NCBI GenBank assembly: GCA_964558375.1
Contig: CAZLCD010000001.1
Coordinates: 209,160 to 273,159, forward strand
DNA length: 64,000 nucleotides
Reading direction: 5' to 3'
Source of the DNA: an uncultured Candidatus Saccharibacteria bacterium
Lineage (GTDB): Bacteria > Patescibacteriota > Minisyncoccia > Phycocordibacterales > PALSA-1337
This document shows, piece after piece, positions 1 to 64,000 of the stretch. Position numbers and translations under genes: made by a program. The notes under the pieces were generated by a model. That model made no database searches, was not told the origin of the DNA, and worked only from the letters and a program-made list of their open reading frames with translations. Positions within the stretch are counted from its first letter, which is position 1; every line of letters starts with the position of its first letter.

Positions 1-3000
1 CCGGTTTTCAGGTAATTGATATCTCAAATCCCGTTTCCCCAACTCTTGTTGGAACATATGCTTCTGCTACTAATGCTGAAGGGATCTATGTTTCTGGTAA
101 GTACGCCTATGTAACCAATTCTACAGATTTTGTTATATTAGATATCTCAAATCCTGCATCTCCATCGCTTGTAGGGACATATGTCAGTCCTTCGGACGCT
201 ATCGATGTCTACGTATCCGGCAAATATGCATATGTTGCAGATGATGCTGGTTTACTCATTATTAATATCTCAAATCCTGCATCTCCATCGCTTGTAGGTA
301 CACAAACGACAAATGCTTACTCTGTCTTTGTTTCAGGTAAATATGCATATACAGCTTCTGGTTCATCTGGTCTAAAAATCCTCGACATCAACGGTATCGA
401 AACCCCATCCCTATACGCAGGTAACATAGAGACAAACGTACTAAACGCTACAGAAAACATAATCGCAGGAGGAGATATATATGCTCAAGGAGGTCTAAAT
501 GTCGGTATCTCCGGTATCTTCTCTAGAGGTACTATCTCTGCATTTATAGCTTCTACTACTCAGACTAATCCAGTAGTTGCTACATTTATGGGAGGTAGTG
601 TAGGAATCGGCACCACCACTCCATACTCAAAACTTTCTGTCTGGGGATCTTCGAATGGCACAGCTCGACTTTTTGAACTTACCAATTCTGCTTCCACAAC
701 CCTAGCTTCTTTCTTAGAAAACGGAACAGGTTATTTCCTAGGAAATATCGGAGTTGGTACAACATCTCCTTATGCAAAGCTATCTGTTGTCGGCCAAGCT
801 GTAGCTGCATACTTCACTGCAACCACTTCTACCGCTTCCACTTTCCCTTATGCTTCGACCACAGCTATCACTTCTAGTGGTTCAGCATATTTCGGAACTT
901 CATCTGGTGGAGTATTGATCGGCACTACTACAGCAACTTCAACTTCCAAACTCACACTTGCCGGTGGAAACTTTTTACATACAGCAGTGGGGAATCCGAC
1001 ATTGAAGGGATCATATAATACAACAGGTGATGCTCATGATGTGTTCGTCTCTGGTAAATATACTTATATTGCTGATGGTGGCTCAGGACTTCATATCATA
1101 GACACTTCCAATCCTGGATCACCGGTTCTTATAGGAACTTACAATACTTCTAGTTTTGCTTACGGTGTTAAAGTGTCCGGCAAATATGCCTATGTTGCGG
1201 ATTATAGTTCTGGTCTTAATATCATCGATGTTTCAAACCCAACAGCACCTACTCTTGTAGGAATATATAATACAAGTGATCATGCATATGATGTGTATGT
1301 TTCCGGAAAATACGCTTACGTTGCGGATGATGGAACAGGTCTTAATATTATTGATATATCAGATCCAACAACACCAACTCTTGTCGGAACATATAATACA
1401 TCTTCTGGTTCCCAGGGTGTGCAAGTTTCCGGAAAATATGCTTACGTTGCGGATAGTTCATCAGGTCTCAATATTATAGACATATCAAATCCAACAGCAC
1501 CTTCTTTGGTTGGTATATACGATACTGGAGATGCTTTTGACGTTTATGTTTCTGGTAAGTACGCATATGTGGCAGATTTTCTTGGTTTGAAAATTGTAAA
1601 TATTTCCAACCCTGCTTCACCTTCACTTGTGAGTACATATAGTCCTATTACTATACCCGGTGTAGTTGATGGTATTTATGTTGCTGGTAACTACGCTTAT
1701 ATAACAGTTGATGATGAAAGTTCGGATTCAGGTCTAGTAATTGTAAATATCTCAAATCCTGCATCACCATCACTAGTTGGAACTTATAATGTTGCTGGTG
1801 CATCAGATTTTCTAACTCATGACGATGTTTTTGTTTCCGGAAAGTATGCATACATGGCAAATGGAGCTGCCGGCCTCCAAATAATAGACATCAACGGTAT
1901 CGAAACCCCATCCCTATACGCAGGTAATATCGAAACCAATGTACTCAACGCTACAGAAAACATAATCGCAGGAGGAGACATATATGCTCAAGGAGGTCTC
2001 AATGTAGGAATCTCAGGTATCTTCTCTAGAGGAACTATCTCTGCATTCATCGCTTCTACTACTCAGACAAATCCTGTAGTTGCTACATTCATGGGAGGTA
2101 ATGTGGGTATCGGAACAACATCTCCATGGCGTACTCTTTCTGTAACTGGTTCATCTGATCTTGGTAACAATGCTCTAGCTGGATACTTCACTGCAACCAC
2201 CACAGCTACCTCAACCTTCGGAGGCTCTCTAGCTGTAACAGAAACCAATGCCACTTCAACTTTTGCAGGAGGTATAGACCTCTCTGATGGATGCTTCGCT
2301 ATTGATGGAGTGTGTCTAAGTGTAGGAGGAGGAAGTTACGGAGACACAAACGTTAACTCCTACATCCACGCTTCTAGTACAATCCCAAAGACATATACTG
2401 CGAATACTTTTACAGCAGATCAAACATTTAGTGGATCAATCGTAGCAAATGGAGCTATATATGCAAATAATCTATATGGAGGAAATGCTGCTGTGACTTG
2501 GAACGGAGCAACAGCTCTACCGATAAACCAATTTAACTTTAATTTTGGTAATAATGCTCTTGCATATACATCAGGAAATGGAGGAGTGTTTAAAATTGCT
2601 GCTGCTTATAATCAGACTGGTACCGCTGCCAACACTGATCTTTTAATAAGTAGAACTGAAACAGCGATAGGATCTGGATTGCAATATTTAATCGATGCAC
2701 AAGTGGGTAGCGCAAGTAAATTCAATGTAACTAATACAGGTCAAGGATATTTCCTAGGTAACCTAGGAATCGGAACAAGCTCCCCATATGCGAAACTTTC
2801 TGTTGTCGGTCCGGTAGTTGCTCAATATTTCCATGCTACCTCTACAACAGCGACAAGTACTATCGGTGGCTCACTTGTTGTCGGTGGCCCAAGAGTCTTT
2901 TCTGGCTATTCTGTAACTGGCGGTCTTGGAAATATCGCGGCTGGTGATGCTCAAGCTGGTACAGCTATCAATGCGTCTGGTCAAGGTGCTTTTGCTTACG

Positions 3001-6000
3001 GTCAGACGACCTCATCACTTGGAGGAACCTCACTCATTCTTTCATCAGGTCAGGGTAGTTTGGCGGGTGGTCGGACAAGTGGTATTTTCGGATCAGCAAC
3101 CACCACATCATCTGGAAATGGTTCAATCGCTTGGGGGTATGCTGAGTCTGCAGGTCCAGGTACTTCCGCCAACCTAACCTCTTCCGGCACAGGTTCTATT
3201 GTTCTTGGTGCAGCCTCTAACAAGAATCTAACCTCTTCTGCTATAGGTTCATTTGCTGGTGGTTATGCAAGTGCTGGTAATATTCTTTCTTCTGCAGATG
3301 GTGCGTTTGCATTCGGAGATAACATCACAGCTTCTGCTGCACTTTCCACTGCCTTCGGTTCTGGGTTTACAAACAACACTGCAAATAGCTTTATGGTTGG
3401 TTATGGTTCAACTCCAACTCTTACAGTAGATGCTACAAATGTAGGTATCGGTACCACATCTCCATATGCAAAACTTTCTGTTGTTGGCCAAGCTGTCGCT
3501 GCATACTTCACCGCTACTACTTCCACCGCTTCTACTTTCCCTTACGCTTCTACTACAGCTATTACTTCTTCAGGTTCTGCGTATTTTGGAACTTCATCTG
3601 GTGGAGTATTGATCGGTACAACCACAGCCAACTCAACCTCAAAACTCACCCTAGCAGGAGGAAACTTCATACACACAGCTGTCGGTGACCCGACATTGAA
3701 GGGTACATACAACACACCCGGCACTTCTGGTGGGGTATATGTCTCTGGTAAATATGCTTATGTAGCAGACGGTACATCTCTTCAAATTATTGATATATCA
3801 AACCCAGCATCACCAACTTCTATAGGATCATACGCATCTTCTGGATCAATATTTTCTGTATCCGTCTCTGGTAAATATGCCTATGTTACAGTATCTGATT
3901 TACTAGGATCTTTTTTAATTATTGATGTTTCAAATCCAGCATTACCAACACTTGTTGGTTCAGCAATTACTAGTAGTGATGTATCTTATTCCTATGTTTC
4001 TGGAAAGTATGCATATGTTTCTGATAATCTTGCTGGACTAAAGATTTTTGACATTTCAGATCCTAGATCACCAAGTCTTCTTTCAACATATGCTCCAGGT
4101 ACTGAGAATACGGGTGTATATGTTTCTGGTAAATATGCATACATTGCAGATAGTTCATCTGGTATTCAAATCCTAGATATTTCAAATCCAGTCTCACCGT
4201 CTTTGATGGGAACATATAATACTAGTGGCGCAGCTCTCGGTATATATGTTTCTGGTAAATACGCATATGTTGCAGATGGTAGCTCAGGTCTACAGATTGT
4301 AAATATCTCTAACCCAGCCTCACCGGCTCTTGTTGGAACATATAATACTACTGGAACCGCCTATGATGTTTACGTCTCTGGAAGATACGCATATGTTGCT
4401 GATGATACCTCAGGCGTCCATGTTATCGATGTCCTAAACCCAGCTTCGCCATCTCTTGTAGGAACATACAATACATCAGGCAATGCTGCTGGAATATATG
4501 TCTCTGGTAAATACGCATATGTAGCAGATAGTGCCTCCGGCCTCCAAATCCTCGACATCAACGGTATCGAAACCCCATCCCTATACGCAGGTAATATCGA
4601 AACCAACGTCCTCAATGCCACAGAAAACATAATCGCAGGAGGAGACATCTATGCTCAAGGAGGATTAAATGTCGGTATCTCTGGTATCTTCTCTAGAGGA
4701 ACTATCTCAGCTTTTATAGCTTCTACAACTCAGACAAATCCTGTGGTTGCTACATTTATGGGGGGGAATGTGGGAATTGGAACTACCTCTCCATGGCGTA
4801 GACTATCTGTAAATGGTTCATCAGATCTTGGTATAAATGCTCTAGCTGGATACTTCACCGCTACTACTTCCACTGCTTCTACTTTCCCTTATGCTTCGAC
4901 CACAGCCATCACTTCTTCAGGTTCTGCTTATTTTGCTACTACTGGTGGGAATGTGGGAATTGGAACAACTTCACCTTATGCAAAACTTTCTGTTGTCGGT
5001 CCGGTAGTTGCAGAATATTTTAATGCTACAAGTACAAATGCGACTTCTACTTTCCTGGGAGGGGTCGCTATAGGTGGACCATTTAGAGGACAAGTAAGTC
5101 CATACACAAGAGTAGAATTTTCTGATCCTACTAGTGGTTATTATTCTGATTGGAGTTTTGATCTAGCTGGAGGCGGATCAGGTGCTATTAATTTTGGTTC
5201 ATCTGCTGGTACATATGCCTCTAGAAGTGTGAGAACACTTACCCCTTCTGTTATAGGTACATATCTATATAACACACTAGGATCAATGATCAGTCGTACT
5301 TGGGACGGAACAGCTTTTAAAGAATCATCAGCTATTTCATTTGAATACGATGCAGCTTTAGGTACCAATGATGTTCCTGGAGCTATATCTTTCTATACAT
5401 CCGCAGATGGTACTGCTACCCCTCGAAACCGTATGATGATTCGTAGTAGTGGAAACGTCGGTATCGGTACAACTTCTCCTTATGCAATACTCACTACCTG
5501 GGGAACTACTACAGGCAAAATCTTTGAAGCTGTAACTTCTGCTTCTACTACAGCTCTCTCTATCTCTGCTACAGGTTTTGCAACTACTACTGTATCTGGT
5601 CTAACAATTGCAGGATCTGCTACCTCTACATCCAATGTAGGCTTCAATCTTTCCGGAGGATGTTTTGCGGTCAATGGTACTTGTGTAGGAGGATCTTCTT
5701 CTGGTTCAAGTTTTGCATACCCATTTACCCCAACAACTAACTATAGTTCAACCAATCAAGCAACAACAGGTATAGCATGGTTCCAGAATGGTATAAATGC
5801 ATCTTCAACATCACATTTTGTAAATGCTTCTACTACCATGATATCTGTAAATGACTTACTCATCAGTAGTCCAGTGGCTAACAGTTTGTTTGTAGGTACA
5901 GATGCTGGTATGGGTGCAACTAGTGCTCTCAACTCACACTTCATTGGATATAATTCTGGTAATAGCGCTACCAATGCTTATGAAGCTAACTTTATCGGAA

Positions 6001-8432
6001 TAAGTGCTGGAAATGGTGCAACTAATGCTAACAATTCAAACTTCATTGGAATGATTGCTGGTCAACATGCAACTGATGCCTCCTACTCAAACTTCTTTGG
6101 GTGGGGTGCGGGTGAAGCGTCATTTAATTCATCTTATTCAAACTTCATGGGACAGAGCGCTGGAGCTTATGCGACATACGCAGAGTATTCAAACTTCATT
6201 GGAGCTTATGCAGGTTACTCTGCAACCAATGCCTCCACTTCAAACTTCATTGGGTATAATGCTGGTACCGGTGCAGCAGATGCAAACAACTCTATATTCT
6301 TGGGTTATCAATCTGGATACTATGACACAGTCAACAATATAGGTACTGGCAAATCTTCTATCCTAATCGGAGACTATACATCTACTGGTGGTTTTTCAAA
6401 CAGTATCGCTATCGGTCAAGGAACAGCAAATAATGCAGCGCGACAAATAAACCTTGGTAATGTTCTCTATGCTACTGGTATTTATAATGGCATTACTCCA
6501 TCATCAATTCCTACATCAGGTAATATAGGAATCGGTACTTCATCTCCATACGCAAAACTATCCGTTGTTGGTCCAGTAGTTGCAGAATATTTCCATGCGA
6601 CATCTACAACTGCGACTTCTACAATAGCTGGAGGTCTTGATGTAAACAGTGGAGGACTACTCTATGATTTCAATACCGGTATTACATCTATCGGAGCGAT
6701 AGAAACTGGCGCATTCAACTTTGATACAGACGCAGGTCAGGTGAACTGGGTCAATCTTCCAGTTACTTCATCTGCGGTATCTGGTCTTGTACAGAGTTAC
6801 ACTGCAAGCATTGCAGATATCTCTCTACTTACTTTATATGCTGAAGCTACAGGAGTAGATAATACTGTGAGAAAAACTGCAGTCGGTATTGGTTCTACTA
6901 CTCCGATGGCTCTTCTAACAATACAAAACAATGCCTTCACAGCCTCAAGTACTTATGACTTCTTTATAGCTTCTACAACTGCGGCGTACGCAACTACTAC
7001 ACACTTTGCTATCACCAATACTGGAAATGTGGGAGTAGCGACATCGACTCCATGGGGACTCTTGTCTGTTGAGCAGGGAACAGAAGGTGCTTCATTCGTT
7101 GTTTCAAATACTGGAAGTACCACTCCGTCATTTATAGTTAGTGGAGTCAATGGTAATGGACATGTCGGAGTAGGAACTTCTACTCCTTGGAAAACTCTTT
7201 CAGTTACCGGAACTGTGGCTATCGATGGACTTACAGCTGCAGGTGCTTCTGGAGATGCTTTATGTCTAGGCGCTGGAAAAGAAGTTCAAGTAAATACAGG
7301 AGCACAGACATGTACTGTATCTTCTGCAAGATTCAAGAATAATATTGCAAACCTTGATATAGGTCTTGAGGCATTGAATAAATTGAATCCAGTTTCATTT
7401 ATCTACAATGGCTCAACTGAAAACAGAATAGGATTCATCGCAGAAGAAGTAGGTGCTGTAGACAAGAGACTTATCTTCACTGAAGCAGATGGAGTAACAC
7501 CAAGAGGTGTACGTTATGAAGACATGGTGGCGGTACTTGCAAAGGCGATCAAAGAACAACAAGTTCAGATCAATGCTTTCCAATCTGCTACTTCTACTTC
7601 AAGCAACACACATTCAACTAGTACGATAATTGTTAATAACAATACAAATTCTTCAAATTCATCATCTAACCTTTCTGAAGAAGCGATAGCGTCTATCACT
7701 TCAAATGCTAGTGCAGCCGCTCTCTCTGGTCTTACTGCTGTTGTTGCTGACCTATTTGCTTCATCGACTGTCTTAAATAATCTTGCTTCAAGTACAGGAG
7801 CTTTGGTCGCTGGCAATGTCGCTGACACTTTGGCAAGCTCTACTCCTTCATTTATCTCTAGAGTTGCTTCTGCTGTGATCGAGGGTCTAAAGAGTTCTAC
7901 AGAATGGGTCTTTGCAAAGATCACTGCAACTCTTGCGATCTTCGATAGAGTAGAGACAAAGACTCTATGTATAGGTGAGACTTGTGTAAACGAAGATCAG
8001 CTTAAGGCATTACTTGCTCAAGCGGGCGTTCCAGCAGCAACAGCTACAACAACGGCAACTACTACACCTGTAGTTGTTGGCGATGAAGAAGGAAATGAGG
8101 TTAAAGATTTTAAAATAAAAGTAGATAATACAGAAGATACTACAGTAGATAAAATCTCTACAACAACAGTTGCAAATACAGATACTTCTACTACAACAAC
8201 TACTACTATTCTCGTAGAAGAACCTTTGGGTAACCCGATAATAATTGAAGAGCCTAAGGTGGAGGTATCTCCCGCAGTGGAAGTTAAAGAAGATATAAAA
8301 GAAGAAGTAACTCCAAAAGAGGAAGTTAAAGAAGAAGTTAAAGAGGATGTAAAGGAAGAGAAGGTAGAGGAGAAAAAGGAAGAAGTGTCAGAGCCAGAAG
8401 AATCAAAGCCAGCAGAGGAGAAGACAGAGTAA
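1..8432 (+). CDS. giant secreted/surface protein, 5'-partial; the frame opens at nt 3 with no stop before the track ORF at 588. Contains LVIVD-type beta-propeller repeats, tail-fibre-like Gly-rich repeats, a C-terminal peptidase S74-like intramolecular chaperone domain and a Thr/Glu/Lys-rich tail.
   Basis: Manual translation of nt 3-587 in the frame of the 588..8432 ORF gives 'GFQVIDISNPVSPTLVGTY...SGKYAYV...' with no stop, so the gene starts upstream of the window. Over 25 repeats of 'SGKYAYVAD..GL.IIDISNP..P.LVGTY' (LVIVD-like) are present. 'GIGTTSPYAKLSVVG' motifs match phage tail-fibre proteins. The C-terminal 'SSARFKNNIANLD...PVSFIYNG...IGFIAEEV...VRYEDMVAVLAKAIKE' matches the S74 chaperone-of-endosialidase signature. 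Confidence 0.8.
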   Translation, partial: GFQVIDISNPVSPTLVGTYASATNAEGIYVSGKYAYVTNSTDFVILDISNPASPSLVGTYVSPSDAIDVYVSGKYAYVADDAGLLIINISNPASPSLVGTQTTNAYSVFVSGKYAYTASGSSGLKILDINGIETPSLYAGNIETNVLNATENIIAGGDIYAQGGLNVGISGIFSRGTISAFIASTTQTNPVVATFMGGSVGIGTTTPYSKLSVWGSSNGTARLFELTNSASTTLASFLENGTGYFLGNIGVGTTSPYAKLSVVGQAVAAYFTATTSTASTFPYASTTAITSSGSAYFGTSSGGVLIGTTTATSTSKLTLAGGNFLHTAVGNPTLKGSYNTTGDAHDVFVSGKYTYIADGGSGLHIIDTSNPGSPVLIGTYNTSSFAYGVKVSGKYAYVADYSSGLNIIDVSNPTAPTLVGIYNTSDHAYDVYVSGKYAYVADDGTGLNIIDISDPTTPTLVGTYNTSSGSQGVQVSGKYAYVADSSSGLNIIDISNPTAPSLVGIYDTGDAFDVYVSGKYAYVADFLGLKIVNISNPASPSLVSTYSPITIPGVVDGIYVAGNYAYITVDDESSDSGLVIVNISNPASPSLVGTYNVAGASDFLTHDDVFVSGKYAYMANGAAGLQIIDINGIETPSLYAGNIETNVLNATENIIAGGDIYAQGGLNVGISGIFSRGTISAFIASTTQTNPVVATFMGGNVGIGTTSPWRTLSVTGSSDLGNNALAGYFTATTTATSTFGGSLAVTETNATSTFAGGIDLSDGCFAIDGVCLSVGGGSYGDTNVNSYIHASSTIPKTYTANTFTADQTFSGSIVANGAIYANNLYGGNAAVTWNGATALPINQFNFNFGNNALAYTSGNGGVFKIAAAYNQTGTAANTDLLISRTETAIGSGLQYLIDAQVGSASKFNVTNTGQGYFLGNLGIGTSSPYAKLSVVGPVVAQYFHATSTTATSTIGGSLVVGGPRVFSGYSVTGGLGNIAAGDAQAGTAINASGQGAFAYGQTTSSLGGTSLILSSGQGSLAGGRTSGIFGSATTTSSGNGSIAWGYAESAGPGTSANLTSSGTGSIVLGAASNKNLTSSAIGSFAGGYASAGNILSSADGAFAFGDNITASAALSTAFGSGFTNNTANSFMVGYGSTPTLTVDATNVGIGTTSPYAKLSVVGQAVAAYFTATTSTASTFPYASTTAITSSGSAYFGTSSGGVLIGTTTANSTSKLTLAGGNFIHTAVGDPTLKGTYNTPGTSGGVYVSGKYAYVADGTSLQIIDISNPASPTSIGSYASSGSIFSVSVSGKYAYVTVSDLLGSFLIIDVSNPALPTLVGSAITSSDVSYSYVSGKYAYVSDNLAGLKIFDISDPRSPSLLSTYAPGTENTGVYVSGKYAYIADSSSGIQILDISNPVSPSLMGTYNTSGAALGIYVSGKYAYVADGSSGLQIVNISNPASPALVGTYNTTGTAYDVYVSGRYAYVADDTSGVHVIDVLNPASPSLVGTYNTSGNAAGIYVSGKYAYVADSASGLQILDINGIETPSLYAGNIETNVLNATENIIAGGDIYAQGGLNVGISGIFSRGTISAFIASTTQTNPVVATFMGGNVGIGTTSPWRRLSVNGSSDLGINALAGYFTATTSTASTFPYASTTAITSSGSAYFATTGGNVGIGTTSPYAKLSVVGPVVAEYFNATSTNATSTFLGGVAIGGPFRGQVSPYTRVEFSDPTSGYYSDWSFDLAGGGSGAINFGSSAGTYASRSVRTLTPSVIGTYLYNTLGSMISRTWDGTAFKESSAISFEYDAALGTNDVPGAISFYTSADGTATPRNRMMIRSSGNVGIGTTSPYAILTTWGTTTGKIFEAVTSASTTALSISATGFATTTVSGLTIAGSATSTSNVGFNLSGGCFAVNGTCVGGSSSGSSFAYPFTPTTNYSSTNQATTGIAWFQNGINASSTSHFVNASTTMISVNDLLISSPVANSLFVGTDAGMGATSALNSHFIGYNSGNSATNAYEANFIGISAGNGATNANNSNFIGMIAGQHATDASYSNFFGWGAGEASFNSSYSNFMGQSAGAYATYAEYSNFIGAYAGYSATNASTSNFIGYNAGTGAADANNSIFLGYQSGYYDTVNNIGTGKSSILIGDYTSTGGFSNSIAIGQGTANNAARQINLGNVLYATGIYNGITPSSIPTSGNIGIGTSSPYAKLSVVGPVVAEYFHATSTTATSTIAGGLDVNSGGLLYDFNTGITSIGAIETGAFNFDTDAGQVNWVNLPVTSSAVSGLVQSYTASIADISLLTLYAEATGVDNTVRKTAVGIGSTTPMALLTIQNNAFTASSTYDFFIASTTAAYATTTHFAITNTGNVGVATSTPWGLLSVEQGTEGASFVVSNTGSTTPSFIVSGVNGNGHVGVGTSTPWKTLSVTGTVAIDGLTAAGASGDALCLGAGKEVQVNTGAQTCTVSSARFKNNIANLDIGLEALNKLNPVSFIYNGSTENRIGFIAEEVGAVDKRLIFTEADGVTPRGVRYEDMVAVLAKAIKEQQVQINAFQSATSTSSNTHSTSTIIVNNNTNSSNSSSNLSEEAIASITSNASAAALSGLTAVVADLFASSTVLNNLASSTGALVAGNVADTLASSTPSFISRVASAVIEGLKSSTEWVFAKITATLAIFDRVETKTLCIGETCVNEDQLKALLAQAGVPAATATTTATTTPVVVGDEEGNEVKDFKIKVDNTEDTTVDKISTTTVANTDTSTTTTTTILVEEPLGNPIIIEEPKVEVSPAVEVKEDIKEEVTPKEEVKEEVKEDVKEEKVEEKKEEVSEPEESKPAEEKTE
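381..630 (+). repeat. intragenic module A, copy 1 ('ILDINGIETPSLYAGNIETNVLNATENIIAGGDIYAQGGLNVGISGIFSRGTISAFIASTTQTNPVVATFMGG.VGIGTT')
   Basis: About 250 nt that recurs almost identically at 1885-2130 and 4551-4795, as read directly from the sequence. Confidence 0.85.
741..1000 (+). repeat. intragenic block B ('GIGTTSPYAKLSVVGQAVAAYFTATTSTASTFPYASTTAITSSGSAYFGTSSGGVLIGTTTA.STSKLTLAGGNF'), copy 1. Copy 2 lies at 3436-3690 and a partial copy at about 4840-4940.
   Basis: Near-identical protein segments and highly similar DNA at the two locations. Confidence 0.8.
1885..2130 (+). repeat. intragenic module A, copy 2
   Basis: Near-identical nucleotide and protein repeat of 381-630. Confidence 0.85.
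4551..4795 (+). repeat. intragenic module A, copy 3
   Basis: Near-identical nucleotide and protein repeat of 381-630. Confidence 0.85.
7300..7585 (+). other. peptidase S74-like intramolecular chaperone (auto-processing) domain inside the giant protein
   Basis: 'CTVSSARFKNNIANLDIGLEALNKLNPVSFIYNGSTENRIGFIAEEVGAVDKRLIFTEADGVTPRGVRYEDMVAVLAKAIKEQQ'. The Ser-x-x-R-x-K-x-N-I start and the GFIAEEV / VRYEDMV blocks are characteristic of the endosialidase and tail-fibre C-terminal chaperone domain. Confidence 0.75.
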
Positions 8433-8450
8433 ATAAATGATTAAAATAAA

Positions 8451-11400
8451 ATGATAAACCATCAAGTCAAAAGTTCATATGCCATAGCAATAATCTCCAT
8501 TTTATTTTTCTGTGCATTATTTGTAGTCAATTTTGCAAGGAAAGAGATAGCTAAAATAAACTTTGTAGCTTATATACCGGAAGCTCGAACACTTCTAGCA
8601 CAAGCAGGGGGAAGTCTGAGTGATGGACTAGTGGGGCATTGGACTTTTGATGAGGGAAGTGGAACTACAGCGGGGGATTCTAGTGGGGCGGGGAATAATG
8701 GAACTCTGGTGAATTTCCCTTCAGATGGTTCTGGATGGGTTGATGGGTATTTTGGAAAGGCGCTAAAATTTAATGGAACAAACACTTATGTAAATCTACC
8801 AAAAATTTTGGCCAATAAAACCCAATTTACAATATCAATGAGGGCAAGGTTTGATGGTGCGACAGATTTTCAGGGAGCACTTATGGGTCACTCAAATGGT
8901 GGATTCTACATTCGAAAAGCTGGTTCATGTAATAGTATCATCACTTGGGTAGTAAATAGCTTGAGTACAAATGTTGGAGCCTCTCTCAATGGATCTCCTT
9001 CAAGTGGTATTGCCTGTGATAGTTGGCAAATGCATACATTTACCATGCAAACAAATGGAACTTTTTCATATTATATAGATGGAGAATTTATAAAATCTGC
9101 AACCCATCCATCATGGGATTCTTTCAATGCTTCACATGACAATAGGATTGGTCAATATGCCGGGTCTGGTTATGTATGGAATGGTCTCATAGATGATACT
9201 AGAATATATGATCGTGCTCTATCTGCTGTAGAAATTTCCGAACTTTATAATCAAGGTACACCAAATGAAGTAGTAGAAGTGTCTACAGCGGATAGAGAAG
9301 CACCAAGTATACCAGCGAATCTAGTTGCTACTTCTGTGTCAGCAACACAAAACAATCTTTCATGGGATGCCTCTACAGATAATGTCGGTGTGACTGGATA
9401 CAAGGTATATAGAGGAACAACCGATATCGGTAATACCACAAACCCTACTTTTCAAGATACAAATGTTCCCTCAGACAACTCTAGCGTCTATACTACTTCT
9501 ATATACACCGTACTTGCATATGATGCTCAGAATAATAGATCGAACAAATCCGCATCAGCTTCCGCTACTTTTCAGTCAGCCAATACAGAGAATCCAGCTA
9601 ATGTTGCTCAAAATTTAAATGGACTAACTCTAGGAACTAATCTGAGGATAGATAATCTTGGAGCGCCCTTGAAAGGTAATACTCAAGAGCATCAAGTAAT
9701 GTATAAAACAAATGATGGTCATAGACATTTACAAATGTACTATGATACTTTTGGTGCATCACCTATCGATGTTGTAGATATTGATCTCGAAAACGCTAAA
9801 GTTGTAAAATCTTCTCTCGAAAGAAATGTAGGGAGAGTCGGTACTCGTTGTCATGTGTTCTATCCAGCAAATAACAAAATGTATATAGGTAGTAGTGATC
9901 CAGGAAGCTTTAGTGAATTTGATCCTACTACCGGAGCGACCAAGTATATAAGTGCAGTAAAGTACAAAGGTGCCTATCATTGTGAAATAGGTGATGATGG
10001 ATGGATATATATAGGGCAAATAACTGCAGGTGTAGTTAAGGGGGCAGGTCTCGAAAGATACAATCCTACGACTGGTGTATGGCAAGATCTAGGAGTCATC
10101 GACCCTGCTTTTAATGGTGCTTTGCAATATGCTTACACATTAGGTGCTGACAATCGATATGTATATATTAGTCTCGGTCAACTTCCATGGTATCTAGCTG
10201 TATATGATACTCAAGCTACTTCAAATAAGATCAAGATTTACTTTAAAGAGAATGGAGATACTAATAGTAATATTTCAAAGGGTGCAGATGGCAAATGGTA
10301 TTATACAAAATATCATTTAGGAGAGACTCCGTATAAAAGAATGTATAAATTTGAAAATGGCATTCCAGTAGAAGTAAGTAGTACGCCAGTTTTGGATCAA
10401 TGGTATCAGCAGAGCAATGTGATATCTGACAAGTCAGCATTTAAGCAAGTTTTTAATACTGAAGTAAATTTTGATAAGGCAAATTCAAATTCAGAGAACG
10501 GGGGCACGGTAGAGATAAGTTGGAAGACAGATTCTGGATCTTGGCAATCTGCTACAGTGAATGGTCTCAGTCAGGTAGCAAGAACTATCAAGCGCCTGTA
10601 TCCATGGCCAGGCAGAGAAGATAAATTTCTGGGATGGGCTTCTGAATATGGATTAGTGTTTTTGTATGATGCTTCATCAAAAGATATTCAGTCATTAGGG
10701 TATCCAACAAGAAGTCTTTATGACGCTGTTTTTGTTGGTCCGATTATCTATATATCCGGATACACAGCCATTACTATGAAGTATGATCCAAGCAAACCTT
10801 GGACACTTTCAGCTTCGACCCTAGATCCGAAGTCGACTTCTGTTAATCCATACATCTTTTATGGTCAATATGGTAAGTATCATTACTATTCAACTCTAGG
10901 TTCAGATGGAATGCTATATATTGCCACCCACCATGAGCGAGGTTCAGTGGGAGGAGAGATTGCTTGGTACAACCTGAGTTCTGGCGCATCGGCTAGTCTT
11001 CGAGAACCTTTTCTGGACTATGATGTAAGTGATCTAAAAAGCGCTCTCAATGGTACCAAGATTGTCTACTCCAGTAGTAAAGATAAATTATTTATTTTCG
11101 ATGTTGCCACAAAAAGAATTGAAAGGGAAATCACTCCTATACCTGGCAATATGGAAATTGATAAAATTTTTGAAACTGAACCCGGGATTATCTTCGGTAT
11201 ATATGACACAAAATACTTCAAAGCAAATATTCAAACAGGAGAAATTATATACATAAAAGATCTTGGTGGCAGAGCTTTCCCTGGGATTCCTGCTTATGAT
11301 CGCAGACTTGTAAAAGGTCCTGACGGGTATGCTTGGCTATTTATCGATGATAAATTATCAAGAATCAATCCAGTGGACGGTACAATTCAAAAAATAATGA

Positions 11401-12011
11401 CAGCCCCAGTATCTAGCTTTATTTTTAATGGTAATGATTTGTATTTCTATGGAGGTACCACTATAAGTAGGATCAGAAATATTTTAATTGGAGAGATTAC
11501 AAATACTCCATCCATCTCTCTACCTGTAACAAACCCAGATCTTTTAAATACAGAAGATAGCCTTCCTGTAAACGCCTCCTGCTCCACCCGTCTAAACAGA
11601 TGCTCAACTGGTTCAGTCTCCGGTAGAACCTCCAACACTACTCATAACTTATGGACTTGTAATGGACTCAATGGTGGAACTAATGCTTCTTGCTCTATAT
11701 TAAAAACAGCACAAGATCCAGTAAATCCTATAGTCCCTGTAGATCCTTTACCTCTCCAAGCTCCTTTAACCCCAACCTACACTCCAGCATACACACCAAC
11801 TCATACTCCAACTACATACGTATACAAGAAACCAGCAACCCCTGCACCCAAAGTTATATCTCCCACCCCAGACCTCCCACCCTCCCCATCCTTCGAACCT
11901 CTAGACTTTATACCCACCGACTATATTCAGATATTACTCGACTTGATCAAACAATTCTTCATTGATCTTGTGGAGAGGATTAAGAGGGGAGTAGATAGAA
12001 TAATTGGATAG
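8451..12011 (+). CDS. secreted multi-domain protein: signal/TM, LamG (Laminin_G_3-like) lectin domain, FN3 domain, beta-propeller-like core, 4-Cys module, conserved C-terminal tail domain
   Basis: N-terminal hydrophobic segment, then 'LVGHWTFDEGSGTTAGDSSG..NGTL' through 'IDDTRIYDRALSAVEISELYNQG' (LamG). 'APSIPANLVATSVSATQNNLSWDAS..GVTGYKVYRG' is FN3. 'CSTRLNRCSTGSVSGRTSNTTHNLWTCNGLNGGTNASCS' is the Cys module. The C-terminus reads '...PDLPPSPSFEPLDFIPTDYIQILLDLIKQFFIDLVERIKRGVDRIIG'. Confidence 0.85.
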   Translation: MINHQVKSSYAIAIISILFFCALFVVNFARKEIAKINFVAYIPEARTLLAQAGGSLSDGLVGHWTFDEGSGTTAGDSSGAGNNGTLVNFPSDGSGWVDGYFGKALKFNGTNTYVNLPKILANKTQFTISMRARFDGATDFQGALMGHSNGGFYIRKAGSCNSIITWVVNSLSTNVGASLNGSPSSGIACDSWQMHTFTMQTNGTFSYYIDGEFIKSATHPSWDSFNASHDNRIGQYAGSGYVWNGLIDDTRIYDRALSAVEISELYNQGTPNEVVEVSTADREAPSIPANLVATSVSATQNNLSWDASTDNVGVTGYKVYRGTTDIGNTTNPTFQDTNVPSDNSSVYTTSIYTVLAYDAQNNRSNKSASASATFQSANTENPANVAQNLNGLTLGTNLRIDNLGAPLKGNTQEHQVMYKTNDGHRHLQMYYDTFGASPIDVVDIDLENAKVVKSSLERNVGRVGTRCHVFYPANNKMYIGSSDPGSFSEFDPTTGATKYISAVKYKGAYHCEIGDDGWIYIGQITAGVVKGAGLERYNPTTGVWQDLGVIDPAFNGALQYAYTLGADNRYVYISLGQLPWYLAVYDTQATSNKIKIYFKENGDTNSNISKGADGKWYYTKYHLGETPYKRMYKFENGIPVEVSSTPVLDQWYQQSNVISDKSAFKQVFNTEVNFDKANSNSENGGTVEISWKTDSGSWQSATVNGLSQVARTIKRLYPWPGREDKFLGWASEYGLVFLYDASSKDIQSLGYPTRSLYDAVFVGPIIYISGYTAITMKYDPSKPWTLSASTLDPKSTSVNPYIFYGQYGKYHYYSTLGSDGMLYIATHHERGSVGGEIAWYNLSSGASASLREPFLDYDVSDLKSALNGTKIVYSSSKDKLFIFDVATKRIEREITPIPGNMEIDKIFETEPGIIFGIYDTKYFKANIQTGEIIYIKDLGGRAFPGIPAYDRRLVKGPDGYAWLFIDDKLSRINPVDGTIQKIMTAPVSSFIFNGNDLYFYGGTTISRIRNILIGEITNTPSISLPVTNPDLLNTEDSLPVNASCSTRLNRCSTGSVSGRTSNTTHNLWTCNGLNGGTNASCSILKTAQDPVNPIVPVDPLPLQAPLTPTYTPAYTPTHTPTTYVYKKPATPAPKVISPTPDLPPSPSFEPLDFIPTDYIQILLDLIKQFFIDLVERIKRGVDRIIG

Positions 12012-12025
12012 ATAATCTGATATAA
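11757..12025 (+). repeat. family 3' tail repeat, copy 1: Pro/Thr linker 'TPTYTPAYTPTHTPT.Y.YKKP', the 'PDLPPSPSFEPLDFIPTDYIQILLDLIKQFF..' domain, and the shared downstream 'tagataatctgatataataaa'
   Basis: DNA is about 85% identical over roughly 255 nt with 17307-17580 and 22507-22765. A diverged copy lies at 56650-56898. Copies 1 and 2 also share about 20 nt of intergenic sequence after the stop codon. Confidence 0.85.
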
Positions 12026-12039
12026 TAAAATGCAAATGT

Positions 12040-15000
12040 ATGAATAGATTTTTAAAAATAATTTTACTTGTTACAATCACTGTTTCTTCAGTATCATCTA
12101 TAAATATTTCTACCGCATCTGCTAGTCTCACTGATGGCCTCGTAGCTCACTATACTTTCGATGACAATACAAATGACTCTGCTGGAACAAACAACGGTAC
12201 TGCATCAGGTGGACCAAGTTATGTAGAGGGTAAAGTGGGGAAGGCACTGCAGTTTGACGGAACCAACGACTATATAACTCTCAGTAACACTTCAGCAGCA
12301 GACATGACAACAAATAACTTCACAGTTTCTCTGTGGCTTAAAACAAATACAACAGCAACAACTCAGTATAGGTTAATAAGCAAAAGAGGTAGTGATGGGT
12401 ATGAGATCTATCTTGGTTCCGGACAAAATGGTCTCGCTGCATACTGTGATACTACTGGAGGTGGATGTTTAAATGATAATAATCTTGGAACGGCGAGCGT
12501 GAGAGATATGAAGTGGCATCATGCTGTAGTTGTGTTTGACCGTAGTGGAAATATGACTGGATATGTTGACGGTAATGTTGGTTCAAGTCCATCAAATATC
12601 TCAGCTGCAGTAGGATCTATGACAGTTGCTCAAAATCTAATGATTGGTCAATATAGTAATGGGGGTGGTGACTATTTCAACGGCACCCTCGACGACGTCC
12701 GCGTCTATAACCGGGCTTTGTCTGCTGATGAAATAATTCAATTGTACAATCAAAGTTCTGATTCCACACCAGATATTCCTGTAGAAGAAGTGCCTGATGA
12801 TACTCCAACGGATCCAACCTCAACTCCAACCCAATATAACCTATCTGTTTTAATGAGTGGTTCTGGTAATGGATCTATATCCGGTACTGGTATTTCATGT
12901 GGTACTGATTGTAGTGAAGTTGTAAATTCAGGTACGCAAGTAACGCTTACGGCTTCTCCAGCAAATAGTTCAAGTATTTTTTCTGGGTGGAGTGGAGGTG
13001 GGTGTTCCGGTACAGGAAACTGTGTAGTCACAGTCTCTTCAGACAAAACAGTAACTGCAACATTTACAACTCAACCATTAGTAATAGATGGTAAAAATAC
13101 AGTTACCCAATCAATGTTTTATACAAAAAACGGTTTATATAATGGATATGTTCGTGACAATACAGGATTCCATCCTTTTGTAGCAGATTCATTTCCAGGA
13201 CACTATATTAAAGCTGCAGATTTAAAAGGTATTAGTCAAGCATCAATCATTCCATTGGACCAGACATATTATGGTGATAATCTTGGAAATCAAGTTAATG
13301 GTTATCCCGCTAGTGAAGCAGCAGTAAAGCTCTCAGTTGGTGGAGATTCAATTTCTCTTGATTTGGTTAATATTGAATATGGAGTCTATGTGATTAGATT
13401 GGTTGGTAGGGTAAATCAACCTACCATTCCACGTATCAGGAAACCCCTCTATGTTCATTTAAAAATAAACGATGGACCGAATGGTGAAGTGAATGATTAT
13501 CGAATGAGGGTACTGTATTCTAATAACCTAGAAGAAACTGGCAGAATATTCTTTAATGCTCTAAAACCAAATAATAATCTTCATGCGGAACTTTTTGTTG
13601 GTCCAGGCAGTCAAGAAGATTTATTAATACACAGAATAGATTTTTTTGATGCGCTAGCCGATATACAGAAAAAAGCTGTGAAGACCTCAGCGACTACATA
13701 TACAGCAGAAGAAAAATCTTCTGCTCAGACTCAGGGTAAAAAACTAATAGGTCTAGGTACACGCTCATCAGATTGCGGCTTCTTTGGGATAGATTATTGC
13801 GGAGATAATATTTTTTGGCAATGGTTCAATGGTGGCTACACAACGACTCCAGCTGTGTCTTCTGCAGAAACTCGTCGACAAAGAGATGATATTATCTGGA
13901 ATGCTTTACCACCACTAAATGCCATGACAGCTGGTATAGATGGTACATACAATGCTTATGATAAATGGCCAAATGGTATGACGACTGCAGAGGTTGTCGA
14001 ACAATATGGGAAGTGGGAACTCGATCCGATAGTTACAAATCAGCAATATATCTATCAATACTATGACAGACCTTGGAAAATAGTTAATAAAAAATTGAAC
14101 CTAGAATATACCTTAGAAGATTACAAGGCTCACAAACCCCTACCCGATCCGTACCCTTTTAAAGATGATGGAAGTGGTGTTTATTTTCCAGCATCAACCC
14201 ATGACAGTCCAGGTACATATCAATTCATTATTGCTCCACTCATACTACAGAGAATACAAGGTCAATACTCAACTTCTTTTTTTGATCCAGCTGGTGGGCC
14301 GGGACTCAATTTACCATACAGGTATTTTTTGACTAATGATGAAAAAGTTGCAAGAGATACAGCTCTTGCCTTGGTCAGATTTTCTTCACAATGGCCAGCA
14401 TTTCAGTTTGAAGCTCAAGACCTTGCTTACAATAGCGCTCTTCCAGAGCTAGTTTTTAATGGAGCTTGGCGATGGACCAATGCTCGTATTGGTAAGGTTG
14501 TAGGTATAAAAGAAGACGAAATCCAAGGTTATCTCTATGCCTATGACTATCTTTTTGATTATATTAAAAATAATCAGGAATTAGCAGACGCTGTGCACAG
14601 ATATATACCATGGGTTCAAACCCCCGATGATATTATTGAACTGATCGATACTCATTTTGTTAAATCTTTAAAAAATGATATTAGTAATAAAAGAGTAATT
14701 TTTACAAAGCCCCTATTGATCGACCTTGTTCTTCAAGATACAGCGATAGAGCAGACGGAAAGCCCAATGGATATTTCAAAAATAATTAACTTCATTCATC
14801 CTCTCACTACTTCACTTAAAAATCACTATAGCAACTCCTTTACTCAAAATGGCACTATGTTCATAGGGTCATCTTTCTATGTTATCGGAGAATCTTCGGC
14901 ATTTATTAATATGCTTGACCCAATGACGCGCTACAAGGATTCGACTGGGAAATCTATTCCGTATGATCTGACTAATCTTGATTTGTTTCCAAAGGTTAGG

Positions 15001-17562
15001 GAATATTGTAATACTTTTTCTGATTATACAGTGGCGGGAGGTTACGAACCATCTTTTGGTGATGCCGCAGATACTATCTATGAAAAACGCCAGCTAAATC
15101 CAGGATTGGTTTCCCAAATTAAAAATATGTGGAGATTCTGTAGGAATCCCAAAGCCGCTTGGTTGCTTGTTAATGTGGTCGGAAGAACTGATCAAAGTAA
15201 TACTGAATGGTCTTCTGCTCAGTCGGCAGCTAATAATGTTCGTGATCCTAGAATTTCTTCTAATTCAAGAACATTAAATGGTCTAGGTCTAGGTATATTA
15301 GAGAGTGGCGTTAGTTCAAATGACTATAGAGATAAACGAGCGGTAATGGTTAGAACCGGTAGTGGTTATGGGCATGAACACCACGATGCTCTAGACCTTA
15401 GCTGGTTCGCTCTTGGACTTCGAATGGGAACTGATTATGGACAGAGGAATGAAGGAAACTTATATACCGTACCCAATGATGAAGCTTCGAATACTCACAA
15501 TGTCCTAGAGGTTGATGGTTTAAAGCATCCATTGAGAGCGACTGATGGTTGGCCATCAGGAAGTTTCTCTGCTTCAGATGCGTGGATATCAGTTTTTGCC
15601 CCAGAAAATGGAGCTCAATATATCTCTGCTCAATCAAAATCAGCTGACCATACCAATGTTAATATTTTCAGGCGAGATACTTCACTTATAGATATAGACG
15701 ATAAGAACTCCTATGTATTCGATGTCTTTAGAGTTGGTGGTGGACAAATGCACACATGGTCTTTCCATGGAGCTGATACATCAGGAGAATCTGGCGGTCT
15801 ACAAGTTAATGTGCCTATGAACTCGACTCTAGATAGTGATGCTAGTCAGTATCTTAGAAAACATGCAGAGGGTACTAGAACACAGGGTGTGGCAACTAAT
15901 AAAATTGAAGCAACATGGAGATTAGGTAGGACTTCAAATACTGCAAATCTTAACAATGCTGATGGTGCATCACTCTCAGTTACAACTGTCGCTGCAGAGC
16001 AAAGTATGCTGGGTTCTGATTACAATGCTTCCTCCCCAAGAAAATATACCAAGACTACTTTATTCGACAGATCGGGTGATAAAGTCATGATGGGTAATCT
16101 GTATTCTGCATACTACAAAATTAATGAACCAAATCTTTTTGTACAATCAGGAACTGGTGGTAGTTATAACTCTGGAAGTAATAAGCAAGATGTATATCCT
16201 GCTATAATTGAAGCTTACGCTGGTTCATCTCTTATCTCCGCTAGTCAATCACTTTCTGTTACTCCGAATGAATCTGATGCTCTAAAAGCTGTTGCGCTTT
16301 CAGTCACTACTACAAATGGTAATAATGATATATTGTTTTCAGATGGAAGAAATACAACTCGTACGATCGGAGGGGGTACTATGACCGCCAATGCGCAATT
16401 TGGTTACTATTCATCAAATGCTGGAAATATGAGAATGATGACTATTGTTGGTGGTACAAATCTAACAAAAGGAAATTATTCTCTAAAACCATCCGTTGCA
16501 GTAAATTCCTCTACTATCCAAAGTGTTAATTATCGTGATCGTAAGATATATACATCTTCAAAATTTCCAAAAACTCTTATCAATCGCGACTTTCATATAA
16601 AAAATACTGATCACGAAACTTCATACAAAATAATCAATATTGTTGACTCTGGCTCTGGTAGTATACTTACCTTCGAAAAACCTGCAGATATCGGGGTTCT
16701 TAAGATTGATGGCCTGTCAGGTAACACCATTACATCCTCAGATAGTTGGATTTTAGACTATACACCTAACAGAAATAGGGGATTAACCGGTACAAATGAA
16801 TCTGGTTCTAAAGTTTTTAAGATTAAAAAGACGGCAAGTAATGGCGGAAGTTCAAATACAATTTCTGGAGCATCTGTTTCTCAAGCTGATTTTACTGATA
16901 TTGATGGAGATGGAATCTCTCAGGTACTTGTATATGATTTTGGCATAGGCGATACAATAGAGGTTGCATCCGCCTCAACTTTAAAAAGAGTAAATAACAA
17001 TGATATATATCAACTAACAAGTAACACACCTCTGTCTGTAACTTTACCTGGTACTGGAAGCTTGGAAATTAGTTCAAATTCTTCTAGTTGGACAAAGATT
17101 AACAGTACCTTATCTACAAATTCAGTAACAGCGAACATTACTGAATCACAACTACTATCAGGTATCAAATATGTTAGAGCTTCATCAAACCCTGGTATTA
17201 ATCTTACATTAGAAGAGTTGAAAAAATTAGAGGACCAAGCTCTTCTTAATGTACCTCTTAATCCACTTACCCCATTACCTAACCCAGATCCTTTTCCTCT
17301 CTCCCCGCTAAATCCTACTACTCCAACCTACACTCCCGCATATACACCAACCCATACTCCAACACCCTATACCTACAAGAAACCAGTAACTCAAGCACCC
17401 AAGGTTATCTCTCCAACCCCAGACCTCCCACCCTCCCCATCCTTCGAACCTCTAGACTTCATACCCACCGACTATATACAGATATTACTCGACCTTATTA
17501 AACAATTCTTCATCGATCTTATAGAAAGGATTAAGAGGGGAGTAGATAGGATAATTGGATAG
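12040..17562 (+). CDS. secreted multi-domain protein: signal peptide, LamG domain, InlB-B-repeat-like Cys domain, large alpha/beta core (possibly heparinase II/III-like polysaccharide lyase; weak call), conserved C-terminal tail domain
   Basis: 'MNRFLKIILLVTITVSSVSS' is the signal peptide and LamG ends '...LDDVRVYNRALSADEIIQLYNQS'. 'SGSGNGSISGTGISCGTDCSEVVNSGTQVTLTASPANSSSIFSGWSGGGCSGTGNCVVTVSSDKTVTATF' fits the divergent InlB B-repeat pattern. 'YGHEHHDALDLSWFALGL' recalls heparinase II/III motifs with low confidence. The C-terminal tail is identical in type to that of 8451..12011. Confidence 0.85.
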   Translation: MNRFLKIILLVTITVSSVSSINISTASASLTDGLVAHYTFDDNTNDSAGTNNGTASGGPSYVEGKVGKALQFDGTNDYITLSNTSAADMTTNNFTVSLWLKTNTTATTQYRLISKRGSDGYEIYLGSGQNGLAAYCDTTGGGCLNDNNLGTASVRDMKWHHAVVVFDRSGNMTGYVDGNVGSSPSNISAAVGSMTVAQNLMIGQYSNGGGDYFNGTLDDVRVYNRALSADEIIQLYNQSSDSTPDIPVEEVPDDTPTDPTSTPTQYNLSVLMSGSGNGSISGTGISCGTDCSEVVNSGTQVTLTASPANSSSIFSGWSGGGCSGTGNCVVTVSSDKTVTATFTTQPLVIDGKNTVTQSMFYTKNGLYNGYVRDNTGFHPFVADSFPGHYIKAADLKGISQASIIPLDQTYYGDNLGNQVNGYPASEAAVKLSVGGDSISLDLVNIEYGVYVIRLVGRVNQPTIPRIRKPLYVHLKINDGPNGEVNDYRMRVLYSNNLEETGRIFFNALKPNNNLHAELFVGPGSQEDLLIHRIDFFDALADIQKKAVKTSATTYTAEEKSSAQTQGKKLIGLGTRSSDCGFFGIDYCGDNIFWQWFNGGYTTTPAVSSAETRRQRDDIIWNALPPLNAMTAGIDGTYNAYDKWPNGMTTAEVVEQYGKWELDPIVTNQQYIYQYYDRPWKIVNKKLNLEYTLEDYKAHKPLPDPYPFKDDGSGVYFPASTHDSPGTYQFIIAPLILQRIQGQYSTSFFDPAGGPGLNLPYRYFLTNDEKVARDTALALVRFSSQWPAFQFEAQDLAYNSALPELVFNGAWRWTNARIGKVVGIKEDEIQGYLYAYDYLFDYIKNNQELADAVHRYIPWVQTPDDIIELIDTHFVKSLKNDISNKRVIFTKPLLIDLVLQDTAIEQTESPMDISKIINFIHPLTTSLKNHYSNSFTQNGTMFIGSSFYVIGESSAFINMLDPMTRYKDSTGKSIPYDLTNLDLFPKVREYCNTFSDYTVAGGYEPSFGDAADTIYEKRQLNPGLVSQIKNMWRFCRNPKAAWLLVNVVGRTDQSNTEWSSAQSAANNVRDPRISSNSRTLNGLGLGILESGVSSNDYRDKRAVMVRTGSGYGHEHHDALDLSWFALGLRMGTDYGQRNEGNLYTVPNDEASNTHNVLEVDGLKHPLRATDGWPSGSFSASDAWISVFAPENGAQYISAQSKSADHTNVNIFRRDTSLIDIDDKNSYVFDVFRVGGGQMHTWSFHGADTSGESGGLQVNVPMNSTLDSDASQYLRKHAEGTRTQGVATNKIEATWRLGRTSNTANLNNADGASLSVTTVAAEQSMLGSDYNASSPRKYTKTTLFDRSGDKVMMGNLYSAYYKINEPNLFVQSGTGGSYNSGSNKQDVYPAIIEAYAGSSLISASQSLSVTPNESDALKAVALSVTTTNGNNDILFSDGRNTTRTIGGGTMTANAQFGYYSSNAGNMRMMTIVGGTNLTKGNYSLKPSVAVNSSTIQSVNYRDRKIYTSSKFPKTLINRDFHIKNTDHETSYKIINIVDSGSGSILTFEKPADIGVLKIDGLSGNTITSSDSWILDYTPNRNRGLTGTNESGSKVFKIKKTASNGGSSNTISGASVSQADFTDIDGDGISQVLVYDFGIGDTIEVASASTLKRVNNNDIYQLTSNTPLSVTLPGTGSLEISSNSSSWTKINSTLSTNSVTANITESQLLSGIKYVRASSNPGINLTLEELKKLEDQALLNVPLNPLTPLPNPDPFPLSPLNPTTPTYTPAYTPTHTPTPYTYKKPVTQAPKVISPTPDLPPSPSFEPLDFIPTDYIQILLDLIKQFFIDLIERIKRGVDRIIG

Positions 17563-17580
17563 ATAATCTGATATAATAAA
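17307..17580 (+). repeat. family 3' tail repeat, copy 2
   Basis: See copy 1. The identity is visible directly, for example in 'cccagacctcccaccctccccatccttcgaacctctagacttcatacccaccgactatat'. Confidence 0.85.
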
Positions 17581-17584
17581 GTGA

Positions 17585-19756
17585 ATGATAAAATTATTTA
17601 AAATTACTTCTGTTTGCATTTCGATTGCTATAGTCTTCTTATTATCCCTACCCACCACGACCCATGCCCTCACCCTCACTAGTAGCTCAAATAACCTAGG
17701 TCTCAATGCTGGACTTGTAGGATGGTGGACCTTCGACGGTAAAGACGTGGTCAATGGTAGAGCTTTAGACAAGTCAGGAAATGCAAATCATGGAACTCTC
17801 ACCAACATCTCTACTTCCACCTTCTATACCACAGGCAAGATCGGGCAGGGGTTTAGGTTTGATGGCACCAACGACTATATAACTCTCAGTAACACTTCAG
17901 CAGCAGACATGACAACAAATAACTTCACAGTTTCTCTGTGGCTTAAAACAAATACAACAGCAACAACTCAGTATAGGTTAATAAGCAAAAGAGGTAGTGA
18001 TGGGTATGAGATCTATCTTGGTTCCGGACAAAATGGTCTCGCTGCATACTGTGATACTACTGGAGGTGGATGTTTAAATGATAATAATCTTGGAACGGCG
18101 AGCGTGAGAGATATGAAGTGGCATCATGCTGTAGTTGTGTTTGACCGTAGTGGAAATATGACTGGATATGTTGACGGTAATGTTGGTTCAAGTCCCTCAA
18201 GTATATCAGCTGCAGTAGGCTCTATGACGGTCGCACAAAGTCTAATGATTGGTCAGTATAGTAATGGTGGCGGTGACTATTTCAACGGCTCCCTCGACGA
18301 CGTCCGTGTCTATAATCGAGCACTCTCAGCCACTGAAATCCGCCAACTCTACAACCAAGGAGCAGCCACCAAGCAAGGTGTAGCCCAGAAGGTAACAGCA
18401 ACTTCTACCTGTAGTACAGGACTATCCTGTGGGCTCGTCGGCTACTGGTCCTTTGATGGTAAAGATGTAGTAAACGGTAGAGCTCTAGATAAGTCAGGTA
18501 ATGCAAATCATGGAACTCTTACAAACATCTCCACCTCTACTTTCTATACAACAGGCAAGATCGGGCAGGGGTTTAAGTTCGATGGGGTGAATGATACCGT
18601 AAACATAGCTACAAACATGTTTGCCAACAGGACTGAGTTTTCATTGATGGTGTGGACCAAAAAAACTAAAGGAACTACAGGTTCTGTATTTTCTTCTTCT
18701 AACGGTGGTCCATATTGGAGATTCACTTCTGCAACCACAATATTGCATTATATAGAAAAATCAGACTGTACAGGATCTTCGAGAGGTGTAGCATATCCAG
18801 ATGATGGCAAGTTTCATTATATTGGTTTTACGGTCAGTACAGCTGGACTCGTTAGATTTTATGTAGATGGAGTGGTAGTTGACTCTTATACATATCCTAG
18901 TTGGAATTATGCATGTGCAGATGCTACAGATTGGCGTAGTATCGGTTCTTACGCAGTATCCAATTATTTCAACGGCCTCCTCGACGACGTCCGCATCTAC
19001 AACCGCGCGCTCTCAGCAACCGAAGTCACCCAGCTCTACAACCAAGGTGCAGCAACCAAACAAGGTGTAGCACAGAAGGTAACAGCCACCTCCACCTGTA
19101 GTACAGGACTATCCTGTGGGCTCGTAGGCTACTGGTCTTTTGATGGTAAAGATGTAGTAAATGGAGTAGCGAGAGACAAGTCAGGAGGTAACAATCATGG
19201 TAACCTAGTGAATATCGCCACTTCTACATTCTATGTACCAGGCAAGATCGGGCAGGGGTTTAAGTTTGATGGGGTGGATGATTATGTGAGTGTAGGAAAT
19301 AATACGGTTTTGGCTCCGACAACTGCGGTAACTATTTCTGCATGGGTAAAGCCGTTAAGAAAGGTTGATTCCAGTCACTACTCGGCAATTACATCAAGAG
19401 GTTCTGTTAATTATTTATTTATGATAAGACACGGTGGTGTTGTAGTTTTTTATCTTCCAGGGGTGCAGAACTGGGTTACTAATGACGGCGCAAAAGATCT
19501 CTTTGACGGCCAATGGCACCATGCTCTTGTGACTTATGATGGTAGCTTCCAGCGATTATATATCGATACTACACTTATAAGTTCTAGTGCTATAACAGGA
19601 AATATCACATCAAACTCGAATACAACTCTTATTGGTAGAGATACTACTGGTGCATCAAATTTTAATTTCAACGGCCTCCTCGACGACGTCCGTATCTACA
19701 ACCGTGCTCTCTCCGCTACCGAAGTCCGTCAACTCTACAACCAAGGTAAAAAATAA
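17585..19756 (+). CDS. secreted protein made of three tandem LamG domains; it lacks the family C-terminal tail
   Basis: 'MIKLFKITSVCISIAIVFLLSLPTTTHA' is the signal peptide. Three LamG units each end 'LDDVR[IV]YNRALSATE[IV].QLYNQG'. Linker 'AATKQGVAQKVTATSTCSTGLSCGLVGYWSFDGKDVVNG' occurs twice. The first LamG shares about 350 nt of near-identity with 12040..17562. Confidence 0.85.
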   Translation: MIKLFKITSVCISIAIVFLLSLPTTTHALTLTSSSNNLGLNAGLVGWWTFDGKDVVNGRALDKSGNANHGTLTNISTSTFYTTGKIGQGFRFDGTNDYITLSNTSAADMTTNNFTVSLWLKTNTTATTQYRLISKRGSDGYEIYLGSGQNGLAAYCDTTGGGCLNDNNLGTASVRDMKWHHAVVVFDRSGNMTGYVDGNVGSSPSSISAAVGSMTVAQSLMIGQYSNGGGDYFNGSLDDVRVYNRALSATEIRQLYNQGAATKQGVAQKVTATSTCSTGLSCGLVGYWSFDGKDVVNGRALDKSGNANHGTLTNISTSTFYTTGKIGQGFKFDGVNDTVNIATNMFANRTEFSLMVWTKKTKGTTGSVFSSSNGGPYWRFTSATTILHYIEKSDCTGSSRGVAYPDDGKFHYIGFTVSTAGLVRFYVDGVVVDSYTYPSWNYACADATDWRSIGSYAVSNYFNGLLDDVRIYNRALSATEVTQLYNQGAATKQGVAQKVTATSTCSTGLSCGLVGYWSFDGKDVVNGVARDKSGGNNHGNLVNIATSTFYVPGKIGQGFKFDGVDDYVSVGNNTVLAPTTAVTISAWVKPLRKVDSSHYSAITSRGSVNYLFMIRHGGVVVFYLPGVQNWVTNDGAKDLFDGQWHHALVTYDGSFQRLYIDTTLISSSAITGNITSNSNTTLIGRDTTGASNFNFNGLLDDVRIYNRALSATEVRQLYNQGKK

Positions 19757-19768
19757 TCTAAATGAATT

Positions 19769-22762
19769 ATGAATAGATTTTTTAAATTAATTTTATTTCT
19801 CACTATAATTATCTCAGTATCTCTTTCTACCAACATACCTAACGTATCCGCTAGTCTCACAGATGGACTAGTATCACACTATACTTTCGATGAAGGAAGC
19901 GGAACCACTGCAGGGGATTCTGCTGGGTCGAATGCAGGGACACTTACAAATGGACCGACTTGGGCTACGGGGAAAGTGGGAAGTGGGGCACTACAGTTTG
20001 ATGGAACGGATGATTTTGTAAAGTTAACTTCTCGCATTACATCCCCAGGTACTTTTTCTATGAGTCTATGGTTCTATCCAAAAACGGTATCTTATGCTGG
20101 AGGAGTTTTGATCGGTGGTTTAAATGCAAATTCTCAGATCACTGCAGGTCCTATTGTTACAGTAAGAGACAATGGTGCAGCGGCAACTGATGTAGCTATA
20201 TTAAAACCACTTTTTGCCAATAAATGGCAACATCTAGCTGTGACCCGTGGTGCGAGTAATGCTATTTTAATTTATCTAAATGGAGAAAATGTAACCACAG
20301 GCACTCCGACTTTTTCTATCACAAAATATTGGGATTATATCGGTAGTCGCTCTGATGGTCTATATCCTTTCTCTGGTTCCCTCGACGACATCCGCATCTA
20401 CAGTCGTGTTCTAGATTCTAATGAAATAGAAGAATTAAATGATATGGGTGCAGTTGTAGCTTCTGGGGACACGGAAGCACCTTCCATACCCTCTGGTCTC
20501 ACAGCTTCTCCCACATCACAATCAAAAATCAATCTATCTTGGACTGCATCTACAGATAACACTGCCGTAACAGGATACAAGATATACAGAGGTGGTTCAG
20601 AAATAGCTACCACACCAAATACTTCCTATGAAGATACAGGACTATCTCCTAGTATTCCATACACCTACACAGTACTAGCCTATGATGCTATAGGTAATCA
20701 AAGTGAAAAATCCTCTCCTACCTCTGCAACTATACAATCAGATACTCCTGTCGCAGATACACCTCCACCGGCTGACAATACAGTATGGTACGTCTCACCT
20801 ACAGGAACATCAGCTGGAACTGGTTCCATTACTAGTCCTTGGGATCTACAGACAGCTTTTACTAATACAGGTAAGAAGATAAAACCGGGACATACTGTAT
20901 GGATGCGGGGAGGGGTTTATGGGCTCGGAGGAAATACAGTTTTTGGTCATCGATGGGATGGGTTGAGTGGAACAAGTGGTAATCAAATTACTTTTAGAAA
21001 TTATGCAAATGAGCGAGCTATTATAAATGGATCTATCGCTGGAAGTGGAAATTACCTTACTTTCTTTGGATTTGAAATAATGAATTCAAATCCTGTGCGT
21101 AAGATCAGTACTTTTGATAAGCCAGGAGGGATAAATATAGGTGGTAAGGGTAACAGAGTGATCAATCTGGTTATACATGATGTAGGACATTCACCAATTG
21201 GAGGAATATCCGAAGGAGAAATTTACGGAGTAATAATGTGGGGTAGCGGTATATACGATACAAGCAATCCATTATATCCAAATGGTCTAGCCCGAGGATC
21301 TGGTATGTACCTCCAGAATCGTAATGGAAACTCTTATGTTTCCGATTCAATTTCTTTTAAGCAATTTACGACTGGAATGAAAGCCTATGCACAAGAAGGA
21401 CATGTTAATGGATTTAAATTTGAAGGCAATGTAGTGTTCGATAACAATGATATAAACCTTGAAACTATCGCAATTACAAATCCAGCTAAGGATATTTCCT
21501 GGATAGAAAATTACACTTACACAGATCCTCTTGATATTAAAAAGCCAGCACAGCTAGGATGGGTTTCAAACGATATGATAGATGCAATAGTCAAAGATAA
21601 TTATTTTGTAAATGGAAGTAATCCTAAAGGAGCACTCTTTGTTCATAAATGGAAAGATTTAAATGTGACCGGTAATACTTTTATCTCTCAACGACAAGCT
21701 GCTAACGTTCCAGTATTGTCTTTCGATATGCCTGACACCACGACTTCACATACCTGGAACTCCAACAAATATTACGGAGGCAATTCATCTTCTCTATTTT
21801 TCCTCGACAATGTTGCTAAGACCTTCGATCAATGGAAATCCACCACCGGCTTCGACTCCAACAGCACCTACTCATCATCTCTACCTAGTACCAATGCCAT
21901 TTTCGTAAGACCAAACAAATACGAACAAGGAAGAGCACATGTCATTGTCTATAACTGGGAAAACAAAAACCAAGTAAATGTAAACATTTCAAATATAGGA
22001 CTTCAAACAGGAGACAACTTTGCTATATTCGATGTACAGAACTTCCTAGGAGAACCAGTAATGAGAGGAGTGTATAATGGTCAGTCAGTAGATCTTCCTA
22101 TGAACCTCACCACCATCACTCCTCTCATCGGTAGACAAAACATTACACATTTCAATCCAAACACTCATACAGACAAGAAATTCAATGTCTTTGTTGTCTT
22201 AAAGACCAATGGAGTCTATTCTCAACAGAACTATGTGATCCCTCCACCTCCAGCAAACCTTCCTCCACCCACAGTAGAGATACCCAATCTACCAATTGAC
22301 TTACTAGTGAATGGATCTTGTTCTACACGGTTGAATAGATGCTCAAACGGCACAGTATCTGGTAGAACCTCCAACACTACCCACAATCTCTGGACTTGTA
22401 ATGGTTTAAATGGAGGTACCAACGCTTCTTGCTCTACCTTAAAGACAGTAGAAGATCCTGTAAATCCTATAGCACCTGCAGATCCTTTACCGACTCCTCC
22501 TTCTGCACTAAACCCCCTAACCCCAACCTACACTCCAGCATACACCCCAGCACACACTCCAACACCCTATACCTACAAGAAACCAACCACTTCCACACCC
22601 AAACCAATAGCAGGAACCCCTGATCTCCCACCCTCCCCGTCCTTCGAACCTCTAGACTTCATACCCACCGACTATATACAGATATTACTCGACCTAATTA
22701 AACAATTCTTCATTAATCTTATGGAGAGGATTAAGAGAGGGGTGGAGAGGATAATTGGATAA
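19769..22762 (+). CDS. secreted multi-domain protein: signal peptide, LamG, FN3, parallel beta-helix-like core (pectate-lyase-fold candidate), 4-Cys module, conserved C-terminal tail domain
   Basis: 'MNRFFKLILFLTIIISVSLS' is the signal peptide and LamG ends 'LDDIRIYSRVLDSNEIEELNDMG'. 'APSIPSGLTASPTSQSKINLSWTAS..AVTGYKIYRG' is FN3. Repetitive 'G..N..I..' turns are consistent with a beta-helix. The Cys module is 'CSTRLNRCSNGTVSGRTSNTTHNLWTCNGLNGGTNASCS'. The tail reads '...PDLPPSPSFEPLDFIPTDYIQILLDLIKQFFINLMERIKRGVERIIG'. Confidence 0.85.
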   Translation: MNRFFKLILFLTIIISVSLSTNIPNVSASLTDGLVSHYTFDEGSGTTAGDSAGSNAGTLTNGPTWATGKVGSGALQFDGTDDFVKLTSRITSPGTFSMSLWFYPKTVSYAGGVLIGGLNANSQITAGPIVTVRDNGAAATDVAILKPLFANKWQHLAVTRGASNAILIYLNGENVTTGTPTFSITKYWDYIGSRSDGLYPFSGSLDDIRIYSRVLDSNEIEELNDMGAVVASGDTEAPSIPSGLTASPTSQSKINLSWTASTDNTAVTGYKIYRGGSEIATTPNTSYEDTGLSPSIPYTYTVLAYDAIGNQSEKSSPTSATIQSDTPVADTPPPADNTVWYVSPTGTSAGTGSITSPWDLQTAFTNTGKKIKPGHTVWMRGGVYGLGGNTVFGHRWDGLSGTSGNQITFRNYANERAIINGSIAGSGNYLTFFGFEIMNSNPVRKISTFDKPGGINIGGKGNRVINLVIHDVGHSPIGGISEGEIYGVIMWGSGIYDTSNPLYPNGLARGSGMYLQNRNGNSYVSDSISFKQFTTGMKAYAQEGHVNGFKFEGNVVFDNNDINLETIAITNPAKDISWIENYTYTDPLDIKKPAQLGWVSNDMIDAIVKDNYFVNGSNPKGALFVHKWKDLNVTGNTFISQRQAANVPVLSFDMPDTTTSHTWNSNKYYGGNSSSLFFLDNVAKTFDQWKSTTGFDSNSTYSSSLPSTNAIFVRPNKYEQGRAHVIVYNWENKNQVNVNISNIGLQTGDNFAIFDVQNFLGEPVMRGVYNGQSVDLPMNLTTITPLIGRQNITHFNPNTHTDKKFNVFVVLKTNGVYSQQNYVIPPPPANLPPPTVEIPNLPIDLLVNGSCSTRLNRCSNGTVSGRTSNTTHNLWTCNGLNGGTNASCSTLKTVEDPVNPIAPADPLPTPPSALNPLTPTYTPAYTPAHTPTPYTYKKPTTSTPKPIAGTPDLPPSPSFEPLDFIPTDYIQILLDLIKQFFINLMERIKRGVERIIG

Positions 22763-22765
22763 TCC
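22507..22765 (+). repeat. family 3' tail repeat, copy 3
   Basis: See copy 1. Confidence 0.8.
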
Positions 22766-22873
22766 GCAATTCACAACATTGACTTTCCCTCAATCTTCCT
22801 GTATCTTATTCAATGTAAGTTTTCCTAGTCGCTTACAGTTTATTTATTTAAGACGGGTTAAAAGTAAAAGAAA

Positions 22874-23179
22874 ATGGCAAAGAAGTTATATGTAGGAGGT
22901 ATTTCATACGGCACAAGCGAAGACGCTCTTAAGGCGCATTTCGCAGCAGCTGGAACAGTTGAATCAGCTAGTATTATCATGGACAAGATGACAGGCCGAT
23001 CAAAAGGTTTTGGATTCGTCCAGATGACAGACGATGCTGGTGCAGACAATGCAATCAACATGTTCAATGGTAAGCCACTTGACGGAAGAAACCTTACCGT
23101 CAACGAAGCACGACCTATGGAACCTCGCGCTCCTAGAAAGGATTTCAATCGAGGTGGCGAAAGTCGCGGAAATTGGTAA
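22874..23179 (+). CDS. RRM-type RNA-binding protein (RNP-1 'KGFGFVQM', Gly/Arg-rich C-terminus)
   Basis: 'KLYVGGISYGTSEDALKAHFAAAGTVESASIIMDKMTGRSKGFGFVQM' shows the RNP-2 and RNP-1 motifs of small bacterial Rbp proteins. Confidence 0.8.
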   Translation: MAKKLYVGGISYGTSEDALKAHFAAAGTVESASIIMDKMTGRSKGFGFVQMTDDAGADNAINMFNGKPLDGRNLTVNEARPMEPRAPRKDFNRGGESRGNW

Positions 23180-23214
23180 TACCTTACCGTCTTATTTAGT
23201 CAAAAGCTAAATAC

Positions 23215-23248
23215 AAAAAACACTCAAACGAAAGTCTGAGTGTTTTTT
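23215..23248. terminator. bidirectional intrinsic terminator between the convergent RRM gene (+) and LOG gene (-)
   Basis: 'aaaaaaCACTCAaacGAAAgtcTGAGTGtttttt' has an A-tract, a stem-loop with a GAAA loop and a T-tract. Confidence 0.7.
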
Positions 23249-23267
23249 GTTGGTTATATATTGGAAA

Positions 23268-23981
23268 CTATCCAAGCATGTTTGACCATTCAGACACAGG
23301 AGATCCCTTTATAATTTTTATTGCTTCGTCTATAGAATTGGTAATTACAAAAAGATCAATATCTTTCTCTTCTATAGTATGATGTTCCTTCAACATTGTA
23401 TTCTCTATCATCGCTTTTACTGGATTCCAGAAATCTTTACCGAAGAGGATGATAGGTACAGGAGTGATCTTCTTGGTTTGCATTAAGGTCAAAATACTGA
23501 AGAGCTCATCGAATGTTCCAAACCCTCCAGGGAAGAAAACATAAGCTTCCGCTTCAAAGGTGAGCATAGCTTTTCTTGTGAAGAAATATTTGAAGACCAT
23601 AGAGTCTGTGGCATAAGGGTTCAAATGTTGCTCGTAGGGAAGTGTGATGTTCAAACCAAGAGACATTCCTCCAGCTTCCTTTGCTCCCAGATTGGTCGCT
23701 TCCATAATACCAGGACCACCACCGGTGATGATGCTATAACCTGTTTCTTTTACGATTCTTTCTGCAAGCCGCTTTGCATCGTGATAATGAGAACTAGCGG
23801 TAGTAAGTCTGGATGATCCAAAGATCGTTACGGACTTTGGATATTTTTTCATAAATTCAAAACCTTGTTTGAATTCTTGGGTAATATTATTTACATGCTC
23901 TTCAATACTTTTTGTAATTTCTTCTTCTGTCATTTTTATTTCATTTTGCATGGAAATCATTGTAACATATGTTAATATCAT
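23268..23981 (-). CDS. LOG family protein (cytokinin riboside 5'-monophosphate phosphoribohydrolase / TIGR00730 Rossmann-fold). The true start is probably the internal Met at about 23951.
   Basis: 'ITGGGPGIMEATNLGAKEAGG' and 'FPGGFGTFDELFSIL' are LOG signature motifs. Confidence 0.8.
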   Translation of the reverse strand: MILTYVTMISMQNEIKMTEEEITKSIEEHVNNITQEFKQGFEFMKKYPKSVTIFGSSRLTTASSHYHDAKRLAERIVKETGYSIITGGGPGIMEATNLGAKEAGGMSLGLNITLPYEQHLNPYATDSMVFKYFFTRKAMLTFEAEAYVFFPGGFGTFDELFSILTLMQTKKITPVPIILFGKDFWNPVKAMIENTMLKEHHTIEEKDIDLFVITNSIDEAIKIIKGSPVSEWSNMLG

Positions 23982-25171
23982 TTTATATGAAATTCAACAT
24001 AGAAAAAAAGCTTAAAGGCAGTCGCGGCCGAGTGGGCACTATAGACACTATACATGGGAGCATACAAACCCCAGCTTTTATCGTTGTCGGAACCAAGGCT
24101 ACAGTTAAGGCATTGACCATAGAACAAGTGCAGAGCCTCGGCACCCAAGCTGTCCTTGCAAATACCTATCATCTATATCTTCAACCCGGCGAAGAACTTT
24201 TGAAAAAGGCTGGAGGACTTCACAAATTCATGAATTGGTCCGGACCGACCTTCACAGACTCCGGTGGATTCCAAGCTTTTTCACTAGGTGCGGATTTTGA
24301 TAATAAGGTGGGGAAGATAGCAGACATAAAAATTGAAACTAAAGAAAATAAAAAAGTTTCAGAAGATAGATATGCAAAAGTTACTGAAGAAGGAGTAGAA
24401 TTCAAATCCGTCCTTGATGGAAGCAAACATTTCTTCACACCAGAAAAATCCATAGAGATACAGCACAATATCGGCGCTGATATTATTTTCGCTTTCGATG
24501 AATGCACATCTCCACATGCAAGTTATGAATATCAGAAGGAGGCTATGGCAAGGACTCATAGATGGGCACAGCGTTCTTTGGATTTTCATAAGCAGAACAA
24601 AAAAGCAGATCAAGCACTCTTTGGAATAGTTCAAGGAGGGCGATATCAAGATTTGAGAAAAGAGAGTGCAAAGATTATAGGAGGGATGGACTTCGATGGA
24701 TTTGGAATCGGTGGGTCTTTTGATAAAGAAGATATCTATACAGCTGTAGGTTGGGTCAATGATGTTTTGCCAGAAGGTAAGCCACGACATCTCTTGGGTA
24801 TCGGTGAACCAGCTGATCTTTTTGGTGGAATAGAAAACGGCATAGACACCTTCGACTGTGTGACACCGACACGCATTGCTCGCAATGGAGGTTTGTATAC
24901 ACGAGACGGTAGGATCAATATTTTAAATGCAGAGCATATTACTAATTTTGAAAAAATAGACAATGAATGTACTTGCTACACTTGCACACATTACACTCGC
25001 GCTTACTTGTCACATCTTTTCAGGGCAAAAGAAATGCTCGGCGCAACTCTAGCATCGATACACAACCTATTCTTCATAGTAAATTTAGTAAAAGAAATCC
25101 GAGAGTCAATTTTAAATGAAAACTTTTTTGAATTTAAGGAGAGGTTTCTAGAGAGATATTATAAGAAATAG
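23969..25171 (+). CDS. tgt: queuine tRNA-ribosyltransferase. The probable true start is the Met at 23987 ('MKFNIEKKLKGSRGRVGTIDTIHG').
   Basis: 'RVGTIDTIHGSIQTPAFIVVGT', 'LGIGEPADLFGGIENGIDTFDCVTPTRIARNG' and the zinc site 'CTCYTCTHYTRAYLSHL' are present. Confidence 0.9.
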   Translation: MLISFYMKFNIEKKLKGSRGRVGTIDTIHGSIQTPAFIVVGTKATVKALTIEQVQSLGTQAVLANTYHLYLQPGEELLKKAGGLHKFMNWSGPTFTDSGGFQAFSLGADFDNKVGKIADIKIETKENKKVSEDRYAKVTEEGVEFKSVLDGSKHFFTPEKSIEIQHNIGADIIFAFDECTSPHASYEYQKEAMARTHRWAQRSLDFHKQNKKADQALFGIVQGGRYQDLRKESAKIIGGMDFDGFGIGGSFDKEDIYTAVGWVNDVLPEGKPRHLLGIGEPADLFGGIENGIDTFDCVTPTRIARNGGLYTRDGRINILNAEHITNFEKIDNECTCYTCTHYTRAYLSHLFRAKEMLGATLASIHNLFFIVNLVKEIRESILNENFFEFKERFLERYYKK

Positions 25172-25228
25172 CAGATATATTTTTTCTCTAGGGGCTTTCG
25201 AGGCTGTCGAGCCGAGAACATGAGAAAA

Positions 25229-26227
25229 TTAGATCTCCCTCGGCTTATAGTCCTCCGGCGCCTTCGCAAGCCACCATTCTATGTTCTCATGATTAAGTAA
25301 ACCTTCTTGTGCACCGACATATTGGACAACGGACATAGGGTTCACGGGAGCCCAGACAAGAGCTTCAAGAGGAGACTTGCCTTGCATAAGCGCGGCGACA
25401 AAAGTAGCTGAAAAGGAATCTCCACAACCAGTTCTTTCTACGGGAGGCTTAGGGTCTGGATATACAGGCATAAAATAAAAGTGTTCACCATCAAGCATAT
25501 AAGAACCCTTTGGGCCGTCGGTTATTAAAACAATCTTGGGACCATTGGCATGCATTTCTGATAGAAGAGTCTTGATATCTCTTGAATCAGTGTGAAGAAC
25601 AGTCTGAGCTTCTTCGACATTGCAGATAAAAACCTCAGTACGTTTGTAGATATCTTTTAATTCTTTTATACCAAGCTTAATCTGGAATGTGCCAGGTTGG
25701 AAAGCGAGCTTAACACTTGGACTGTCCAATAAATATTGCGAAATTTCTTTATGATAGTCTTTGGAATTTGAAGCAAGAGAGCTTAGATATATCCATTTTG
25801 GAACTTTCTTGATGGTTGGAAATTTGTAAGGGTATTCTACGTGATTAATAAGGATAGTGCGGTCAACATCGTACCAAAGAACGAAATGATAGTTAGTCGG
25901 CATGCCTTTGTGACTCTTCACATATCTAGTATCAACCTTTTCTTTTATAAGTCCATCAAGGCAATCTTTGCCGTTTAGATCATCACCGATCTGTGAAATG
26001 AGTGCTGAACGGAAACCAAGACGAGATATGGCCACAGCGGCATTTGCAGAGTTGCCGACAGCTTTAATGATCTTTACATATTCAAAAGGAACCTTGTCGC
26101 CAAATTTCATACATAGCTCACACTTTTCTGTATCCACCTTACAATGAACATTGGCCTCTTTTATTCTTATAAAAGCATCAGTTGTAATATCTCCTATTGC
26201 TAAAAAATCAATTGTTTTATCAAACAT
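25229..26227 (-). CDS. PfkB-family carbohydrate (ribokinase-like) kinase
   Basis: 'DFLAIGDITTDAFI' at the N-terminus and 'TGCGDSFSATFVAALMQG' as the anion-hole / GAGD-type motif. Confidence 0.8.
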   Translation of the reverse strand: MFDKTIDFLAIGDITTDAFIRIKEANVHCKVDTEKCELCMKFGDKVPFEYVKIIKAVGNSANAAVAISRLGFRSALISQIGDDLNGKDCLDGLIKEKVDTRYVKSHKGMPTNYHFVLWYDVDRTILINHVEYPYKFPTIKKVPKWIYLSSLASNSKDYHKEISQYLLDSPSVKLAFQPGTFQIKLGIKELKDIYKRTEVFICNVEEAQTVLHTDSRDIKTLLSEMHANGPKIVLITDGPKGSYMLDGEHFYFMPVYPDPKPPVERTGCGDSFSATFVAALMQGKSPLEALVWAPVNPMSVVQYVGAQEGLLNHENIEWWLAKAPEDYKPREI

Positions 26228-26243
26228 ATGTTAATATTATAAC

Positions 26244-27110
26244 ATGAACAATAAAGATTTTAATTTAAAAAGTTATGTACAAGAGGCTCGCAGCAAAAAA
26301 GTCGCCATCGGACACTTCAATGTTTCCAATCTTGAAATGTTCCATGGGGTCTGGAATGCCGCTTCAAAGCTTAAAGTGCCGGTTATTATAGGAGTGTCTG
26401 AAGGCGAGAGAGATTTTATGGGGATCACTGAAGTTATTTCACTGGTCCGTACCTTAAGAGAAAAATACAATTATCCAATTTTTATAAATGCTGATCATAC
26501 TTATTCTTTTGAGAGAGTAAAGGAGGCAATAGATGCTGGTTTTGATTCTGCTATCTTTGATGGCACAGAACTTCCACTTGAAGAAAATATTGCAACCACA
26601 AAGAAATGTGTAGAATATGCCAAGTCTATAAACTCAAATATTTTATTAGAAGCAGAAGTCGGCTTCATCGGTAAGTCTTCCAAGCTTCTCGACAAAGTTC
26701 CAGATGGAGTAGGAAGAGTAACTACAGTGGAGGAGGCAAATGATTTTATAAATCAAACCAAGATCGACATGCTTGCTCCAGCTGTGGGTAATGTTCATGG
26801 AATGGTCAAGGGAGGAGAGCCGAAGCTCGATACACAGAGAATTAAGGAAATAGTAGATGCGACTGGTGTGCCACTTGTTCTACACGGCGCTTCTGGCAAT
26901 TCTGTAGAAGACGTAAAAGCATCCATTGAAGCCGGCATATCTATAGTGCATATTTCTACAGAGATTCGCGTGGCATATATCGAAGCTTTGAAGAAGTCTC
27001 TATCAGACAATCCAAAAGAGATCGCTCCTTATAGATATTTAAATCCTACAATCGAGGCTGTAGAAAAAGTTGTTACAGAAAAGCTAAAATTATTTAATAA
27101 TATAGTATAA
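26244..27110 (+). CDS. fba: class II fructose/tagatose-bisphosphate aldolase
   Basis: 'GHFNVSNLE', 'NADHTYSFERVKEAIDAGFDSAIFDGT', 'LEAEVGFIG', 'VGNVHGM' and 'LHGASG' are present. Confidence 0.85.
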   Translation: MNNKDFNLKSYVQEARSKKVAIGHFNVSNLEMFHGVWNAASKLKVPVIIGVSEGERDFMGITEVISLVRTLREKYNYPIFINADHTYSFERVKEAIDAGFDSAIFDGTELPLEENIATTKKCVEYAKSINSNILLEAEVGFIGKSSKLLDKVPDGVGRVTTVEEANDFINQTKIDMLAPAVGNVHGMVKGGEPKLDTQRIKEIVDATGVPLVLHGASGNSVEDVKASIEAGISIVHISTEIRVAYIEALKKSLSDNPKEIAPYRYLNPTIEAVEKVVTEKLKLFNNIV

Positions 27111-27117
27111 TTAAAAA

Positions 27118-27822
27118 ATGAAAAAACACACAGATAGTATTATTATCGCCACAGCAATTATCTTTTCTGGAGTACTCATCTCTTTCTCTCTGGTTTCAAT
27201 GAATGGTTTTTCTGTATCGTCAGCCCCTTCTACAAACAAACAAATAGACAAACAAGAAGAAGCGCCAAGAGCTGTTACTAGGACAGACCACATACAAGGA
27301 GACATAAATGCCAAACTTGTGATCGTAGAATACTCCGATACCGAATGCCCTTTCTGCAAAAACTTTCACTCGACCATGAATAGAATCATAAATGAATACG
27401 GTCCAAGCAAAAAAGTCGCATGGGTATATAGACATATGCCTATCAAGCAACTCCATGCCAAGGCTCCAAAAGAGGCTGAAGCTACAGAATGTGCAGCTGA
27501 GCTTGGTGGAAATGGTAAATTTTGGGAATATACCAACAAACTCTATGAGATCACACCTTCAAACGATGGACTAGACCCAGCTGAACTTACAAAGATCGCC
27601 GAACAAGTAGGTCTCAACACAATGCGTTTCAATTCTTGTCTTTCAAGTGGCAAGCATGCAAAGACAGTGGATGCGGATTATAAAGATGGGGTACTGGCTA
27701 TAGGAGGTAATCCAGGAACACCTTTCAGTGTCATTATCACAAAAGACGGGAAGAAAGTTCCCATCAACGGCGCTCAGCCATACGAAGTTGTGAAAGAAAT
27801 GATCGATGGATTATTAAAATAA
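27118..27822 (+). CDS. membrane-anchored DsbA-like thiol:disulfide oxidoreductase (thioredoxin fold, CPFC active site)
   Basis: An N-terminal TM segment is followed by 'EYSDTECPFCKNFH'. Confidence 0.8.
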   Translation: MKKHTDSIIIATAIIFSGVLISFSLVSMNGFSVSSAPSTNKQIDKQEEAPRAVTRTDHIQGDINAKLVIVEYSDTECPFCKNFHSTMNRIINEYGPSKKVAWVYRHMPIKQLHAKAPKEAEATECAAELGGNGKFWEYTNKLYEITPSNDGLDPAELTKIAEQVGLNTMRFNSCLSSGKHAKTVDADYKDGVLAIGGNPGTPFSVIITKDGKKVPINGAQPYEVVKEMIDGLLK

Positions 27823-27838
27823 TTTTTTAAATTAAAAA

Positions 27839-28810
27839 ATGAAAAAAGTTTATATAACAAGACAAATACCAGAGATAGGAATAAAAATGCTTACAGACAA
27901 AGGTTATGAAGTAGATATAAACAAAGAAAACAGACCACTTACAAAAGCAGAACTTATAGGAGCTTTGAAGCAAAAAGAATATGATGCAGTTCTTACCTTA
28001 CTTACCGACAATATAGACGCAGAGGTTATGGATTCTGCACCGACCGTGAAGATCTATGCAAACTTCGCTATCGGTTTCAATAACTTCAATGTAGAAGAAG
28101 CAAAAAAGAGAAATATATATCTGACCAATACTCCAGGCGGTGGAGCAGACAGAGTGGCGGAGCATACCTGGGCTCTCATCCTTGCTCTATCATGTCGTAT
28201 AGTAGAGGGTGACAATTATATGCGAGCCGGCAAATACAATGGCTGGGATCCTATGCTTCTACACGGAACAAAACTCGCAGGGAAGACTCTGGGAATACTA
28301 GGTTCTGGACGCATCGGTGCCGATGTTGCTCATAGAGCAAAGAATGGCTTCGATATGAATGTTGTTTATTATGATGTTAAAAGAAATGAGCAATTGGAAA
28401 AAGATTTCGGAGCAGTCTTTTATAATACTGTTGAAGAAGTGCTAAAGGTTTCAGATGTTGTGTCCATACACGTACCACTTTTAGACTCTACACATCACCT
28501 TATCAATAAAGAAAGATTGGCAATAATGAAACCTTCCGCTTACCTTATAAACACTTCAAGAGGTCCAGTGATCGATGAAGCAGCCTTGGTGGAAGCTTTG
28601 CAAAAGGGAATTATAAGAGGAGCGGGCTTAGATGTATTTGAATTTGAGCCAAAGCTCGTAGATGGTCTAGCCCTACTTCCAAATGTTGTTCTGACTCCAC
28701 ATATCGCATCTGGCACCGAGGAAGCTCGTCATGATATGGCCACTCTTTCTGCACAGAATATTATAAACAGTATAGAGGGTGTTAAGCCTGCCAACTTAGT
28801 ATATAATTAG
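27839..28810 (+). CDS. D-isomer-specific 2-hydroxyacid dehydrogenase (glyoxylate/hydroxypyruvate reductase-like)
   Basis: NAD-binding 'GKTLGILGSGRIGADVAHRA' and catalytic-region 'LTPHIASGTEEAR' are present. Confidence 0.85.
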   Translation: MKKVYITRQIPEIGIKMLTDKGYEVDINKENRPLTKAELIGALKQKEYDAVLTLLTDNIDAEVMDSAPTVKIYANFAIGFNNFNVEEAKKRNIYLTNTPGGGADRVAEHTWALILALSCRIVEGDNYMRAGKYNGWDPMLLHGTKLAGKTLGILGSGRIGADVAHRAKNGFDMNVVYYDVKRNEQLEKDFGAVFYNTVEEVLKVSDVVSIHVPLLDSTHHLINKERLAIMKPSAYLINTSRGPVIDEAALVEALQKGIIRGAGLDVFEFEPKLVDGLALLPNVVLTPHIASGTEEARHDMATLSAQNIINSIEGVKPANLVYN

Positions 28811-28847
28811 TCATATGTCTTCAGGAGTTGAATTTGAGGAGGATAAG

Positions 28848-29057
28848 ATGGGATATGCTGTCAAACGACAGCAGTTTTCCAATTCCCAACCAACCTTTGT
28901 AGGTGGGGTGGGGATAAGTGATTCCGATCCAAAGATGATACAATGGTTGATGAAAAAGGGTATAGTCAAGTCCTCCGGTGGTGGCCAAGTGGTGTTGATC
29001 GTCGTACTCATTTTAAATGTTATTATTACGTATTTTATAATTAAATTTTTATTATGA
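28848..29057 (+). CDS. small hypothetical protein with a C-terminal TM helix (69 aa from the SD-preceded Met; the track ORF starts at 28815)
   Basis: 'gaggaggataagATG' is a strong SD. The C-terminus is 'VVLIVVLILNVIITYFIIKFLL'. Confidence 0.5.
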   Translation: MGYAVKRQQFSNSQPTFVGGVGISDSDPKMIQWLMKKGIVKSSGGGQVVLIVVLILNVIITYFIIKFLL

Positions 29058-29173
29058 AAAAACATTTTGATAAAGCTTCCTCTCACATTCCAGTCTCGAT
29101 GTACTATGTGCTTGCTGCGGCAATGATTGCCAATGTAGTCGTTACTTTTATTATGATAAGATACTTCCTATAA
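29054..29173 (+). CDS. micro-ORF (39 aa) with a single TM helix, coupled to the preceding ORF through an ATGA overlap
   Basis: 'MKKHFDKASSHIPVSMYYVLAAAMIANVVVTFIMIRYFL'. It is too short to appear in the ORF track and ends 8 nt before the pilin gene. Confidence 0.35.
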   Translation: MKKHFDKASSHIPVSMYYVLAAAMIANVVVTFIMIRYFL

Positions 29174-29181
29174 TAAAAACC

Positions 29182-30048
29182 ATGACAAATAATTTTAAAA
29201 AAAGATTTTCTAACCGCGGTTTCACTCTCATCGAGCTTCTCGTAGTTATTTCCATTATCGGTCTTCTTTCAAGTGTTGTGTTGGCGAGTCTAAAAACCGC
29301 AAGAGATAAAGGTACTATCGCAGCAGGTATCCAGTTCAGTGGCTACAACTACCGAGCCTTCGGCGCTGATGCAGCGGGGTATTGGGATTTTAATAATAGT
29401 ACAACGGTAGATACTTCTGGAAATGGTAATACCTTAACTATCGTCGGTGCCCCTACATATGATTCAAACAATACTTATAATAATTCAGGTAGATCTATGT
29501 ACTTCTTACAATCAGCAGGCACAAGGTATCTTTCTATTGCAAGTAATGCAAGTCTATTAAAACCAACAACTCAAGGAACTGTGGGTGCTTGGATAAAGGC
29601 AGGATCAAATGTGGGCGGTAGTTATCGTGGTATTGTCGTGAAGAACTATTCATATGGAATTTTTCTAAACAATGGAATATTATCTACATATAATTATGGT
29701 ACAGCTAATGGTCCTGCAGGCAACAGAAGTTCTGGAGTTACTGTAAATGATGATAAATGGCATCATGTAACAGTTACCTTTAAAGGTAACGTAACTAACG
29801 GATCTCAATTTTATGTTGATGGAAAAGCTGTAGGTGCTCCATTTACTTATAACACAACTGGGGTCGGTACAGATCAAGCTCAAGGAGTAACTATTGCTTC
29901 TGGAGGAACAGATATAAATGGACAAACTCAAAACTTCACTGGCTACATCGACGACGCGTTCATCTACACCTCCTCCCTCCTCGCTTCTGAAATCCATGAC
30001 CTTTATGTACAGGGATTGCCGGAGCACACACTGGTAGATGCTCGATAA
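29182..30048 (+). CDS. type IV pilin / pseudopilin-like protein (prepilin N-terminal cleavage-methylation motif) fused to a LamG lectin domain
   Basis: 'FSNRGFTLIELLVVISIIGLL' is the class III signal. The C-terminal 'IDDAFIYTSSLLASEIHDLYVQG' is the same LamG terminal signature seen in the large surface proteins. Confidence 0.85.
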   Translation: MTNNFKKRFSNRGFTLIELLVVISIIGLLSSVVLASLKTARDKGTIAAGIQFSGYNYRAFGADAAGYWDFNNSTTVDTSGNGNTLTIVGAPTYDSNNTYNNSGRSMYFLQSAGTRYLSIASNASLLKPTTQGTVGAWIKAGSNVGGSYRGIVVKNYSYGIFLNNGILSTYNYGTANGPAGNRSSGVTVNDDKWHHVTVTFKGNVTNGSQFYVDGKAVGAPFTYNTTGVGTDQAQGVTIASGGTDINGQTQNFTGYIDDAFIYTSSLLASEIHDLYVQGLPEHTLVDAR

Positions 30049-30087
30049 TTTGCTTTTTTATATATTCTGTATATAATAGCTTCCTAT

Positions 30088-30753
30088 ATGATTACATTAA
30101 CTGTAGAGCGACGTGACAGCAAAACAAGAGTAGATAATCTTCGAGAAGAAGGCAGAATGCCTGCAGTTTTCTACGGTCCAAAAGAAAAGTCAACACCGAT
30201 CAGTGTTTCAATGACTGAATTTATAAAAGTTTACAAAAAAGCTGGAGAATCTTCAGTTATTATTCTAAAGGACGGTACACATGAGCATGAAGCTCTTATA
30301 CATGAGATGGATGTGCATCCAGTTACAGGAACTCCAAGACATGCAGATTTTTATGTTATAGAAAAGGGTAAAAAAGTTAAAGTTAATATCCCTCTTATCT
30401 TTGAAGGAGTTTCTCCTGCAGTAAAAGACAAAGGCGCTATTCTTATCAAGGTGGCTCGAGAGCTAGAAGTAGAAGCTGCACCAAAGGATCTACCTCATGA
30501 ATTAAAAATAGACATAAGTTCACTTGTAGAATTTTCAAGTACAATCACCGCAAAGGATATAAAGCTTCCAGCCGGAGTAACTCTAGTTTCAGGAGCAGAT
30601 GAAATATTGGCGTCAGTAGCAGAAGCAAAAGAAGAAGCAGAAGAAGTAAAACCTATAGACATGTCAACGATCGAAGTTGCAAAGAAAGGTAAAGAAGCTA
30701 AAGAAGGAGAAGAAGTTGTAGCTGAAGACAAAAAAGAAGAAAAGAAGGCGTAA
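30088..30753 (+). CDS. rplY: 50S ribosomal protein L25 / general stress protein Ctc, with an acidic C-terminal extension
   Basis: 'TLTVERRDSKTRVDNLREEGRMPAVFYGPK' matches L25. Confidence 0.85.
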   Translation: MITLTVERRDSKTRVDNLREEGRMPAVFYGPKEKSTPISVSMTEFIKVYKKAGESSVIILKDGTHEHEALIHEMDVHPVTGTPRHADFYVIEKGKKVKVNIPLIFEGVSPAVKDKGAILIKVARELEVEAAPKDLPHELKIDISSLVEFSSTITAKDIKLPAGVTLVSGADEILASVAEAKEEAEEVKPIDMSTIEVAKKGKEAKEGEEVVAEDKKEEKKA

Positions 30754-30771
30754 GGGTGGTATAATATTGGG

Positions 30772-32157
30772 ATGTATAAAGTTTTTAGGGTTATTATTCC
30801 TGTTTTTATTTTTGTATTTTTTCTTGCATCGCCTTTTTTTGCATCTGCTCAAAGCGGCGAAAACACAGATCAAAGAGAGGCTCGCCTTAGAGCAGAGCTT
30901 GCTCAAGTAGAGAAAGAGCAGGCAGAAACAGAAAAGATTCTAGCGACTACCAAAAATCAAACCGCCTCCATTCAGAGAGATATACTTATTTTATCTACAA
31001 AGATTAAAGCTGCTCAGCTCAATATCAAAGCCAAGACTTTGATCATAGAAACCTTAGGAAAAGATATAAATAAAAAACAAGCCAAGATCGAAGATCTAGA
31101 AAGTCATATAGATCGCGGAGTGGAGACCTTGGCTCAGATCATGAGAAAGACAAACGAGATCGACTCATATTCTTTTGCAGAATTTATTTTGGCTAGAGAA
31201 AATTTATCAGAAGCCTTTGTCGATATAGATAATTTTCAATCTCTGCAATCTTCTTTGAAAGATACCTTCGAAGAGATTCGCGACGACAAAACTCAGACAG
31301 AGACAGAGAAAAGTAGCTTGAGTAAGAGGAAAAATCAAGAGACGGATGCGCGCGCTACTATAGAATCAGAAAAAAGAAATATAGAAGCCAATGAAAAAGA
31401 AAAGCAAAGACTACTTAACCTAAGTAAGGGAAGTGAATATGCCTACGGACAGCTTCTGAAAGAAAAACAACAAAAAGCCGCACAGATCCGTGCCGCACTA
31501 TTTGCTTTGAGGGGTAGTGCATCTATTCCGTTCGGAGATGCTTTAGCCTATGCCAATGCCTCTTCAAAACAGACGGGAGTCAGAGCTGCTTTTCTTCTGG
31601 CGGTTTTGACTCAAGAGTCCAACCTTGGAGCAAATATCGGTCAATGCTTCCTTTCAGATATTTCAAATGGAAATGGTGTGGGTAAAAATACAGGAACTCC
31701 TTTCGAGCAGGTAATGAAAGCTCCTCGAGATACAGAACCTTTTGCAAATATTACAAATAGGCTTGGAAGAGATTGGAAAAGTACACCAGTTTCTTGTCCG
31801 CCAGATCATATATACTATGTAGGAAGAGGCTTCGGTGGCGGTATGGGACCTTCCCAATTTATACCTTCTACATGGGAGCTTTTCAAAGGTACTTTAGGCA
31901 AATTGCTTGGCATATCTGCAGACAGTGTGGATCCATGGAACCCTCAACATGCTTTCATGGCTACAGCTGTTTATATGAGGGATTTGGGTGCTGGAGCGGG
32001 TACATATACAGCAGAGAGGAATTCTGCTTGTAGATACTATTCAGGTGCGCCTTGTACACCAGGCAGAAAGCCCGCAAATGTCTTCTATGGAGACGATGTG
32101 ATGGTTATAGCCGATAGAATACAAAGAACTATGATTGACCCTTTGCAGGGACTATGA
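30772..32157 (+). CDS. secreted coiled-coil protein with a C-terminal lytic-transglycosylase-like (MltB/SLT-type) domain
   Basis: A signal peptide is followed by a long heptad-rich region. 'AVLTQESNLG' is an E-S catalytic-type motif and 'GPSQFIPSTWELF' resembles the 'PMQFMPxTW' motif of the MltB family. Confidence 0.5.
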   Translation: MYKVFRVIIPVFIFVFFLASPFFASAQSGENTDQREARLRAELAQVEKEQAETEKILATTKNQTASIQRDILILSTKIKAAQLNIKAKTLIIETLGKDINKKQAKIEDLESHIDRGVETLAQIMRKTNEIDSYSFAEFILARENLSEAFVDIDNFQSLQSSLKDTFEEIRDDKTQTETEKSSLSKRKNQETDARATIESEKRNIEANEKEKQRLLNLSKGSEYAYGQLLKEKQQKAAQIRAALFALRGSASIPFGDALAYANASSKQTGVRAAFLLAVLTQESNLGANIGQCFLSDISNGNGVGKNTGTPFEQVMKAPRDTEPFANITNRLGRDWKSTPVSCPPDHIYYVGRGFGGGMGPSQFIPSTWELFKGTLGKLLGISADSVDPWNPQHAFMATAVYMRDLGAGAGTYTAERNSACRYYSGAPCTPGRKPANVFYGDDVMVIADRIQRTMIDPLQGL

Positions 32158-32182
32158 TAAAGTCTTTCGTATAATAAATTTT

Positions 32183-32458
32183 ATGAAAAAAGACATTCAC
32201 CCAAAGGAATACAGACCAGTAGTCTTCGTTGATAATTCCAACGGAACTAAGTTTCTTATTTCTTCAACTATCAAAACTTCAGAAAAAGAAACATGGACAG
32301 ATGGTAAAGAATATCCTGCATACCACGTGGAAATTTCTAGTTCATCTCATCCTTTCTATACAAATCAAGAGAAATCTCTAGACAGTGCAGGTCGTGTAGA
32401 AAAGTTCAAAACTCGCCAGTCAAAGGCTACAAGCAAGACTTCTGTAAAGAAGGCTTAA
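32183..32458 (+). CDS. rpmE: 50S ribosomal protein L31 (start at 'MKKDIHPKEY'; the track ORF begins earlier at 32135)
   Basis: 'MKKDIHPKEYRPVVF.D...G..F...ST......TW.DGKEYP...VEISS.SHPFYT' matches L31. Confidence 0.85.
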   Translation: MKKDIHPKEYRPVVFVDNSNGTKFLISSTIKTSEKETWTDGKEYPAYHVEISSSSHPFYTNQEKSLDSAGRVEKFKTRQSKATSKTSVKKA

Positions 32459-32580
32459 CTTAAAAAGGTAAGATACTGTCCTTCCGCAGACCAGAAGTTT
32501 TTTGCTAAAAACTTCTTAATCCTCGGCGACTACTCGCCTGCGGAGTCTGCTTCAGAACAATATCTTACCTTTTTAAGTTA
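32459..32580 (+). ncRNA. candidate structured RNA or cis element: a 14-bp outer inverted repeat enclosing nested hairpins between rpmE and prfA
   Basis: 'AAAAAGGTAAGATA...TATCTTACCTTTTT' is a perfect 14-bp inverted repeat. Inside it 'TCCGCAG...CTGCGGA' and 'AGAAGTTTTT-tgct-AAAAACTTCT' are also inverted repeats. Confidence 0.3.
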
Positions 32581-32591
32581 TAATTCATCCT

Positions 32592-33518
32592 ATGAACTTA
32601 GAAGAATATAAGAAAAATCACAAAACAGCGTATTTGGCTGAAATTTATGAAAAGCTTTTGAAGGAAGAAGCGGAGCTTTTTTCTATGATTACCAGTGATC
32701 CGAGCATGAAAGAAATAGCTGAAAATGACCTTGCTATCCTAGCAGAACAAAAGAAAAATACCGAAGATCAGATCAAGGTAATTATCGAATCTGAAAAAGA
32801 GGAGATAGAATATCCGACTGAGCTTGTTCTAGAAATACGCGCAGCGACAGGTGGAGATGAAGCTAATATCTTTGCTCATGAACTTTTTCAAATGTACAAA
32901 AAGTACGCAGAAAGCCAAGGTTGGTCGTCAAAGGAAATCGATGATCTGACTATGGAGATAAAGGGTAAGACCGCCTACAATATCTTGAGACATGAAACCG
33001 GTGTGCATAGAGTGCAGAGAATTCCTGAAACAGAAAAGATGGGCAGAGTACATACTTCCACCGCTTCGGTGGCGATCCTGCCTATACGAAAAAAAGTCAA
33101 ATTTGAAATCAATCCAGCCGAACTTCATATGGAATTCTCTAGAGCTGGTGGAAAGGGTGGACAGAATGTTAATAAGGTTGAAACAGCTGTGCGCATACTT
33201 CATGTTCCTACAGGTATAGATGTGAGAGCTACTGCAGAAAGAAGTCAAAGTGCGAACCGTGAAATGGCTATGGCAATACTTAGTGCAAAATTGGAAGCTC
33301 TAAAAGAAGAACAAGAAGCTAAGAAATTTAGCTCACATCGAAAAGGTCAGATAGGTACAGGTGATCGTTCAGAGAAGATCAGAACTTACAATTTCCCGCA
33401 GGACCGTATAACCGATCATCGTATCAAAGAGTCTTGGAGTAATATCCATACTATTATGGCTGGTAAGCTCGATTCGATTATCGAGAAGCTACAGGAGTTT
33501 GAAAAGTTGCAAAACTAA
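32592..33518 (+). CDS. prfA: peptide chain release factor 1 (short, 308 aa)
   Basis: 'HRVQRIPETEKMGRVHTSTASVAILP' gives a PxT tripeptide as PET. The GGQ motif is 'RAGGKGGQNVNKVETAVRILHVPTGI'. Confidence 0.85.
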   Translation: MNLEEYKKNHKTAYLAEIYEKLLKEEAELFSMITSDPSMKEIAENDLAILAEQKKNTEDQIKVIIESEKEEIEYPTELVLEIRAATGGDEANIFAHELFQMYKKYAESQGWSSKEIDDLTMEIKGKTAYNILRHETGVHRVQRIPETEKMGRVHTSTASVAILPIRKKVKFEINPAELHMEFSRAGGKGGQNVNKVETAVRILHVPTGIDVRATAERSQSANREMAMAILSAKLEALKEEQEAKKFSSHRKGQIGTGDRSEKIRTYNFPQDRITDHRIKESWSNIHTIMAGKLDSIIEKLQEFEKLQN

Positions 33519-33559
33519 GCTCTATTTGCTACACTCTCTCTACTTATTTAATATAAATT

Positions 33560-34237
33560 ATGTCAACACCAAACAATCCAACTATAGACAGTATGTTCAA
33601 AGCAGGAGCGCATTTTGCCTTCTCCAGAACTCGTCGTCATCCAAGTGTTACCCCATATATTTTTGGTGCAAAAAACAAAGTAGATATTTTTGATCTAGAA
33701 AAGACAGAAGCTCTGCTAGAGAAGGCAAAGGCTTTCATGGCATCTCTTGCGAAAGAAGGCAAAAGTGTACTTATTGTAGGTGGCAAAAGTGAAGCACGTG
33801 CTGCTGTAAAGACTGGTGCTCTTTCAATAAACATGCCATATGTAGATGGAAGATGGATCGGTGGAACTCTTACAAACTTCGTTCAGATCCGCAAGCGTGT
33901 AGAAAAGATGGAAAAGCTAATGTCAGAAAAAGAAAAAGGTGAACTTGCAAAGTACACCAAGAAAGAAAGACTTTTGATCGATCGCGAAATAGCCAACCTC
34001 GAGAGATTTTTCTCAGGTATAGTTTCTATGAAGGATTTACCAAAGGCTCTTTTTGTAATAGACCCAAAGAAAGAAAAGAATGCGGTGAAGGAAGCAGAAG
34101 ATATGGGTATTCCAGTTATTGCTTTAGCAGGTTCAGACTGTGATATCAAAAAGATCGATCATCCTGTTATCGGTAACGATTCCTCAAGAACTAGTGTGCA
34201 GTTTTTCGTTCAAGAAATAGTTAAATCATACAAATAA
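33560..34237 (+). CDS. rpsB: 30S ribosomal protein S2
   Basis: 'MFKAGAHFAFSRTRRHPSVTPYIFGAKNKVDIFDLEKT' and the rpsB-tsf gene pair support the call. Confidence 0.9.
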   Translation: MSTPNNPTIDSMFKAGAHFAFSRTRRHPSVTPYIFGAKNKVDIFDLEKTEALLEKAKAFMASLAKEGKSVLIVGGKSEARAAVKTGALSINMPYVDGRWIGGTLTNFVQIRKRVEKMEKLMSEKEKGELAKYTKKERLLIDREIANLERFFSGIVSMKDLPKALFVIDPKKEKNAVKEAEDMGIPVIALAGSDCDIKKIDHPVIGNDSSRTSVQFFVQEIVKSYK

Positions 34238-34242
34238 AGTCT

Positions 34243-34830
34243 ATGGTCACAACAGAACAAATAAAAGAATTGAGAGACTCTACTGGTATCTCAGTTATGC
34301 AATGCAAAAAGGCTCTCGAAGAGGCTGGAGGAGACATGGAGAAGGCTCTGGTTATTTTGCGTAAGAAAAGTGGGGAATTGGCTGCAAAGAAAAGTGATCG
34401 CACATTCGGCGCAGGCACAGTACAAGCTTATGTTCATTCTACAGGCAGAGTATCGGCTATGGTTGAGCTTGTCTGCGAAACCGACTTTGTTTCCGGTAAC
34501 AATGAATTCAAAGCCTTGGCTCGAGATATTGCTATGCATATTACTGCTTCCAATCCAAAATTTTTGAATAAAGAAGAAATAACAGAAGAGTCAAGAAATG
34601 TTGCAAAGGAAGTCTTTATGAAAGAAGTCGAAGGTAAGCCAAAGGAAATGCAAGATAAGATTCTAGAAGGTAAACTTTCGACATATTTTTCTGAAATGGT
34701 TCTTTTGAATCAATCTTTCATTAAGAATCCAGATCTGACTATCGAGGCTCTTGTTTTGGCTGCTGGACAGAAGTTCGGTGAGAAGATAGCCATCGCTCGC
34801 TTCGCTCGCTTTGCTGTGCTCGAAAAATAA
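34243..34830 (+). CDS. tsf: elongation factor Ts
   Basis: 'IKELRDSTGISVMQCKKALEEAGGDMEKA' is the UBA-like N-terminus and 'AMVELVCETDFV' is present. Confidence 0.9.
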   Translation: MVTTEQIKELRDSTGISVMQCKKALEEAGGDMEKALVILRKKSGELAAKKSDRTFGAGTVQAYVHSTGRVSAMVELVCETDFVSGNNEFKALARDIAMHITASNPKFLNKEEITEESRNVAKEVFMKEVEGKPKEMQDKILEGKLSTYFSEMVLLNQSFIKNPDLTIEALVLAAGQKFGEKIAIARFARFAVLEK

Positions 34831-34842
34831 ACTTTTTAATCA

Positions 34843-35253
34843 ATGTCAATTTTCCTAAACACATTCATAATTTCTTTCTACGTGTCACTTCTCGGCATTA
34901 TAAGTATGATCGGTATAAAGTCTATGGAGATAAATTCTGGCAAAAAAAGTTGGGTCTCTAGACTTTCTGACAATACAAATCACCTGGTGCATGATGCCTA
35001 CGATAGGACTAGGACATTTATCTCATATATAAACAGAAAGAGCGCACTTGCACTTGTTCAATGGATTGCGTATCATATTCTCTCATGGGCACGTGAGTTC
35101 TATATTTGGGCTTATCACAAGGCCCATGCTCACGCCCCATCAAAGAAAGTGATAGATATGGTGCGAGGTAAAGGAAAAGAATACAAAGGCGGTGGCGCGT
35201 CCTTTTATTTGAAAAGGATTTCAGAGGAGGAAGAGGAAGAAGTTTTAAAATAA
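34843..35253 (+). CDS. hypothetical membrane protein with an acidic C-terminus
   Basis: An N-terminal TM helix and an 'EEEEEE' tail. No recognisable family. Confidence 0.4.
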   Translation: MSIFLNTFIISFYVSLLGIISMIGIKSMEINSGKKSWVSRLSDNTNHLVHDAYDRTRTFISYINRKSALALVQWIAYHILSWAREFYIWAYHKAHAHAPSKKVIDMVRGKGKEYKGGGASFYLKRISEEEEEEVLK

Positions 35254-35278
35254 ATATAATATGTTAGTATGTAAATAG

Positions 35279-35352
35279 GCCATCTTAGCTCAGCTGGTAG
35301 AGCAACATTTTTGTAAAATGAAGGTCCCCGGTTCGATCCCGGGAGATGGCTC
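35279..35352 (+). tRNA. tRNA-Thr (anticodon UGU)
   Basis: The cloverleaf was folded by hand. Acceptor GCCATCT/AGATGGC, D-arm GCTC-AGCTGGTA-GAGC, anticodon loop TT-TGT-AA, T-arm CCCGG-TTCGATC-CCGGG. CCA is not cleanly encoded (CCCA). Confidence 0.8.
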
Positions 35353-35356
35353 CCAA

Positions 35357-35754
35357 ACTTTAAACAATGTACAAATTGTAGAGAAGTTCTTACAACCAGA
35401 CATCAAGTCAGGTTTTGTTCAAATAGTTGCCAAATTGAAAATAGACACAAAGATAATGTTGCTTTATGGAAAAGTAACAATCAAGATGATAAATTTAAAA
35501 CCAAAAATATATCAGCCTATATAAAAAAATATCTCCTCGAAAAATACAAAAACAAATGTTCACTATGTGGTTGGAATAAGGTAAACGAAGTATCTGGCAA
35601 AATTCCACTTGAAATAGATCATGTAGATGGAAACTCAGAAAATAATACAGAAGAAAATTTAAGGGTATTATGTCCAAATTGTCACTCTCTAACCCCACAT
35701 TTTAGAAATCTAAATAAAGGGAATGGAAGGGCATGGAGGTTGAAAAGTAAATAG
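35357..35754 (+). pseudogene. HNH endonuclease remnant beside tRNA-Thr, with a frameshift in an A7 homopolymer at 35523-35529 and no credible start codon
   Basis: The downstream frame encodes 'KCSLCGWNKVNEVSGKIPLEIDHVDGNSENNTEENLRVLCPNCHSL', a C-x2-C...H-x-D...N...C-x2-C-H HNH motif. The upstream part continues in another frame (track ORF 35318..35524, which runs into the tRNA). Confidence 0.55.
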
Positions 35755-35769
35755 CTATAAAATTACCCC

Positions 35770-36900
35770 CTACCTCACCCTCGCATCATAAGTCATCTTT
35801 GTAACCTCTTCTAGTTTCTTATGAAGAATATCAATCTCTGCATTGGTAAGAGTTCTTTCTAGTGTTCTATAAGTAATACGATAAGCATAACTTACATTAC
35901 CTTTGCCAAACTTCTCTTCATTTTCATATTTATCAAGAAGATGCACTTCTTCTACAAGGTCAGGCGCGACATCTCGCACGAGGTCAAAGTAATTGTTCGG
36001 TATAAAGTCATCTTTCACGACAAAAGAAATATCGCGAACAATAGCAGGGAACTTGCTGACATCATTGTACTTATTGCCTAACTTGAGTTGTCTTACAACT
36101 CTAGGATCCTTTGACCATAATAGGCGAATATCTGGCAATTCCATACCGATGATCGCTAGACGTTCCAAACCAAAGCCGAAAGCCCAGCCATTGTAGCCAG
36201 TTACTCCAAAATTCTTAAGAACACTTTTCTTAGGCATACCACCGCCTAGGATTTCTATCCATTGACCGTTGATATCTACTTCTACTTCAAGACTAGGATC
36301 TGTGTAAGGGAAGGTATCTACATTGAAACGATACTTGATGTCTTTACCAAAAATTCCTTGAACGATATGGGTGAGGATATTTTTTAAATCGTCTATGGTC
36401 AATACTTCTTTTGAATCTGGAGTTAGATAAAGCCCGCCCATCTGATGAAAGATGTTCATATGCTTTCGATCAATTTCATCTTTTCTATAGACTTTTCCAT
36501 AACACATTACTCCGAAAGATTCGTTTTTATTAATCCTCTCTTTAATTTCAGGAAGGTTCAAATAGTAATACCACATCACGGTATCATGTGTACGTAATAT
36601 GTTTTTGTCATCAGCATAATACGTGTCGGACTTACTACGAGCCGGATGATTGGCGGCAAAATCGAACATATCAAAACTCACATCAGCCGGAACGATCTCA
36701 GGGATCACTACATCATCAAAGTTTGCAAGGCCAGATAGATTCTTAACCTTCTGTATTATCTCAAATAAAGGACTTTCAGGGGTTCGAGAAAGGTCGGGCA
36801 TTTCAAGGTATTTTATAATACGCTGTGCCTCGGCATCCTTTCTTTCAATCAAGGCTTTTCTGAGAGATTTTTCTGTTTCATTAGGTATAATATATTCCAT
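35770..36900 (-). CDS. pheS: phenylalanine--tRNA ligase alpha subunit
   Basis: 'GWAFGFGLERLAIIGMELPDIRLLW' is the class II motif 3. Motif 2 is in 'FRVDTFPYTDPS..EVEV'. Confidence 0.9.
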   Translation of the reverse strand: MEYIIPNETEKSLRKALIERKDAEAQRIIKYLEMPDLSRTPESPLFEIIQKVKNLSGLANFDDVVIPEIVPADVSFDMFDFAANHPARSKSDTYYADDKNILRTHDTVMWYYYLNLPEIKERINKNESFGVMCYGKVYRKDEIDRKHMNIFHQMGGLYLTPDSKEVLTIDDLKNILTHIVQGIFGKDIKYRFNVDTFPYTDPSLEVEVDINGQWIEILGGGMPKKSVLKNFGVTGYNGWAFGFGLERLAIIGMELPDIRLLWSKDPRVVRQLKLGNKYNDVSKFPAIVRDISFVVKDDFIPNNYFDLVRDVAPDLVEEVHLLDKYENEEKFGKGNVSYAYRITYRTLERTLTNAEIDILHKKLEEVTKMTYDARVR

Positions 36901-36940
36901 CCATCTAGTCTATTTAAAAATGGCATAAAAGTAAAGAAGC

Positions 36941-36949
36941 TGGTATAAT
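36941..36949 (+). promoter_or_regulatory. extended -10 element (TGgTATAAT) upstream of gyrB
   Basis: 'gaagcTGGTATAATttacc' lies 26 nt upstream of the gyrB ATG. Confidence 0.35.
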
Positions 36950-36974
36950 TTACCGATAAAACACGATAAACCAT

Positions 36975-39044
36975 ATGGCAAAAGACAAAGAAGATAAGAA
37001 GAAAGATAGCTATGGCGCGGATTCCATACAGGTCCTAGAGGGCCTAGAACCGGTCAGAAAGCGTCCTGGTATGTATATCGGTACTACTGGACCAGATGGA
37101 CTACATCACTTGATTACGGAGATCTTCGATAACTCTCGCGATGAAGCGATGGGCGGTTTTGCCAATCATATAGAAGTGGCCCTTCTTCCTAACAATCGCG
37201 TACGAGTTGTTGATAATGGTCGAGGTATCCCTGTCGATATTCACAAAGCTACAAAGGTTTCAGCTCTAGAGACTATTATGACCGTGCTACATGCCGGAGG
37301 AAAGTTCGGTGGAGATGAAAGTGGCTACAAGGTCTCCGGAGGTCTTCATGGTGTGGGTGCATCTGTAGTCAACGCTTTGTCTGTGTACACTCAAGTTTGG
37401 GTTCATAAAGATGGCGATATCTACACACAAGAATATTCTCAAGGAAAGAAAAAAGCAGCAGTAAAGAAAATAGGCAAAACCAAAGAGCATGGAACCATTG
37501 TCGCCTTTGAGCCAGATATAATTATTTTTAAAGAAGTTAAATTTGATTTTAATAGAATTGTAAATTCTCTCAGACAACAAGCGTATCTTGTGAAGGCTTT
37601 ACGTATCACAGTTATCGATGCGCGAGAAGCAAAGAATCTTGAACTAGATGAAAATGTTTTTTATTTAAATAACCTAGATCTACAAGTACCATCTCAGACA
37701 TTCTTTTTTGAAAATGGTTTGACTTCTCTTGTTAAATTTAACAATCAGATTCTAAAGCCAATACACAAAAATATTTTCTATGTAGAGAAAAAGGTTGAAG
37801 GGGTAGAATCTGTAGAGATCGCTTTGCAATATGCAGACGATATTTCTGCGCGCATTTTGCCTTTTGCAAACAATATCTATAACCCAGAAGGTGGTACTCA
37901 TGTTACAGGTTTCAAAACCGCTTTAACCAGAAGTCTCAATACATATTCAAAGAAAAATAACCTAGCAAAAGATGGTGAAGATAACTTTACTGGAGACGAT
38001 GTGCTTGAAGGTCTTACGGCTGTGATATCTGTAAAGCTTCGCGAGATACAGTTTGAAGGTCAGACCAAAGCCAAACTCGGTTCTGTCGAGGCACAGAGTG
38101 CTGTGGCTACAGTCTTCGGTGAAGCTTTTGCTGCTTTCCTTGAAGAAAATCCTGATGATGCGAAGGCTATAATCATGAAAGTGATATTAGCGATGAAAGC
38201 TCGCAAGGCTGCGAAGGCGGCAAAGGACAGTGTGCTAAGAAAGGGAGCTCTCGAAGGCATGACCTTGCCTGGTAAGCTTGCGGATTGCCAGACCAATGAT
38301 GCTTCGGAATCAGAGCTCTTCATTGTAGAGGGAGACTCTGCGGGTGGTACTGCAAAGACTGGTCGCGATCGACGTACGCAAGCTATCCTGCCACTAAGAG
38401 GAAAGATTTTAAATATTGAAAGAGCTCGTCTTGATCGTATGCTTGGTTCTGAGCAGATCAAGAATCTAGTTCTGGCTTTCGGCACAGCGATAGGGGATAC
38501 CTTCGATATTTCCAAGCTTCGTTATCACAAAATAATCCTTGCAACAGATGCAGACGTGGACGGCGCACATATCCGTACTCTTATACTCACTTTGCTCTAT
38601 AGGTATTTCAAGCCACTCATCGAAGGGGGATTCGTCTATATTGCTCAACCACCTTTGTATAAAGTTAAAAGAGGTAAAGAGATCATGTACTTCTATTCAG
38701 AAGAAGAAAAAAATAAAGTCATAGGCAAAGAAATCGATGAAATGAATGACGTTATAGAAAACTCCGACAATCAAATCGCTAGTGAAACTCCTGTGGAAGA
38801 AGAAGTGGAGGTTGTTGGCAAAAAAGCCAAAATATCTATACAAAGATACAAAGGTCTCGGAGAAATGAACGCAGATGAGCTATGGGAAACCACCATGGAT
38901 CCAGAAAAGCGCATACTAAAACAGGTCAATATTGAGGATGCTCAAGATGCAGACAAGGTCTTCGACATGCTTATGGGTACAGACGTGCCATCTCGCAAAA
39001 TGTTCATACAATCCAATGCAAAGAAAGCCACTATTGACATTTAA
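36975..39044 (+). CDS. gyrB: DNA gyrase subunit B
   Basis: 'YGADSIQVLEGLEPVRKRPGMYIGTTGPDGLHHL', 'LHGVGASVVNALS' and the C-terminal 'YKGLGEMNADELWETTMDP' are present. Confidence 0.95.
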   Translation: MAKDKEDKKKDSYGADSIQVLEGLEPVRKRPGMYIGTTGPDGLHHLITEIFDNSRDEAMGGFANHIEVALLPNNRVRVVDNGRGIPVDIHKATKVSALETIMTVLHAGGKFGGDESGYKVSGGLHGVGASVVNALSVYTQVWVHKDGDIYTQEYSQGKKKAAVKKIGKTKEHGTIVAFEPDIIIFKEVKFDFNRIVNSLRQQAYLVKALRITVIDAREAKNLELDENVFYLNNLDLQVPSQTFFFENGLTSLVKFNNQILKPIHKNIFYVEKKVEGVESVEIALQYADDISARILPFANNIYNPEGGTHVTGFKTALTRSLNTYSKKNNLAKDGEDNFTGDDVLEGLTAVISVKLREIQFEGQTKAKLGSVEAQSAVATVFGEAFAAFLEENPDDAKAIIMKVILAMKARKAAKAAKDSVLRKGALEGMTLPGKLADCQTNDASESELFIVEGDSAGGTAKTGRDRRTQAILPLRGKILNIERARLDRMLGSEQIKNLVLAFGTAIGDTFDISKLRYHKIILATDADVDGAHIRTLILTLLYRYFKPLIEGGFVYIAQPPLYKVKRGKEIMYFYSEEEKNKVIGKEIDEMNDVIENSDNQIASETPVEEEVEVVGKKAKISIQRYKGLGEMNADELWETTMDPEKRILKQVNIEDAQDADKVFDMLMGTDVPSRKMFIQSNAKKATIDI

Positions 39045-39090
39045 TACGTTATAATATATAGTACTGCCACATATATAAATATTAAAAACC

Positions 39091-40353
39091 ATGAAAAAAA
39101 CCTTATTTCTTATTGCTTTTGCGATAGTATTCGTTGCTGTAGTCCCTTCAAAAGTTGAGGCTGGATGTCTTGTTTTCTGCAAGAAAAAGAAAGTTACCGA
39201 AGTAACAAAGATTGTTATAGGTAGTAATGTAAACTCTCCAAATTCTACAGTAGTTAATAACACTGGTACTCCAGTTGTTGTGGCTAATCATACTCCTTCT
39301 TATGACTATGATAATGACTATCGTACTCTAGGTGCTTCTTGTTATTCCAACCCTACAACAGGTGATGTGGGTGATACTATACATTGGAGAGCTTCCGTAT
39401 ATGGTGGAAATGGTGATTATAATGTAACTTGGTCTGGTACAAATGGTCTTGATGGTGATGGTACTAGTATTACAAAAAGATACAATTCTCCAGGTACAAA
39501 GAACGCTTCAATCAGAGTACGTTCTGGCAGTCAGACTCTTACTAGAAACTGTAATAGTGTAATAATCTATGATTATGACAATAGATACAATGATCGTGAT
39601 GACGATTACTACGATTACGACGATGATTATTATAGAAACACACCTCTTCTAGTTTCTTGTTCTGTAAACTCAAATTTTGCTCAAATCGGATCTAGTGTAA
39701 CTTGGCAATCATATGTTTCTGGTGGTAATGGAAGTTATCGCTACACTTGGGATGGTAGTGATTATCTAAGAGGAAGTTCTAGAAATGTGAGTGTCTCTTA
39801 CAATTCTAATGGTGTAAAAACCGCATCTGTCACTGTACGTTCCGATGGTCAGAGTGTAACTCAATCATGTTCAAATTCTATAACTGTAGGTACTGCAAAT
39901 AATCAAAGTAACAACAATTCAGGTCTGCAGACTGCTTGTTATCCAGACAAAACTACTGCTCGTATAGGTACTCCTGTGACATGGTATGCAGAAGCTGTAG
40001 GTGGATCAGGAAACTATACTTATGCATGGTCAGGTTCAGATGCTCTATATGGCAATCAGGTCTCAACTATTAAGACTTATGGAAGTGCTGGTACTAAAGT
40101 TGGTAGTGTAACCATCACCGCTTCAAATGGTCAGTCTACTGTTCAGTCTTGCAGTGGTTCAGTATATATTCAGGGTGACACAGTAGTAAGAGCTGCTCCG
40201 GCTAATACAGACAATAATTCAAACAATGGTGCACTTACCGCATCTTCACTATTCTCACTTTCAAATGTTCCATGGGGATGGGTAGTGGTGCTTGTAATAA
40301 TGTTGCTTGTAGCTACAATTATCTATCTAGTGATTAATAAGAATAAGATATAA
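39091..40353 (+). CDS. cell-surface protein: signal peptide, three ~90-aa Cys-bounded Ig-like repeats ('V.W...V.GG.G.Y.Y.WSGSD'), Asp/Tyr-rich linker, C-terminal TM anchor
   Basis: 'MKKTLFLIAFAIVFVAVVPSKVEA' is the signal peptide. Three repeats are of the form 'C(Y)...G..V.W...V.GGNG.Y..TW.GS......S......G.K.ASVTV.S.GQS.TQSCS'. The C-terminus is 'WGWVVVLVIMLLVATIIYLVINKNKI'. Confidence 0.7.
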   Translation: MKKTLFLIAFAIVFVAVVPSKVEAGCLVFCKKKKVTEVTKIVIGSNVNSPNSTVVNNTGTPVVVANHTPSYDYDNDYRTLGASCYSNPTTGDVGDTIHWRASVYGGNGDYNVTWSGTNGLDGDGTSITKRYNSPGTKNASIRVRSGSQTLTRNCNSVIIYDYDNRYNDRDDDYYDYDDDYYRNTPLLVSCSVNSNFAQIGSSVTWQSYVSGGNGSYRYTWDGSDYLRGSSRNVSVSYNSNGVKTASVTVRSDGQSVTQSCSNSITVGTANNQSNNNSGLQTACYPDKTTARIGTPVTWYAEAVGGSGNYTYAWSGSDALYGNQVSTIKTYGSAGTKVGSVTITASNGQSTVQSCSGSVYIQGDTVVRAAPANTDNNSNNGALTASSLFSLSNVPWGWVVVLVIMLLVATIIYLVINKNKI

Positions 40354-40389
40354 AGAGGGAGGGAAGGTGTTTGCTTAAGATAAGCTCAG

Positions 40390-40417
40390 AAAAGACCCTA
40401 GGAATAGGGTCTTTTCT
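40390..40417 (+). terminator. intrinsic terminator of the 39091 gene
   Basis: 'aaAGACCCTAggaaTAGGGTCTtttc' has an 8-bp stem, a GGAA loop and a T-run. Confidence 0.7.
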
Positions 40418-40433
40418 ATTACCCTATACTACT

Positions 40434-40462
40434 TGACAAGATGTATAGTAATATGGTAGTAT
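40434..40462 (+). promoter_or_regulatory. sigma70-like promoter (TTGACA-N17-TAGTAT with a TGG extended -10) heading a ~350-nt unannotated transcription unit
   Basis: 'TTGACAagatgtatagtaatatgGTAGTAT'. The same 'TTGAC(A/T)...TGGTAGT(A/C)T' architecture recurs at 42635-42662 upstream of the DUF218 gene. Confidence 0.45.
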
Positions 40463-40489
40463 GTAGGAGTATAAGGAAAGGACATTGAT

Positions 40490-40615
40490 ATGAACAAACT
40501 AGAGATTAGCCTCGCGCAGAGTAGGTGGGGACGAGTCGTCCTACATCTAATCTGTATGGCAAGATGCCATAGGGTGCAACTGCACCTCGCTGGAATTCGT
40601 AGAGAATTCCGATAA
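40490..40615 (+). CDS. candidate small basic protein (41 aa) preceded by AAGGAAAGGA
   Basis: 'MNKLEISLAQSRWGRVVLHLICMARCHRVQLHLAGIRREFR', hand translated. It is not in the ORF track because it is under 60 aa. A second micro-ORF lies at 40708..40773 ('MIELPDGTLATYEEWKTLVGR'). Confidence 0.25.
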   Translation: MNKLEISLAQSRWGRVVLHLICMARCHRVQLHLAGIRREFR

Positions 40616-40779
40616 TTTTCAAGAGGTATCCGTGATGATTTCCTGAATAATTCATGGGGGTGTATCTTGACCCATTGTAAACAAGATTTTTCTGAAAGGG
40701 AAAAAATATGATCGAATTACCTGATGGTACTTTGGCCACCTACGAAGAGTGGAAGACACTCGTCGGAAGGTGACTAGTT

Positions 40780-40819
40780 GGGCGCGCTCCGTTGTATCGA
40801 GCCGCCCTTTCTTTTTGCC
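40780..40819 (+). terminator. GC-rich intrinsic terminator oriented for plus-strand transcripts, abutting the thrS stop
   Basis: 'GGGCGCGCTCcgttgtatcGAGCCGCCCtttcttttt'. There is no T-run in the minus orientation. Confidence 0.55.
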
Positions 40820-40824
40820 AAAAT

Positions 40825-42576
40825 TTACTTTCTCTCCGCTATTTCTTTTGATATCTTTTCAATAACTTCAGTTGAATCCAATTGACCTATTTGTCCAGCG
40901 TCACGACTTTCGAGAGTGACTTTACTTACAGCAAGGTCTTTGTCGCCAATTATTATAAAGTATGGAGCACGAGAGACTTTGGCTTGGCGAATCTTTTTAC
41001 CGAAACCTTCGTCAGAAAGATCTATTTCTACTCTGACCATTTTTTCTTTCAAAGTATCGTATATTTCTACAGCTTTTGCATGATGAGCTTCGCCTACCGG
41101 AATTATTTTGACTTGAGTTGGAGAAAGCCAGAGAGGGAAATTGCCTGCTGTGTGTTCTATATAGACTGAGATGAATCTTTCAAGTGAGCCAAGTAGGGCC
41201 TTATGGATCATAACTGGTCTTTTTTCTTTTCCATCACTATCTACATATGAAAGGCCGAATCTCTCTGGTTGGACAAAGTCTAATTGTATCGTAGCGCATT
41301 GCCATTCACGTCCTAGAGCATCAGTTACTAGATAGTCGAGCTTAGGTCCATAGAATGCTGCTTCGCCGATTCCCGGAATTGTTACCAAATTTTCCTCCTT
41401 AGATACTTTTGAGATGGTATCTTCTGCCCGCTTCCATGTTTCTTTGTCTCCTAAGAATTTATCAGAATCATCTCTAAATGAAAGTCTTACTTTATAATCC
41501 AATTTTAGAGCAGAATAAAGTTCTTTGATCATACTGATGAGATTTCTGATCTCATCTTCCATGTGAGTTTCTTGGCAGAATATATGTCCATCATCTTGAG
41601 AAAGAGATCTTACACGAGATAGTCCATGAAGTTCTCCATGCTTTTCATCGCGATAGTTTGTGGTATTTTCCATATAACGCACAGGAAGCTCACGATAGCT
41701 CCATGGTTTTCTTGCGAAGAGTTGAGCATGATGAGGGCAGTTCATGGGTTTCAACATAAAAACATCTGTACTTTCAGCACTCGTAACTTCAAAGCGTTCA
41801 GGATACTTGTCATAGTGTCCGGAATGTTTATAAAGTTCTGTTCTTGCCATATGTGGTGTCCATACTCTTTCGAAGCCATGCTTTGCTTGAAGTTCTTGAG
41901 AATATGATCCCAAGACATCTCTTAGTACACAACCTTTTGGAGTAAACAGAGGAAGTCCACCACCTACAAGTTCTGAGATGGTAAAGAGATCCAATTCTTT
42001 TCCTAATTTTCTATGATCTCTTTTTCCCGCCTCTATCTTCATAGTTTCATAATCATCTAGCTCGAGTTTTGTAGGGAAAGCTAGTCCATAAACGCGAGTG
42101 AGCATGGTGTTATTTTCATTACCCCTCCAATACGCTCCAGCAACTCTTGAGAGTTTGAAGGAGTCATGAGCTATTTCTTTTGCGGGGTTCTCAACATGTC
42201 CACCTCGACAAAGATCAGAAAAATTACCACAAGTGTATATTGTAATCTTTTCACCTTTAGCGACTATCTCTTCTATAAGTTCTAGTTTATAAGGATTATT
42301 TTTAAAGGACTCTCGAGCTTCTTCCGCACTTATTTCTTTGTGGGTAAACTTAGTCCAACTTTTTAAAAGGCCCTTCATCTTTTTTTCTATAGCCGGCAAT
42401 TCTTTCTCAGAGAGCTTCACATCTGCAGGGAACTCGAAGTCATAGTAAAAGCCATTATCAATAGCTGGGCCTATTGTGTTTTTTGTGCCTGGATAAAGTT
42501 CATTGACTGCAGCGGCTAGTAAATGGGCAAGGGTGTGGCGTATATTATTTAAGTTTTCAGGTTGATTATTTGACAT
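40825..42576 (-). CDS. thrS: threonine--tRNA ligase (begins at the N2 editing domain; the N-terminal TGS/N1 domain is absent)
   Basis: 'NIRHTLAHLLAAAV', 'IGPAIDNGFYYDFE', 'CRGGHVENPAKEI' and class II motifs such as 'FRDEKHGELHGLSRVRSLSQDDGHIFC' are present. Confidence 0.9.
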   Translation of the reverse strand: MSNNQPENLNNIRHTLAHLLAAAVNELYPGTKNTIGPAIDNGFYYDFEFPADVKLSEKELPAIEKKMKGLLKSWTKFTHKEISAEEARESFKNNPYKLELIEEIVAKGEKITIYTCGNFSDLCRGGHVENPAKEIAHDSFKLSRVAGAYWRGNENNTMLTRVYGLAFPTKLELDDYETMKIEAGKRDHRKLGKELDLFTISELVGGGLPLFTPKGCVLRDVLGSYSQELQAKHGFERVWTPHMARTELYKHSGHYDKYPERFEVTSAESTDVFMLKPMNCPHHAQLFARKPWSYRELPVRYMENTTNYRDEKHGELHGLSRVRSLSQDDGHIFCQETHMEDEIRNLISMIKELYSALKLDYKVRLSFRDDSDKFLGDKETWKRAEDTISKVSKEENLVTIPGIGEAAFYGPKLDYLVTDALGREWQCATIQLDFVQPERFGLSYVDSDGKEKRPVMIHKALLGSLERFISVYIEHTAGNFPLWLSPTQVKIIPVGEAHHAKAVEIYDTLKEKMVRVEIDLSDEGFGKKIRQAKVSRAPYFIIIGDKDLAVSKVTLESRDAGQIGQLDSTEVIEKISKEIAERK

Positions 42577-42727
42577 GGTTTTTATCGATAGTCATAACTT
42601 TAGCATTTTAAATAGAATGTGTGGAGGGGTTGACTTATAGTTTTTACGTGGTAGTCTCAAGGAGAATTTCTGTAAGTGAAGTAATTCATAAACCGTTCTT
42701 AAACAACTAAAAACATGGGGGTGAATT

Positions 42728-43285
42728 GTGCGTACCGTAATTGCAATTATTGCAGCAGAGTTGAGTCGTTCAAATACTGGTAAAGTAATTCTTGGTCCAG
42801 AGACCATTGCTGTCTGTAATAATGCTCTTGATTATCCAGCAGATCTTTTGGTGAAAGCTTTTATGGGTAATGTCGAAGATCATGTAATACTTGGCGATTA
42901 TTATTATGCCGTGATGGCATGCAAACCGCCAAACCAAACTGATGGTCAGCCGATGTGTGAGCTAATGAAGAAATACCTTATGTCTAAGGGGGTTGAAGAA
43001 GGGTGGATCTTAACCAATGTCGCTACACATTTCCACACCAATGGAGAGCTTGGTGCACTAGCTTCGCTAGTCGAAGAGAGAAAATTCGACAGAGTAATTA
43101 TTGTTGCACGTTGGTGGCATATGCCAAGAGTTAAGTTTTTGTGGTTATTTCATCAAATTCATTTCACTCGTAAAGTGGAGGAGGTCTTTGTAAACGCTCC
43201 ATCTAAATATTGGGTGAAGATTTTCACAGACCCAACTCTCGGCATTATTCATAATATCTTCAGGTGGTTAGTTAAAGGACACTGA
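42728..43285 (+). CDS. DUF218 (YdcF/SanA/ElyC-like) domain protein, GTG start
   Basis: 'RVIIVARWWHMPRV' resembles the conserved 'HMPRA' motif of DUF218. Moderate confidence. Confidence 0.5.
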   Translation: MRTVIAIIAAELSRSNTGKVILGPETIAVCNNALDYPADLLVKAFMGNVEDHVILGDYYYAVMACKPPNQTDGQPMCELMKKYLMSKGVEEGWILTNVATHFHTNGELGALASLVEERKFDRVIIVARWWHMPRVKFLWLFHQIHFTRKVEEVFVNAPSKYWVKIFTDPTLGIIHNIFRWLVKGH

Positions 43286-43470
43286 AGACAATTCGTCAAG
43301 CTCTGCGTGCATCAGCAATGGTGTCGCGGGGCTTTTTATTTACTTTTTTAAATTTTATTTTGTAATAAATTTATATTGAACTTTTCTTACCATTAGACCG
43401 TTGCAATATATAGCTATTTAAAGTTATTAAGATTTGATAAAGATTTTGTGGGTTTATTATGGTTTTTCTA

Positions 43471-43500
43471 TTGCTTAAGTTTATGTAAATAATTTATAAT
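43471..43500 (+). promoter_or_regulatory. sigma70-like promoter TTGCTT-N18-TATAAT upstream of 43531..44076
   Basis: 'TTGCTTaagtttatgtaaataattTATAAT' lies 30 nt before the ATG. Confidence 0.45.
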
Positions 43501-43530
43501 GACTTCACTTAAGTAAATTATCAGACACTA

Positions 43531-44076
43531 ATGAAAAATAACATTATGAATGAAACAGAACCATTGTATATAAAGAAATTACGAGAACATATAGACTATA
43601 AGATAGAGACTCAGGAACCTAAGTATTTTAAGGAGTTTAGAGAGAGCTTAGAAACACATGAGCCAAAGTACTTCAAAGAGTTTAGAGAAAGCTTAGAAAC
43701 ACATGAGCCAAAGTACTTCAAAGAGTTTAGAGAGCACATAGACCATAAGATAGAAACTCATGAACCTAAGTATTTTAAGGAGTTCAAGAAAGAGATAAAG
43801 GATCATATAGATAACAAGATCGATGAAGTTTTAGTATCTACTGCGGGAGAATTTAGAAGAATTGATGAAAAATTTGATAAAATTGATACCGAGTTTGAGG
43901 GAGTTAATAACAGACTAGATAGACTAGAATCTGACGTGGTGGAAGTTAAAGAAAGTATAGGTAAAATAGAAGGTCATATAGGTAGATATGAAGTCAGGGC
44001 TCAAAATATAGAAGCAATTTTATTGGAAGATCATAAACCAAGAATAATCCAGTTGGAAAAAGAAGTTTTTGCCTAA
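43531..44076 (+). CDS. hypothetical coiled-coil protein with four tandem 15-aa repeats ('HEPKYFKEFRESLET')
   Basis: A 45-nt perfect tandem DNA repeat at about 43634-43723, with a heptad-like C-terminus. Confidence 0.6.
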   Translation: MKNNIMNETEPLYIKKLREHIDYKIETQEPKYFKEFRESLETHEPKYFKEFRESLETHEPKYFKEFREHIDHKIETHEPKYFKEFKKEIKDHIDNKIDEVLVSTAGEFRRIDEKFDKIDTEFEGVNNRLDRLESDVVEVKESIGKIEGHIGRYEVRAQNIEAILLEDHKPRIIQLEKEVFA

Positions 44077-44101
44077 ATATCTTTTTGCTTTTTTCAAACT
44101 C

Positions 44102-47100
44102 TTAACCCAACACCCTAACCCTCTCCACTATCATGCTTTTCTGACCGTTTCTTTCGGAGATTTTGCCTTTTAGGGCAAGGCATTTATCAGGGGTGAATGC
44201 ACTTCGGAATTCTACCAAAACCTTTGGGAAAACTACGGTTTCCAATTCGCCAGAAAAATCGGCGACTTTCACGAAAGCCATAGCGTCACCTTTCTTCGTG
44301 GTGATGGGTTTGATCTCTTCGATTATGCATGCCAAAGTCACTTCATCCCCATCTTTCAAAGTTTCCTTGGCTTTCTTTATGTCCATATCTCTCTTTGCAA
44401 TTATTTCTTTATAGCGATCAAGTGGATGTCCAGAAATATAAAGACCCAACAATTCTTTTTCCCAGGCCAACTTTTCTTTGGGATCTATGTTTGGAGCTTC
44501 AAGAAGTTTCAGTTTAGGAATACTTGAGGTATCAGACATCAAACCAAAAAGTGAATCCTGATTATCACTCTGCTTTTCTTTTTCTTTATTATATGCAAGC
44601 AATATTTCGATATTACCCATAAGTATTCCGCGATCAATACCAAAACTATCTAGTGCACCAGATTTGACTAAGGCTTCCAGAGACTTTTTGTTTAAATTTT
44701 TGTCTTTTACTCGGTCTAGAAAGTCCGTGAGGGATTTGAAATGCCCATTTTTCTTCCTTTCGTCTATTATGGCTGTTGCTATACCTTGGCCAAAATTCTT
44801 TATTGTCACTAGTCCAAAGCGTATTGTGTCCTTCTTTCTATCTTCATTATTTTTTACTACAGTGAATTGACTGTAACTTTCATTAATATCTGGTGGAAGT
44901 ATCGGTATACCCATTCTTTTACACTCTGCTATTGTTTCTGCAATTTTTTCTACATCCCCAGAGTCTGCGCTGAGAACGGCCGACATATATGTAGCAGGAA
45001 AATTGGCTTTCATGTATGAAGTCTGATAGGCAACTTTTCCATAGCTAGCTGCATGAGCTTTGTTGAAACCGTATGCAGCAAAAGGCTCGATGAGCTTCCA
45101 GAGAGTATTGGCATTCTTTTTGCCCATACCGTTTTTGACGAAGCCGGCAAGTAATTTCTCCTTCTGTTCTTCCATTTCTTTTGGAATCTTTTTACCCATT
45201 GCCTTTCGAAGCTTGTCTGCTTCAAGCCAAGAATATCCGGCGAGCTTGATAGCGATCATCATCACATCGTCTTGATAGGTGATCACTCCATAAGACATAT
45301 CCAGAATATCTTTCATGCGAGGGTCTAGATATGCCACTTTTGATTCATCATGTTTTCTTTCGATGTATTGAGGGATAGATTCAAGCGGTCCTGGACGATA
45401 AAGGGCGACCATAGCATTGATATCGTGAATTCTGGATGGCTTAAGATCTATAAGAAACTTGGTCATACCTGTACCATTGAGTTGGAAAAGTCCGGTCGTT
45501 TCTCCGCGTGCAAGCATTTCAAAAGTTTTTGTATCATCAAGCGGAATATTTTCTATATCAACATCGATATCATCTATTTTTTTTACCCTTTCCACTGCAT
45601 CTGCAAGTATTGAAAGGTTTTTTATTCCCAAGAAGTCAAATTTTAAAAGTCCTACACCATCTTCTCCGACGGCGTGCATATCGTATTGGGTAATGATTTT
45701 TCTCTCACCCTTTGTATCGTATTGAAGTGGGGTATGTTCTATAAGTGGATCTGGTGAGATGACCACTCCTGCTGCATGTACAGAAATGTGTCGTGCACAA
45801 CCCTCGATCTTTTTGGCCATATCAATTATCCGTTTTGCAGACTCTTCTTTTTCATAAATTTCTTTGAGCTCGGCTGTTTCATTTAAGGCTCGGTCGATCG
45901 TCATCGGGAATCCTTGCGCACCAAGTGGTATGAGCTTGGAGATGCGGTCTGCAACTTCGTAAGGGAAACCCATAGCGCGGGCGATATCGCGCACAGCACC
46001 CTTGGCCATCATAGTTCCGAAGGTTCCTATCTGTGCTACTTTGTCATGACCGTACTTTTTTCTGGTGTACTCGATCACTTCGTCTCGACGATTATCGGCA
46101 AAGTCCATATCGATATCGGGCGCCGATGGTCTTTCTGGATTTAGAAATCTTTCGAAGGGAAGCTTATAGGCCAAAGGGTCTACATTTGTAATCTTGGTGA
46201 GATAGGTGGTCAGAGAACCAGCGACGGATCCTCGAATATTTGTAAGTATTCCATGCTCATGTGCATAGCGGAGCAGATCCCAAACCACGAGGAAATATTG
46301 CGCATAACCTTTATCTTTAATAACTTTCAATTCATATTCAAGGCGATCTTTAACTTCTTTTGTTTCTGTTAAGCCACGAATCGCTATCCCTTCATAAGCC
46401 AATCTTTTTAATTCATCATCATGTGAAAGCCCACTTTCTACTATGAAGTTCGGGAAATACCATTTGCCGAGGCCAAGGTCTATGTCGCACATCCCGGCAA
46501 TTTTTATTGTATTGTCCAAAGCTTCCGGAATATCTGCAAAAAGTTCTTCGGCCTTTTCGGATGTGATAAAAGAAAAATCCTCGTCTTCATTGAAACTTTT
46601 GTCGGACATGTCTCCTCCAGTATTTACGAGCATCAAGGTGTCGCGAGCAGTCCTGTCCTCTGAATGGATATAGTAGACATCATGGCCAGCTACTATATCT
46701 GTGTCGGTTTCTTTGGCTAGCTTTATAAGTTGTTGCATCAAGTCTTCATGTCCTTGGATTTCTGCATGACGAGTGATTTCTATAAAAAAGTTTTCGGGGC
46801 CGTAGACTTTTTTGTAAAAAGAAATCAATTCTTTGGCCTTGTCGATATTCTTTGCTTTAATGGCTTGCGAAATATCACTAGAAAAAGAAGGGGCAATGCA
46901 AATAAGATTTTCTTTGTATTTTTCTATAAGCTCACGGTCGAGGCGGGGTTTATAATAGAAACCTTCAAGATAAGAATAGCTGACGAGCTTCATCAAGTTT
47001 TTGTAACCCTCATAGTTGCGTGCGAGTAAAACGAGGCGTGTACGGCGATTGTCTATACCAGCCTGCATGTCTGTGCGATTCCTGACGGCGACATAGAAGT

Positions 47101-47299
47101 CCACCCCGAGTATCGGTTTTATTCCTTTTTTCTTACATGTTTTATAAAACTCTATAGCCCCATACATATTGCCAGCATCGGTTAGCGCTAGGGCAGGCAT
47201 GTTGCTTTTCTTGGCTTCATCTATAAGGTCTTCGATCTTCGGTAAAGCATTCAAAAGAGAATAATGACTATGGGTGTGGAGATGTATAAATCGAGACAT
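44102..47299 (-). CDS. dnaE: DNA polymerase III alpha subunit
   Basis: PHP N-terminus 'FIHLHTHSHYSLLNAL', 'GLLKFDFLGIKNLS' and 'AHAASYGKVAYQTSYMKANFPATYMSAVLS' are present. Confidence 0.95.
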   Translation of the reverse strand: MSRFIHLHTHSHYSLLNALPKIEDLIDEAKKSNMPALALTDAGNMYGAIEFYKTCKKKGIKPILGVDFYVAVRNRTDMQAGIDNRRTRLVLLARNYEGYKNLMKLVSYSYLEGFYYKPRLDRELIEKYKENLICIAPSFSSDISQAIKAKNIDKAKELISFYKKVYGPENFFIEITRHAEIQGHEDLMQQLIKLAKETDTDIVAGHDVYYIHSEDRTARDTLMLVNTGGDMSDKSFNEDEDFSFITSEKAEELFADIPEALDNTIKIAGMCDIDLGLGKWYFPNFIVESGLSHDDELKRLAYEGIAIRGLTETKEVKDRLEYELKVIKDKGYAQYFLVVWDLLRYAHEHGILTNIRGSVAGSLTTYLTKITNVDPLAYKLPFERFLNPERPSAPDIDMDFADNRRDEVIEYTRKKYGHDKVAQIGTFGTMMAKGAVRDIARAMGFPYEVADRISKLIPLGAQGFPMTIDRALNETAELKEIYEKEESAKRIIDMAKKIEGCARHISVHAAGVVISPDPLIEHTPLQYDTKGERKIITQYDMHAVGEDGVGLLKFDFLGIKNLSILADAVERVKKIDDIDVDIENIPLDDTKTFEMLARGETTGLFQLNGTGMTKFLIDLKPSRIHDINAMVALYRPGPLESIPQYIERKHDESKVAYLDPRMKDILDMSYGVITYQDDVMMIAIKLAGYSWLEADKLRKAMGKKIPKEMEEQKEKLLAGFVKNGMGKKNANTLWKLIEPFAAYGFNKAHAASYGKVAYQTSYMKANFPATYMSAVLSADSGDVEKIAETIAECKRMGIPILPPDINESYSQFTVVKNNEDRKKDTIRFGLVTIKNFGQGIATAIIDERKKNGHFKSLTDFLDRVKDKNLNKKSLEALVKSGALDSFGIDRGILMGNIEILLAYNKEKEKQSDNQDSLFGLMSDTSSIPKLKLLEAPNIDPKEKLAWEKELLGLYISGHPLDRYKEIIAKRDMDIKKAKETLKDGDEVTLACIIEEIKPITTKKGDAMAFVKVADFSGELETVVFPKVLVEFRSAFTPDKCLALKGKISERNGQKSMIVERVRVLG

Positions 47300-47407
47300 G
47301 GGGGTATTATAGCAAATTTAAAAAGTTATCCCCAAGTTCTTAAGATTTGATAAAGATTTTATGAATTTAGTTGTTGCATTTATATGGTGGATTGAGATAA
47401 TTCACCT

Positions 47408-48232
47408 ATGGAACACAATAAGATTATTATATTTAAAGGTAAAAACGTTCGCAGGACACTCCATAATGATGAATGGTGGTTATCGGTGGTGGATGTTATA
47501 GAAGTTTTAACCGATAGTGTTAAGCCAAGAGACTATTGGTATAGGTTAAAAGATCGTGTAATCGATGAAGATAAAATCGAGTTGTCGACACTTTGTCGAC
47601 AACTGAAATTAGAGTCCACTGATGGTAAATTTTATGAAACTGACTGTGCCAACACTGAAGGCATTTTTCGTATCATTCAATCTATCCCTTCTCCCAAAGC
47701 AGAACCATTTAAAAGATGGCTAGCCAAGGTGGGCTATGAAAGAATGCAGGAAATAGAAAATCCCGAACTAGCCACAAAACGCACTAGAATGTTATATAAG
47801 TTGAAAGGTTATAGCGATGATTGGATAGAAAAAAGAATGAGAGGTATAGCTATTCGCGAAGAACTTACAGATGAATGGAAAGATAGAGGAGCGCAAGAAC
47901 ATAAAGATTATGAAATATTAACTGCAGAAATTTCAAAAGCTACATTTGGAATTACTCCAAAACAATACAAAGAATTAAAGGGATTAAAAAGAGAAAATCT
48001 TCGAGATCATATGAATGATTTTGAACTTATTCTCACTATGCTTGGTGAACGTTCAACCACAGAGATTCATAGAACTGAAGATTCTAAAGGTGTTAAAAAA
48101 TTAAAAGAAGATACAATGATTGGCGGAGAAATAGCTGGTGGCGCACGTAGACAACTTGAAAAGAAATTAAAAAAATCAATAGTTTCAGAAAAGAATTTTA
48201 AAGACCTAAATGCCAAAAGACTCAAAACTTAA
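47408..48232 (+). CDS. DNA-damage-inducible protein D (DinD)-like / Bro-N domain protein
   Basis: 'IIIFKGKNVRRTLHNDEWWLSVVDVIEVL' is a Bro-N-like N-terminus. The C-terminal half ('LYKLKGYSDDWIEKRMRGIAIREELTDEWKDRGAQ...') resembles E. coli DinD. Confidence 0.65.
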   Translation: MEHNKIIIFKGKNVRRTLHNDEWWLSVVDVIEVLTDSVKPRDYWYRLKDRVIDEDKIELSTLCRQLKLESTDGKFYETDCANTEGIFRIIQSIPSPKAEPFKRWLAKVGYERMQEIENPELATKRTRMLYKLKGYSDDWIEKRMRGIAIREELTDEWKDRGAQEHKDYEILTAEISKATFGITPKQYKELKGLKRENLRDHMNDFELILTMLGERSTTEIHRTEDSKGVKKLKEDTMIGGEIAGGARRQLEKKLKKSIVSEKNFKDLNAKRLKT

Positions 48233-48836
48233 ATACCTCATAGGTATAGATGAAGTCGGTCGTGGACCGATAGCTGGGCCAGTAGCTGTCGGTGCTTTTG
48301 TTTTTTTAGAGAAAAAAGCCTCAATCTTTTTTAAAGGAGTAAAAGAGTCAAAGCAATTAAGCGAAGAGAAAAGAGAAAAGTGGTTTTCTAAAATAGAAGA
48401 AGCTCGAGAGATGGGTATGGTGGACTTTTCTGTAATTTTTCAAAGTGAGAAAGTGATTGATAGTAAAGGCATTTCTTTTGCGATTAAGAAAGCACTCGAA
48501 CTTTCGCTTGGTGAACTTAAAATAAATCCTAAAGAGGCTCTCGTATTGCTTGATGGTGGACTAAAAGCCCCTCCTGAATATGTAGATCAAAAGACTATTA
48601 TAAAAGGGGATACGAAAGAACAAGTCATAGCCTTGGCTTCTATATGTGCCAAGGTTCTCCGAGATAGGAAAATGAGAAAATGGGCTTTGAAGTTCAAAGG
48701 CTATGGGTTCGATATTCATAAGGGCTATGGGACTAGGAAGCATTATGAGGCTATAAGGAAGTATGGTTTGACGGCTATACACAGGAGGAGTTTCTGTAGA
48801 AAATACGTGATTGCATTGCAAAAAACTCCTATATAA
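48210..48836 (+). CDS. rnhB: ribonuclease HII
   Basis: 'IGIDEVGRGPIAGPVAVGAFVF' is the DEVGRG active-site motif. Confidence 0.9.
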   Translation: MPKDSKLKYLIGIDEVGRGPIAGPVAVGAFVFLEKKASIFFKGVKESKQLSEEKREKWFSKIEEAREMGMVDFSVIFQSEKVIDSKGISFAIKKALELSLGELKINPKEALVLLDGGLKAPPEYVDQKTIIKGDTKEQVIALASICAKVLRDRKMRKWALKFKGYGFDIHKGYGTRKHYEAIRKYGLTAIHRRSFCRKYVIALQKTPI

Positions 48837-48853
48837 GCTAGTATAATAAAACT

Positions 48854-49087
48854 ATGGTAAATCGAATGAGAGCAAACCGTTCCCACAGGGGAAACAGACG
48901 TTCACATCATGCATTGGATGATGTGCGACTTTCTAAGTGTAGTAACTGTGCAGCTATGCATATAAGACATACAATGTGTGAAAAATGTGGGGTATATAGA
49001 GGGAAAAAGATAGTAGACATGACAGCTAAGATAGTCAAGAAAACAGAGAGAAACAAGAAAAAGGCGGATGCGATAGGAAAAAAATAG
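48854..49087 (+). CDS. rpmF: 50S ribosomal protein L32
   Basis: 'RRSHHALDDVRLSKCSNCAAMHIRHTMCEKCGVYRGKKIV' has the L32 Cys pair pattern. Confidence 0.8.
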   Translation: MVNRMRANRSHRGNRRSHHALDDVRLSKCSNCAAMHIRHTMCEKCGVYRGKKIVDMTAKIVKKTERNKKKADAIGKK

Positions 49088-49116
49088 AGTTTTAGGAAAA
49101 GGGGTTCTTCAAAAAT

Positions 49117-50016
49117 ATGGCAAATCGACATTTATCAAGATCAGTAGTACTCCAAACACTCTTTGAGTGGGATTTCCGAGGTTGTCATAATGAAAAGGTA
49201 AAAGAATCCATTTCTCGTATATCAGAAGAATTTGCTCCTGGAATGGGAGATTTGTCTTTTATTGAGGAATTAACTTTAAGTGTTTTAGCGAAGAAAGAAG
49301 ATTTAGATAAAATTATTGAAAAAGCTGCACCAGACTGGCCTCTAGACAAGATCTCGGTGATAGATAGAAATATCTTAAGAATGGGATTATACGAACTGTT
49401 GTTTGCTGACCGTGATGAAGTGCCTGCCAAGGTTGCTATCAACGAGGCTATAGAACTAGCCAAAGGTTTTGGCGGAGAGAATAGTGGAAAGTTTATAAAC
49501 GGTGTTCTTGGTTCTGTGTACAAGGAGCTTGGAGAGCCTGGTAAAGAAGGTGCTCCTCCAAAAAAGAAAAAAGTGGATGATATTCCTTATGAGGATATGA
49601 TTGTTCAGAACCTCGGTGGAGCTGTAGTCTATGCTCGGCACGAAGATGAAATCTACATGGCCTTTGTTCACGACATCTTTGGTCACTGGACTCTGTCGAA
49701 AGGTAAGATTCCCGAAGGTGATGTACGAGAAGGTACAGTCGCTAAAGTTAAAGAAGAAATGGGTCTCGATGTCAAAATCAAAGAAGATCTTGGGAATAAT
49801 GAATATATAGCTTCTGATCCAGAAAAAGGAAAGATTCGAAAGCAAGTTCATTATTTTCTAGCTGAATCAAAATTTGATGAGATCAAGCTCGCCGAAAAGC
49901 CAGGCCTCGATGATGCTAAATGGTTTAAGCTTTCTGCTATACTTGAACTTAATTTTTATAATGATATAGTGCCGATTGTAACCAAAGCCATTACCATACT
50001 TAGCCAAGAGAAGTAA
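49117..50016 (+). CDS. NusB-NUDIX fusion: transcription antitermination factor NusB domain followed by a NUDIX hydrolase domain
   Basis: 'VPAKVAINEAIELAKGFGGENSGKFINGVLGSV' is a near-canonical NusB C-terminal block. A Nudix box 'SKGKIPEGDVREGTVAKVKEEMGL' (G-x5-E-x7-REuxEExGu) follows. Confidence 0.85.
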   Translation: MANRHLSRSVVLQTLFEWDFRGCHNEKVKESISRISEEFAPGMGDLSFIEELTLSVLAKKEDLDKIIEKAAPDWPLDKISVIDRNILRMGLYELLFADRDEVPAKVAINEAIELAKGFGGENSGKFINGVLGSVYKELGEPGKEGAPPKKKKVDDIPYEDMIVQNLGGAVVYARHEDEIYMAFVHDIFGHWTLSKGKIPEGDVREGTVAKVKEEMGLDVKIKEDLGNNEYIASDPEKGKIRKQVHYFLAESKFDEIKLAEKPGLDDAKWFKLSAILELNFYNDIVPIVTKAITILSQEK

Positions 50017-50040
50017 CAAAAAAATAAGTAAATAAATACC

Positions 50041-50736
50041 ATGCCCGACTTTCTTAAATTCGAAGAAAAAATGAATATTAAATTTAACGATATCAATCTC
50101 TTAAAAAGAGCTTGTACTCATCGTTCCTATCTAAATGAAAATAAAGCCGCAGGCCTTGAGCATAATGAGAGACTAGAATTCCTAGGAGATGCTGTACTTG
50201 AGCTTGTAGTCACTAGTTTTCTTTTTAGAAAATATCCCAACAAAAACGAAGGGGATTTGACCTCATACCGTTCAGCGCTTGTAAATACTCAAAGCTTGGC
50301 AAAAGTGGCTCTGCATATCGGTGTTGATGAATACCTACTTCTATCTAAAGGAGAATCCAAAGATACTGGTAGAGCTAGATCTATTATCCATGCAGACACA
50401 CTAGAAGCGATCATCGGAGCAGTCTATCTTGATAAAGGTTATGATGCTGCTGCAAATTTTATCTCAGAACAACTTCTAGAGGTTATCGATATTGATGAGA
50501 TCGTGAAGAATAAAACATGGATGGATGCAAAAAGTCTTTTTCAAGAAAAATCTCAAGAGATGACAGGACATACTCCTTCTTATAAAACTCTAAAAGAAGT
50601 AGGTCCAGATCACAATAAAATGTTTACTCTCGGAGTGTTTATCGGCGACGAGCAAATAGCTACAGGTGCTGGTCTTTCCAAACAAGAAGCAGAACAAAAA
50701 GCAGCAGAGAAGGCGCTTGAGGTTAAGGGGTGGTAA
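50041..50736 (+). CDS. rnc: ribonuclease III
   Basis: 'NERLEFLGDAVLELVVTSFLF' is the RNase III signature. The C-terminal dsRBD reads 'GPDHNKMFTLGVFI'. Confidence 0.95.
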   Translation: MPDFLKFEEKMNIKFNDINLLKRACTHRSYLNENKAAGLEHNERLEFLGDAVLELVVTSFLFRKYPNKNEGDLTSYRSALVNTQSLAKVALHIGVDEYLLLSKGESKDTGRARSIIHADTLEAIIGAVYLDKGYDAAANFISEQLLEVIDIDEIVKNKTWMDAKSLFQEKSQEMTGHTPSYKTLKEVGPDHNKMFTLGVFIGDEQIATGAGLSKQEAEQKAAEKALEVKGW

Positions 50737-50757
50737 AAAATATGCTAAAATATCTCC

Positions 50758-52974
50758 ATGTATCTCAAATCTTTAGAGATTTATGGTTTTAAATCTTTTG
50801 CAAAAAAGGCAACGCTTAACTTTACTTCCCCTATCTCCGCTATTGTCGGACCAAATGGTTCTGGTAAGTCCAATGTGGCTGAAAGCTTCCGCTTCGTGCT
50901 TGGTGAACAATCGATAAAGTCGATGCGAGGTAAAAGGGGTGAGGATCTGATCTTTAATGGTGGAGGCGAGGGTGCAAGGGTGAATCGTGCTGGAGTCAAA
51001 GTTATTTTTGACAATAGCAAACGTGTTTTGAATGTGGACTTCGATGAGGTGGCCCTTGAGCGTGTCGTGCATAGAGATAATTCCAATGAATATTTTATCA
51101 ATGGTTCTTCTGTGCGCTTGAAGGATATTGTAGAGCTTTTGGCACATGCGCATATCGGTGCTTCTGGTCATCATATCATCTCTCAAGGTGAAGCGGATCG
51201 GATTCTCAATGCCAATATTCGAGAACGTCGGGAAATGATCGAAGATGCTTTGGGTCTCAAGATTTATCAATATAAAAAAGCTGAAAGCCAAAGAAAGCTT
51301 GAGAAAACAGAGGAGAATATGAAAAGTGTCGAATCCCTAAGAAGAGAGATCGCACCTCATTTAAAATTCCTAAAGAAACAAGTAGAGAAGGTTGAGAAGA
51401 CACAACAATTGCGAGAAGAATTGAGAAAGTTGTGCAAAGAATATTTTAAAAGAGAAGAAATTTATTTAAAAAGTGAAAAGCATAAAATTCTAGAAGAAAA
51501 AAATCCTTTAGAAAAAGAATTGATTCAGCTCGACGGAGAAATTCTACAAGCTAAAGAGATCCTAGAACAAAGCAAAAACCGCGATGCCAGAAGTGATGAA
51601 CTCATAGCCCTTGAAAGTAGTCTTCGACAAATTCGAATTCAGAAAGATAATGTAATGCGTGAGCTTGGTAAAATAGAGGGAGAGATCTATGCTGGAGAGA
51701 GAATGATAGTTAAAGAAAAAGAGAAACAAAAGCAGGATGAATTTAAGACTGTATATCTTAAGGACATCGAGGATATTTTTAAAAAGGTTAATATACTAGA
51801 AAGTATAAATGAAATAAGAAATCTTCTTTCTAATTTTATTTCAATTCACAAAAACAAAGAAAACTCTGCTCTGGTAGCTGAAACAGAGAGAGATATCCAT
51901 GATCTTAAAAAAAGTAAAGAGGAATTGGAGCACTCACTTAGAGGATTTGATGAAAAAGAGAAAATAGGCAATCTGGAATACAATCAGTTTCGTGAGAGAA
52001 TTGAAAAGGAAAAAGATTCAAACAGAGATGCTGAAAAAAATCTTTTTAGGATTATTGCTAGACAAAATGAAATCAGAGGAATGTTTGGTAATGTTAAAAG
52101 TCGTGAAGATAGAATAATTCTCGAAGAACAATCTTTCAAAAGATTACTAAATGAAGCCTATATTATTGTCGGAAGAGAAATCACTGAATATGAGAGTCTC
52201 GTTATAACTGATTTTTCTGAAGATCGGGCACTTCAATATGAAAGACAGAAAAATATTGAGAAAATCAAGATTAGAATAGAAGATTCTGGGGCGGGCAATA
52301 GTATTGATATTCTTAAAGAGCATAAAGAAGTAGAAGATCGAGATGCTTTCTTGGTTAAAGAGCTTGCGGATCTAGAGATTTCCAACAAGAGTCTGCGGGA
52401 CCTTATCGCCGAGCTCGATGCAAGGATCGATATAGAATTTAAAGAGGGAATTCTAAAGATCAATGCGCAGTTTCAGAATTATTTTGCTCTAATGTTTGGT
52501 GGAGGCAATGCTAGCCTCAATGTCATTCGCGAAAAAAGAAGAAAAAAGAAAAGTGATACGGACTTAAACTTCAATGAAGAGGCGACTTTGGAAATATTAG
52601 CTGAAGAAGAAGACGGTGAAGAGGGTATAGAAATAAATGTCAGCCTTCCTCGAAAAAAAGTGAAAGGTCTTATGATGCTTTCTGGTGGAGAAAGGGCGCT
52701 GACCTCCATTGCCCTTCTTTTTGCTATTTCTCAGGTCAATCCACCTCCATTTATTATTCTTGATGAAACCGATGCGGCCTTGGACGAAGCCAATTCTCGC
52801 AAATACGGCGACATGATAGCCAATCTTGCACAATATTCTCAACTTATTTTGATAACTCACAATCGTGAGACTATGTCGCGTGCGGGTGTTCTATATGGCG
52901 TGACTATGGGTAATGATGGGGCGTCTAGACTCCTCTCTATTCAACTCGAAGAAGCTGTGCAAATTGCCAAATAA
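50758..52974 (+). CDS. smc: SMC-like chromosome segregation ATPase, unusually short (738 aa) with no recognisable hinge
   Basis: 'MYLKSLEIYGFKSFAKKATLNFTSPISAIVGPNGSGKSN' is the Walker A. The C-terminal region has 'LSGGERALTSIALLFAI' and 'FIILDETDAALD'. The rnc-smc synteny is conserved. Confidence 0.8.
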   Translation: MYLKSLEIYGFKSFAKKATLNFTSPISAIVGPNGSGKSNVAESFRFVLGEQSIKSMRGKRGEDLIFNGGGEGARVNRAGVKVIFDNSKRVLNVDFDEVALERVVHRDNSNEYFINGSSVRLKDIVELLAHAHIGASGHHIISQGEADRILNANIRERREMIEDALGLKIYQYKKAESQRKLEKTEENMKSVESLRREIAPHLKFLKKQVEKVEKTQQLREELRKLCKEYFKREEIYLKSEKHKILEEKNPLEKELIQLDGEILQAKEILEQSKNRDARSDELIALESSLRQIRIQKDNVMRELGKIEGEIYAGERMIVKEKEKQKQDEFKTVYLKDIEDIFKKVNILESINEIRNLLSNFISIHKNKENSALVAETERDIHDLKKSKEELEHSLRGFDEKEKIGNLEYNQFRERIEKEKDSNRDAEKNLFRIIARQNEIRGMFGNVKSREDRIILEEQSFKRLLNEAYIIVGREITEYESLVITDFSEDRALQYERQKNIEKIKIRIEDSGAGNSIDILKEHKEVEDRDAFLVKELADLEISNKSLRDLIAELDARIDIEFKEGILKINAQFQNYFALMFGGGNASLNVIREKRRKKKSDTDLNFNEEATLEILAEEEDGEEGIEINVSLPRKKVKGLMMLSGGERALTSIALLFAISQVNPPPFIILDETDAALDEANSRKYGDMIANLAQYSQLILITHNRETMSRAGVLYGVTMGNDGASRLLSIQLEEAVQIAK

Positions 52975-53013
52975 AAATAAGAAAACCTATGCTATAATTT
53001 AGCGAAACATTTC

Positions 53014-56000
53014 ATGAATAATTTGATAAAAACGTCTCATGCATTTATCATCATAATTTCTCTTTTTCTTGCAAGCTTAAATATTATATTTTGGTCTTCG
53101 GAACAATTGAGTATTGTTGCTAAAAATATTCCCATAGAATCCATAAAACAAACCGCGGCGGTGGGGGATTTTGATTCTAGTAAAATTCATCATGAGACTT
53201 TCGATAGTGGAGGATCGACTGGTATAGTAGGGCAAGCTAAGGTATTTGCTTCACTTACAGATAAAGTAAACACTCCAATAAATACCTCTACTCTTACCGG
53301 TGGCTTCACTATTTCTTTTTGGGCGAATCCTACAGCTCTAGCTTTTAATAAGTTTGCATATTCTGCAAGTGATCAGGGCGCAGACCGATTTTATTTTAGA
53401 CAAGATACAGGAACTAGTGCTGTAGCTGGACTCGGTAGTTGGAATCCCGCTATCAGTTCTGCTTTTTCTACAGATAAGTGGACTCACTATGTCATTACTT
53501 TAGATGGCACTACAGGTAAGATTTACAAAAATAATTCAGTCGTAGCTTCCAATTCAAATATTACCGTCGCTCTACCAAACTCTGTTATTGCTATAGGTGC
53601 AAGTAAAGATTCCACAGCAAATACTTTTTTCACAGGTTCTTTAGATGATTTCCGTATCTACAATCGAGCTCTTACTGTAACTGAAATAGATGATCTATAT
53701 ATACTTGGTGGAGGTGCAGTTGCAGAAGTAGATACCACCCCTCCCTCTGTACCTGCAAATGTTACAGCTACAGCAATTTCTTCATCTCGGATAGATCTTT
53801 CATGGTCTGCATCTACCGGTGGAGCCACAGGGTATCGTGTCTATAAAGATGGAAGTCAGATAACTACAACTGCTAATACCTCATATTCCAATACAGGACT
53901 TACTCCAGCTACTTCGTATTCATATACAGTCGCTTCATATGATGACGATTCAAATGTATCAGCTCAAAGCTCTTCTGTTTCTGCAAGCACACCTGCTGGG
54001 TCTGGTTCACCGATAGATGGACAATGTTCAACAACTTTAAATACATGCACAACCCCAACCCCCGCAACAAACATAAGAGCAGACGCTAATAATAATCTTT
54101 GGACTTGTCCTGGAACAAATAATGGCAATCCAGCATCTTGTTCATCACCTATTACAACTGGTGGCAGACAGCCTACAGTTTCTGGTAACGAGGTAACTGC
54201 ATATTCTTGCGAACAGGTAGATGTGCAGGCGGCTTTGAATATCGCTCAGACAGGGAATATTGTAAATATTCCAGCTGGAACATGTACTTGGACAAGTACT
54301 TTTAATTTCAATAAAGCAGTTACTCTAAAGGGGGCAGGGGTAGATCAAACAACGCTTATAAATGGTGTATCACACACTGGAATTTCTAGTTGTGGTGGAT
54401 GTACAAGACCACAGATTATTATCATGAGTTCAAGTAATTCTGGGTTAACTAGAATTACAAATATGACTATCGATGGTGGTTCGGGAACTATAGATGGACA
54501 AAATAATGGTTTTTTTCTAGTCTACGGAAGTTCTAAAAATTGGAGAATAGATCATATGCGTTTTCGCGTGACTCGTACTTCTGCTATAACCGCGTATGCT
54601 CCGGGCGGTCTCATAGACAATAATCGTTTTGATATTATTGGCTGGTATGTGAGTATCTATGGTAAAAATGGAGGAGGAGAAAATGGTGATCCTGTATGGG
54701 CTCAGGATACTGAACTCGGTACAGATAATGCCTTATATATAGAAGATAATACATTCTATTCTTCCACGCCAAGTCTCGGTCTTGATGGATGGATGGGACA
54801 ACGTGTAGTTGTAAGGTTTAATAATTTTAATAATTCCCGAGCAGGTAATCATGGAACAGAGAGCGGTAATCGTCTACGAGGTTCTAGGAGTTACGAAATA
54901 TATAATAATACTTTCAACAAAACTAATGGTGATAATTATAGCGATGCTGTAGGTATTCGTGGTGGTGTAGGGGTCGTATTTAATAATACCTTGTCAGGAT
55001 CTTTTACAATGGTTGGTTCTATGCACAACTATCGTGATCTACACCCATATTCACCTTGGGGTCAATGTGATGGAACGAGTCCTTTCGATTTAAATGATCT
55101 AGAAGATGATAATTCTACCCTAAGAGTTTATGATACAGGGACTTCTGATACAAATTCAGTATATTCTAATAATAATATTACACTTACAGATTCAGATAAA
55201 TCATGGACTGCTGGTCAATGGATTGGTTATAGTATTTGGAATACAACAAAAAATCTAAAAAGTCCCATAACATCCAATACAGCCACAACGATAACTAGTC
55301 CCACAGATAACAACAATAATAGCGCGCCATTATCTTGGAGTAATGGTGATAGTTTCAAAATAATACGCGCATCTATGTGTATTGATCAAGTCGGTAGAGG
55401 TAAGGGAGTTTTGATTTCTGGTGGACAAAGTAATCCAACCCCAAGAGCTTGGACACAACAAGAATTAGATCCAACATATATCTGGAATAATACTTTAAAT
55501 GGATCTTATCGTGCTATAGGTGATACATCGGTTCATATTGTAGAAGGTAGAGATTATTATAATAACACTTGTAAGCCCGGGTATAGTCCATACACGTATC
55601 CCCACCCCCTTACAGGACTCTCACCTCAAACTGTACCCTTGAATTGTAATGGTGGTACACCAGCGCAAACCTATAATCTCTCTGTTTCAAAACAGGGAAC
55701 TGGTTCAGGTACTGTGTCTGGAGGTTCTATTTCTTGCGGAAGTATTTGTTCAATGACAGGTTCCGGAAATATCTTACTCCTAGCTACTCCAAGCAACGGC
55801 TCAGCATTTACTGGTTGGTCAGGCGCTTGTACTGGTTCTAGTAGTATTTGTTCAGTATCTCTTTCTTCTAACCAAACTGTTACTGCAACCTTTGGTCCAG
55901 GAACTCTAGTCGGCACCCCCGCTCAATGTTCCACCACTCTAAACTCCTGTTCAACTGGTACCTTAAGATCTGGTAGTCAAAGTAGCAATTCTACCCACAA

Positions 56001-56898
56001 CCTCTGGACCTGTGATGGTCTAAATGGAGGAGCTCAAGCTTCTTGTTCTGTTCTTAAAACACTTCCTCCTACACCTGGTCAATGTTCTACTACCCTAAAC
56101 CTTTGTACTTCTGGAAATCCAGAAGGTATAACTGCCAACACTACTCATAATATATGGACTTGTGGTGGTACAAACGGTGGTGAAGCTATCTCTTGCTCAA
56201 AACTCATATCCAACATAGACCTAACTCCAACCACCAACTTGGTTACGGTAAACAAAACAGGATCAGGATCAGGTACGGTTACGGGTACAGGTATCTCTTG
56301 TGGATCTGACTGTACTCATGTATTACCTATAAACACCGCTATTACCCTCACAGCTACTCCAAACAGTGGTTATGTGTTCAGTAGTTGGTCTGGAGGATAT
56401 TGTTCTGGTAGTAATAATACTTGTACTATTACTCCTACTACAGACGCTACTGTTATAGCAAGGTTTAGTATTATTCCTACCGCAATAAATGGTCTATGTT
56501 CCACTACTCTAAACTCTTGTACTACTGGTAGATTTTCTGAAAGATCAGATAACACGACTCACTCTCTCTGGTCATGCCAAGGTACAAATGGAGGAACTAA
56601 TGTAGATTGTTCTAGTGTAAAACCTGCGGTACCACCTCCTGTTTATAATCCTCCAGTTCAACCTGTAAACTATACTCCTACTCCTTATGTCTATAAGAAA
56701 CCAGTAACTACTCCAAAGTTAATTCAACCAACCCCAGATCTCCCACCCTCCCCATCCTTCGAACCTCTAGACTTCATACCCACCGACTATATAAAGATAT
56801 TGCTCAATCTTACCAAAGATTTGGTTCTTAATTTTGTACAGAGAATTACAAGAGGTGCTCAGAAAGTGATAGAGGAGATAAAAATGCTAAGTAGCTAA
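53014..56898 (+). CDS. giant secreted multi-domain protein of the LamG family: signal, LamG, FN3, Cys module, beta-helix-like core, InlB-B-repeat, Cys module x2, InlB-B-repeat, Cys module, diverged family C-terminal tail
   Basis: LamG ends 'LDDFRIYNRALTVTEIDDLYILG'. FN3 is 'PPSVPANVTATAISSSRIDLSWSAS..ATGYRVYKDG'. There are four 'CSTTLN.C...(8-12)..TH.[LI]W[TS]C.G.NGG....C[S]' modules and two 'GSG.V.G..ISCGS.C...........L.ATP..G..F..WSG.C.........VTA.F' modules. The tail is '...YVYKKP...PDLPPSPSFEPLDFIPTDYIKILLNL...'. Confidence 0.85.
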   Translation: MNNLIKTSHAFIIIISLFLASLNIIFWSSEQLSIVAKNIPIESIKQTAAVGDFDSSKIHHETFDSGGSTGIVGQAKVFASLTDKVNTPINTSTLTGGFTISFWANPTALAFNKFAYSASDQGADRFYFRQDTGTSAVAGLGSWNPAISSAFSTDKWTHYVITLDGTTGKIYKNNSVVASNSNITVALPNSVIAIGASKDSTANTFFTGSLDDFRIYNRALTVTEIDDLYILGGGAVAEVDTTPPSVPANVTATAISSSRIDLSWSASTGGATGYRVYKDGSQITTTANTSYSNTGLTPATSYSYTVASYDDDSNVSAQSSSVSASTPAGSGSPIDGQCSTTLNTCTTPTPATNIRADANNNLWTCPGTNNGNPASCSSPITTGGRQPTVSGNEVTAYSCEQVDVQAALNIAQTGNIVNIPAGTCTWTSTFNFNKAVTLKGAGVDQTTLINGVSHTGISSCGGCTRPQIIIMSSSNSGLTRITNMTIDGGSGTIDGQNNGFFLVYGSSKNWRIDHMRFRVTRTSAITAYAPGGLIDNNRFDIIGWYVSIYGKNGGGENGDPVWAQDTELGTDNALYIEDNTFYSSTPSLGLDGWMGQRVVVRFNNFNNSRAGNHGTESGNRLRGSRSYEIYNNTFNKTNGDNYSDAVGIRGGVGVVFNNTLSGSFTMVGSMHNYRDLHPYSPWGQCDGTSPFDLNDLEDDNSTLRVYDTGTSDTNSVYSNNNITLTDSDKSWTAGQWIGYSIWNTTKNLKSPITSNTATTITSPTDNNNNSAPLSWSNGDSFKIIRASMCIDQVGRGKGVLISGGQSNPTPRAWTQQELDPTYIWNNTLNGSYRAIGDTSVHIVEGRDYYNNTCKPGYSPYTYPHPLTGLSPQTVPLNCNGGTPAQTYNLSVSKQGTGSGTVSGGSISCGSICSMTGSGNILLLATPSNGSAFTGWSGACTGSSSICSVSLSSNQTVTATFGPGTLVGTPAQCSTTLNSCSTGTLRSGSQSSNSTHNLWTCDGLNGGAQASCSVLKTLPPTPGQCSTTLNLCTSGNPEGITANTTHNIWTCGGTNGGEAISCSKLISNIDLTPTTNLVTVNKTGSGSGTVTGTGISCGSDCTHVLPINTAITLTATPNSGYVFSSWSGGYCSGSNNTCTITPTTDATVIARFSIIPTAINGLCSTTLNSCTTGRFSERSDNTTHSLWSCQGTNGGTNVDCSSVKPAVPPPVYNPPVQPVNYTPTPYVYKKPVTTPKLIQPTPDLPPSPSFEPLDFIPTDYIKILLNLTKDLVLNFVQRITRGAQKVIEEIKMLSS

Positions 56899-56908
56899 GT
56901 CAGGAAAT

Positions 56909-58858
56909 TTAGGCTGGTAAGAAATCCAAAGTTTTCTTATCTAGATCCGCCGCAGCAACCTTGAAGCGTATGCTATCGCCCAGAGTAAACCTCTTTCCAC
57001 TTTTCTGACCAAAGATAGAATATGTTTTCTTATCGAATTCATAAAAGTCATTGCCTATATCTCGTATTTTGATCATACCTTCGGACTTGGTTTCTTTTTC
57101 TTCAATATACAGACCCCATTCAGTGACACCAGAGATAGTTCCATCGAAAGCTTGGCCGATTTTGTCGGACATGTATTCTACTTGTTTTAATTTCTTTGAT
57201 TCTCTTTCTGCACCAGCAGCATCTATCTCTCGAGCCGTGCTTTTCTCTGCAATGTTTTGAAATTCTACAATTTCTTTATCACCAAAAGGTTCATGATTGA
57301 GATGTCTCTGCAAAATCCTTTGTATTAGAAGATCAGGATAACGACGTATCGGGGAAGTAAAATGCGTATAATATTCGAAGGCCAAACCAAAGTGCCCAAT
57401 GTTCTTGGTCGAATACACGGCCTTTTGCATTGAACGTATCACCGCTGTGCTAACAAGCGCTTCATGAGGAGTTCCTTCAATTTGTTTCAATAGATTCTTG
57501 ATATCAAAAGCAGTTACTTTACCATCCTTAGTATGAAGATTGTAACCCAAAGCTTTGACGAAAATCGAAAGATCCATCATACGTTCTTGGTCCGGCATAT
57601 CATGGATGCGGTATATAGAGCCCGTATCCCTTTTGCCTTTTTCTTTTATAGCATCGAAAATATGCTTGGCTACTTCGCGATTGGCAAGAAGCATGTATTC
57701 TTCTACAAGCTTATGTGTATCGAGCCTAGCTTTTTTGTAAACTCCTATTGGCTTACCATTTTCATCAAGTTTAAATTTAATTTCTTCTTGTTCAAACTCT
57801 ATAGCCCCTTGCTTAAATTTCTCTTGCTGCAAAACCTTAGCTATCTGATTTAATTTATTTAATTCGCCGAAGTACTGACCCTGTTTAGCATTGAGAACCT
57901 CTTGCGCATCTTCATAGGTGAAGCGATGAGTAGAATTGATAATGGTCTTGCCGAAGCCACGCTCAGTAATCTCTGCTCTATCGTTCATTGTAAACCAAGC
58001 AGAGAAGGTGAGCTTGTCTTCATGGGGGTTTAGACTACATACATCGTTCGAAAGCACTTCAGGAAGCATGGGTATGGTTCGGTCAACCAAGTATACAGAG
58101 CAACCTCTTTTGAAAGCTTCGACATCAAGAGCTGAATCTTCTTTTACATAATGAGAAACATCAGCTATATGCACACCAATCTCGTATTTTCCATTTCCCA
58201 AATCTTTAAATGAAATCGCATCATCAAAGTCTTTTGCATCGAAAGGGTCTATGGTGAAAGTAAGTGTATCTCGGAAATCTCTACGTTTAGGAATTTCTGC
58301 TTCAATATCTCTTATCTTATTAATTTCTATTTCTGTAGCTTCTTTTTCTACTTCGGTAGGGAAGCCGATCTCAAATCCTTTTTCGAGAACGATAGATTCC
58401 ATCTCTACGTTATTGTTACCTTTTTTACCTAAGATTTTTAATATTGTGCCCTCTGGATTTTGTTTTGGATCTGTCCATTCTTTCATTTTGACATAAACCT
58501 TGTCTCCTATAGAAACTGTGGCTATATCGGCTTGAGAGAGGCGAATAGAAGCATAAGCTTTCTTATCATCTGGATAGGCTGTGAGCACTCCCTCTCTGCT
58601 ATCTATAGTACAGACAAAAGAATCTCGCTTTCGCTCTATCACACGCACCACTTCGGCTGTCTGTTGCTTGTATGAATTGATTTTACCAAGCTTTATCTCC
58701 ACAGTATCACCATTCAGTGCCGTGTTCAGTGAACCTACATCGATCATGATATCGCTTTCCAGGTTTTCTGGATTCTTCATAAAACCCATACCCTTTCGAT
58801 TGGTGATAATAATACCTTGCAAGTTTTCAGTTTTTTTCATTAAATTACTATAACTCAT
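56909..58858 (-). CDS. rnr: ribonuclease R. The start is trimmed to Met 'MSYSNLMKK'; the track ORF extends to 59035, antisense through rpsP.
   Basis: RNB-domain motifs include 'DPFDAKDFDDAISF' and 'IYRIHDMPDQERMMDL'. There is a C-terminal S1-like region. The upstream 59 codons of the track ORF overlap the rpsP coding strand and look spurious. Confidence 0.85.
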   Translation of the reverse strand: MSYSNLMKKTENLQGIIITNRKGMGFMKNPENLESDIMIDVGSLNTALNGDTVEIKLGKINSYKQQTAEVVRVIERKRDSFVCTIDSREGVLTAYPDDKKAYASIRLSQADIATVSIGDKVYVKMKEWTDPKQNPEGTILKILGKKGNNNVEMESIVLEKGFEIGFPTEVEKEATEIEINKIRDIEAEIPKRRDFRDTLTFTIDPFDAKDFDDAISFKDLGNGKYEIGVHIADVSHYVKEDSALDVEAFKRGCSVYLVDRTIPMLPEVLSNDVCSLNPHEDKLTFSAWFTMNDRAEITERGFGKTIINSTHRFTYEDAQEVLNAKQGQYFGELNKLNQIAKVLQQEKFKQGAIEFEQEEIKFKLDENGKPIGVYKKARLDTHKLVEEYMLLANREVAKHIFDAIKEKGKRDTGSIYRIHDMPDQERMMDLSIFVKALGYNLHTKDGKVTAFDIKNLLKQIEGTPHEALVSTAVIRSMQKAVYSTKNIGHFGLAFEYYTHFTSPIRRYPDLLIQRILQRHLNHEPFGDKEIVEFQNIAEKSTAREIDAAGAERESKKLKQVEYMSDKIGQAFDGTISGVTEWGLYIEEKETKSEGMIKIRDIGNDFYEFDKKTYSIFGQKSGKRFTLGDSIRFKVAAADLDKKTLDFLPA

Positions 58859-58908
58859 ATTGCCTTTTTTTAACAGTTCTGATAGAGTATGAATCTCAAT
58901 ATATACAT

Positions 58909-59286
58909 ATGTTAATGATACGACTACAAAGAGTAGGAAGAAAACACGAACCGGTATTTCGTCTGGTTTTGACTGATTCCAAGAATGGCCCAAAAAGTGG
59001 CAAGTATCTAGAGGTTCTCGGTTCTTATGATCCAAGACTGGACAATAAGGCTGAACAGTTCAATCTTCCTGAAATCAAAAAACATATGGCTAATGGCGCA
59101 AAGCTCTCTGACACTGTGCATAACTTCCTTGTTTCAAGAAAGGTTATAGAAGGTAAGAAGAGAAATGCTTTACCAAAGAAGACTGCGACAAAGAAAGAAG
59201 TGGTAGCCGAAGCTCCAGCAGCAACTCCTGTTGCCGCTCCTGCAGTAGCTCCAGAAGCAGCCGCTTCAACTCCCTCAGCTGTGTAA
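58909..59286 (+). CDS. rpsP: 30S ribosomal protein S16 with an Ala/Pro-rich C-terminal extension
   Basis: 'MIRLQRVGRKHEPVFRLVLTDSKNGPKSGKYLEVLGSYDPR' matches S16. Confidence 0.9.
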   Translation: MLMIRLQRVGRKHEPVFRLVLTDSKNGPKSGKYLEVLGSYDPRLDNKAEQFNLPEIKKHMANGAKLSDTVHNFLVSRKVIEGKKRNALPKKTATKKEVVAEAPAATPVAAPAVAPEAAASTPSAV

Positions 59287-59373
59287 AAGTTTAGTTGACG
59301 ACTCCTGTGATAAGGTTACAATTAGGCGATAGTAATAGATAGGCAGATTATAATTTTTTAAGAACAAACAGAA

Positions 59374-59691
59374 ATGAACAGCAATAATGATCAGCAATTT
59401 TTAGATTTTGTAGTAAAGTCCTTGGTTGATAATCAGAATGATGTAAAGATTACAAGAACAGTAGATGAAATGGGTGTACTTATGACACTTGAAGTAAATG
59501 CCGCTGATATGGGCAAGGTTATTGGTCGTTCTGGTAATACCGCAAAGGCTATCAGAACTCTTCTTAGGGTGGTGGGTATGAAGAATAACTCTAGAGTAAA
59601 CTTAAAGATCAATGAACCAGAAGGGGCAGTACGACCAATGGAAAAGGTCAATAAAACTGTTGACGAAGCGATGGCGGATTTGAAGATTTAG
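59374..59691 (+). CDS. KH-domain RNA-binding protein (YlqC/UPF0109-like)
   Basis: 'MGKVIGRSGNTAKAIRTLLRVV' has the GxxG KH core, and the gene lies in the conserved rpsP-KH-trmD position. Confidence 0.8.
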   Translation: MNSNNDQQFLDFVVKSLVDNQNDVKITRTVDEMGVLMTLEVNAADMGKVIGRSGNTAKAIRTLLRVVGMKNNSRVNLKINEPEGAVRPMEKVNKTVDEAMADLKI

Positions 59692-60359
59692 TGAACTACC
59701 ATATCATCACATTATTCCCTCAAAGTCTTGATTCATACCTAAATGAATCGATTTTGAAGCGCGCGTCTGAAAAAGGTTTGATAAAATTCAAATTCTATAA
59801 TCCAAGAGATTTTGCTGATGGTGATAGCTATGCCGAACGAAGGGTAGACGACAAACCTTATGGCGGTGGACCAGGTATGGTCATAGAAGCTCTACCGGTT
59901 ATTAAAGCTATCGAAAAAGCCGTAGGTAAAAAGATAAAAGATCCTAAGACAAAAAAGAAAGTTAAAATAATTTGGCTTACTCCATCAGGCAAACAATTTG
60001 ATACAGTAGAAGCTAAAAACTTTGCAAAAAAATATACAGATATTGTTTTTATCTGTGGACGTTATGAAGGCATAGACGCTCGTGTAAAAAAAGCTTTTAA
60101 GGTCGAAGAAATATCCGTCGGTCCATTTGTGCTGACTGGAGGCGAGCTTCCTACGCTTGTTCTTATAGACACTATCTCTAGACAGATAAAAGGGGTGCTC
60201 GGCGATTACGCCTCGCTAGAAGAATCTCGCATCGCTTCTCCGGATGTCTATACACGACCAGAAATAGTAGAATATAAGGGTAAGAAGTATAGGGTGCCAA
60301 AGGTTCTTCTTTCGGGCAATCACAAACTCATAGATGAATGGAAACAAAATAAAAAGTAG
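59691..60359 (+). CDS. trmD: tRNA (guanine37-N1)-methyltransferase
   Basis: 'IITLFPQSLDSYLNESILKRA' and 'YGGGPGMV' are present and the gene context is typical. Confidence 0.9.
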   Translation: MNYHIITLFPQSLDSYLNESILKRASEKGLIKFKFYNPRDFADGDSYAERRVDDKPYGGGPGMVIEALPVIKAIEKAVGKKIKDPKTKKKVKIIWLTPSGKQFDTVEAKNFAKKYTDIVFICGRYEGIDARVKKAFKVEEISVGPFVLTGGELPTLVLIDTISRQIKGVLGDYASLEESRIASPDVYTRPEIVEYKGKKYRVPKVLLSGNHKLIDEWKQNKK

Positions 60360-61281
60360 CTTATTTGGTATCTTTGCATTAACAATAATCGCTGTTTTTA
60401 TTTATGGGTTTTCAAAACCCTATAGAATTGATTTAAAATCTCTTTATCTCGACTTGCCTCAGCCATCCCAAGTTAAAATTGTTATTTTTGGCGACATGAT
60501 GCTTGACCGAAGTGTTCGTATTTTAATCGATAGAAACGGCTTCGATAAATTCTTCTCTGGTATAAAGGATGTTGTGAAAGATACAGACATTGCCGTGGCC
60601 AATCTGGAAGGACCGTTTACTACCTTTCCTTCTATCACTACGGATTTTAAAAATAAAGAATTAAAGTTTACTTTTGATCCGAAGTTAGCCCAGCCACTCG
60701 CCGATCTAGGTTTCGATGTATTTGGCTTGGCGAACAATCATACTATGAATTTTGGCAGAGAAGGGTTTGATATGACCAAGCGTTATCTTCAAAATTCTGG
60801 CATCGCTTATTATGGAGATCCCAATAATAAAGAGGAAATAAGTACAGTTATTGTAAAAGAGGGAATTAAAATAGGCTTCATAGGCTTTCATGAATTTACC
60901 TATGTGAATTTTGATAAAGTCTTTGCAGAGATCACACTTCTGCGTCCACTTGTCGATGTACTTATCGTCTCTCCACATTGGGGAAATGAATATGAGACCA
61001 AGCCTACAGAAAAAATGGTGAAATGGGCCCATGACTTTATAGACTCTGGGGCAGACGCTGTGATCGGCGCTCATCCGCATGTGATTGCAGAAATAGAGGA
61101 GTATAAAGGCAAGAAAATATTTTATTCCCTCGGCAATTTTGTCTTCGATCAATACTTTTCAGAAGAGACCATGAAGGGTCTTGGGGTGGTTATGGAAATA
61201 GAAAAAAGTAATGGTCAGATCGAGATAAATTATAAGCAAATACCTATAAGGGTTGATAGAGAAGGTGTGAGGGCTAATTAA
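60334..61281 (+). CDS. CapA-family (PGA_cap) metallophosphatase-like membrane protein
   Basis: An N-terminal TM helix is followed by 'VKIVIFGDMMLDRS' and 'GLANNHTMNFG', a CapA-type calcineurin-like fold. Confidence 0.65.
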   Translation: MNGNKIKSSLFGIFALTIIAVFIYGFSKPYRIDLKSLYLDLPQPSQVKIVIFGDMMLDRSVRILIDRNGFDKFFSGIKDVVKDTDIAVANLEGPFTTFPSITTDFKNKELKFTFDPKLAQPLADLGFDVFGLANNHTMNFGREGFDMTKRYLQNSGIAYYGDPNNKEEISTVIVKEGIKIGFIGFHEFTYVNFDKVFAEITLLRPLVDVLIVSPHWGNEYETKPTEKMVKWAHDFIDSGADAVIGAHPHVIAEIEEYKGKKIFYSLGNFVFDQYFSEETMKGLGVVMEIEKSNGQIEINYKQIPIRVDREGVRAN

Positions 61282-61489
61282 GAATGGATGAACTGTACGC
61301 TCTTTCCTTGACTATTTTTGATCCATCTGTTAAGCTCTCTCTTAACTTCATCTGATTGAGTTACTCTCGTAAATTGAAGGATGCTTTAGTATTCCTTTGT
61401 GCTTTTATTACTAAGTCCCGCTAATCCCCATTTTTTGTATGCATATAACAAAAAAGTATTTTAGTCGTTTCAAGGAGCCGTTGACCGTG

Positions 61490-64000
61490 ATGCCAAACCT
61501 TGTGGAATCACAGATCACATCGTTTAATCTTTTAATAGAACAGGGTATAGCAGAGGTTTTGAAGGAGTTTTCACCAATTAAAGACTATGCAGAGAAGAAA
61601 TTTGAACTTTCTTTTGCTGGTTTTGAATTGTCTAGACCAAAGTATGATGAACATTATGCCAAGAGCAATAAGCTTTCATATGAAGGTCAGATCAAGGTCA
61701 AGGTAAAGCTAAAGAATAAGCTACTAGACTCAACCAAGGAGCAAGAGATGTTTCTTGCTGATTTTCCTTTGATGACAGATCACGGTACCTTTATTATTAA
61801 TGGTATCGAGAGAGTAATCGTGCCACAGCTTGCTCGATCTTTCGGTATTTTCTTTACACTTAATGAACTTAAGGGTAAGAACTTTTTTGGGGCAAAGGTA
61901 ATACCTGCTCGCGGTGTATGGATGGAAATAGAAAGTGATTCTGACGGTACTATATATGTAAGAATCGATAGAAAAAGAAAGTTTCCTATCACATCTCTTC
62001 TTCGTATCCTTGGTGCCAAGACAGATGCAGATATTCTAGCTCTTTTTAAGGGTGATGAATTGGCAGTGAAGTCTATCGAATTAACTTTGGCTAAGGATCA
62101 TGCAAAAACTGTTGATGAAGCTTATATAGAAATACATAAGAGATTGCGAGATGGGGATCTTGCAACCGCTGAAAACGCAAAGGAATTCATAGGCAATATC
62201 TTCAATCCAGAGAGATACGACATCAATCGTGTTGGACGTTTCCGTTTCAACAAGCGCTTCGGTAAGTCGATGGATGAAAAAGAACTCGAAAGAAGAACTA
62301 TTTCTATCGATGATATTTCAACAATCATTTCTCACATCGTTTTACTAAACAATACTCCAGAGTCAGTAGAAGACGATATTGACCACCTTGGTTCACGTCG
62401 TGTGCGATATGTCGGAGAACTTCTACAACAGAAGCTTCGCGTAGGTATGACACAAATGAAAAGAAATATTCAGGACAGAATGTCGACTGTTGAGCCAGAT
62501 GTCACTTTGCCTGTAAACTTCGTTTTCCCTAGACCACTTCAAGCTCGTATCAAGGAATTTTTCACTACAAACCAGCTTTCACAGTTCATGCAACAGGAGA
62601 ATGTGCTTTCAGAAATCGAAAACTTAAGAACCCTTACAGCCCTAGGTCCCGGCGGACTTACTCGTGAAAGAGCAGGTTTTGAAGTGCGAGACGTCCATCC
62701 ATCTCACTACGGAAGACTTTGTCCTATCCACACACCAGAAGGTCCGAACATCGGTCTTGTTCTTCGTCTATCTACTTTTGCGAGAATCAATGATTTTGGA
62801 ATGATCGAAACTCCTTATGCAAAGGTTAAAAATGGTAAAGTCACAGATGAGATCTCTTATCTAAATGCTCTCGAAGAAGAAAATTTCCATATCGCTCACG
62901 CTGCTATCCCTTATGATAAAAGTGGAAAGATCACAGCAGAAGAAGTAGAAGTTCGTATCAATGGTAAGCCAGGTCTAGCTAAGGCCAACAATGTAGACTA
63001 TATAGACGTTTCTACAAACCAAGCTTTCTCTATCGCTACTTCTCTTATTCCATTCCTAAACCACGACGATGCCAACCGTGCACTCATGGGTTCAAACATG
63101 CAAAGACAGGCAACTCCTTGTCTTATCCCAGAAGCGCCACTAGTAGCAACTGGTATAGAAAAGAAAGCTGTAGTCGATACAGGACGTATTATTCTTGCTC
63201 CTGAAGATGGAGAGATAATTTACGTTGATTCTAAGAAAGTTATTTTTGAAGGAAAGAAACATGGTAAAAAAGAATACAACCTTATCCATTTCTCAAGAAC
63301 AAACGGTTTCACTGCATTTCATCAGAGACCTATTGTAAGTCTTGGTGATAAGGTTAAAAAAGGTGATGTACTTGTCGATACTTCTACTTCAGACAATGGA
63401 GAGATCGCTCTTGGGCAGAACATGCTTGTAGCGTTTATGTCATGGTCAGGAAACAACTATGAAGACGCAATCATTCTTTCTGAGAGAGTTGTAAAAAATA
63501 GCAAATTTAGCTCTATTCATATCGAAGAATTCGTAGTCAATGTTCGCGACACAAAGCTTGGTCCAGAAGTTACTACATGTGACATACCAAACGTCGGTGA
63601 AGCAAAGTTGAAAAATCTCGCTGAAGACGGAGTGGTTCGTGTCGGTGCAGAAGTAAGACCTGGAGACATCCTAGTTGGTAAGATTTCACCAAAGGGTGAG
63701 ACTCAACTTACACCAGAAGAAAGACTTCTACGATCTATCTTTGGAGAAAAGGCTCGTGATGTAAAAGATACTTCAAAGAGAATGGAAGGAGGTAAAAGAG
63801 GTCGTGTGATCTCTGTCAAAATCTTCTCAAGAGAGAAGGGGGATAAGCTAGAATCTGGAATTATCAAGAAAATTTATATAGAAGTTGCCGAGCTTAGAAA
63901 TGTATCTGTAGGAGACAAGCTAGCTGGACGACACGGAAACAAGGGAGTTATCTCTAGAATCCTTCCTGAAGAAGATATGCCATACATGGAAGATGGTAAG
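61490..64000 (+). CDS. rpoB: DNA-directed RNA polymerase beta subunit, 3'-partial (runs off the window). It is absent from the ORF track because there is no stop.
   Basis: Hand translation from the ATG at 61490 (SD AAGGAG at 61472) gives 'MPNLVESQITSFNLLIEQGIAEVLKEFSPI...FPLMTDHGTFIINGIERVIV', the canonical rpoB N-terminus. 'GLTRERAGFEVRDVHPSHYGR' follows later. Confidence 0.9.
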   Translation, partial: MPNLVESQITSFNLLIEQGIAEVLKEFSPIKDYAEKKFELSFAGFELSRPKYDEHYAKSNKLSYEGQIKVKVKLKNKLLDSTKEQEMFLADFPLMTDHGTFIINGIERVIVPQLARSFGIFFTLNELKGKNFFGAKVIPARGVWMEIESDSDGTIYVRIDRKRKFPITSLLRILGAKTDADILALFKGDELAVKSIELTLAKDHAKTVDEAYIEIHKRLRDGDLATAENAKEFIGNIFNPERYDINRVGRFRFNKRFGKSMDEKELERRTISIDDISTIISHIVLLNNTPESVEDDIDHLGSRRVRYVGELLQQKLRVGMTQMKRNIQDRMSTVEPDVTLPVNFVFPRPLQARIKEFFTTNQLSQFMQQENVLSEIENLRTLTALGPGGLTRERAGFEVRDVHPSHYGRLCPIHTPEGPNIGLVLRLSTFARINDFGMIETPYAKVKNGKVTDEISYLNALEEENFHIAHAAIPYDKSGKITAEEVEVRINGKPGLAKANNVDYIDVSTNQAFSIATSLIPFLNHDDANRALMGSNMQRQATPCLIPEAPLVATGIEKKAVVDTGRIILAPEDGEIIYVDSKKVIFEGKKHGKKEYNLIHFSRTNGFTAFHQRPIVSLGDKVKKGDVLVDTSTSDNGEIALGQNMLVAFMSWSGNNYEDAIILSERVVKNSKFSSIHIEEFVVNVRDTKLGPEVTTCDIPNVGEAKLKNLAEDGVVRVGAEVRPGDILVGKISPKGETQLTPEERLLRSIFGEKARDVKDTSKRMEGGKRGRVISVKIFSREKGDKLESGIIKKIYIEVAELRNVSVGDKLAGRHGNKGVISRILPEEDMPYMEDGK

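What the first reader, a model, noticed from the sequence alone, without database searches (positions are those of the whole stretch)
1..8432. Giant surface protein (>2800 aa) combining LVIVD beta-propeller repeats, tail-fibre-like repeats and an S74 chaperone domain
A single open frame combines more than 25 LVIVD-type propeller blades, 'GIGTTSPYAKLSV' repeats typical of phage tail fibres and receptor-binding proteins, and an unmistakable endosialidase-type intramolecular chaperone / self-cleaving domain ('SSARFKNNIANLD...GFIAEEV...VRYEDMV'). Tail-fibre chaperone domains are phage hallmarks. Finding one on a cellular giant surface protein heading a lectin-protein operon suggests a tail-fibre-like adhesin that processes and trimerises itself, possibly for host attachment by an episymbiont.
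Basis: partly seen in the sequence, partly recalled or inferred. Interest (0 to 1): 0.7.

Follow-up and report, generated by a model that had tools for sequence, protein, structure and literature searches.

The report
Giant self-cleaving surface fibre of Patescibacteria
This is the last 2,809 residues of a 3,622-residue cell-surface fibre from a probable ultrasmall (Patescibacteria/CPR) bacterium, built like the phage-tail-fibre-like "MAT" adhesins that Bdellovibrio uses to recognise prey, so it is a good candidate host-attachment molecule but a variant of a known kind, not a new one.

Summary
Frame 3 is open from nt 3 to the stop at 8430-8432 (2,809 codons). Pfam finds LVIVD (E 3.7e-198) and Peptidase_S74 (36 bits, cutoff 22). 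The motif G[IV]GT(T/S)(S/T)P occurs 11 times. Four Laminin_G_3 lectin genes follow on the same strand.

Corrections: the window holds 17 complete blades plus one partial, not more than 25. The full protein (P0104, 100% identical) has 3,622 aa and three 7-bladed propellers, and starts with a signal peptide.

It is a distant, oversized relative of the Bdellovibrio mosaic adhesive trimer (MAT) fibres:
- The domain after the membrane anchor matches NCBIfam Bdello_MAT_N (E 4e-10, below cutoff).
- The shaft units match the Bd2133 crystal sequence (profile E 1e-22).
- The S74 Ser2440/Lys2445 dyad is invariant in 70 homologues.
- The S74 region models at pLDDT 91-97 and matches the MyRF and endosialidase chaperone folds.

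Predicted cleavage releases a 370-aa, 39-kDa fragment.

New here:
- propeller-plus-neck cassettes spliced into the shaft;
- a roughly 280-aa extension after S74, typical of Patescibacteria and rare in phages;
- a fibre-lectin gene neighbourhood conserved in 10 of 23 Patescibacteria loci.

Trimerisation, cleavage and host binding are inferred, not shown.

The parts
3..8432 (+). C-terminal 2,809 codons plus stop of the fibre gene. The full product is 3,622 aa; its first 813 aa lie upstream of the window.
   Evidence: Translation has no stop until 8430. P0104 is 100% identical over 100% of the query.
3..386 (+). Last 3.5 blades of LVIVD propeller 1 (window aa 1-128). The other blades are upstream of the window.
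   Evidence: Blade markers at aa 31, 72 and 111. There are 7 blades at P0104 aa 676-924.
384..608 (+). Neck 1 after propeller 1 (aa 128-202): 'DINGIETPSLYAGNIE...VVATFMGG', running into a capping-loop motif.
   Evidence: The same neck follows the last blade in 41 giant homologues.
609..1013 (+). Shaft segment A (aa 203-337), with capping-loop motifs at aa 201 and 250 and the lead-in to propeller 2.
   Evidence: DNA repeat families D5/D6.
1014..1889 (+). LVIVD propeller 2, 7 blades (aa 338-629).
   Evidence: Blade markers at aa 350, 392, 434, 476, 517, 561 and 612. Best Pfam LVIVD stretch at aa 471-508.
1887..2111 (+). Neck 2 (aa 629-703).
   Evidence: The 69-aa core is 100% identical in protein to necks 1 and 3, with 26-31 synonymous codon differences.
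2112..3707 (+). Shaft segment B (aa 704-1235). It has capping-loop motifs at aa 702, 922 and 1148, a C-x6-C motif (C764/C771), and a Gly/Ser/Ala-rich degenerate repeat region at aa 975-1130. No Pfam or PDB sequence hit.
3708..4556 (+). LVIVD propeller 3, 7 blades (aa 1236-1518).
   Evidence: Blade markers at aa 1248-1501. Beta_propel PF09826 at aa 1253-1383.
4554..4778 (+). Neck 3 (aa 1518-1592).
5349..5684 (+). Shaft unit directly homologous to the beta-helix/capping-loop units of Bdellovibrio MAT fibre Bd2133 (aa 1783-1894: '...ISFYTSADGTATPRNRMMIRSSGNVGIGTTSPYA...').
   Evidence: phmmer of aa 1590-1900 against PDB finds 8ond_A at E 8.1e-6. The family profile A1 finds 8ond_A at E 1.2e-22.
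5934..6302 (+). About seven tandem 17-aa repeats 'SNFIGxxAGxxATxAxx' (aa 1978-2100). Fold unknown.
   Evidence: No Pfam or PDB sequence hit.
6528..7319 (+). Distal shaft and mature tip (aa 2176-2439). It has capping-loop motifs at aa 2176, 2344 and 2389, and the conserved cysteine pair C2421/C2437 just before the cleavage site ('...ALCLGAGKEVQVNTGAQTCTV').
   Evidence: The two Cys columns are 90% or more conserved in 70 homologues.
7320..7589 (+). S74 intramolecular chaperone / autoprotease domain (aa 2440-2529). The predicted nucleophile is Ser2440 (nt 7320-7322) and the base is Lys2445 (nt 7335-7337). The predicted cut lies between V2439 and S2440.
   Evidence: Pfam PF13884 above cutoff. S and K are invariant. 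pLDDT 91-97. Foldseek to 7dc3 and 3gw6. 124 viral S74 models at E<=1e-3. Phage tblastn hits at 29-41% identity.
7590..8429 (+). Post-S74 extension (aa 2530-2809). It starts with a Ser/Asn-rich linker and predicted helices. A conserved module follows at aa 2616-2675 (nt 7848-8027), including the Cys hairpin 'LCIGETCVNEDQLKALL' (C2656/C2661). The segment ends in a Thr-rich and then Glu/Lys-rich acidic tail.
   Evidence: (pLDDT 72-85 for the hairpin and helix).
8451..12011 (+). Downstream gene 1: signal peptide + Laminin_G_3 lectin domain, 1,186 aa.
12040..17562 (+). Downstream gene 2: signal peptide + Laminin_G_3 + InlB B-repeat-like domain, 1,840 aa.
17585..19756 (+). Downstream gene 3: signal peptide + three Laminin_G_3 domains, 723 aa.
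   Evidence: It is the best conserved partner in related loci.
19769..22762 (+). Downstream gene 4: signal peptide + Laminin_G_3 + fn3, 997 aa.

Best explanation
The ORF encodes the distal three quarters of a membrane-anchored, homotrimeric surface fibre of the MAT (mosaic adhesive trimer) / phage-tail-fibre type, from a bacterium that is probably a member of Patescibacteria.

Proposed mechanism, with the status of each step:
1. The protein is exported by an N-terminal signal peptide. It is held at the membrane by hydrophobic segments at aa 353-404 of the full protein. A MAT_N-like beta-sandwich sits next to the cell. The sequence features are shown; the topology is inferred.
2. Three chains fold from the C-terminus. 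The S74 domain trimerises and templates the interdigitated beta-helical shaft, whose repeated 'GNVGIGTTSPYAKLSV' elements are the capping loops seen in MAT and S74 fibre crystal structures. This is inferred from homology.
3. Once the trimer is formed, Ser2440 and Lys2445 cut the chain between V2439 and S2440. This releases a 370-aa, 39-kDa C-terminal piece and exposes a conserved, disulfide-braced tip. This is inferred; the residues are invariant.
4. Three 7-bladed LVIVD propellers per chain, nine per trimer, are spliced into the shaft. Each is a cassette of lead-in, propeller and a strictly conserved 69-aa neck that feeds back into the shaft. Because the tip is conserved while these inserted modules vary between relatives, ligand specificity probably lies in the side modules rather than in the tip. 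This is inferred.
5. The fibre is probably co-transcribed with four secreted lectin proteins. Together they probably bind glycans on a host cell or another surface. The operon structure and conserved synteny are shown; the function is inferred.
For: Domain evidence:
- LVIVD E 3.7e-198 and S74 at 36 bits, above the cutoff of 22.
- S2440, K2445, G2477 and A2480 are invariant in 70 homologues.
- The AF2 model has pLDDT 91-97 over aa 2439-2529.
- Top PDB folds are MyRF ICA 7dc3 (probability 1.0, TM 0.59 on the target) and endosialidase chaperone 3gw6.
- 124 viral S74/ICA tail-fibre models match at E<=1e-3.

Link to MAT fibres:
- The family profile hits the MAT crystal sequences: Bd2133 8ond at E 1.2e-22, and also 8ojn, 8oml, 8ol4 and 8on4. 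It hits phage tail fibres 8jov at 2e-14 and 6f45 at 1e-10, and MyRF at 1e-6.
- A single shaft segment hits 8ond at E 8e-6.
- The N-terminal domain hits NCBIfam Bdello_MAT_N at E 4.3e-10. 16 of 21 homologous N-domains hit it, and no other family is hit.
- In the MAT paper, 13 of 21 Bdellovibrio MATs end in S74. Bd3182 cleaves itself at S782. The fibres are on the predator surface, and one binds prey glycans (PMC10769870).

Export and anchoring:
- There is a signal peptide, and the only hydrophobic segments lie near the N-terminus.
- All 10 Cys fall in 5 local pairs.

Cassettes and context:
- The neck is 100% identical in protein across the three copies despite 26-31 synonymous codon changes.
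- The neck follows the last blade in 41 giant homologues.
- The context is cellular: TGT, aldolase, L25, RF, S2, EF-Ts, PheRS, GyrB, ThrRS, DnaE, RNase HII, NusB, RNase III, SMC, RNase R, TrmD.
- Lectin genes lie directly downstream of the S74 fibre gene in 10 of 23 Patescibacteria loci and in none of 5 proteobacterial loci.
Against: - Nothing was tested experimentally. Trimerisation, cleavage, surface display and any ligand are all inferences.
- The Bdello_MAT_N match is below NCBI's cutoff (39.6 against 60 bits) and covers profile positions 13-79 of 162.
- The monomer AF2 model of the shaft is poor (pLDDT about 50), so the beta-helix is supported only by sequence homology.
- About 60% of the protein has no Pfam or PDB sequence match.
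- S74 is not terminal. 280 aa follow it, and their role is unexplained.
- How a 7-bladed propeller is accommodated three times in a threefold-intertwined shaft was not modelled.
- The organism was never named. Patescibacteria is inferred from relatives.
Confidence: 0.72

Rival explanations
1. MyRF-like release switch. S74 is used as a maturation switch, not as a disposable folding aid. It separates two functional products: the fibre, and a conserved C-terminal polypeptide of 200-440 aa (helices, Cys hairpin, low-complexity tail). That polypeptide would have its own role, for example capping the tip until contact, docking the co-encoded lectins, or tethering the distal end to the envelope.
For: - The Ser-to-stop length is 198-437 aa in 22 Patescibacteria loci. 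It is 117-146 aa in proteobacterial loci and 89-217 aa, median 95.5, in 77 viral loci.
- A conserved module at aa 2616-2675 is shared with many relatives and modelled at pLDDT 72-85.
- MyRF shows that S74 can act as a release switch between two functional halves (PMC3742443, listed).
Against: - The extension has no transmembrane segment or known anchor motif.
- Much of it is low complexity.
- The module also occurs behind non-S74 termini (42 of 86 non-fragment hits), so it is not tied to cleavage.
- No function can be assigned.
Confidence: 0.12
2. A surface fibre that is not a host adhesin. It is an envelope scaffold, a matrix or biofilm component, or a polysaccharide-capturing structure for nutrient scavenging. 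The propellers and lectins bind environmental glycans rather than a host cell.
For: - LVIVD and Laminin_G_3 domains occur in many free-living bacteria and archaea, for example Pirellulales, cyanobacteria and Methanolobus among the homologues.
- The lifestyle of this organism is unknown.
- The conserved tip argues against a fast-evolving host-recognition site.
Against: - The characterised homologues (MAT fibres, phage fibres) are cell-surface recognition devices.
- All cultivated Patescibacteria are episymbionts (abstract of PMC12206443).
- The modules vary between relatives, carrying LVIVD, DUF5011 or FG-GAP. This fits diversifying recognition.
Confidence: 0.13
3. A phage or prophage tail fibre, or tailocin fibre, that happens to lie in the chromosome.
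For: - The S74 domain and capping-loop repeats are shared with phage tail fibres.
- One Bro-N gene lies at 47408-48232.
Against: - No capsid, tail, terminase, portal or baseplate gene occurs in the 55 kb downstream. The neighbours are lectins and housekeeping genes.
- A signal peptide, a membrane anchor and a MAT_N-like domain are features of exported cellular fibres.
- Identity to the best viral S74 is 48% or less, against 50-79% among Patescibacteria genomes.
- The PHROGs hits are only to families of unknown function.
Confidence: 0.02
4. An artefact: repeat-induced misassembly or a run-together of several genes, so that LVIVD and S74 are not really in one protein.
For: - The gene is highly repetitive.
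- The N-terminal 385 aa of P0104 are followed by a second signal-peptide-like segment. Relatives begin at that point.
Against: - The repeat copies differ at 13-20% of DNA positions, mostly synonymously, so they would not collapse or chimerise easily.
- There is no stop in 8,427 nt.
- At least 12 independent giant proteins from other assemblies also carry both PF08309 and PF13884.
- The possible fusion concerns only the part upstream of the window.
Confidence: 0.02

Closest known systems
Bdellovibrio bacteriovorus MAT (mosaic adhesive trimer) fibres, S74 subgroup, e.g. Bd3182 (Caulton et al. 2024, PMC10769870; NCBIfam NF053851)
   Same: - Both are cell-encoded and exported.
- Both have a beta-sandwich N-domain right after the signal/anchor sequence (E 4e-10 to Bdello_MAT_N).
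- Both have a shaft of beta-helix units with the 'GNVGIGTxxPxxxLxV' capping loop (profile E 1e-22 to Bd2133).
- Both have a C-terminal S74 with a Ser-x4-Lys dyad.
- Both come from an organism that lives on other cells; for this window that is inferred.
   Different: - This protein has 3,622 aa against about 1,000.
- Three LVIVD propeller cassettes are inserted in the shaft.
- The motif is SSxRFK instead of SDxxxK.
- 280 aa follow S74.
- The tip is conserved rather than variable.
- The anchor is in a monoderm-type envelope, with an extra 385-aa N-terminal segment.
- It is linked to lectin genes.
- The N-domain match is below the family cutoff.
Phage tailspike and tail-fibre proteins with a C-terminal intramolecular chaperone (K1F endosialidase endoNF 3GW6; T5 pb1 4UW8; Pfam PF13884 / MEROPS S74)
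   Same: - The S74 fold and dyad are shared.
- The logic of a trimeric beta-helix stalk is shared.
- By my recollection, not tested here, endoNF also combines one beta-propeller per chain with a trimeric stalk.
   Different: - This protein is not part of a virion.
- The propellers are of LVIVD type, not sialidase type.
- The chaperone fragment is 370 aa, against a median of 95.5 aa in 77 viral loci.
MYRF / MrfA membrane-bound transcription factors (ICA domain, 7DC3)
   Same: - 7dc3 is the best structural match to the S74 region and also a profile hit.
- In both, S74 is internal, with a substantial polypeptide after it.
   Different: - MYRF is eukaryotic and intracellular, with a DNA-binding domain.
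- MYRF has a transmembrane helix after the ICA domain. No such helix exists here.
LVIVD-repeat beta-propeller surface proteins (PF08309; TIGR04312 choice-of-anchor B)
   Same: - There are 18 Pfam-scored repeats with a 42-aa period.
- The blades group in sevens.
   Different: - Here the propellers are cassettes inside a fibre.
- Each is followed by a conserved neck that is also found in 41 giant, mostly Patescibacteria, homologues.

Membership tests
[quoted passage not shown] | Significant match to the family model above its curated threshold | tested here: met
   PF13884 at aa 2440-2486, E 8.6e-9, 36.0 bits against a cutoff of 22.
[quoted passage not shown] | Catalytic Ser-Lys dyad spaced S-x4-K at the start of the domain | tested here: met
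   S2440 and K2445 ('SSARFK') are invariant in 70 homologues and present in all 27 genome loci with a readable motif. The second residue is S, not the D of the SDxxxK consensus quoted in PMC10769870.
[quoted passage not shown] | Fold of the solved chaperone domains (3GW6, 7DC3) | tested here: met
   The model has pLDDT 91-97 over aa 2439-2529. The top Foldseek PDB hits are 7dc3 (probability 1.0, target TM 0.59, E 6e-3) and then 3gw6 chains with weak E-values. 124 viral S74 models match at E<=1e-3.
[quoted passage not shown] | Domain forms the extreme C-terminus (about 90-150 aa from Ser to stop) | tested here: not met
   There are 370 aa from Ser2440 to the stop. Viral loci have a median of 95.5 aa and a range of 89-217. 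Patescibacteria loci have 198-437 aa.
[quoted passage not shown] | Trimerisation-dependent autoproteolysis | not testable with these tools
   This needs expression of the wild-type fragment and the S2440A mutant.
MAT (mosaic adhesive trimer) fibre superfamily | Conserved beta-rich N-terminal domain of about 130 aa directly after the signal peptide | tested here: inconclusive
   The domain lies outside the window, at P0104 aa ~409-510. NF053851 Bdello_MAT_N gives E 4.3e-10 and 39.6 bits, below the cutoff of 60, over profile positions 13-79 of 162. 16 of 21 homologous domains hit it and nothing else. The model is a beta-sandwich with pLDDT above 90 and only generic PDB neighbours at Z<=6. That agrees with the paper's statement that the domain has no PDB homologue.
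MAT (mosaic adhesive trimer) fibre superfamily | Shaft of beta-helix/prism units carrying the capping-loop motif | tested here: met
   The motif occurs 11 times. The family profile hits Bd2133 8ond at 1.2e-22 and four other MAT crystal sequences. The single segment aa 1590-1900 hits 8ond at 8.1e-6. This is sequence homology only; the beta-helix itself was not modelled with confidence.
MAT (mosaic adhesive trimer) fibre superfamily | C-terminus is either S74 or an alternative adhesive tip domain | tested here: met
   S74 is present, although it is followed by an extra 280 aa.
MAT (mosaic adhesive trimer) fibre superfamily | Homotrimer displayed on the cell surface that binds the surface of another cell | not testable with these tools
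   This needs EM, localisation and glycan binding.
LVIVD repeat beta-propeller (PF08309) | Tandem ~42-aa LVIVD repeats in numbers that close a propeller | tested here: met
   18 scored repeats at E 3.7e-198. The full protein has 7+7+7 blades. The propeller fold itself was not modelled here.
Phage virion tail fibre / prophage | Located in a block of phage structural and morphogenesis genes | tested here: not met
   All ORFs of 100 aa or more in the remaining 55 kb were scanned. They are housekeeping and surface proteins only, plus one Bro-N gene. The upstream side is not visible.
Trimeric autotransporter adhesin (YadA-like) | YadA head/stalk repeats and a C-terminal beta-barrel anchor | tested here: not met
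   No Pfam or PDB sequence hit for the Gly/Ser/Ala-rich repeat regions, even at E up to 1-10. There is no C-terminal anchor.

The most novel reading that the evidence does not exclude
Patescibacteria have turned the phage S74 chaperone into an internal maturation switch. Cleavage at Ser2440 does more than discard a folding aid: it liberates a conserved 200-440-aa C-terminal protein (helical stalk, Cys hairpin, acidic tail). That protein would either keep the fibre tip capped or recruit the co-encoded lectin proteins. The fibre plus its four lectins would then form one modular, multi-protein host-capture organelle. The propeller cassettes would act as exchangeable specificity modules.
Probability: 0.12. 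Interest if true: 0.75.

Novelty: new variant of a known kind. Interest (0 to 1): 0.5.

Why it matters
How ultrasmall Patescibacteria find and hold on to their hosts is largely open. Type IV pili and the recently described Pam pili are the only structures with experimental support in the papers I found.

This locus points to a third, widespread class: MAT/tail-fibre-like, S74-processed fibres. They are often giant and carry swappable modules (LVIVD propellers, DUF5011, FG-GAP). They are often followed by lectin genes.

The locus extends the MAT concept from Gram-negative predators to a probable monoderm-type episymbiont. It also gives concrete residues to mutate (S2440, K2445) and defined domains to express for host-range or glycan-binding tests.

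I found no paper in the held library that links MAT fibres, S74 or LVIVD with Patescibacteria. The database annotation 'tail fiber domain-containing protein' already exists, so this is an extension rather than a discovery of principle.

Tried and rejected
Searches that found nothing or could not run:
- Exact look-ups of the neighbouring lectin protein and of P0104 in the contig index found nothing. The upstream DNA could therefore not be read.
- An exact 52-nt pattern from the window start is absent from the GTDB representative genomes.
The taxon stays inferred.
- Alignment A1 was too diverse for the locus search. I replaced it with the tighter A2. That scan then used only one peptide pattern, so the 28 loci are a biased sample.
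- afdb50 was unavailable, so the N-domain could not be compared with AlphaFold models of Bdellovibrio MATs.
- A full-length phmmer search against PDB gave nothing. Only sub-segments and profiles did.
- Pfam at E<=1 and PDB at E<=10 found nothing for the lead-in/neck regions, the Gly/Ser/Ala-rich repeats (aa 930-1245) or the 17-aa repeats (aa 1880-2190). My guess that these are YadA-head-like repeats is therefore unsupported.

Method problems:
- My first regex for S74 missed canonical 'SSDERLK' domains. I replaced it with an HMM, which is still specific to the CPR subtype. The figure '44 of 86 with S74 upstream' is therefore a lower bound.
- Short queries to the homologue search returned only proteins up to about 1.75 times the query length. 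The giant relatives appeared only with the full-length query.

Leads not pursued:
- The weak PamT (CPR pilus tip pilin) match of the extra N-terminal 385 aa scores 26 bits against a cutoff of 240. It covers mostly the signal peptide region. I treat it as a lead only.

Explanations rejected: prophage and misassembly (see rivals).


Full report
**1. What is in the sequence**

Frame 3 of the + strand is open from nt 3 to a TAA at 8430-8432. That gives 2,809 codons, cut at the 5' end by the window edge. The ORF lister shows it from the first ATG, at nt 588, only because of how it defines ORFs.

Pfam finds three families in the translation:
- LVIVD, E 3.7e-198, 18 scored repeats.
- Beta_propel, E 2.8e-12.
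- Peptidase_S74 at aa 2440-2486, E 8.6e-9, 36 bits against a curated cutoff of 22.

A pattern scan shows 17 complete blades of about 42 aa. They are grouped as 3 (plus a partial blade at the window edge), 7 and 7. The motif G[IV][GA]T[TS][ST]P[YWM], as in 'GNVGIGTTSPYAKLSV', occurs 11 times.

Only the blade count ('more than 25') is too high.

**2. The full protein**

A search with the whole translation returned P0104. It has 3,622 aa, is 100% identical over 100% of the query, and comes from an NCBI contig of 330,369 bp. The window lacks the first 813 aa.

P0104 is laid out as follows:
- a signal peptide, 'MKLNFIKNIIVVATVFSFVFSPVFSSLASA';
- about 330 aa of unassigned sequence;
- a strongly hydrophobic segment at aa 353-384, then 'SRRYKR';
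- a second signal-peptide-like segment at aa 386-404;
- a conserved domain beginning 'AINKQINYQGKL...'.

Relatives such as P0133, P0144 and P0160 begin directly with a signal peptide followed by that domain. The first 385 aa may therefore be a fusion or a mis-called start. The DNA could not be obtained.

No other hydrophobic segment exists anywhere in the protein, including the C-terminus. The full protein has three 7-bladed propellers, 21 blades in all.

**3. Cellular, not viral**

The rest of the window encodes four Laminin_G_3 proteins, followed by housekeeping genes:
- an RRM protein, a LOG-like protein, TGT, a PfkB kinase and class II aldolase;
- a DsbA-like thioredoxin and a pilin-like lectin;
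- L25, a release factor, S2 and EF-Ts;
- PheRS, GyrB, ThrRS, DnaE, RNase HII and NusB;
- RNase III, SMC, RNase R and TrmD.

There is also one tRNA-Thr gene. A Bro-N protein at 47408-48232 is the only phage-flavoured gene.

The organism could not be named. Three results point to Patescibacteria:
- The closest relatives of the C-terminal region are named 'tail fiber domain-containing protein' from Patescibacteria or Paceibacterota.
- Many giant relatives are from Patescibacteria.
- 23 of 28 loci found in species-representative genomes are Patescibacteria.

This is an inference, and the last sample was drawn with a single peptide pattern.

**4. The S74 domain looks functional**

In an alignment of 70 homologues the only invariant columns are S2440, K2445, G2477 and A2480. 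These are the S-x4-K dyad and the 'GFIAEE' core.

The AlphaFold2 model of aa 2160-2700 has pLDDT 91-97 across aa 2439-2529. Its best PDB matches are the MyRF ICA domain (7dc3, probability 1.0, TM 0.59 on the target) and the endosialidase chaperone (3gw6). The absolute E-values are weak, because the query is a long and mostly low-confidence model.

Against predicted viral structures there are 124 matches at E<=1e-3, led by phage S74/ICA tail-fibre proteins. tblastn against phage genomes hits only this domain, at 29-41% identity.

If cleavage occurs at the conserved serine, as in endosialidase, MyRF and Bd3182, the released fragment is 370 aa, 39.2 kDa, pI 4.5.

**5. What family it belongs to**

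The decisive comparison is with the mosaic adhesive trimer (MAT) fibres of Bdellovibrio bacteriovorus (PMC10769870). In that work:
- 21 'phage-related tail fibre' proteins sit on the predator surface.
- 13 of them end in S74 with an SDxxxK motif.
- Bd3182 cleaves itself at S782, and the S782A mutant does not.
- All 21 share a beta-rich N-terminal domain of about 130 aa after the signal peptide.
- The shafts are intertwined trimers with a recurring capping loop.
- One fibre binds prey glycans.

Three independent links to this family were found here.

(a) Shaft, profile search. A profile of the Patescibacteria C-terminal regions hits several PDB sequences:
- Bd2133 (8ond) at E 1.2e-22.
- Four further MAT crystal sequences (8ojn, 8oml, 8ol4, 8on4).
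- Phage tail fibres 8jov (2e-14) and 6f45 (1e-10).
- MyRF (1e-6).

The aligned elements are exactly the '...ERMRI..GNVGIGT..P...L.V' units.

(b) Shaft, single segment. One shaft segment of this protein (aa 1590-1900) hits 8ond on its own at E 8.1e-6.

(c) N-terminal domain.
- The domain of P0104 hits NCBIfam NF053851 'Bdello_MAT_N' at E 4.3e-10.
- 16 of 21 homologous domains from other giant proteins hit it, and nothing else is hit.
- The score, 39.6 bits, is below NCBI's cutoff of 60 for that Bdellovibrio-trained model. The match covers only profile positions 13-79 of 162.
- I therefore call this homology at superfamily level, not membership of the NCBI family.
- The domain models as a confident beta-sandwich with only generic Ig-like neighbours in the PDB (Z<=6). 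This agrees with the paper's remark that the MAT N-domain has no PDB homologue.

**6. How it differs from known MAT fibres**

*(i) Size.* It has 3,622 aa against about 1,000.

*(ii) Propeller cassettes.*
- Each propeller is followed by the same 69-aa neck, 'INGIETPSLYAGNIE...VVATFMGG', which leads into a capping loop.
- The three necks are 100% identical in protein, yet differ at 26-31 codons synonymously. The DNA identity of these copies is 84-87%.
- This indicates strong purifying selection and argues against repeat collapse.
- The neck follows the last blade in 41 of the giant homologues retrieved, often three to six times per protein. 'Propeller plus neck' is thus a reusable insertion module.
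- At least 12 other giant proteins carry both LVIVD and S74.

*(iii) S74 is not terminal.*

| Loci | Ser-to-stop length |
|---|---|
| Patescibacteria | 198-437 aa |
| Proteobacteria | 117-146 aa |
| Viral (77 loci) | 89-217 aa, median 95.5 |

- The extension holds predicted helices and a conserved module at aa 2616-2675, ending in a Cys hairpin 'LCIGETCVNEDQLKALL'. The hairpin and its helix are modelled at pLDDT 72-85. A Thr-rich and then acidic tail follows.
- The module has 110 cluster representatives among 1.84 billion.
- It is not bound to S74. 44 of the 110 have a CPR-type S74 upstream, 24 are fragments, and 42 have another terminus upstream.

*(iv) A conserved tip.* The tip just before the cut, 'GIGTTSPW.TLSV.GTV...GLT.......LCL....EV..N.G..TCTV', is conserved across relatives, including two cysteines. 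The inserted modules differ between relatives: LVIVD, DUF5011 or FG-GAP. I therefore place specificity in the side modules. This is an inference.

*(v) Cysteines.* All ten cysteines form five local pairs: three 'DGCFAIDGVCL' motifs, the tip pair and the hairpin. This fits an exported, disulfide-bonded protein. A DsbA-like gene is in the window.

**7. The lectin operon**

Four genes follow on the same strand at 8451-22762, with gaps of 18-28 nt. There is no convincing + strand terminator at the gene junctions. All four have signal peptides and Laminin_G_3 domains.

The linkage is conserved. Laminin_G_3 genes lie directly downstream of the S74 fibre gene in 10 of 23 Patescibacteria loci and in none of the 5 proteobacterial loci. 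This supports a functional connection. Its nature is unknown.

**8. Mechanism and confidence**

I am fairly confident (about 0.8) that this is an exported, N-terminally anchored fibre of MAT / tail-fibre ancestry, which folds as a trimer from its S74 domain and cuts off a 39-kDa C-terminal piece. I am less confident (about 0.5) that its job is attachment to a host cell.

The rival readings are:
- a non-host adhesive or scaffolding role;
- a MyRF-like switch in which the C-terminal fragment has its own function.

Prophage and misassembly are essentially excluded for the part inside the window.

**9. Novelty**

Cell-encoded S74 fibres in bacteria that live on other bacteria have been published (2024). 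The MAT paper's supplement lists S74-like examples from Omnitrophica, Micavibrio and others, but no Patescibacteria.

I found no paper in the held library connecting S74, MAT fibres or LVIVD with Patescibacteria. That library is incomplete.

The finding is therefore a new variant of a known kind. It is real, well supported by homology and useful as a candidate host-interaction organelle for an under-studied phylum, but it is not a new principle.

Noticed in passing
window 11850-12008, 17400-17559, 22600-22759, 56740-56895 (C-termini of genes 8451-12011, 12040-17562, 19769-22762, 53014-56898): Four large lectin-type surface proteins end in nearly the same ~50-aa motif, 'PDLPPSPSFEPLDFIPTDYIQILLDLIKQFFIDL.ERIKRGV.RIIG'. 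It could be a lineage-specific C-terminal sorting or anchoring signal. The fibre and the third lectin gene (17585-19756) lack it.
   Followed up: no
window 29182-30048 (+): A type IV pilin-like protein (N_methyl motif, 'FTLIELLVV') carries a Laminin_G_3 lectin domain. This would be a lectin-tipped pilin in the same genome region.
   Followed up: no
L002-L008, L010, L017, L023 (downstream of the S74 match in each): The synteny is conserved. Laminin_G_3 genes lie directly downstream of, and on the same strand as, the S74 fibre gene in 10 of 23 Patescibacteria loci and in none of 5 proteobacterial loci.
   Followed up: partly
P0104 aa 1-408 (upstream of the window): The full protein starts with a signal peptide, about 330 aa and a TM helix. 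A second signal-peptide-like segment follows. Relatives (P0133, P0144, P0160) start at that second signal. This suggests a gene fusion, a helical-hairpin anchor or a mis-called start. The first 93 aa match NCBIfam CPR_pilus_PamT weakly (E 3.8e-6, 26 bits against a cutoff of 240).
   Followed up: partly
window 7800-8072 (aa 2600-2690) and proteins P0232-P0331: The post-S74 module (amphipathic helix plus Cys hairpin) is a small family with 110 cluster representatives. It also sits behind non-S74 fibre ends, for example 'NGNLYV.GTLRS...DL.FANNF.FTEA...GDIC', and behind a canonical 'SSDERLK' S74 in P0144.
   Followed up: partly
window 5934-6302 and 2925-3390: Two Gly/Ser/Ala-rich repeat regions were seen: about seven 17-aa 'SNFIGxxAGxxATxAxx' units, and a degenerate region at aa 975-1130. 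Neither has a Pfam or PDB sequence match, so the fold is unknown.
   Followed up: partly
window 2292-2315, 5661-5684 (and P0104 aa 562-569): The motif 'GGIDLSDGCFAIDGVCL' (C-x6-C) occurs three times along the shaft. Together with the tip pair and the hairpin pair, all 10 cysteines are locally paired.
   Followed up: no
window 47408-48232 (+): A Bro-N domain protein lies between dnaE and rnhB. It is the only phage-associated domain in the window.
   Followed up: no
window 22874-23179 (+): A small RRM_1 RNA-binding protein (101 aa, E 9.8e-20) sits right after the lectin operon.
   Followed up: no
tool behaviour: The homologue search listed only proteins up to about 1.75 times the query length. 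Giant relatives and the self-match appeared only when the whole 2,809-aa translation was used as the query.
   Followed up: yes

What the first reader, a model, noticed from the sequence alone, without database searches (positions are those of the whole stretch)
1..22762. 22.7-kb co-directional array of five giant secreted protein genes with 12-28 nt spacers
The giant LVIVD/fibre gene and four LamG-led paralogues are separated by only 18, 28, 22 and 12 nt, with no intervening terminators until the bidirectional terminator at 23215. This looks like one transcription unit encoding a modular surface apparatus: a fibre plus lectin-armed enzymes or adhesins. LamG first-domain paralogues arrayed behind a tail-fibre-like protein resemble a host-interaction (episymbiont attachment and feeding) locus, not a metabolic operon.
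Basis: partly seen in the sequence, partly recalled or inferred. Interest (0 to 1): 0.6.

Follow-up and report, generated by a model that had tools for sequence, protein, structure and literature searches.

The report
Patescibacterial fibre and lectin-enzyme gene cluster
A small-genome (Patescibacteria-type) bacterium spends 22.7 kb on one giant phage-fibre-like surface protein followed by four secreted lectin-headed proteins, three of which carry polysaccharide-processing-type cores and a C-terminal tail seen in no other sequenced organism. This is a plausible kit for gripping and cutting a partner's sugar coat, but the sequence does not show it to be a single operon.

Summary
The five co-directional ORFs and the 18/28/22/12-nt spacers are real. 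g1 runs off the left edge (at least 2,809 aa). It contains LVIVD propellers, tail-fibre-like repeats and a Peptidase_S74 chaperone domain. g2-g5 have Sec-type signal peptides and LamG heads, but their cores are unrelated:
- g2: a tandem β-propeller (AF2 pLDDT 91).
- g3: a PL17/heparinase-like fold (AF2 pLDDT 86; Foldseek E=5e-18) with the His/His/Asp/His site conserved.
- g4: three LamG domains only.
- g5: probably a β-helix.

Homologs of the g2, g3 and g5 cores in other phyla sit inside exopolysaccharide biosynthesis clusters.

g2, g3, g5 and a sixth gene (53014-56898) share a roughly 62-aa C-terminal tail. It has no relative among 1.84 billion representative proteins.

The single-operon reading is weakened. 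g3 and g4 each have a TGATATAAT box 13 and 7 nt before the ATG, which is this genome's usual promoter geometry (10 of 35 genes, p~1e-12). Short spacers are normal here. The terminator at 23213 belongs to a separate RRM gene with its own promoter.

DNA similarity to a related genome starts at 22779, so the array lies in a variable region.

Verdict: a real accessory surface-protein cluster and a new variant of a known kind. Moderately interesting.

The parts
1..8432 (+). g1: 3' part (at least 2,809 aa) of a giant fibre gene. It has three LVIVD β-propeller blocks (about aa 1-130, 340-640 and 1240-1530), each followed by an identical ~75-aa connector. It also has eight 'NVGIGTTSPYAKLSV'-type tail-fibre collar motifs.
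   Evidence: Frame open from nt 3. Pfam LVIVD E=3.7e-198 with 18 stretches, and Beta_propel. NCBIfam choice-of-anchor B, 118 bits against a cutoff of 100. Repeat map. More than 1,400 homologs, with the source names that are given being almost all Patescibacteria/Paceibacterota 'tail fiber domain-containing protein'.
7320..7460 (+). Peptidase_S74 (intramolecular chaperone of endosialidase) domain of g1. It starts at SSARFKNNI (aa 2440) and is followed by about 320 more residues rich in S/T and E/K.
   Evidence: Pfam PF13884, 36 bits against a cutoff of 22. Sequence shown.
8451..12011 (+). g2 (1,186 aa): signal peptide or signal anchor, LamG (aa 108-263), fn3-like domain (aa ~284-369), tandem 7-bladed β-propeller core (aa 381-1030, nt 9591-11540), four-Cys motif (nt 11580-11693), Pro/Thr stalk, private tail.
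12018..12026 (+). TGATATAAT extended -10 box in the 28-nt g2-g3 spacer. The hexamer ends 13 nt before the g3 ATG.
12040..17562 (+). g3 (1,840 aa): signal peptide (ASA|S), LamG (aa 73-232), InlB B-repeat (aa 274-344), a ~1,370-aa core with a PL17/heparinase II/III-like fold, Pro-rich stalk, private tail. The conserved site is H1112, H1114, D1116, D1132, Y1143 and H1153 (motif from nt 15364).
   Evidence: Pfam. AF2 of aa 351-1550: pLDDT 86, pTM 0.83. Foldseek top hits are Alg17c 4ok2/4nei and 8bdd, then PL15/PL12/PL21 lyases, E from 5e-18 to 1e-10. Family profile against PDB: PL17 AlgL17 E=2e-4 at the GHGHxD...D...HN motif. Invariant columns. Residue positions.
17569..17577 (+). TGATATAAT extended -10 box in the 22-nt g3-g4 spacer. 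The hexamer ends 7 nt before the g4 ATG, which is leaderless geometry.
17585..19756 (+). g4 (723 aa): signal peptide (THA|L) and three LamG domains, with no core and no tail. LamG1 shares 502 nt at 93.8% identity with the g3 LamG, including about 250 nt that are identical.
   Evidence: Pfam, 3 stretches, E=6.8e-79..
19769..22762 (+). g5 (997 aa): signal peptide (VSA|S), LamG (aa 78-220), fn3 (aa 240-320), a ~515-aa core (nt 20774-22318, probably a right-handed β-helix), four-Cys motif (nt 22319-22432), Pro/Thr stalk, private tail.
   Evidence: Pfam. The core itself has no Pfam or PDB hit. Homologs at 32-33% identity over ~475 aa in L015 and L017 hit PF13229 Beta_helix. An ortholog with 68.5% identity is in L013.
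11823..12008 (+). Private C-terminal tail, copy in g2 (YKKP...PDLPPSPSFEPLDFIPTDYI, then amphipathic helix, then RIKRG).
17374..17559 (+). Private C-terminal tail, copy in g3.
22574..22759 (+). Private C-terminal tail, copy in g5.
53014..56898 (+). g6 (1,294 aa), a sixth family member outside the finding: signal peptide, LamG, fn3, 4x four-Cys motif, an uncharacterised core, 2x InlB B-repeat, private tail (56692-56895). It lies alone between smc and RNase R, with its own TGCTATAAT at 52990-52998.
22779..23250 (+). Right boundary: conserved RRM-gene unit made of a promoter (22779-22807), the RRM gene (22874-23179) and a bidirectional terminator (23213-23250). DNA similarity to the related Patescibacteria contig L003 begins at 22779.
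   Evidence: 85.7% nt identity over 377 nt; RRM protein 96.8% identical.

Best explanation
This is an accessory cluster of cell-surface protein genes in the chromosome of a Patescibacteria (CPR) bacterium. It is not a demonstrable single operon.

g1 encodes a very long fibre. The fibre is studded with LVIVD β-propellers and built like a phage tail fibre. A Peptidase_S74 intramolecular-chaperone domain probably drives its trimerisation and then cuts itself off (inferred).

g2-g5 are exported by Sec. Each begins with a LamG carbohydrate-binding head. Three of them, plus g6 elsewhere in the window, follow one modular plan: head, spacer domains, a variable core, a Pro/Thr-rich stalk, and a lineage-private C-terminal tail. 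The tail has an invariant 21-aa motif, an amphipathic heptad helix and RIxRG. It most likely anchors or docks the proteins at the cell surface (inferred).

The cores are a tandem β-propeller (g2), a PL17/heparinase-like lyase- or epimerase-type domain (g3) and a probable β-helix (g5). In free-living bacteria, all three core families sit inside exopolysaccharide biosynthesis clusters. The most likely job is therefore to bind and cut or modify an extracellular, probably acidic, polysaccharide. For an episymbiont without adjacent glycan-synthesis genes, the likeliest substrate is the capsule or EPS of a partner cell, much as phage tailspike depolymerases work.

Expression probably starts from at least three promoters: one upstream of g1 that is not visible, one before g3 and one before g4. 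These would give leaderless or near-leaderless mRNAs.

The family evolves by duplication and gene conversion of heads and tails, inside a variable region that ends at nt 22779.
For: Anatomy:
- ORFs and spacers.
- Domains.
- Signal peptides have K/R n-regions, 15-aa hydrophobic cores with KD 2.2-3.2, and AxA-type sites.

Folds:
- g3 fold: AF2 pLDDT 86. Foldseek finds PL17, PL15, PL12 and PL21 lyases at E from 5e-18 to 1e-10.
- The g3 family profile aligns H-x-H-x-D...D...Y...H to Alg17c positions 413/415/417/433/450/464.
- g2 fold.
- g5 family: Beta_helix hits in two homologs.

Links between the cores:
- P0164 fuses a g5-type core to a g2-type core (56% identity).
- g2-core homologs in Verrucomicrobia and Desulfobacca lie in clusters with GT2, GT4, Wzy_C and CapK. 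So do a g3-core homolog in Verrucomicrobiae and two g5-core homologs. Individual clusters add Bac_transf, DegT or an exosortase.

Tail:
- Four copies in the window.
- Only self-hits among 1.84e9 representative proteins. None in JGI metagenome contigs.
- Homologs in other phyla carry dockerin repeats at the same C-terminal position, and a CPR homolog ends in a linker plus a helix.

Promoters:
- A perfect TATAAT ends 6-15 nt before the ATG at 10 of 35 genes against 1% of control ATGs, p~1e-12.
- Seven of the eight TGNTATAAT sites lie just upstream of starts.

Variable region:
-.

Gene conversion:
-.
Against: - There is no transcript, proteomic or enzymatic evidence.
- g2 and g5 lack a canonical -10 box (4/6 and 5/6 matches). 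g1-g2 and g4-g5 may therefore be co-transcribed, and read-through across g3 and g4 is not excluded because no internal terminators exist.
- g3 itself does not reach any Pfam or NCBIfam lyase threshold.
- The catalytic residues of the toroid domain could not be mapped.
- The fold is shared with dermatan-sulfate epimerase, so lyase activity is not assured.
- In other bacteria these cores sit in the organism's own EPS loci. That points to self-polysaccharide processing at least as much as to attack on a host.
- One g3-core homolog (Teredinibacter) is not in an EPS locus.
- The tail's function rests on position and analogy only.
- The Patescibacteria assignment rests on the names of homologs and on synteny, not on a marker-gene phylogeny.
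Confidence: 0.55

Rival explanations
1. One reading: the five genes form one operon whose products assemble into a single surface apparatus, with the fibre as scaffold and the lectin-armed proteins riding on it.
For: The genes are co-directional, the spacers are 12-28 nt, and no terminator-like hairpin lies at any junction. g2 and g5 have no strong promoter box of their own. A common C-terminal tail on three of the four LamG proteins could be a docking module. Homologs use dockerin at that position.
Against: Canonical TGATATAAT boxes sit at leaderless distance before g3 and g4. Short spacers and promoters inside spacers are the norm in this genome. g6 carries the same tail but lies 30 kb away as a single gene. 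In three related loci the fibre gene is followed by different genes. The g3 and g5 orthologs stand without the array. No cohesin-like partner was identified.
Confidence: 0.2
2. Self-maintenance: the LamG-led proteins trim, epimerise or export the bacterium's own exopolysaccharide or wall glycan, as AlgL/AlgG-type enzymes do in EPS operons. The fibre is unrelated and merely adjacent.
For: In five of the six loci tested in non-CPR bacteria, homologs of the three cores lie inside the organism's own EPS biosynthesis clusters.
Against: No glycosyltransferase, Wzy/Wzx or priming transferase is present anywhere in the 64-kb window. Here the cores have gained LamG lectin heads and a surface tail that the EPS-cluster homologs lack. 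The genes are accessory and absent from the nearest relative.
Confidence: 0.2
3. Nutrient scavenging: a cellulosome-like set of secreted, lectin-targeted polysaccharide-degrading enzymes that feeds a fermentative CPR cell from environmental polymers. No specific host is involved.
For: g3 has a PL17 exolyase-like fold. The window encodes glycolytic genes (aldolase, PfkB kinase). Homologs carry dockerins.
Against: No transporters or downstream uronate-catabolism genes lie nearby. The g2 core shows no enzyme-like match. The association in other phyla is with biosynthesis clusters, not utilisation loci.
Confidence: 0.1
4. Prophage or phage-tail remnant: g1-g5 are tail fibre and depolymerase genes of an integrated phage.
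For: g1 has a Peptidase_S74 domain and tail-fibre-like repeats. NCBI names homologs 'tail fiber domain-containing protein'.
Against: PHROG hits cover only generic LVIVD, LamG and fn3 domains. No capsid, portal, terminase or integrase gene is present, and the flanks are housekeeping genes. The fibre gene sits downstream of secA in three other Patescibacteria chromosomes. All four LamG proteins have Sec signal peptides.
Confidence: 0.03

Closest known systems
Phage tail fibres and tailspikes with a C-terminal intramolecular chaperone (Peptidase_S74; endosialidase of coliphage K1F, phage T5 L-shaped tail fibre)
   Same: g1 has a Pfam-significant S74 domain that starts with a Ser...Lys motif (SSARFK). 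Repetitive fibre sequence precedes it. The neighbouring genes encode depolymerase-type folds, as tailspikes do.
   Different: The gene is chromosomal, not in a phage. The fibre is interrupted by three or more LVIVD β-propellers. About 320 residues follow the S74 domain instead of it being terminal. Cleavage and trimerisation were not tested.
Patescibacteria 'tail fiber domain-containing' / choice-of-anchor B (LVIVD) giant surface proteins, and the giant surface proteins described for Vampirococcus lugosii (PMC8080830)
   Same: The architecture (LVIVD plus S74) recurs in several homologs such as P0102, P0122 and P0123. The chromosomal position near secA is the same in three relatives. The literature infers host recognition and attachment for such giant CPR proteins.
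   Different: No member has been characterised. The downstream LamG-led lyase-like genes are not part of the conserved arrangement.
PL17 alginate lyase Alg17c and the heparinase II/III superfamily (PL12, PL15, PL21), including AlgL-type lyases encoded in EPS operons
   Same: The g3 core has an α-toroid plus β-sandwich fold. The top structural hits have TM-scores (normalised to target length) up to 0.65. The H-x-H-x-D...D...H site and a Tyr align with Alg17c. A homolog lies inside an EPS cluster.
   Different: Identity is only 10-13%. No curated family threshold is reached. The core is twice as long (about 1,370 aa), with extra N- and C-terminal β-domains. It is fused to LamG and a private tail. 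The toroid catalytic residues were not mapped.
Cellulosomal enzymes (different catalytic cores sharing a C-terminal dockerin)
   Same: Different cores share one C-terminal module. Homologs of the g3 core in other phyla do end in dockerin repeats at that position.
   Different: The tail is not a dockerin (no PF00404, no Ca-binding repeats). No cohesin or scaffoldin was found.
Sortase/exosortase-type tripartite C-terminal sorting signals (LPXTG, PEP-CTERM)
   Same: The layout is a Pro/Thr-rich stalk, then an invariant short motif, then a ~20-aa helix, then a basic cluster (RIKRG) at the extreme C-terminus of Sec-exported proteins.
   Different: The helix is amphipathic and too polar for a membrane span (19-aa KD 0.9-1.15, with Asp and Lys inside). 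No NCBIfam sorting-signal model matches. No sortase gene is in the window.

Membership tests
Peptidase_S74 intramolecular-chaperone tail fibre/tailspike | S74 domain detected above the curated threshold | tested here: met
   PF13884, 36 bits against a cutoff of 22, g1 aa 2440-2486.
Peptidase_S74 intramolecular-chaperone tail fibre/tailspike | Ser-Lys pair at the start of the domain (autocleavage site; the definition is recalled from the endosialidase literature) | tested here: met
   S2440-S-A-R-F-K2445. Cleavage itself was not tested.
Peptidase_S74 intramolecular-chaperone tail fibre/tailspike | Encoded in a phage or prophage | tested here: not met
   The flanks are housekeeping genes. PHROG hits cover generic domains only.
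LVIVD repeat / choice-of-anchor B | LVIVD repeats and the TIGR04312 model above cutoff | tested here: met
   PF08309 E=3.7e-198 with 18 stretches. TIGR04312, 118 bits against a cutoff of 100.
LamG (Laminin_G_3, concanavalin-A-like lectin) domain proteins | Laminin_G_3 above the gathering threshold at the N-terminus | tested here: met
   g2 74 bits, g3 103, g4 264 (3 domains), g5 80, g6 78, all against a cutoff of 27.6.
PL17 / heparinase II/III-like polysaccharide lyases | (α/α) toroid plus antiparallel β-sandwich fold | tested here: met
   AF2 pLDDT 86. Foldseek hits on 4ok2, 8bdd, 4nei, 6jp4, 6lja, 4mmh, 2fut and 3a0o, E from 5e-18 to 1e-11.
PL17 / heparinase II/III-like polysaccharide lyases | Sequence-level membership (Hepar_II_III_C or an NCBIfam lyase model above cutoff) | tested here: not met
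   g3 has no Pfam hit. NF042990 scores 14 bits against 1,400. Two homologs reach PF07940 only marginally. The family profile against PDB PL17 gives E=2e-4.
PL17 / heparinase II/III-like polysaccharide lyases | Conserved His/His/Asp/His metal site and Tyr in the β-sandwich domain | tested here: met
   H762, H764, D766 and H803 are invariant across 35 sequences and D782 nearly so. These columns align to Alg17c 413/415/417/433/464, and the family's GY aligns to Y450. The g3 residues are H1112, H1114, D1116, D1132, Y1143 and H1153.
PL17 / heparinase II/III-like polysaccharide lyases | Catalytic Tyr/His/Asn of the toroid domain; β-elimination activity | tested here: inconclusive
   Invariant Tyr, Asn and Arg exist in the toroid part, but no invariant His. 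No residue-level structural alignment was available. Activity cannot be tested here.
Right-handed parallel β-helix (pectate-lyase-like) proteins, for the g5 core | Beta_helix model or β-helix fold | tested here: inconclusive
   The g5 core has no Pfam or PDB hit. Homologs in L015 (30.9 bits against 25.9) and L017 (19.7 bits) hit PF13229.
Sortase/exosortase-type C-terminal sorting signal | Hydrophobic transmembrane segment between the motif and the basic cluster | tested here: not met
   The maximum 19-aa Kyte-Doolittle mean is 0.89-1.15, with Asp and Lys inside. The helix is amphipathic.
Sortase/exosortase-type C-terminal sorting signal | Match to a curated sorting-signal model, and a cognate sortase nearby | tested here: not met
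   The tail has no NCBIfam hit at E<=1. No sortase-like Pfam domain is found in the window's genes.
Dockerin-bearing (cellulosome-type) enzymes | Dockerin repeats in the shared C-terminal module | tested here: not met
   g2, g3 and g5 have no PF00404. Dockerin repeats are present instead in the homologs P0004, P0006 and P0007.
Single operon | No internal promoters | tested here: not met
   TGATATAAT at 12018 and 17569, in this genome's standard promoter geometry. This is sequence evidence only.
Single operon | No internal terminators; one transcript | not testable with these tools
   No terminator-like site lies at the junctions. Transcript data are needed.
Diversity-generating retroelement target | Repeat pair with adenine-specific mismatches | tested here: not met
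   The mismatches between the g3 and g4 LamG repeats are spread over all base pairs.

The most novel reading that the evidence does not exclude
The private C-terminal tail would be a new kind of docking or sorting module. Its parts are a Pro/Thr stalk, the invariant PDLPPSPSFEPLDFIPTDYI motif, an amphipathic heptad helix and RIxRG. In this reading it mounts a set of LamG-armed polysaccharide-processing enzymes (g2, g3, g5, g6) on the cell surface or on the g1 fibre. That would give an episymbiont a cellulosome-like 'depolymerase array' for breaching a host's capsule. The enzyme cores would have been captured from other bacteria's and archaea's EPS loci.
Probability: 0.15. Interest if true: 0.75.

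Novelty: new variant of a known kind. Interest (0 to 1): 0.5.

Why it matters
How ultrasmall episymbiotic bacteria recognise and breach the surface of their partners is largely unknown. Type IV pili are the main exception. This locus offers concrete, testable candidates:
- a phage-fibre-like giant protein;
- three lectin-headed proteins whose cores belong to families that elsewhere sit inside exopolysaccharide biosynthesis clusters, one of them with a clear polysaccharide-lyase fold;
- a shared C-terminal tail that exists nowhere else in current databases.

If the tail proves to be an anchoring or docking signal, it would add a surface-display mechanism for a phylum where none has been defined.

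The promoter result also carries a practical warning. In this genome, spacers of 7-28 nt regularly contain promoters for leaderless mRNAs, so operons cannot be called from spacing.

Tried and rejected
- Exact look-ups of g5 and g3 (P0001) in the contig index found nothing. The source record could therefore not be extended to reach the g1 N-terminus or the left boundary. Cluster look-up showed only that the proteins are singletons from a 330-kb NCBI contig.
- The genome-contig scan with g3 gave only a weak LamG hit in an actinomycete. No close genome is in that collection.
- The homolog search with the g1 C-terminal half did not return g1 itself.
- Single-sequence searches of PDB with g2, g3 and g5 hit only the LamG and fn3 parts. 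Pfam at E<=5 on the cores gave nothing usable. A two-sequence profile of the g5 core against PDB gave nothing.
- The only non-self hit of the tail profile, P0163, is a VWA-repeat protein that scores by summed weak repeats. I rejected it as spurious.
- DGR targeting of the LamG repeats is rejected. A prophage origin is rejected.
- The C-terminal helix of the CPR homolog P0003 has no second copy within its 25-kb locus or in the window. 'Genome-private tails' could therefore not be shown to be general.
- The TGCTATAAT inside g3 at 16200 is not followed by an ATG and encodes a conserved motif. I do not count it as a promoter.
- Literature searches found no description of this tail, nor of leaderless promoter geometry in Patescibacteria, in the held library.
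Full report
OBSERVATION

The region contains five + strand ORFs. g1 is open from nt 3 to 8432, so it runs off the left edge and is at least 2,809 aa. The others are g2 8451-12011 (1,186 aa), g3 12040-17562 (1,840 aa), g4 17585-19756 (723 aa) and g5 19769-22762 (997 aa). The spacers are 18, 28, 22 and 12 nt, exactly as reported.

A consensus scan finds no + strand terminator-like hairpin at any junction. It does find a strong 17-bp-stem hairpin flanked by A and T runs at 23213-23250. That terminator does not follow g5, however. A 101-aa RRM-domain gene (22874-23179) lies between them, preceded by TTGACT-17-TATCTT at 22779-22807.

Tight spacing and shared direction are not special in this window. 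Ten of the 19 other same-strand junctions are 28 nt or less, and most genes are on the + strand.

ORGANISM AND CONTEXT

Downstream genes are housekeeping: TGT, class II aldolase, L25, RF, S2, EF-Ts, PheRS, GyrB, ThrRS, DnaE, RNase HII, NusB, RNase III, SMC, RNase R and TrmD.

The g1 C-terminal half has more than 1,400 homologs. The source names that are given are almost all Patescibacteria, Paceibacterota or Parcubacteria, and several read 'tail fiber domain-containing protein'.

A contig of a Patescibacteria MAG (GCA_040384045.1, locus L003) carries a related fibre gene and an RRM gene that is 96.8% identical. The window's proteins are singletons at 90% identity and come from a 330-kb NCBI contig.

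I treat the organism as a Patescibacterium. This is an inference from homolog names and synteny, not from a phylogeny.

THE GENES

g1:
- It has 18 LVIVD stretches (E=3.7e-198) and reaches the NCBIfam 'choice-of-anchor B' cutoff.
- The LVIVD stretches form three propeller blocks. Each block is followed by an identical ~75-aa connector.
- Eight tail-fibre-type collar motifs are present.
- A Peptidase_S74 domain starts at SSARFK (aa 2440).
- About 320 residues rich in S/T and E/K follow the S74 domain.

g2-g5, and a sixth gene g6 at 53014-56898, share these features:
- N-termini with K/R n-regions and 15-aa hydrophobic cores (KD 2.2-3.2).
- AxA-type cleavage sites in g3, g4 and g5 (ASA|S, THA|L, VSA|S).
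- A Laminin_G_3 head.

Beyond the head (sometimes with fn3) and the tail, the proteins are unrelated to one another:
- g2 core: AF2 with 29 homologs gives pLDDT 91.5. It is a tandem 7-bladed β-propeller with only generic structural neighbours.
- g3 core: AF2 with 35 homologs gives pLDDT 86 and pTM 0.83. Its best PDB matches are PL17 alginate lyases (4ok2, 8bdd, 4nei; E about 1e-17; TM-score normalised to target length about 0.65). Next come PL15, PL12 and PL21 heparinase-type lyases and dermatan-sulfate epimerase.
- A profile of the g3 family also matches PL17 lyases by sequence (E=2e-4), exactly at the GHGHxD...D...Y...HN segment. The corresponding columns H762, H764, D766 and H803 are invariant in 35 sequences, and D782 nearly so. 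In g3 these are H1112, H1114, D1116, D1132 and H1153, with Y1143.
- g3 itself reaches no curated lyase model. It has a lyase-like fold but is not a demonstrated PL17 member.
- g4 is three LamG domains and nothing else.
- g5 core: no Pfam or PDB match. Homologs with 32-33% identity over about 475 aa hit PF13229 Beta_helix. A right-handed β-helix is therefore likely but not shown.

WHAT LINKS THE CORES

P0164, a 1,562-aa metagenomic protein, carries a g5-type core at its N-terminus and a g2-type double propeller (56% identity) at its C-terminus.

The genomic context of homologs outside the CPR is consistent:
- g2-core homologs in a Verrucomicrobium (L007) and in Desulfobacca (L012) flank the same GT2 - CapK - GT4 - Hexapep - GT4 - Wzy - GT2 cluster.
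- A g3-core homolog in Verrucomicrobiae (L009) lies among GT4 and GT2 genes, CapK, an exosortase and a chain-length tyrosine kinase.
- Two g5-core homologs (L015, L017) lie next to clusters of GT2 or GT4 genes with a methyltransferase. L015 adds DegT, a formyltransferase and PIG-L. L017 adds Wzy.
- One g3 homolog, in Teredinibacter, is not in such a cluster.

So all three core families are extracellular components associated with exopolysaccharide loci. In the window, no glycan-synthesis gene is present. The cores have instead gained lectin heads and a tail.

A LamG plus g2-core protein with 56% identity also occurs in an archaeal contig that carries proteasome, Cdc6 and PolD genes. This indicates transfer across domains.

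THE TAIL

g2, g3, g5 and g6 end with the same module:
- a Pro/Thr-rich stalk;
- the invariant 21-aa motif TPDLPPSPSFEPLDFIPTDYI;
- a ~20-aa amphipathic helix with heptad spacing;
- RI[KT]RG.

The motif shows zero nonsynonymous and 1-5 synonymous codon differences between copies. The helix of g6 differs at 11-12 residues but keeps its hydrophobic periodicity.

A profile of the tail finds only the window's own proteins among 1.84 billion representatives, plus one spurious repeat protein. It finds nothing in JGI metagenome contigs, nothing in 443 kb of fetched loci, and no NCBIfam sorting-signal model.

The helix is too polar for a membrane span (19-aa KD of 1.15 or less).

At the same C-terminal position, homologs in other phyla carry dockerin repeats. 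A CPR homolog carries a Gly/Ser linker plus a helix. By position and analogy I read the tail as an anchoring or docking module. Its partner is unknown.

TRANSCRIPTION

No gene in the window has a Shine-Dalgarno sequence.

A perfect TATAAT ending 6-15 nt before the ATG occurs at 10 of 35 starts, against 1% of control ATGs (p about 1e-12). Seven of the eight TGNTATAAT sites in the window lie just upstream of a start codon in the right orientation. The eighth, inside g3, has no ATG after it.

g3 (box at 12018-12026, gap 13) and g4 (box at 17569-17577, gap 7) belong to this set. g5 has AATAAT (5 of 6 matches) and g2 has nothing convincing.

The box and the 21 nt after the stop codon are part of the duplicated tail unit.

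The sequence therefore predicts separate initiation at g3 and g4. Read-through cannot be excluded, because no internal terminators exist.

COMPARATIVE GENOMICS

- Similarity between the window and L003 (85.7% nt) starts at 22779, 17 nt after the g5 stop, and at 7 nt after the stop of an unrelated LamG gene in L003.
- Between its fibre gene and the RRM gene, L003 carries different genes.
- In L003, L004 and L038, an LVIVD/S74 or related fibre gene lies 0.2-9 kb downstream of secA and is followed by unrelated genes.
- The g3 ortholog of a 602-kb CPR contig (L002) and the g5 ortholog in L013 stand without the array.

The fibre gene is thus a conserved lineage feature. The LamG-led genes are accessory cargo in a variable region.

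The g3 and g4 LamG domains share 502 nt at 93.8% identity, with about 250 nt identical. The mismatches are not adenine-biased, which indicates gene conversion rather than a DGR.

MECHANISM AND COMPARISON

Shown by the sequence and the models:
- the gene anatomy;
- the domains;
- two confident fold models;
- the signal-peptide features;
- the promoter geometry;
- the uniqueness of the tail;
- the variable-region boundary;
- the EPS-cluster association of the core families.

Inferred:
- trimerisation and autocleavage of g1;
- surface anchoring through the tail;
- polysaccharide cleavage or modification by g3 and g5;
- a partner cell's capsule as the substrate.

The cluster works like a chromosomal counterpart of phage tail-fibre plus depolymerase sets, and like dockerin-tagged enzyme families. 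It fails the membership tests for prophage, dockerin and sortase-type signals. The literature infers host attachment for giant CPR surface proteins (PMC8080830) but does not describe this arrangement.

VERDICT

This is a real accessory surface-protein cluster and a new variant of a known kind. The operon claim is not supported by the sequence. The 'lectin-armed enzymes' idea is supported for g3 and plausible for g5. The most original element is the private C-terminal tail. Interest 0.5.

Noticed in passing
window 53014-56898 (+), promoter box 52990-52998: A sixth LamG-led gene (1,294 aa) with fn3, four copies of a four-Cys motif, two InlB B-repeats and the same private C-terminal tail. It stands alone between smc and RNase R.
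   Followed up: partly
whole window; e.g. 26236-26244 (-), 30757-30765, 36941-36949, 47306-47314 (-), 52990-52998: Promoters look like extended -10 boxes (TGnTATAAT) ending 6-15 nt before the ATG. None of 35 genes has a Shine-Dalgarno sequence. This implies widespread leaderless or near-leaderless mRNAs, with promoters inside spacers of 7-28 nt.
   Followed up: partly
window 29182-30048 (+): A 288-aa protein that combines a type IV pilin N-terminal methylation motif (N_methyl) with a LamG domain. It is a lectin-tipped pilin candidate 6 kb downstream of the array.
   Followed up: no
window 11580-11693, 22319-22432, 54025-54141, 55927-56046, 56083-56196, 56497-56610: A ~38-aa four-cysteine motif, CST[TR]LNxC...W[TS]CxGxNxG...C, occurs once in g2, once in g5 and four times in g6. 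No Pfam family matches it.
   Followed up: no
P0164 (locus L006 385-5073): A 1,562-aa metagenomic protein fuses a g5-type core (27-45% identity) to a g2-type double propeller (56% identity). This Rosetta-stone link connects two genes of the array.
   Followed up: partly
P0165 (locus L005 10001-13192): A protein with LamG plus a g2-type double propeller, 56% identical to g2, is encoded in an archaeal contig (proteasome, Cdc6, PolD, NAC). This suggests transfer across domains, possibly between episymbiont lineages.
   Followed up: no
L003 1-1281, L004 6775-9159, L038 4902-7376: In three other Patescibacteria loci, secA lies 0.2-9 kb upstream of the LVIVD/S74-type fibre gene. The window's g1 may occupy the same conserved position.
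   Followed up: no
window 12252-12753 vs 17857-18358: The g3 LamG and the first LamG of g4 share 502 nt at 93.8% identity, including about 250 nt that are identical. This indicates recent gene conversion and is also a possible trap for assemblers.
   Followed up: yes
window 329-628, 1832-2131, 4499-4798: g1 contains three 300-nt repeats at 84-87% identity, which encode identical ~75-aa connectors after each LVIVD block. Copy number may be unreliable in a short-read assembly.
   Followed up: no
window 47408-48232 (+): A BRO-N domain protein, a domain common in phages, overlaps the start of RNase HII by 23 nt. It is the only phage-flavoured gene seen in the window.
   Followed up: no
L013 1-550: The first ~550 nt of this 3.9-kb microbial-mat contig encode a product with a very different, Ala/Arg/Pro-rich composition from the rest, which carries the g5 ortholog. 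The contig may be chimeric.
   Followed up: no

Follow-up and report, generated by a model that had tools for sequence, protein, structure and literature searches.

Four large proteins encoded in the window (the whole stretch of DNA that was analysed, 64 kb from an uncultured Candidatus Saccharibacteria bacterium) share a C-terminal tail of ~80 amino acids, which raises the question of what this tail does for its carriers. Most likely, it keeps the secreted proteins at the cell surface. In the reading favoured here, which is given a probability of about 0.4, the carriers are Sec-exported LamG adhesin- or glycanase-like paralogues of a Paceibacteria-type CPR bacterium, and the tail is a lineage-specific surface-retention module in which a helix and an acidic proline motif bind one surface, its copies being homogenised by conversion.

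The sequence-only reading had proposed a common tail in the ORFs ending at 12011, 17562, 22762 and 56898, and this is confirmed by 3'-end translations, by alignment and by a 42-nt core probe, which matched exactly these four sites (0 to 2 mismatches; 0.00 expected from shuffles). The tails lie on the forward strand at 11769-12008 (ORF2, 80 residues), 17320-17559 (ORF3, 80 residues), 22520-22759 (ORF5, 80 residues) and 56638-56895 (ORF6, 86 residues, in which linker and helix are divergent and the core is invariant). The order of parts is a Pro/Thr/Tyr linker, YxYKKP (YVYKKP in ORF2), an invariant 21-residue core (TPDLPPSPSFEPLDFIPTDYI; 11865-11927, 17416-17478, 22616-22678 and 56731-56793) and an amphipathic helix of 30 to 37 residues. 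The helix occupies 11916-12008 in ORF2 (TDYIQILLDLIKQFFIDLVERIKRGVDRIIG), 17467-17559 in ORF3, 22667-22759 in ORF5 and 56782-56895 in ORF6, where it has 37 residues. Its helix-forming end is 'IQILLDLIKQFFIDL[IV]ERIKRGVDRIIG' in three copies and 'IKILLNLTKDLVLNFVQRITRGAQKVIEEIKMLSS' in the fourth. The strings quoted earlier are accurate, and the start given for the feature agrees with a family of 271-nt direct repeats (11762-12032, 17313-17583 and 22513-22783) found in a direct-repeat search.

The domains upstream of the tail had been described as unrelated, which does not fully hold: all four carriers have an N-terminal signal-peptide-like sequence and a Laminin_G_3 (LamG) domain. In three of them (ORF2, ORF5 and ORF6) a 4-Cys module (CSTxLNxC...THxLWxCxGxNGGxxxxC) stands immediately upstream of the tail and adjoins the linker (11580-11693, 22319-22432 and 56497-56610, forward strand). 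ORF2 (8451-12011, forward strand, 1186 aa) also contains a propeller-like region, for which a weak Kelch match is the sole support. ORF3 (12040-17562, forward, 1840 aa) has Flg_new_2 and a long unannotated region and is without the Cys motif; ORF5 (19769-22762, forward, 997 aa) has fn3 and a Pel9A-like beta-helix (PF22842). ORF6 (53014-56898, forward, 1294 aa) has fn3, two copies of Flg_new_2 and three Cys motifs, the other two at 55927-56046 and 56083-56196 on the same strand. The tail carriers are paralogues with exchanged middle domains. Not every large protein of the array has the tail: it is missing from ORF1, which ends at 8432, and from ORF4, which ends at 19756. ORF3 and ORF4 have in common a recently exchanged 502-nt block at 94% identity. 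If the N-terminal hydrophobic segments of ORF2 and ORF6 are uncleaved signal anchors, they may already tether these two proteins to the membrane.

Of the 'hydrophobic or amphipathic segment' described earlier, the amphipathic part stands. The hydrophobic moment of the helix is 0.77 to 0.81, against a mean of 0.32 and a maximum of 0.63 in 147 unrelated C-termini, and its mean hydrophobicity is ~0. Hydrophobic or polar class was kept in 16 of 17 helix substitutions between diverged copies (p = 3.8e-4), so the amphipathic pattern is conserved. AF2 models of one typical copy and of the divergent copy, both as monomers, gave a single C-terminal helix (pLDDT 70-86; 70-82 in the ORF2 copy and 71-86 in that of ORF6) and an extended, disordered linker. 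Hydrophobic the segment is not, as it contains 10 charged residues (five acidic and five basic in three copies, which are net neutral). No transmembrane-grade segment is present in the tail, the maximum Kyte-Doolittle 19-mer scoring 0.89 to 1.15 against a yardstick of ~1.6. The motif preceding the helix has a net charge of -4 and the last 12 residues one of +2 in three copies, while copy 4 terminates in acidic and neutral residues (EEIKMLSS).

The tail is unannotated, as had been supposed, having no match in Pfam, NCBIfam, PHROGs or the PDB. With HMMER it matched solely proteins of its own genome among 1.84 billion cluster representatives, and the exact tail was not found in 185,579 species genomes nor in JGI metagenome contigs. 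Restriction to this genome, which had been named as evidence against a sorting or anchoring domain, thus holds for the sequence, but is softened by two architectural analogues on other CPR contigs. These are among the metagenomic CPR homologues retrieved via the Cys motif (L084-L088 and L091). L085 and L087, and by sequence similarity L088, end in Dockerin_1 where the window proteins have the tail, and L091 has PG_binding_1 at this position, which supports a role in retention or docking. In addition, C-terminal T9SS CTD, SLH and dockerin modules occur in beta-helix homologues of ORF5. Anchoring or docking, as suggested earlier, is therefore plausible, whereas the argument that the tail is portable between unrelated proteins is weakened because its carriers are paralogous and because homogenisation has acted on the DNA of the tails.

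The two analogues, L084 and L086, belong to the same protein family as the window carriers (beta-helix, Cys motif) and have an analogous ending at the tail position, in which a P/T/S-rich linker, a motif of PD(L)/IP(T) type and an amphipathic ~25-residue helix ending R-x-G follow one another. An architecture scan of 168 ORFs singled out only these two and the four window tails. Their tails are mutually homologous (z = 7.6), but lack YxYKKP and a G-quadruplex (G4) motif, and they resemble the window tails at a borderline level at most (p 0.03-0.05; z is 2.0-2.4 for ORF3, while ORF6 shows no significant similarity); a profile HMM scored below shuffles. Since this similarity is borderline and the exact tail occurs in one genome, a wide conserved function is unproven.

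Conservation of the core extends to its DNA, which is near-identical across copies and has many C-ending codons. Core copy 4 sits within a 74-nt block (56728-56801) with at most two mismatches to copy 2. Between ORF6 and the other copies 18 to 20 of the 21 core codons are identical, whereas at conserved flanking residues the figure is 11 to 14 of 30 to 33 (~40%; Fisher p 2e-4 to 9e-4); outside the core the ORF6 tail is strongly diverged, with synonymous sites near saturation. This conservation of synonymous sites points to short-tract gene conversion or DNA-level constraint, and conversion is probably the process by which the copies were homogenised. Conversion also draws support from ORF2/ORF3 identity beyond the stop codon and from the exchanged ORF3/ORF4 block. 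Given this homogenised DNA, an invariant core is no sign of protein-level selection.

Retention at the surface might work as follows. After export, a proline-rich stalk of ~60-75 residues would hold the functional domains off the cell, and the 30- to 37-residue helix, with the invariant acidic proline motif before it, would bind one common surface. The helix would neither insert as a transmembrane segment nor undergo processing by a sortase-like enzyme. That surface would most likely be the cytoplasmic membrane, on whose outer face the helix would lie in-plane like the C-terminal anchor of E. coli PBP5. Short-tract gene conversion would keep the tail copies alike because all must fit one binding surface, and the core DNA would therefore be near-identical. 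PBP5, which is Sec-exported, offers a precedent: an amphipathic helix of 18 residues at its C-terminus tethers it to the inner membrane on the outer face (PMC2909392). Like the low-molecular-weight PBPs (E. coli PBP5, PBP6 and DacD), the window proteins would carry at the extreme C-terminus of a Sec-exported protein a strongly amphipathic, non-transmembrane helix that needs no processing enzyme. There is no sequence similarity, and the PBP5 anchor directly follows a folded domain, whereas the longer, net neutral window helix is preceded by the acidic proline motif and ~60 residues of P/T stalk and its membrane binding is putative. A net neutral helix behind a motif of charge -4 is atypical of binders of anionic bacterial membranes, and these charges are at least equally compatible with an interface between proteins.

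It is possible, though less likely, that the tail is instead a protein-protein docking or oligomerisation module, working in the manner of a dockerin with its cohesin or of the coiled-coil neck in a phage fibre. Either the helices of the four proteins would bundle as a homo- or hetero-oligomeric coiled coil, or motif and helix would bind a dedicated partner, which might be an S-layer protein, the giant ORF1 protein or a pilus component. The neutral helix with its i/i+3-4 acid-base pairs exceeds the length needed by in-plane anchors, and its occupancy in the best register (a/d 0.88 and 0.80; hendecad 1.00 and 0.85) is high enough (0.80-1.0) for a coiled-coil bundle to be possible; its hydrophobic moment, however, is maximal at 95-100 degrees per residue and not at the 103 degrees of canonical heptads. 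The acidic, proline-rich core adjoining it resembles a recognition peptide, and homogenisation would be favoured if every copy had to fit one partner, but no partner protein was identified. A weak likeness to the '...GWSPAPEE-helix' junction of Bacillus phage receptor-binding proteins is not significant (E-values 0.2-0.5). Dockerin type I (PF00404) likewise follows a P/T-rich linker and stands at the equivalent position in three CPR LamG/Cys-motif homologues (L085, L087 and L088). Like the tail, it is found on various enzymes or adhesins, which presumably come together on a single scaffold. The window tail differs in having no Pfam match and no duplicated Ca-binding DxNxDG loops, in being a single helix and not a dockerin fold, and in that no cohesin-like partner was identified. 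Far less credible is a tripartite sorting signal, cleaved and covalently attached by an undiscovered sortase-, exosortase- or rhombosortase-like enzyme. As in LPXTG, PEP-CTERM and GlyGly-CTERM signals, a signature motif precedes a helix at the strict C-terminus of several secreted proteins of one genome, a Pro/Thr-rich region of the kind that often spans the wall lies upstream, and the end leans basic in three copies. Against this are the charged helix with its low Kyte-Doolittle maximum, the acidic and neutral end of copy 4 and a length of 80 residues compared with ~30; Pfam and NCBIfam CTERM-type models did not match even at E up to 10, and the ~45 genes of the window include no sortase, exosortase or rhombosortase. 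The analogy with such signals suggested earlier does not hold, and this reading is disfavoured. Nor does the analogy hold for the T9SS CTD (PF18962), also an ~80-residue C-terminal module on diverse secreted cargo, since it is a beta-sandwich that depends on the Por machinery of Bacteroidota as well as on an outer membrane, while AF2 gives linker plus single helix for this CPR tail.

There are two further explanations. In one, which is improbable, core conservation would be driven mainly by a C-rich tract with a template-strand G-quadruplex. Embedded at the 3' ends of scattered surface-protein genes, this tract would promote or anchor homologous recombination (conversion and middle-domain exchange), and the protein motif would be partly a by-product. 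The canonical motif (GGGGAGGGTGGGAGGTCTGGGG) lies on the reverse strand at 11866-11887, 17417-17438, 22617-22638 (loop variant AGATCA) and 56732-56753 (loop variant AGATCT). The 64 kb contain six canonical G4 motifs and five G4Hunter regions with |score| ≥ 2.0; in each set, four are the tail cores. Being copied from one sequence, however, these four amount to a single independent event. Where the copies differ, they do so in the G4 loop and not in the G-runs. C-ending codons are rare (16% background), yet occupy 11 to 12 of the 21 core third positions (binomial p = 1.6e-4), with a joint probability of 2.5e-4 for the four that produce G-runs; this richness, however, spans the entire core, and PPSP-type peptides readily yield C-runs. 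The G4 takes up 22 nt of a conserved stretch of 62-74 nt and is absent from the L084 and L086 tails, and gene conversion alone, without a special element, would explain the synonymous identity. Recent exchange in the ORF3/ORF4 block is in keeping with such an element, and precedents exist in G4-initiated gene conversion at Neisseria pilE and the G-runs at Borrelia vls (PMC4412290), where canonical G4 tracts likewise accompany surface-protein gene copies with signs of conversion. At pilE, though, a dedicated sRNA exposes the G-rich strand, whereas the window motif lies inside coding sequence at the 3' end, its G-rich strand is the mRNA template, and no silent cassettes, sRNA promoter or signs of programmed variation are known for it. 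More doubtful still is a tail without a specific function, which recent duplication and gene conversion would have spread as a passenger 3' segment through a single genome. This reading would account for the single-genome occurrence and for the homogenised DNA, in which ORF2/ORF3 identity runs 18 nt beyond the stop codon into the 3' UTR. The ORF6 copy, however, though diverged outside the core, retains frame, predicted helix and amphipathic pattern, and the same architecture is found in independent CPR homologues.

Four large surface-protein genes in the window end in the same C-terminal tail of about 80 residues (ORF2, 8451-12011; ORF3, 12040-17562; ORF5, 19769-22762; ORF6, 53014-56898). This tail had been noticed in a sequence-only reading of the window, and its presence was borne out by translations, alignment, a core probe and a repeat family. 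All four copies have the same order of modules: a P/T/Y-rich linker, Y[TV]YKKP, an invariant 21-residue core (TPDLPPSPSFEPLDFIPTDYI) and a helix-forming end. The tails of ORF2, ORF3 and ORF5 are mutually 88 to 94% identical over 80 aa; that of ORF6 is 64% identical, with its divergence wholly outside the core. A 42-nt core probe found exactly four sites (zero to two mismatches) and none in shuffled sequences, and a repeat search recovered a 271-nt family whose first copy begins at 11762. The C-termini of ORF1 and ORF4, also large surface-protein genes, lack the tail. It is a real, unannotated module, narrower and more ordinary than first proposed: a lineage-specific, fast-evolving, putative attachment tail at the C-termini of a paralogous adhesin family, probably homogenised by recombination.

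As had been suggested, the tail fits no known sorting domain. It had no match in Pfam or NCBIfam (E values up to 10, curated CTERM models included), nor in PHROGs or PDB sequences, and tail DNA had no match in Rfam. In NCBIfam, two tails and three complete proteins were scanned with the same E limit; the single match to an MXYO-CTERM family (E = 0.028) lies on the fn3 region of ORF5 (residues 234-321), outside the tail. As a positive control, the same Pfam library detected Dockerin_1 in two metagenomic loci (L085 and L087). No LPXTG-like pentapeptide occurs in any of the four tails, and they lack the membrane-spanning hydrophobic stretch that follows the motif in sortase signals. PEP-CTERM/exosortase signals consist of a signature, a transmembrane segment and a basic cluster within about 25 to 35 aa, whereas the window tails match no CTERM HMM. 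The T9SS CTD (PF18962) is a beta-sandwich, unlike the tails, for which AlphaFold2 (AF2) predicted one helix and no strands and which had no Pfam match. Dockerin type I (PF00404) has duplicated Ca-binding loops, and the window tails did not match it. The proposal of a classical tripartite sorting signal fails on the hydrophobic segment that defines such signals and on the length of the tail. Co-occurrence with a dedicated processing enzyme had been put forward as a check, and no sortase, exosortase or rhombosortase is encoded among the genes of the window.

The four tail-bearing proteins are paralogues. Each has an N-terminal signal-peptide-like sequence and a Laminin_G_3 (LamG) domain, and their N-terminal 250 to 350 residues align pairwise at 27 to 38% identity. 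Read from the sequence, each N-terminus combines a basic n-region with a hydrophobic h-region, and ORF3 and ORF5 also show an ASA/SAS-type site; by these signal peptides the carriers are probably exported by Sec. The middle of ORF2 has a region called propeller-like on one weak Kelch match, that of ORF3 an InlB-B-repeat and a long unannotated region, that of ORF5 fn3 and a Pel9A-like beta-helix, and that of ORF6 fn3 and Flg_new_2 repeats. This gives a general order of signal peptide, LamG, variable domains, an optional Cys module and the tail. Portability among unrelated proteins, as originally claimed, is weakened because the carriers share one layout, being paralogues, but the ORF3 tail stands without the Cys module and so is somewhat independent. 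Each of the four carriers is a singleton among about 15 billion proteins, and a single NCBI contig (330,369 bp) carries all of them.

The Cys module is an unannotated four-cysteine sequence of about 47 aa (CSTxLNxC...N[TS]TH[NS][LI]W[TS]CxGxNGGxxxxC) that had no match in Pfam. It is present once in ORF2 (11580-11693), once in ORF5 (22319-22432) and three times in ORF6 (55927-56046, 56083-56196 and 56497-56610), and it directly precedes the linker in three of the four carriers.

ORF1 (1-8432, +) is open at the 5' edge of the window and hence encodes more than 2809 aa. It has 14 LVIVD repeats, a beta-propeller match and, about 320 residues before its end, Peptidase_S74, the endosialidase intramolecular chaperone. 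Its C-terminus is very acidic and K/E/V-rich, and the protein has phage tail-fibre-like features. The ORF at 29182-30048 (+) encodes a fusion of Laminin_G_3 with a type IV pilin-like protein (N_methyl motif); its LamG domain is a paralogue of those of the carriers (27 to 29% identity).

At the level of sequence, the searches place the tail in this genome alone. When 1.84 billion cluster representatives were searched exhaustively with a four-tail HMMER profile, the matches were ORF2, ORF3 and ORF6 and one spurious repeat protein (P0004), with no others. The absence of ORF5 from these results means that clustering at 50% can hide tail-bearing members. The sequence-only reading had named restriction to one genome beforehand as a finding that would refute it, and for the sequence of the tail this is the outcome. 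Pattern scans of 185,579 species genomes, JGI metagenome contigs and IMG/VR, which depend on exact words of 7 to 8 residues, gave no tail relative. A word-indexed protein search with a 64-aa tail gave no match and likewise missed the window's own proteins, which are present there; with a 326-aa ORF6 query the protein's own entry was missed. Because this positive control failed, the word-indexed negatives carry little weight. Four contigs with Flg_new_2 homologues (L096-L100), mostly non-CPR, had no further tails.

The closest orthologue of ORF5 (P0034, 69% identity) is predicted to have 660 aa and is encoded on an ENA contig (L001). This contig ends in a Nextera transposase adapter (3838-3907) and starts with a high-GC segment (1-550) unlike the remainder; it is a contaminated or chimeric assembly. 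Given the adapter end, the C-terminus of P0034 is artificial and the true C-terminus of this relative has been lost. In phages, tblastn aligned the tail over its full length with the receptor-binding protein of Bacillus phage Izhevsk (L094, 3001-3219, residues ~185-257) at a non-significant E value of 0.2 to 0.5. The match falls on an internal '...VPTGWSPAPEEVDEIITDITETL...' junction at which a beta-domain joins a helical neck in receptor-binding and tail-fibre proteins of Tsamsavirus.

Homologues were reached independently of the tail by a metagenome search with the Cys module, which gave ten loci, and each ORF was read to its stop. At least ten metagenomic CPR-like contigs (L084-L093) carry the module, ahead of a dockerin, PG_binding_1, an esterase or an amphipathic tail. 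The C-terminal domain is a dockerin in L085, L087 and L088 (Pfam Dockerin_1 for L085 and L087, near-identical sequence for L088), PG_binding_1 in L091 (Pfam) and esterase-like in L090 and L092. In L084 and in L086, the latter an ORF5 homologue with identical domain order, the C-terminus consists of a P/T/S-rich linker, then a PD(L)/IP(T)-type motif and last an amphipathic helix (about 25 residues) that closes with R-x-G. When 168 stop-terminated ORFs (≥ 200 aa) from all loci examined were scanned for this architecture (C-terminal moment ≥ 0.6 and ≥ 12% Pro over the preceding 64 residues), the four window tails, L084 and L086 alone were selected.

Between themselves, the tails of L084 and L086 are clearly homologous (z = 7.6 in a Smith-Waterman comparison with shuffles). 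Against the same two loci the ORF3 tail gave z = 2.4 and 2.0 (P = 0.03 and 0.05, respectively) and the ORF6 tail was not significant. In an unbiased HMM of the four window sequences the L084 and L086 tails scored below shuffles; the high scores of an HMM that included both were discarded as circular. By these comparisons the tail architecture recurs in homologues from other CPR organisms and the likeness in sequence to the window tails is marginal, the resemblance being one of architecture at the equal position of homologous proteins. Homologues of the ORF5 beta-helix bear T9SS CTD, SLH or dockerin modules. The strongest evidence for an attachment role of the tail is that a docking module, a wall-binding module or a tail of this type takes the same position in homologues.

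With an alignment of the four sequences as input, AF2 placed a helix at residues 123-152 of the last 153 of ORF2 (pLDDT 70-82) and at residues 63-99 of the last 100 of ORF6 (pLDDT 71-86). In both copies this C-terminal helix is the one confident element, and what lies upstream is extended or disordered. Its 18-residue hydrophobic moment is 0.77 to 0.81, with a mean hydrophobicity of about 0; the C-termini of 147 unrelated proteins have a mean moment of 0.32 and a maximum of 0.63. The moment is maximal at 95 to 100 degrees per residue. Heptad a/d occupancy is 0.80 to 0.88 and hendecad occupancy 0.85 to 1.0, in a segment of only 30 to 37 residues; these values are compatible with a straight helix lying on a surface as well as with a bundle. 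A transmembrane helix was ruled out by the best Kyte-Doolittle 19-mer (0.89 to 1.15) and ten charged residues (five acidic, five basic). Between ORF3 and ORF6 the helix differs at 17 of 30 positions, yet 16 of the 17 substitutions preserve the hydrophobic or polar class (permutation P = 3.8e-4), which argues that its physicochemical pattern is under selection.

The core is set apart by its codons. Between ORF6 and the other copies 18 to 20 of 21 core codons are identical, compared with 11 to 14 of the 30 to 33 flank codons at identical residues (Fisher P = 2e-4 to 9e-4), and the near-identical block extends over 62 to 74 nt. As codon identity in the core so far exceeds that in the flanks, protein-level selection alone is insufficient, and short-tract gene conversion or a DNA constraint is required; from this we infer gene conversion between the tail copies. 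Identity between ORF2 and ORF3 extends 18 nt beyond the stop, and the spacers that follow (12012-12039 and 17563-17584) both start with ATAATCTGATATAATAAA. This sequence holds a TATAAT-like hexamer shortly upstream of the start of the following gene, and the repeat unit may carry promoter or RBS context for that gene. A block of LamG-coding DNA shared by ORF3 and ORF4 (12229-12756 and 17834-18361) is 94 to 96% identical over about 500 nt (94% over a 502-nt block), with the proteins about 53% identical outside it; this is a second sign of probable recent gene conversion in the array.

The codon and G-quadruplex (G4) signature of the core is curious. C-ending codons are rare (16% background), and 11 to 12 of 21 core third positions are C (P = 1.6e-4). 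In all four copies the complement of the core is a predicted canonical G4 motif, GGGGAGGGTGGGAG[GA]TC[TA]GGGG (as a DNA oligonucleotide, d(GGGGAGGGTGGGAGGTCTGGGG)); differences between copies sit in the G4 loop and leave the G-runs untouched. G4Hunter scores of the core are -2.04 to -2.36. Of the six canonical G4 motifs in the window, where shuffles predict 0.18, four are the tail cores, which also make up four of the five G4Hunter regions at an absolute score ≥ 2.0; further canonical motifs are at 19962-19988 (+) and 17651-17675 (-). Segments with an absolute score ≥ 1.5 cluster in surface-protein genes (4754-4784, 8666-8699, 18563-18588, 19250-19279, 19961-19993 and 20897-20933), and about 30 kb of housekeeping genes has a single one (28896-28923). 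A structured mRNA at the tail was rejected, as folding was no more stable than that of shuffles (z = +1.7 and +0.2) and Rfam was negative.

The reading preferred here, tentatively and with a probability of about 0.4, is that the tail is a surface-retention module acting as a PBP5-type anchor that lies in the plane of the membrane. The carriers would be exported by Sec, a proline-rich stalk long enough to span the cell wall would keep the LamG and enzyme domains off the cell, and the terminal amphipathic helix would attach to one common surface. The penicillin-binding protein PBP5 of E. coli is Sec-exported and tethered via a C-terminal amphipathic helix (PMC2909392). The predicted helix of the window tails is similar in its extreme C-terminal position, high moment and sub-transmembrane hydrophobicity. 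A shared binding surface would account for homogenisation among the paralogues being tolerated or favoured. The tail might instead dock or bundle with a protein partner, for which the net neutral helix, the acidic invariant neck and the equivalence with dockerins all speak; this is the next most probable reading, somewhat behind the membrane anchor. That it is a processed tripartite sorting signal is very improbable, since the defining hydrophobic segment is missing and the length of the tail does not fit.

A DNA-level role for the core is compatible with these readings and has a low probability, well below that of docking. G4 motifs initiate gene conversion at the antigenic-variation locus pilE and also occur at vls (PMC4412290). 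The window resembles pilE in its predicted canonical G4-forming sequence and in the inferred conversion between copies. In its fuller form, which is slightly less probable again, the 62-74-nt core would be primarily a nucleic-acid element, a C-rich tract with a template-strand G4 that rare codons place in the 3' ends of dispersed adhesin genes. As a recombination initiator or homology anchor for gene conversion and exchange of the variable ligand-binding middle regions between surface-protein paralogues, it would give a CPR episymbiont a diversification device like that of pilE, its peptide doubling as a shared surface-anchor neck. However, the four copies represent one independent event, the richness in C-ending codons spans the entire core, the G-rich strand is the mRNA template and the L084 and L086 tails have no G4. 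The tail could also be a passenger without function, to which we give a somewhat smaller chance than to the pilE-like device.

A life attached to host cells is assumed for CPR/Patescibacteria, whose genomes are rich in large LamG-type surface proteins. To our knowledge, the retention of such proteins on cells, often without recognisable sortase substrates, is poorly understood. A stalk and amphipathic helix, swappable with dockerin or peptidoglycan-binding modules, would give a concrete and testable retention mechanism, and such a tail would help to find the surface proteome of these organisms. As the tail evolves fast and standard profile searches recover only the copies of its own genome, modules of this kind stay unannotated. 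For the adhesin genes of a reduced genome, DNA homogenisation and the G4 motif together offer a small case of concerted evolution that can be tested. The importance of the tail is moderate, because the exact module was found in one genome only and its function is putative.

The window comes from the chromosome of a Patescibacteria (CPR) bacterium and has housekeeping genes beside large secreted-protein genes. The former encode TGT, class II aldolase, L25, RF, S2, EF-Ts, PheS, GyrB, ThrRS, DnaE, RNase HII, NusB, RNase III, a short SMC, RNase R, S16 and TrmD, and the start of rpoB is included. In its best tblastn segment, GyrB reaches up to 92% identity to MAGs (among them CAZBLC01, CAZVQB01 and JAYTHA01) that bear the labels Candidatus Taylorbacteria, Paceibacteria, Parcubacteria or Saccharibacteria, the last label coming from automated submissions. 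Between dnaE and rnhB, in surroundings that are otherwise housekeeping, a protein with a BRO-N domain, common in phages and mobile elements, is encoded at 47408-48232 (+). The SMC_N-family protein (50758-52974, +) has just 738 aa, the canonical bacterial SMC being about 1,180 aa long; possibly its coiled coil is shortened, or the protein is another kind of SMC-like ATPase.
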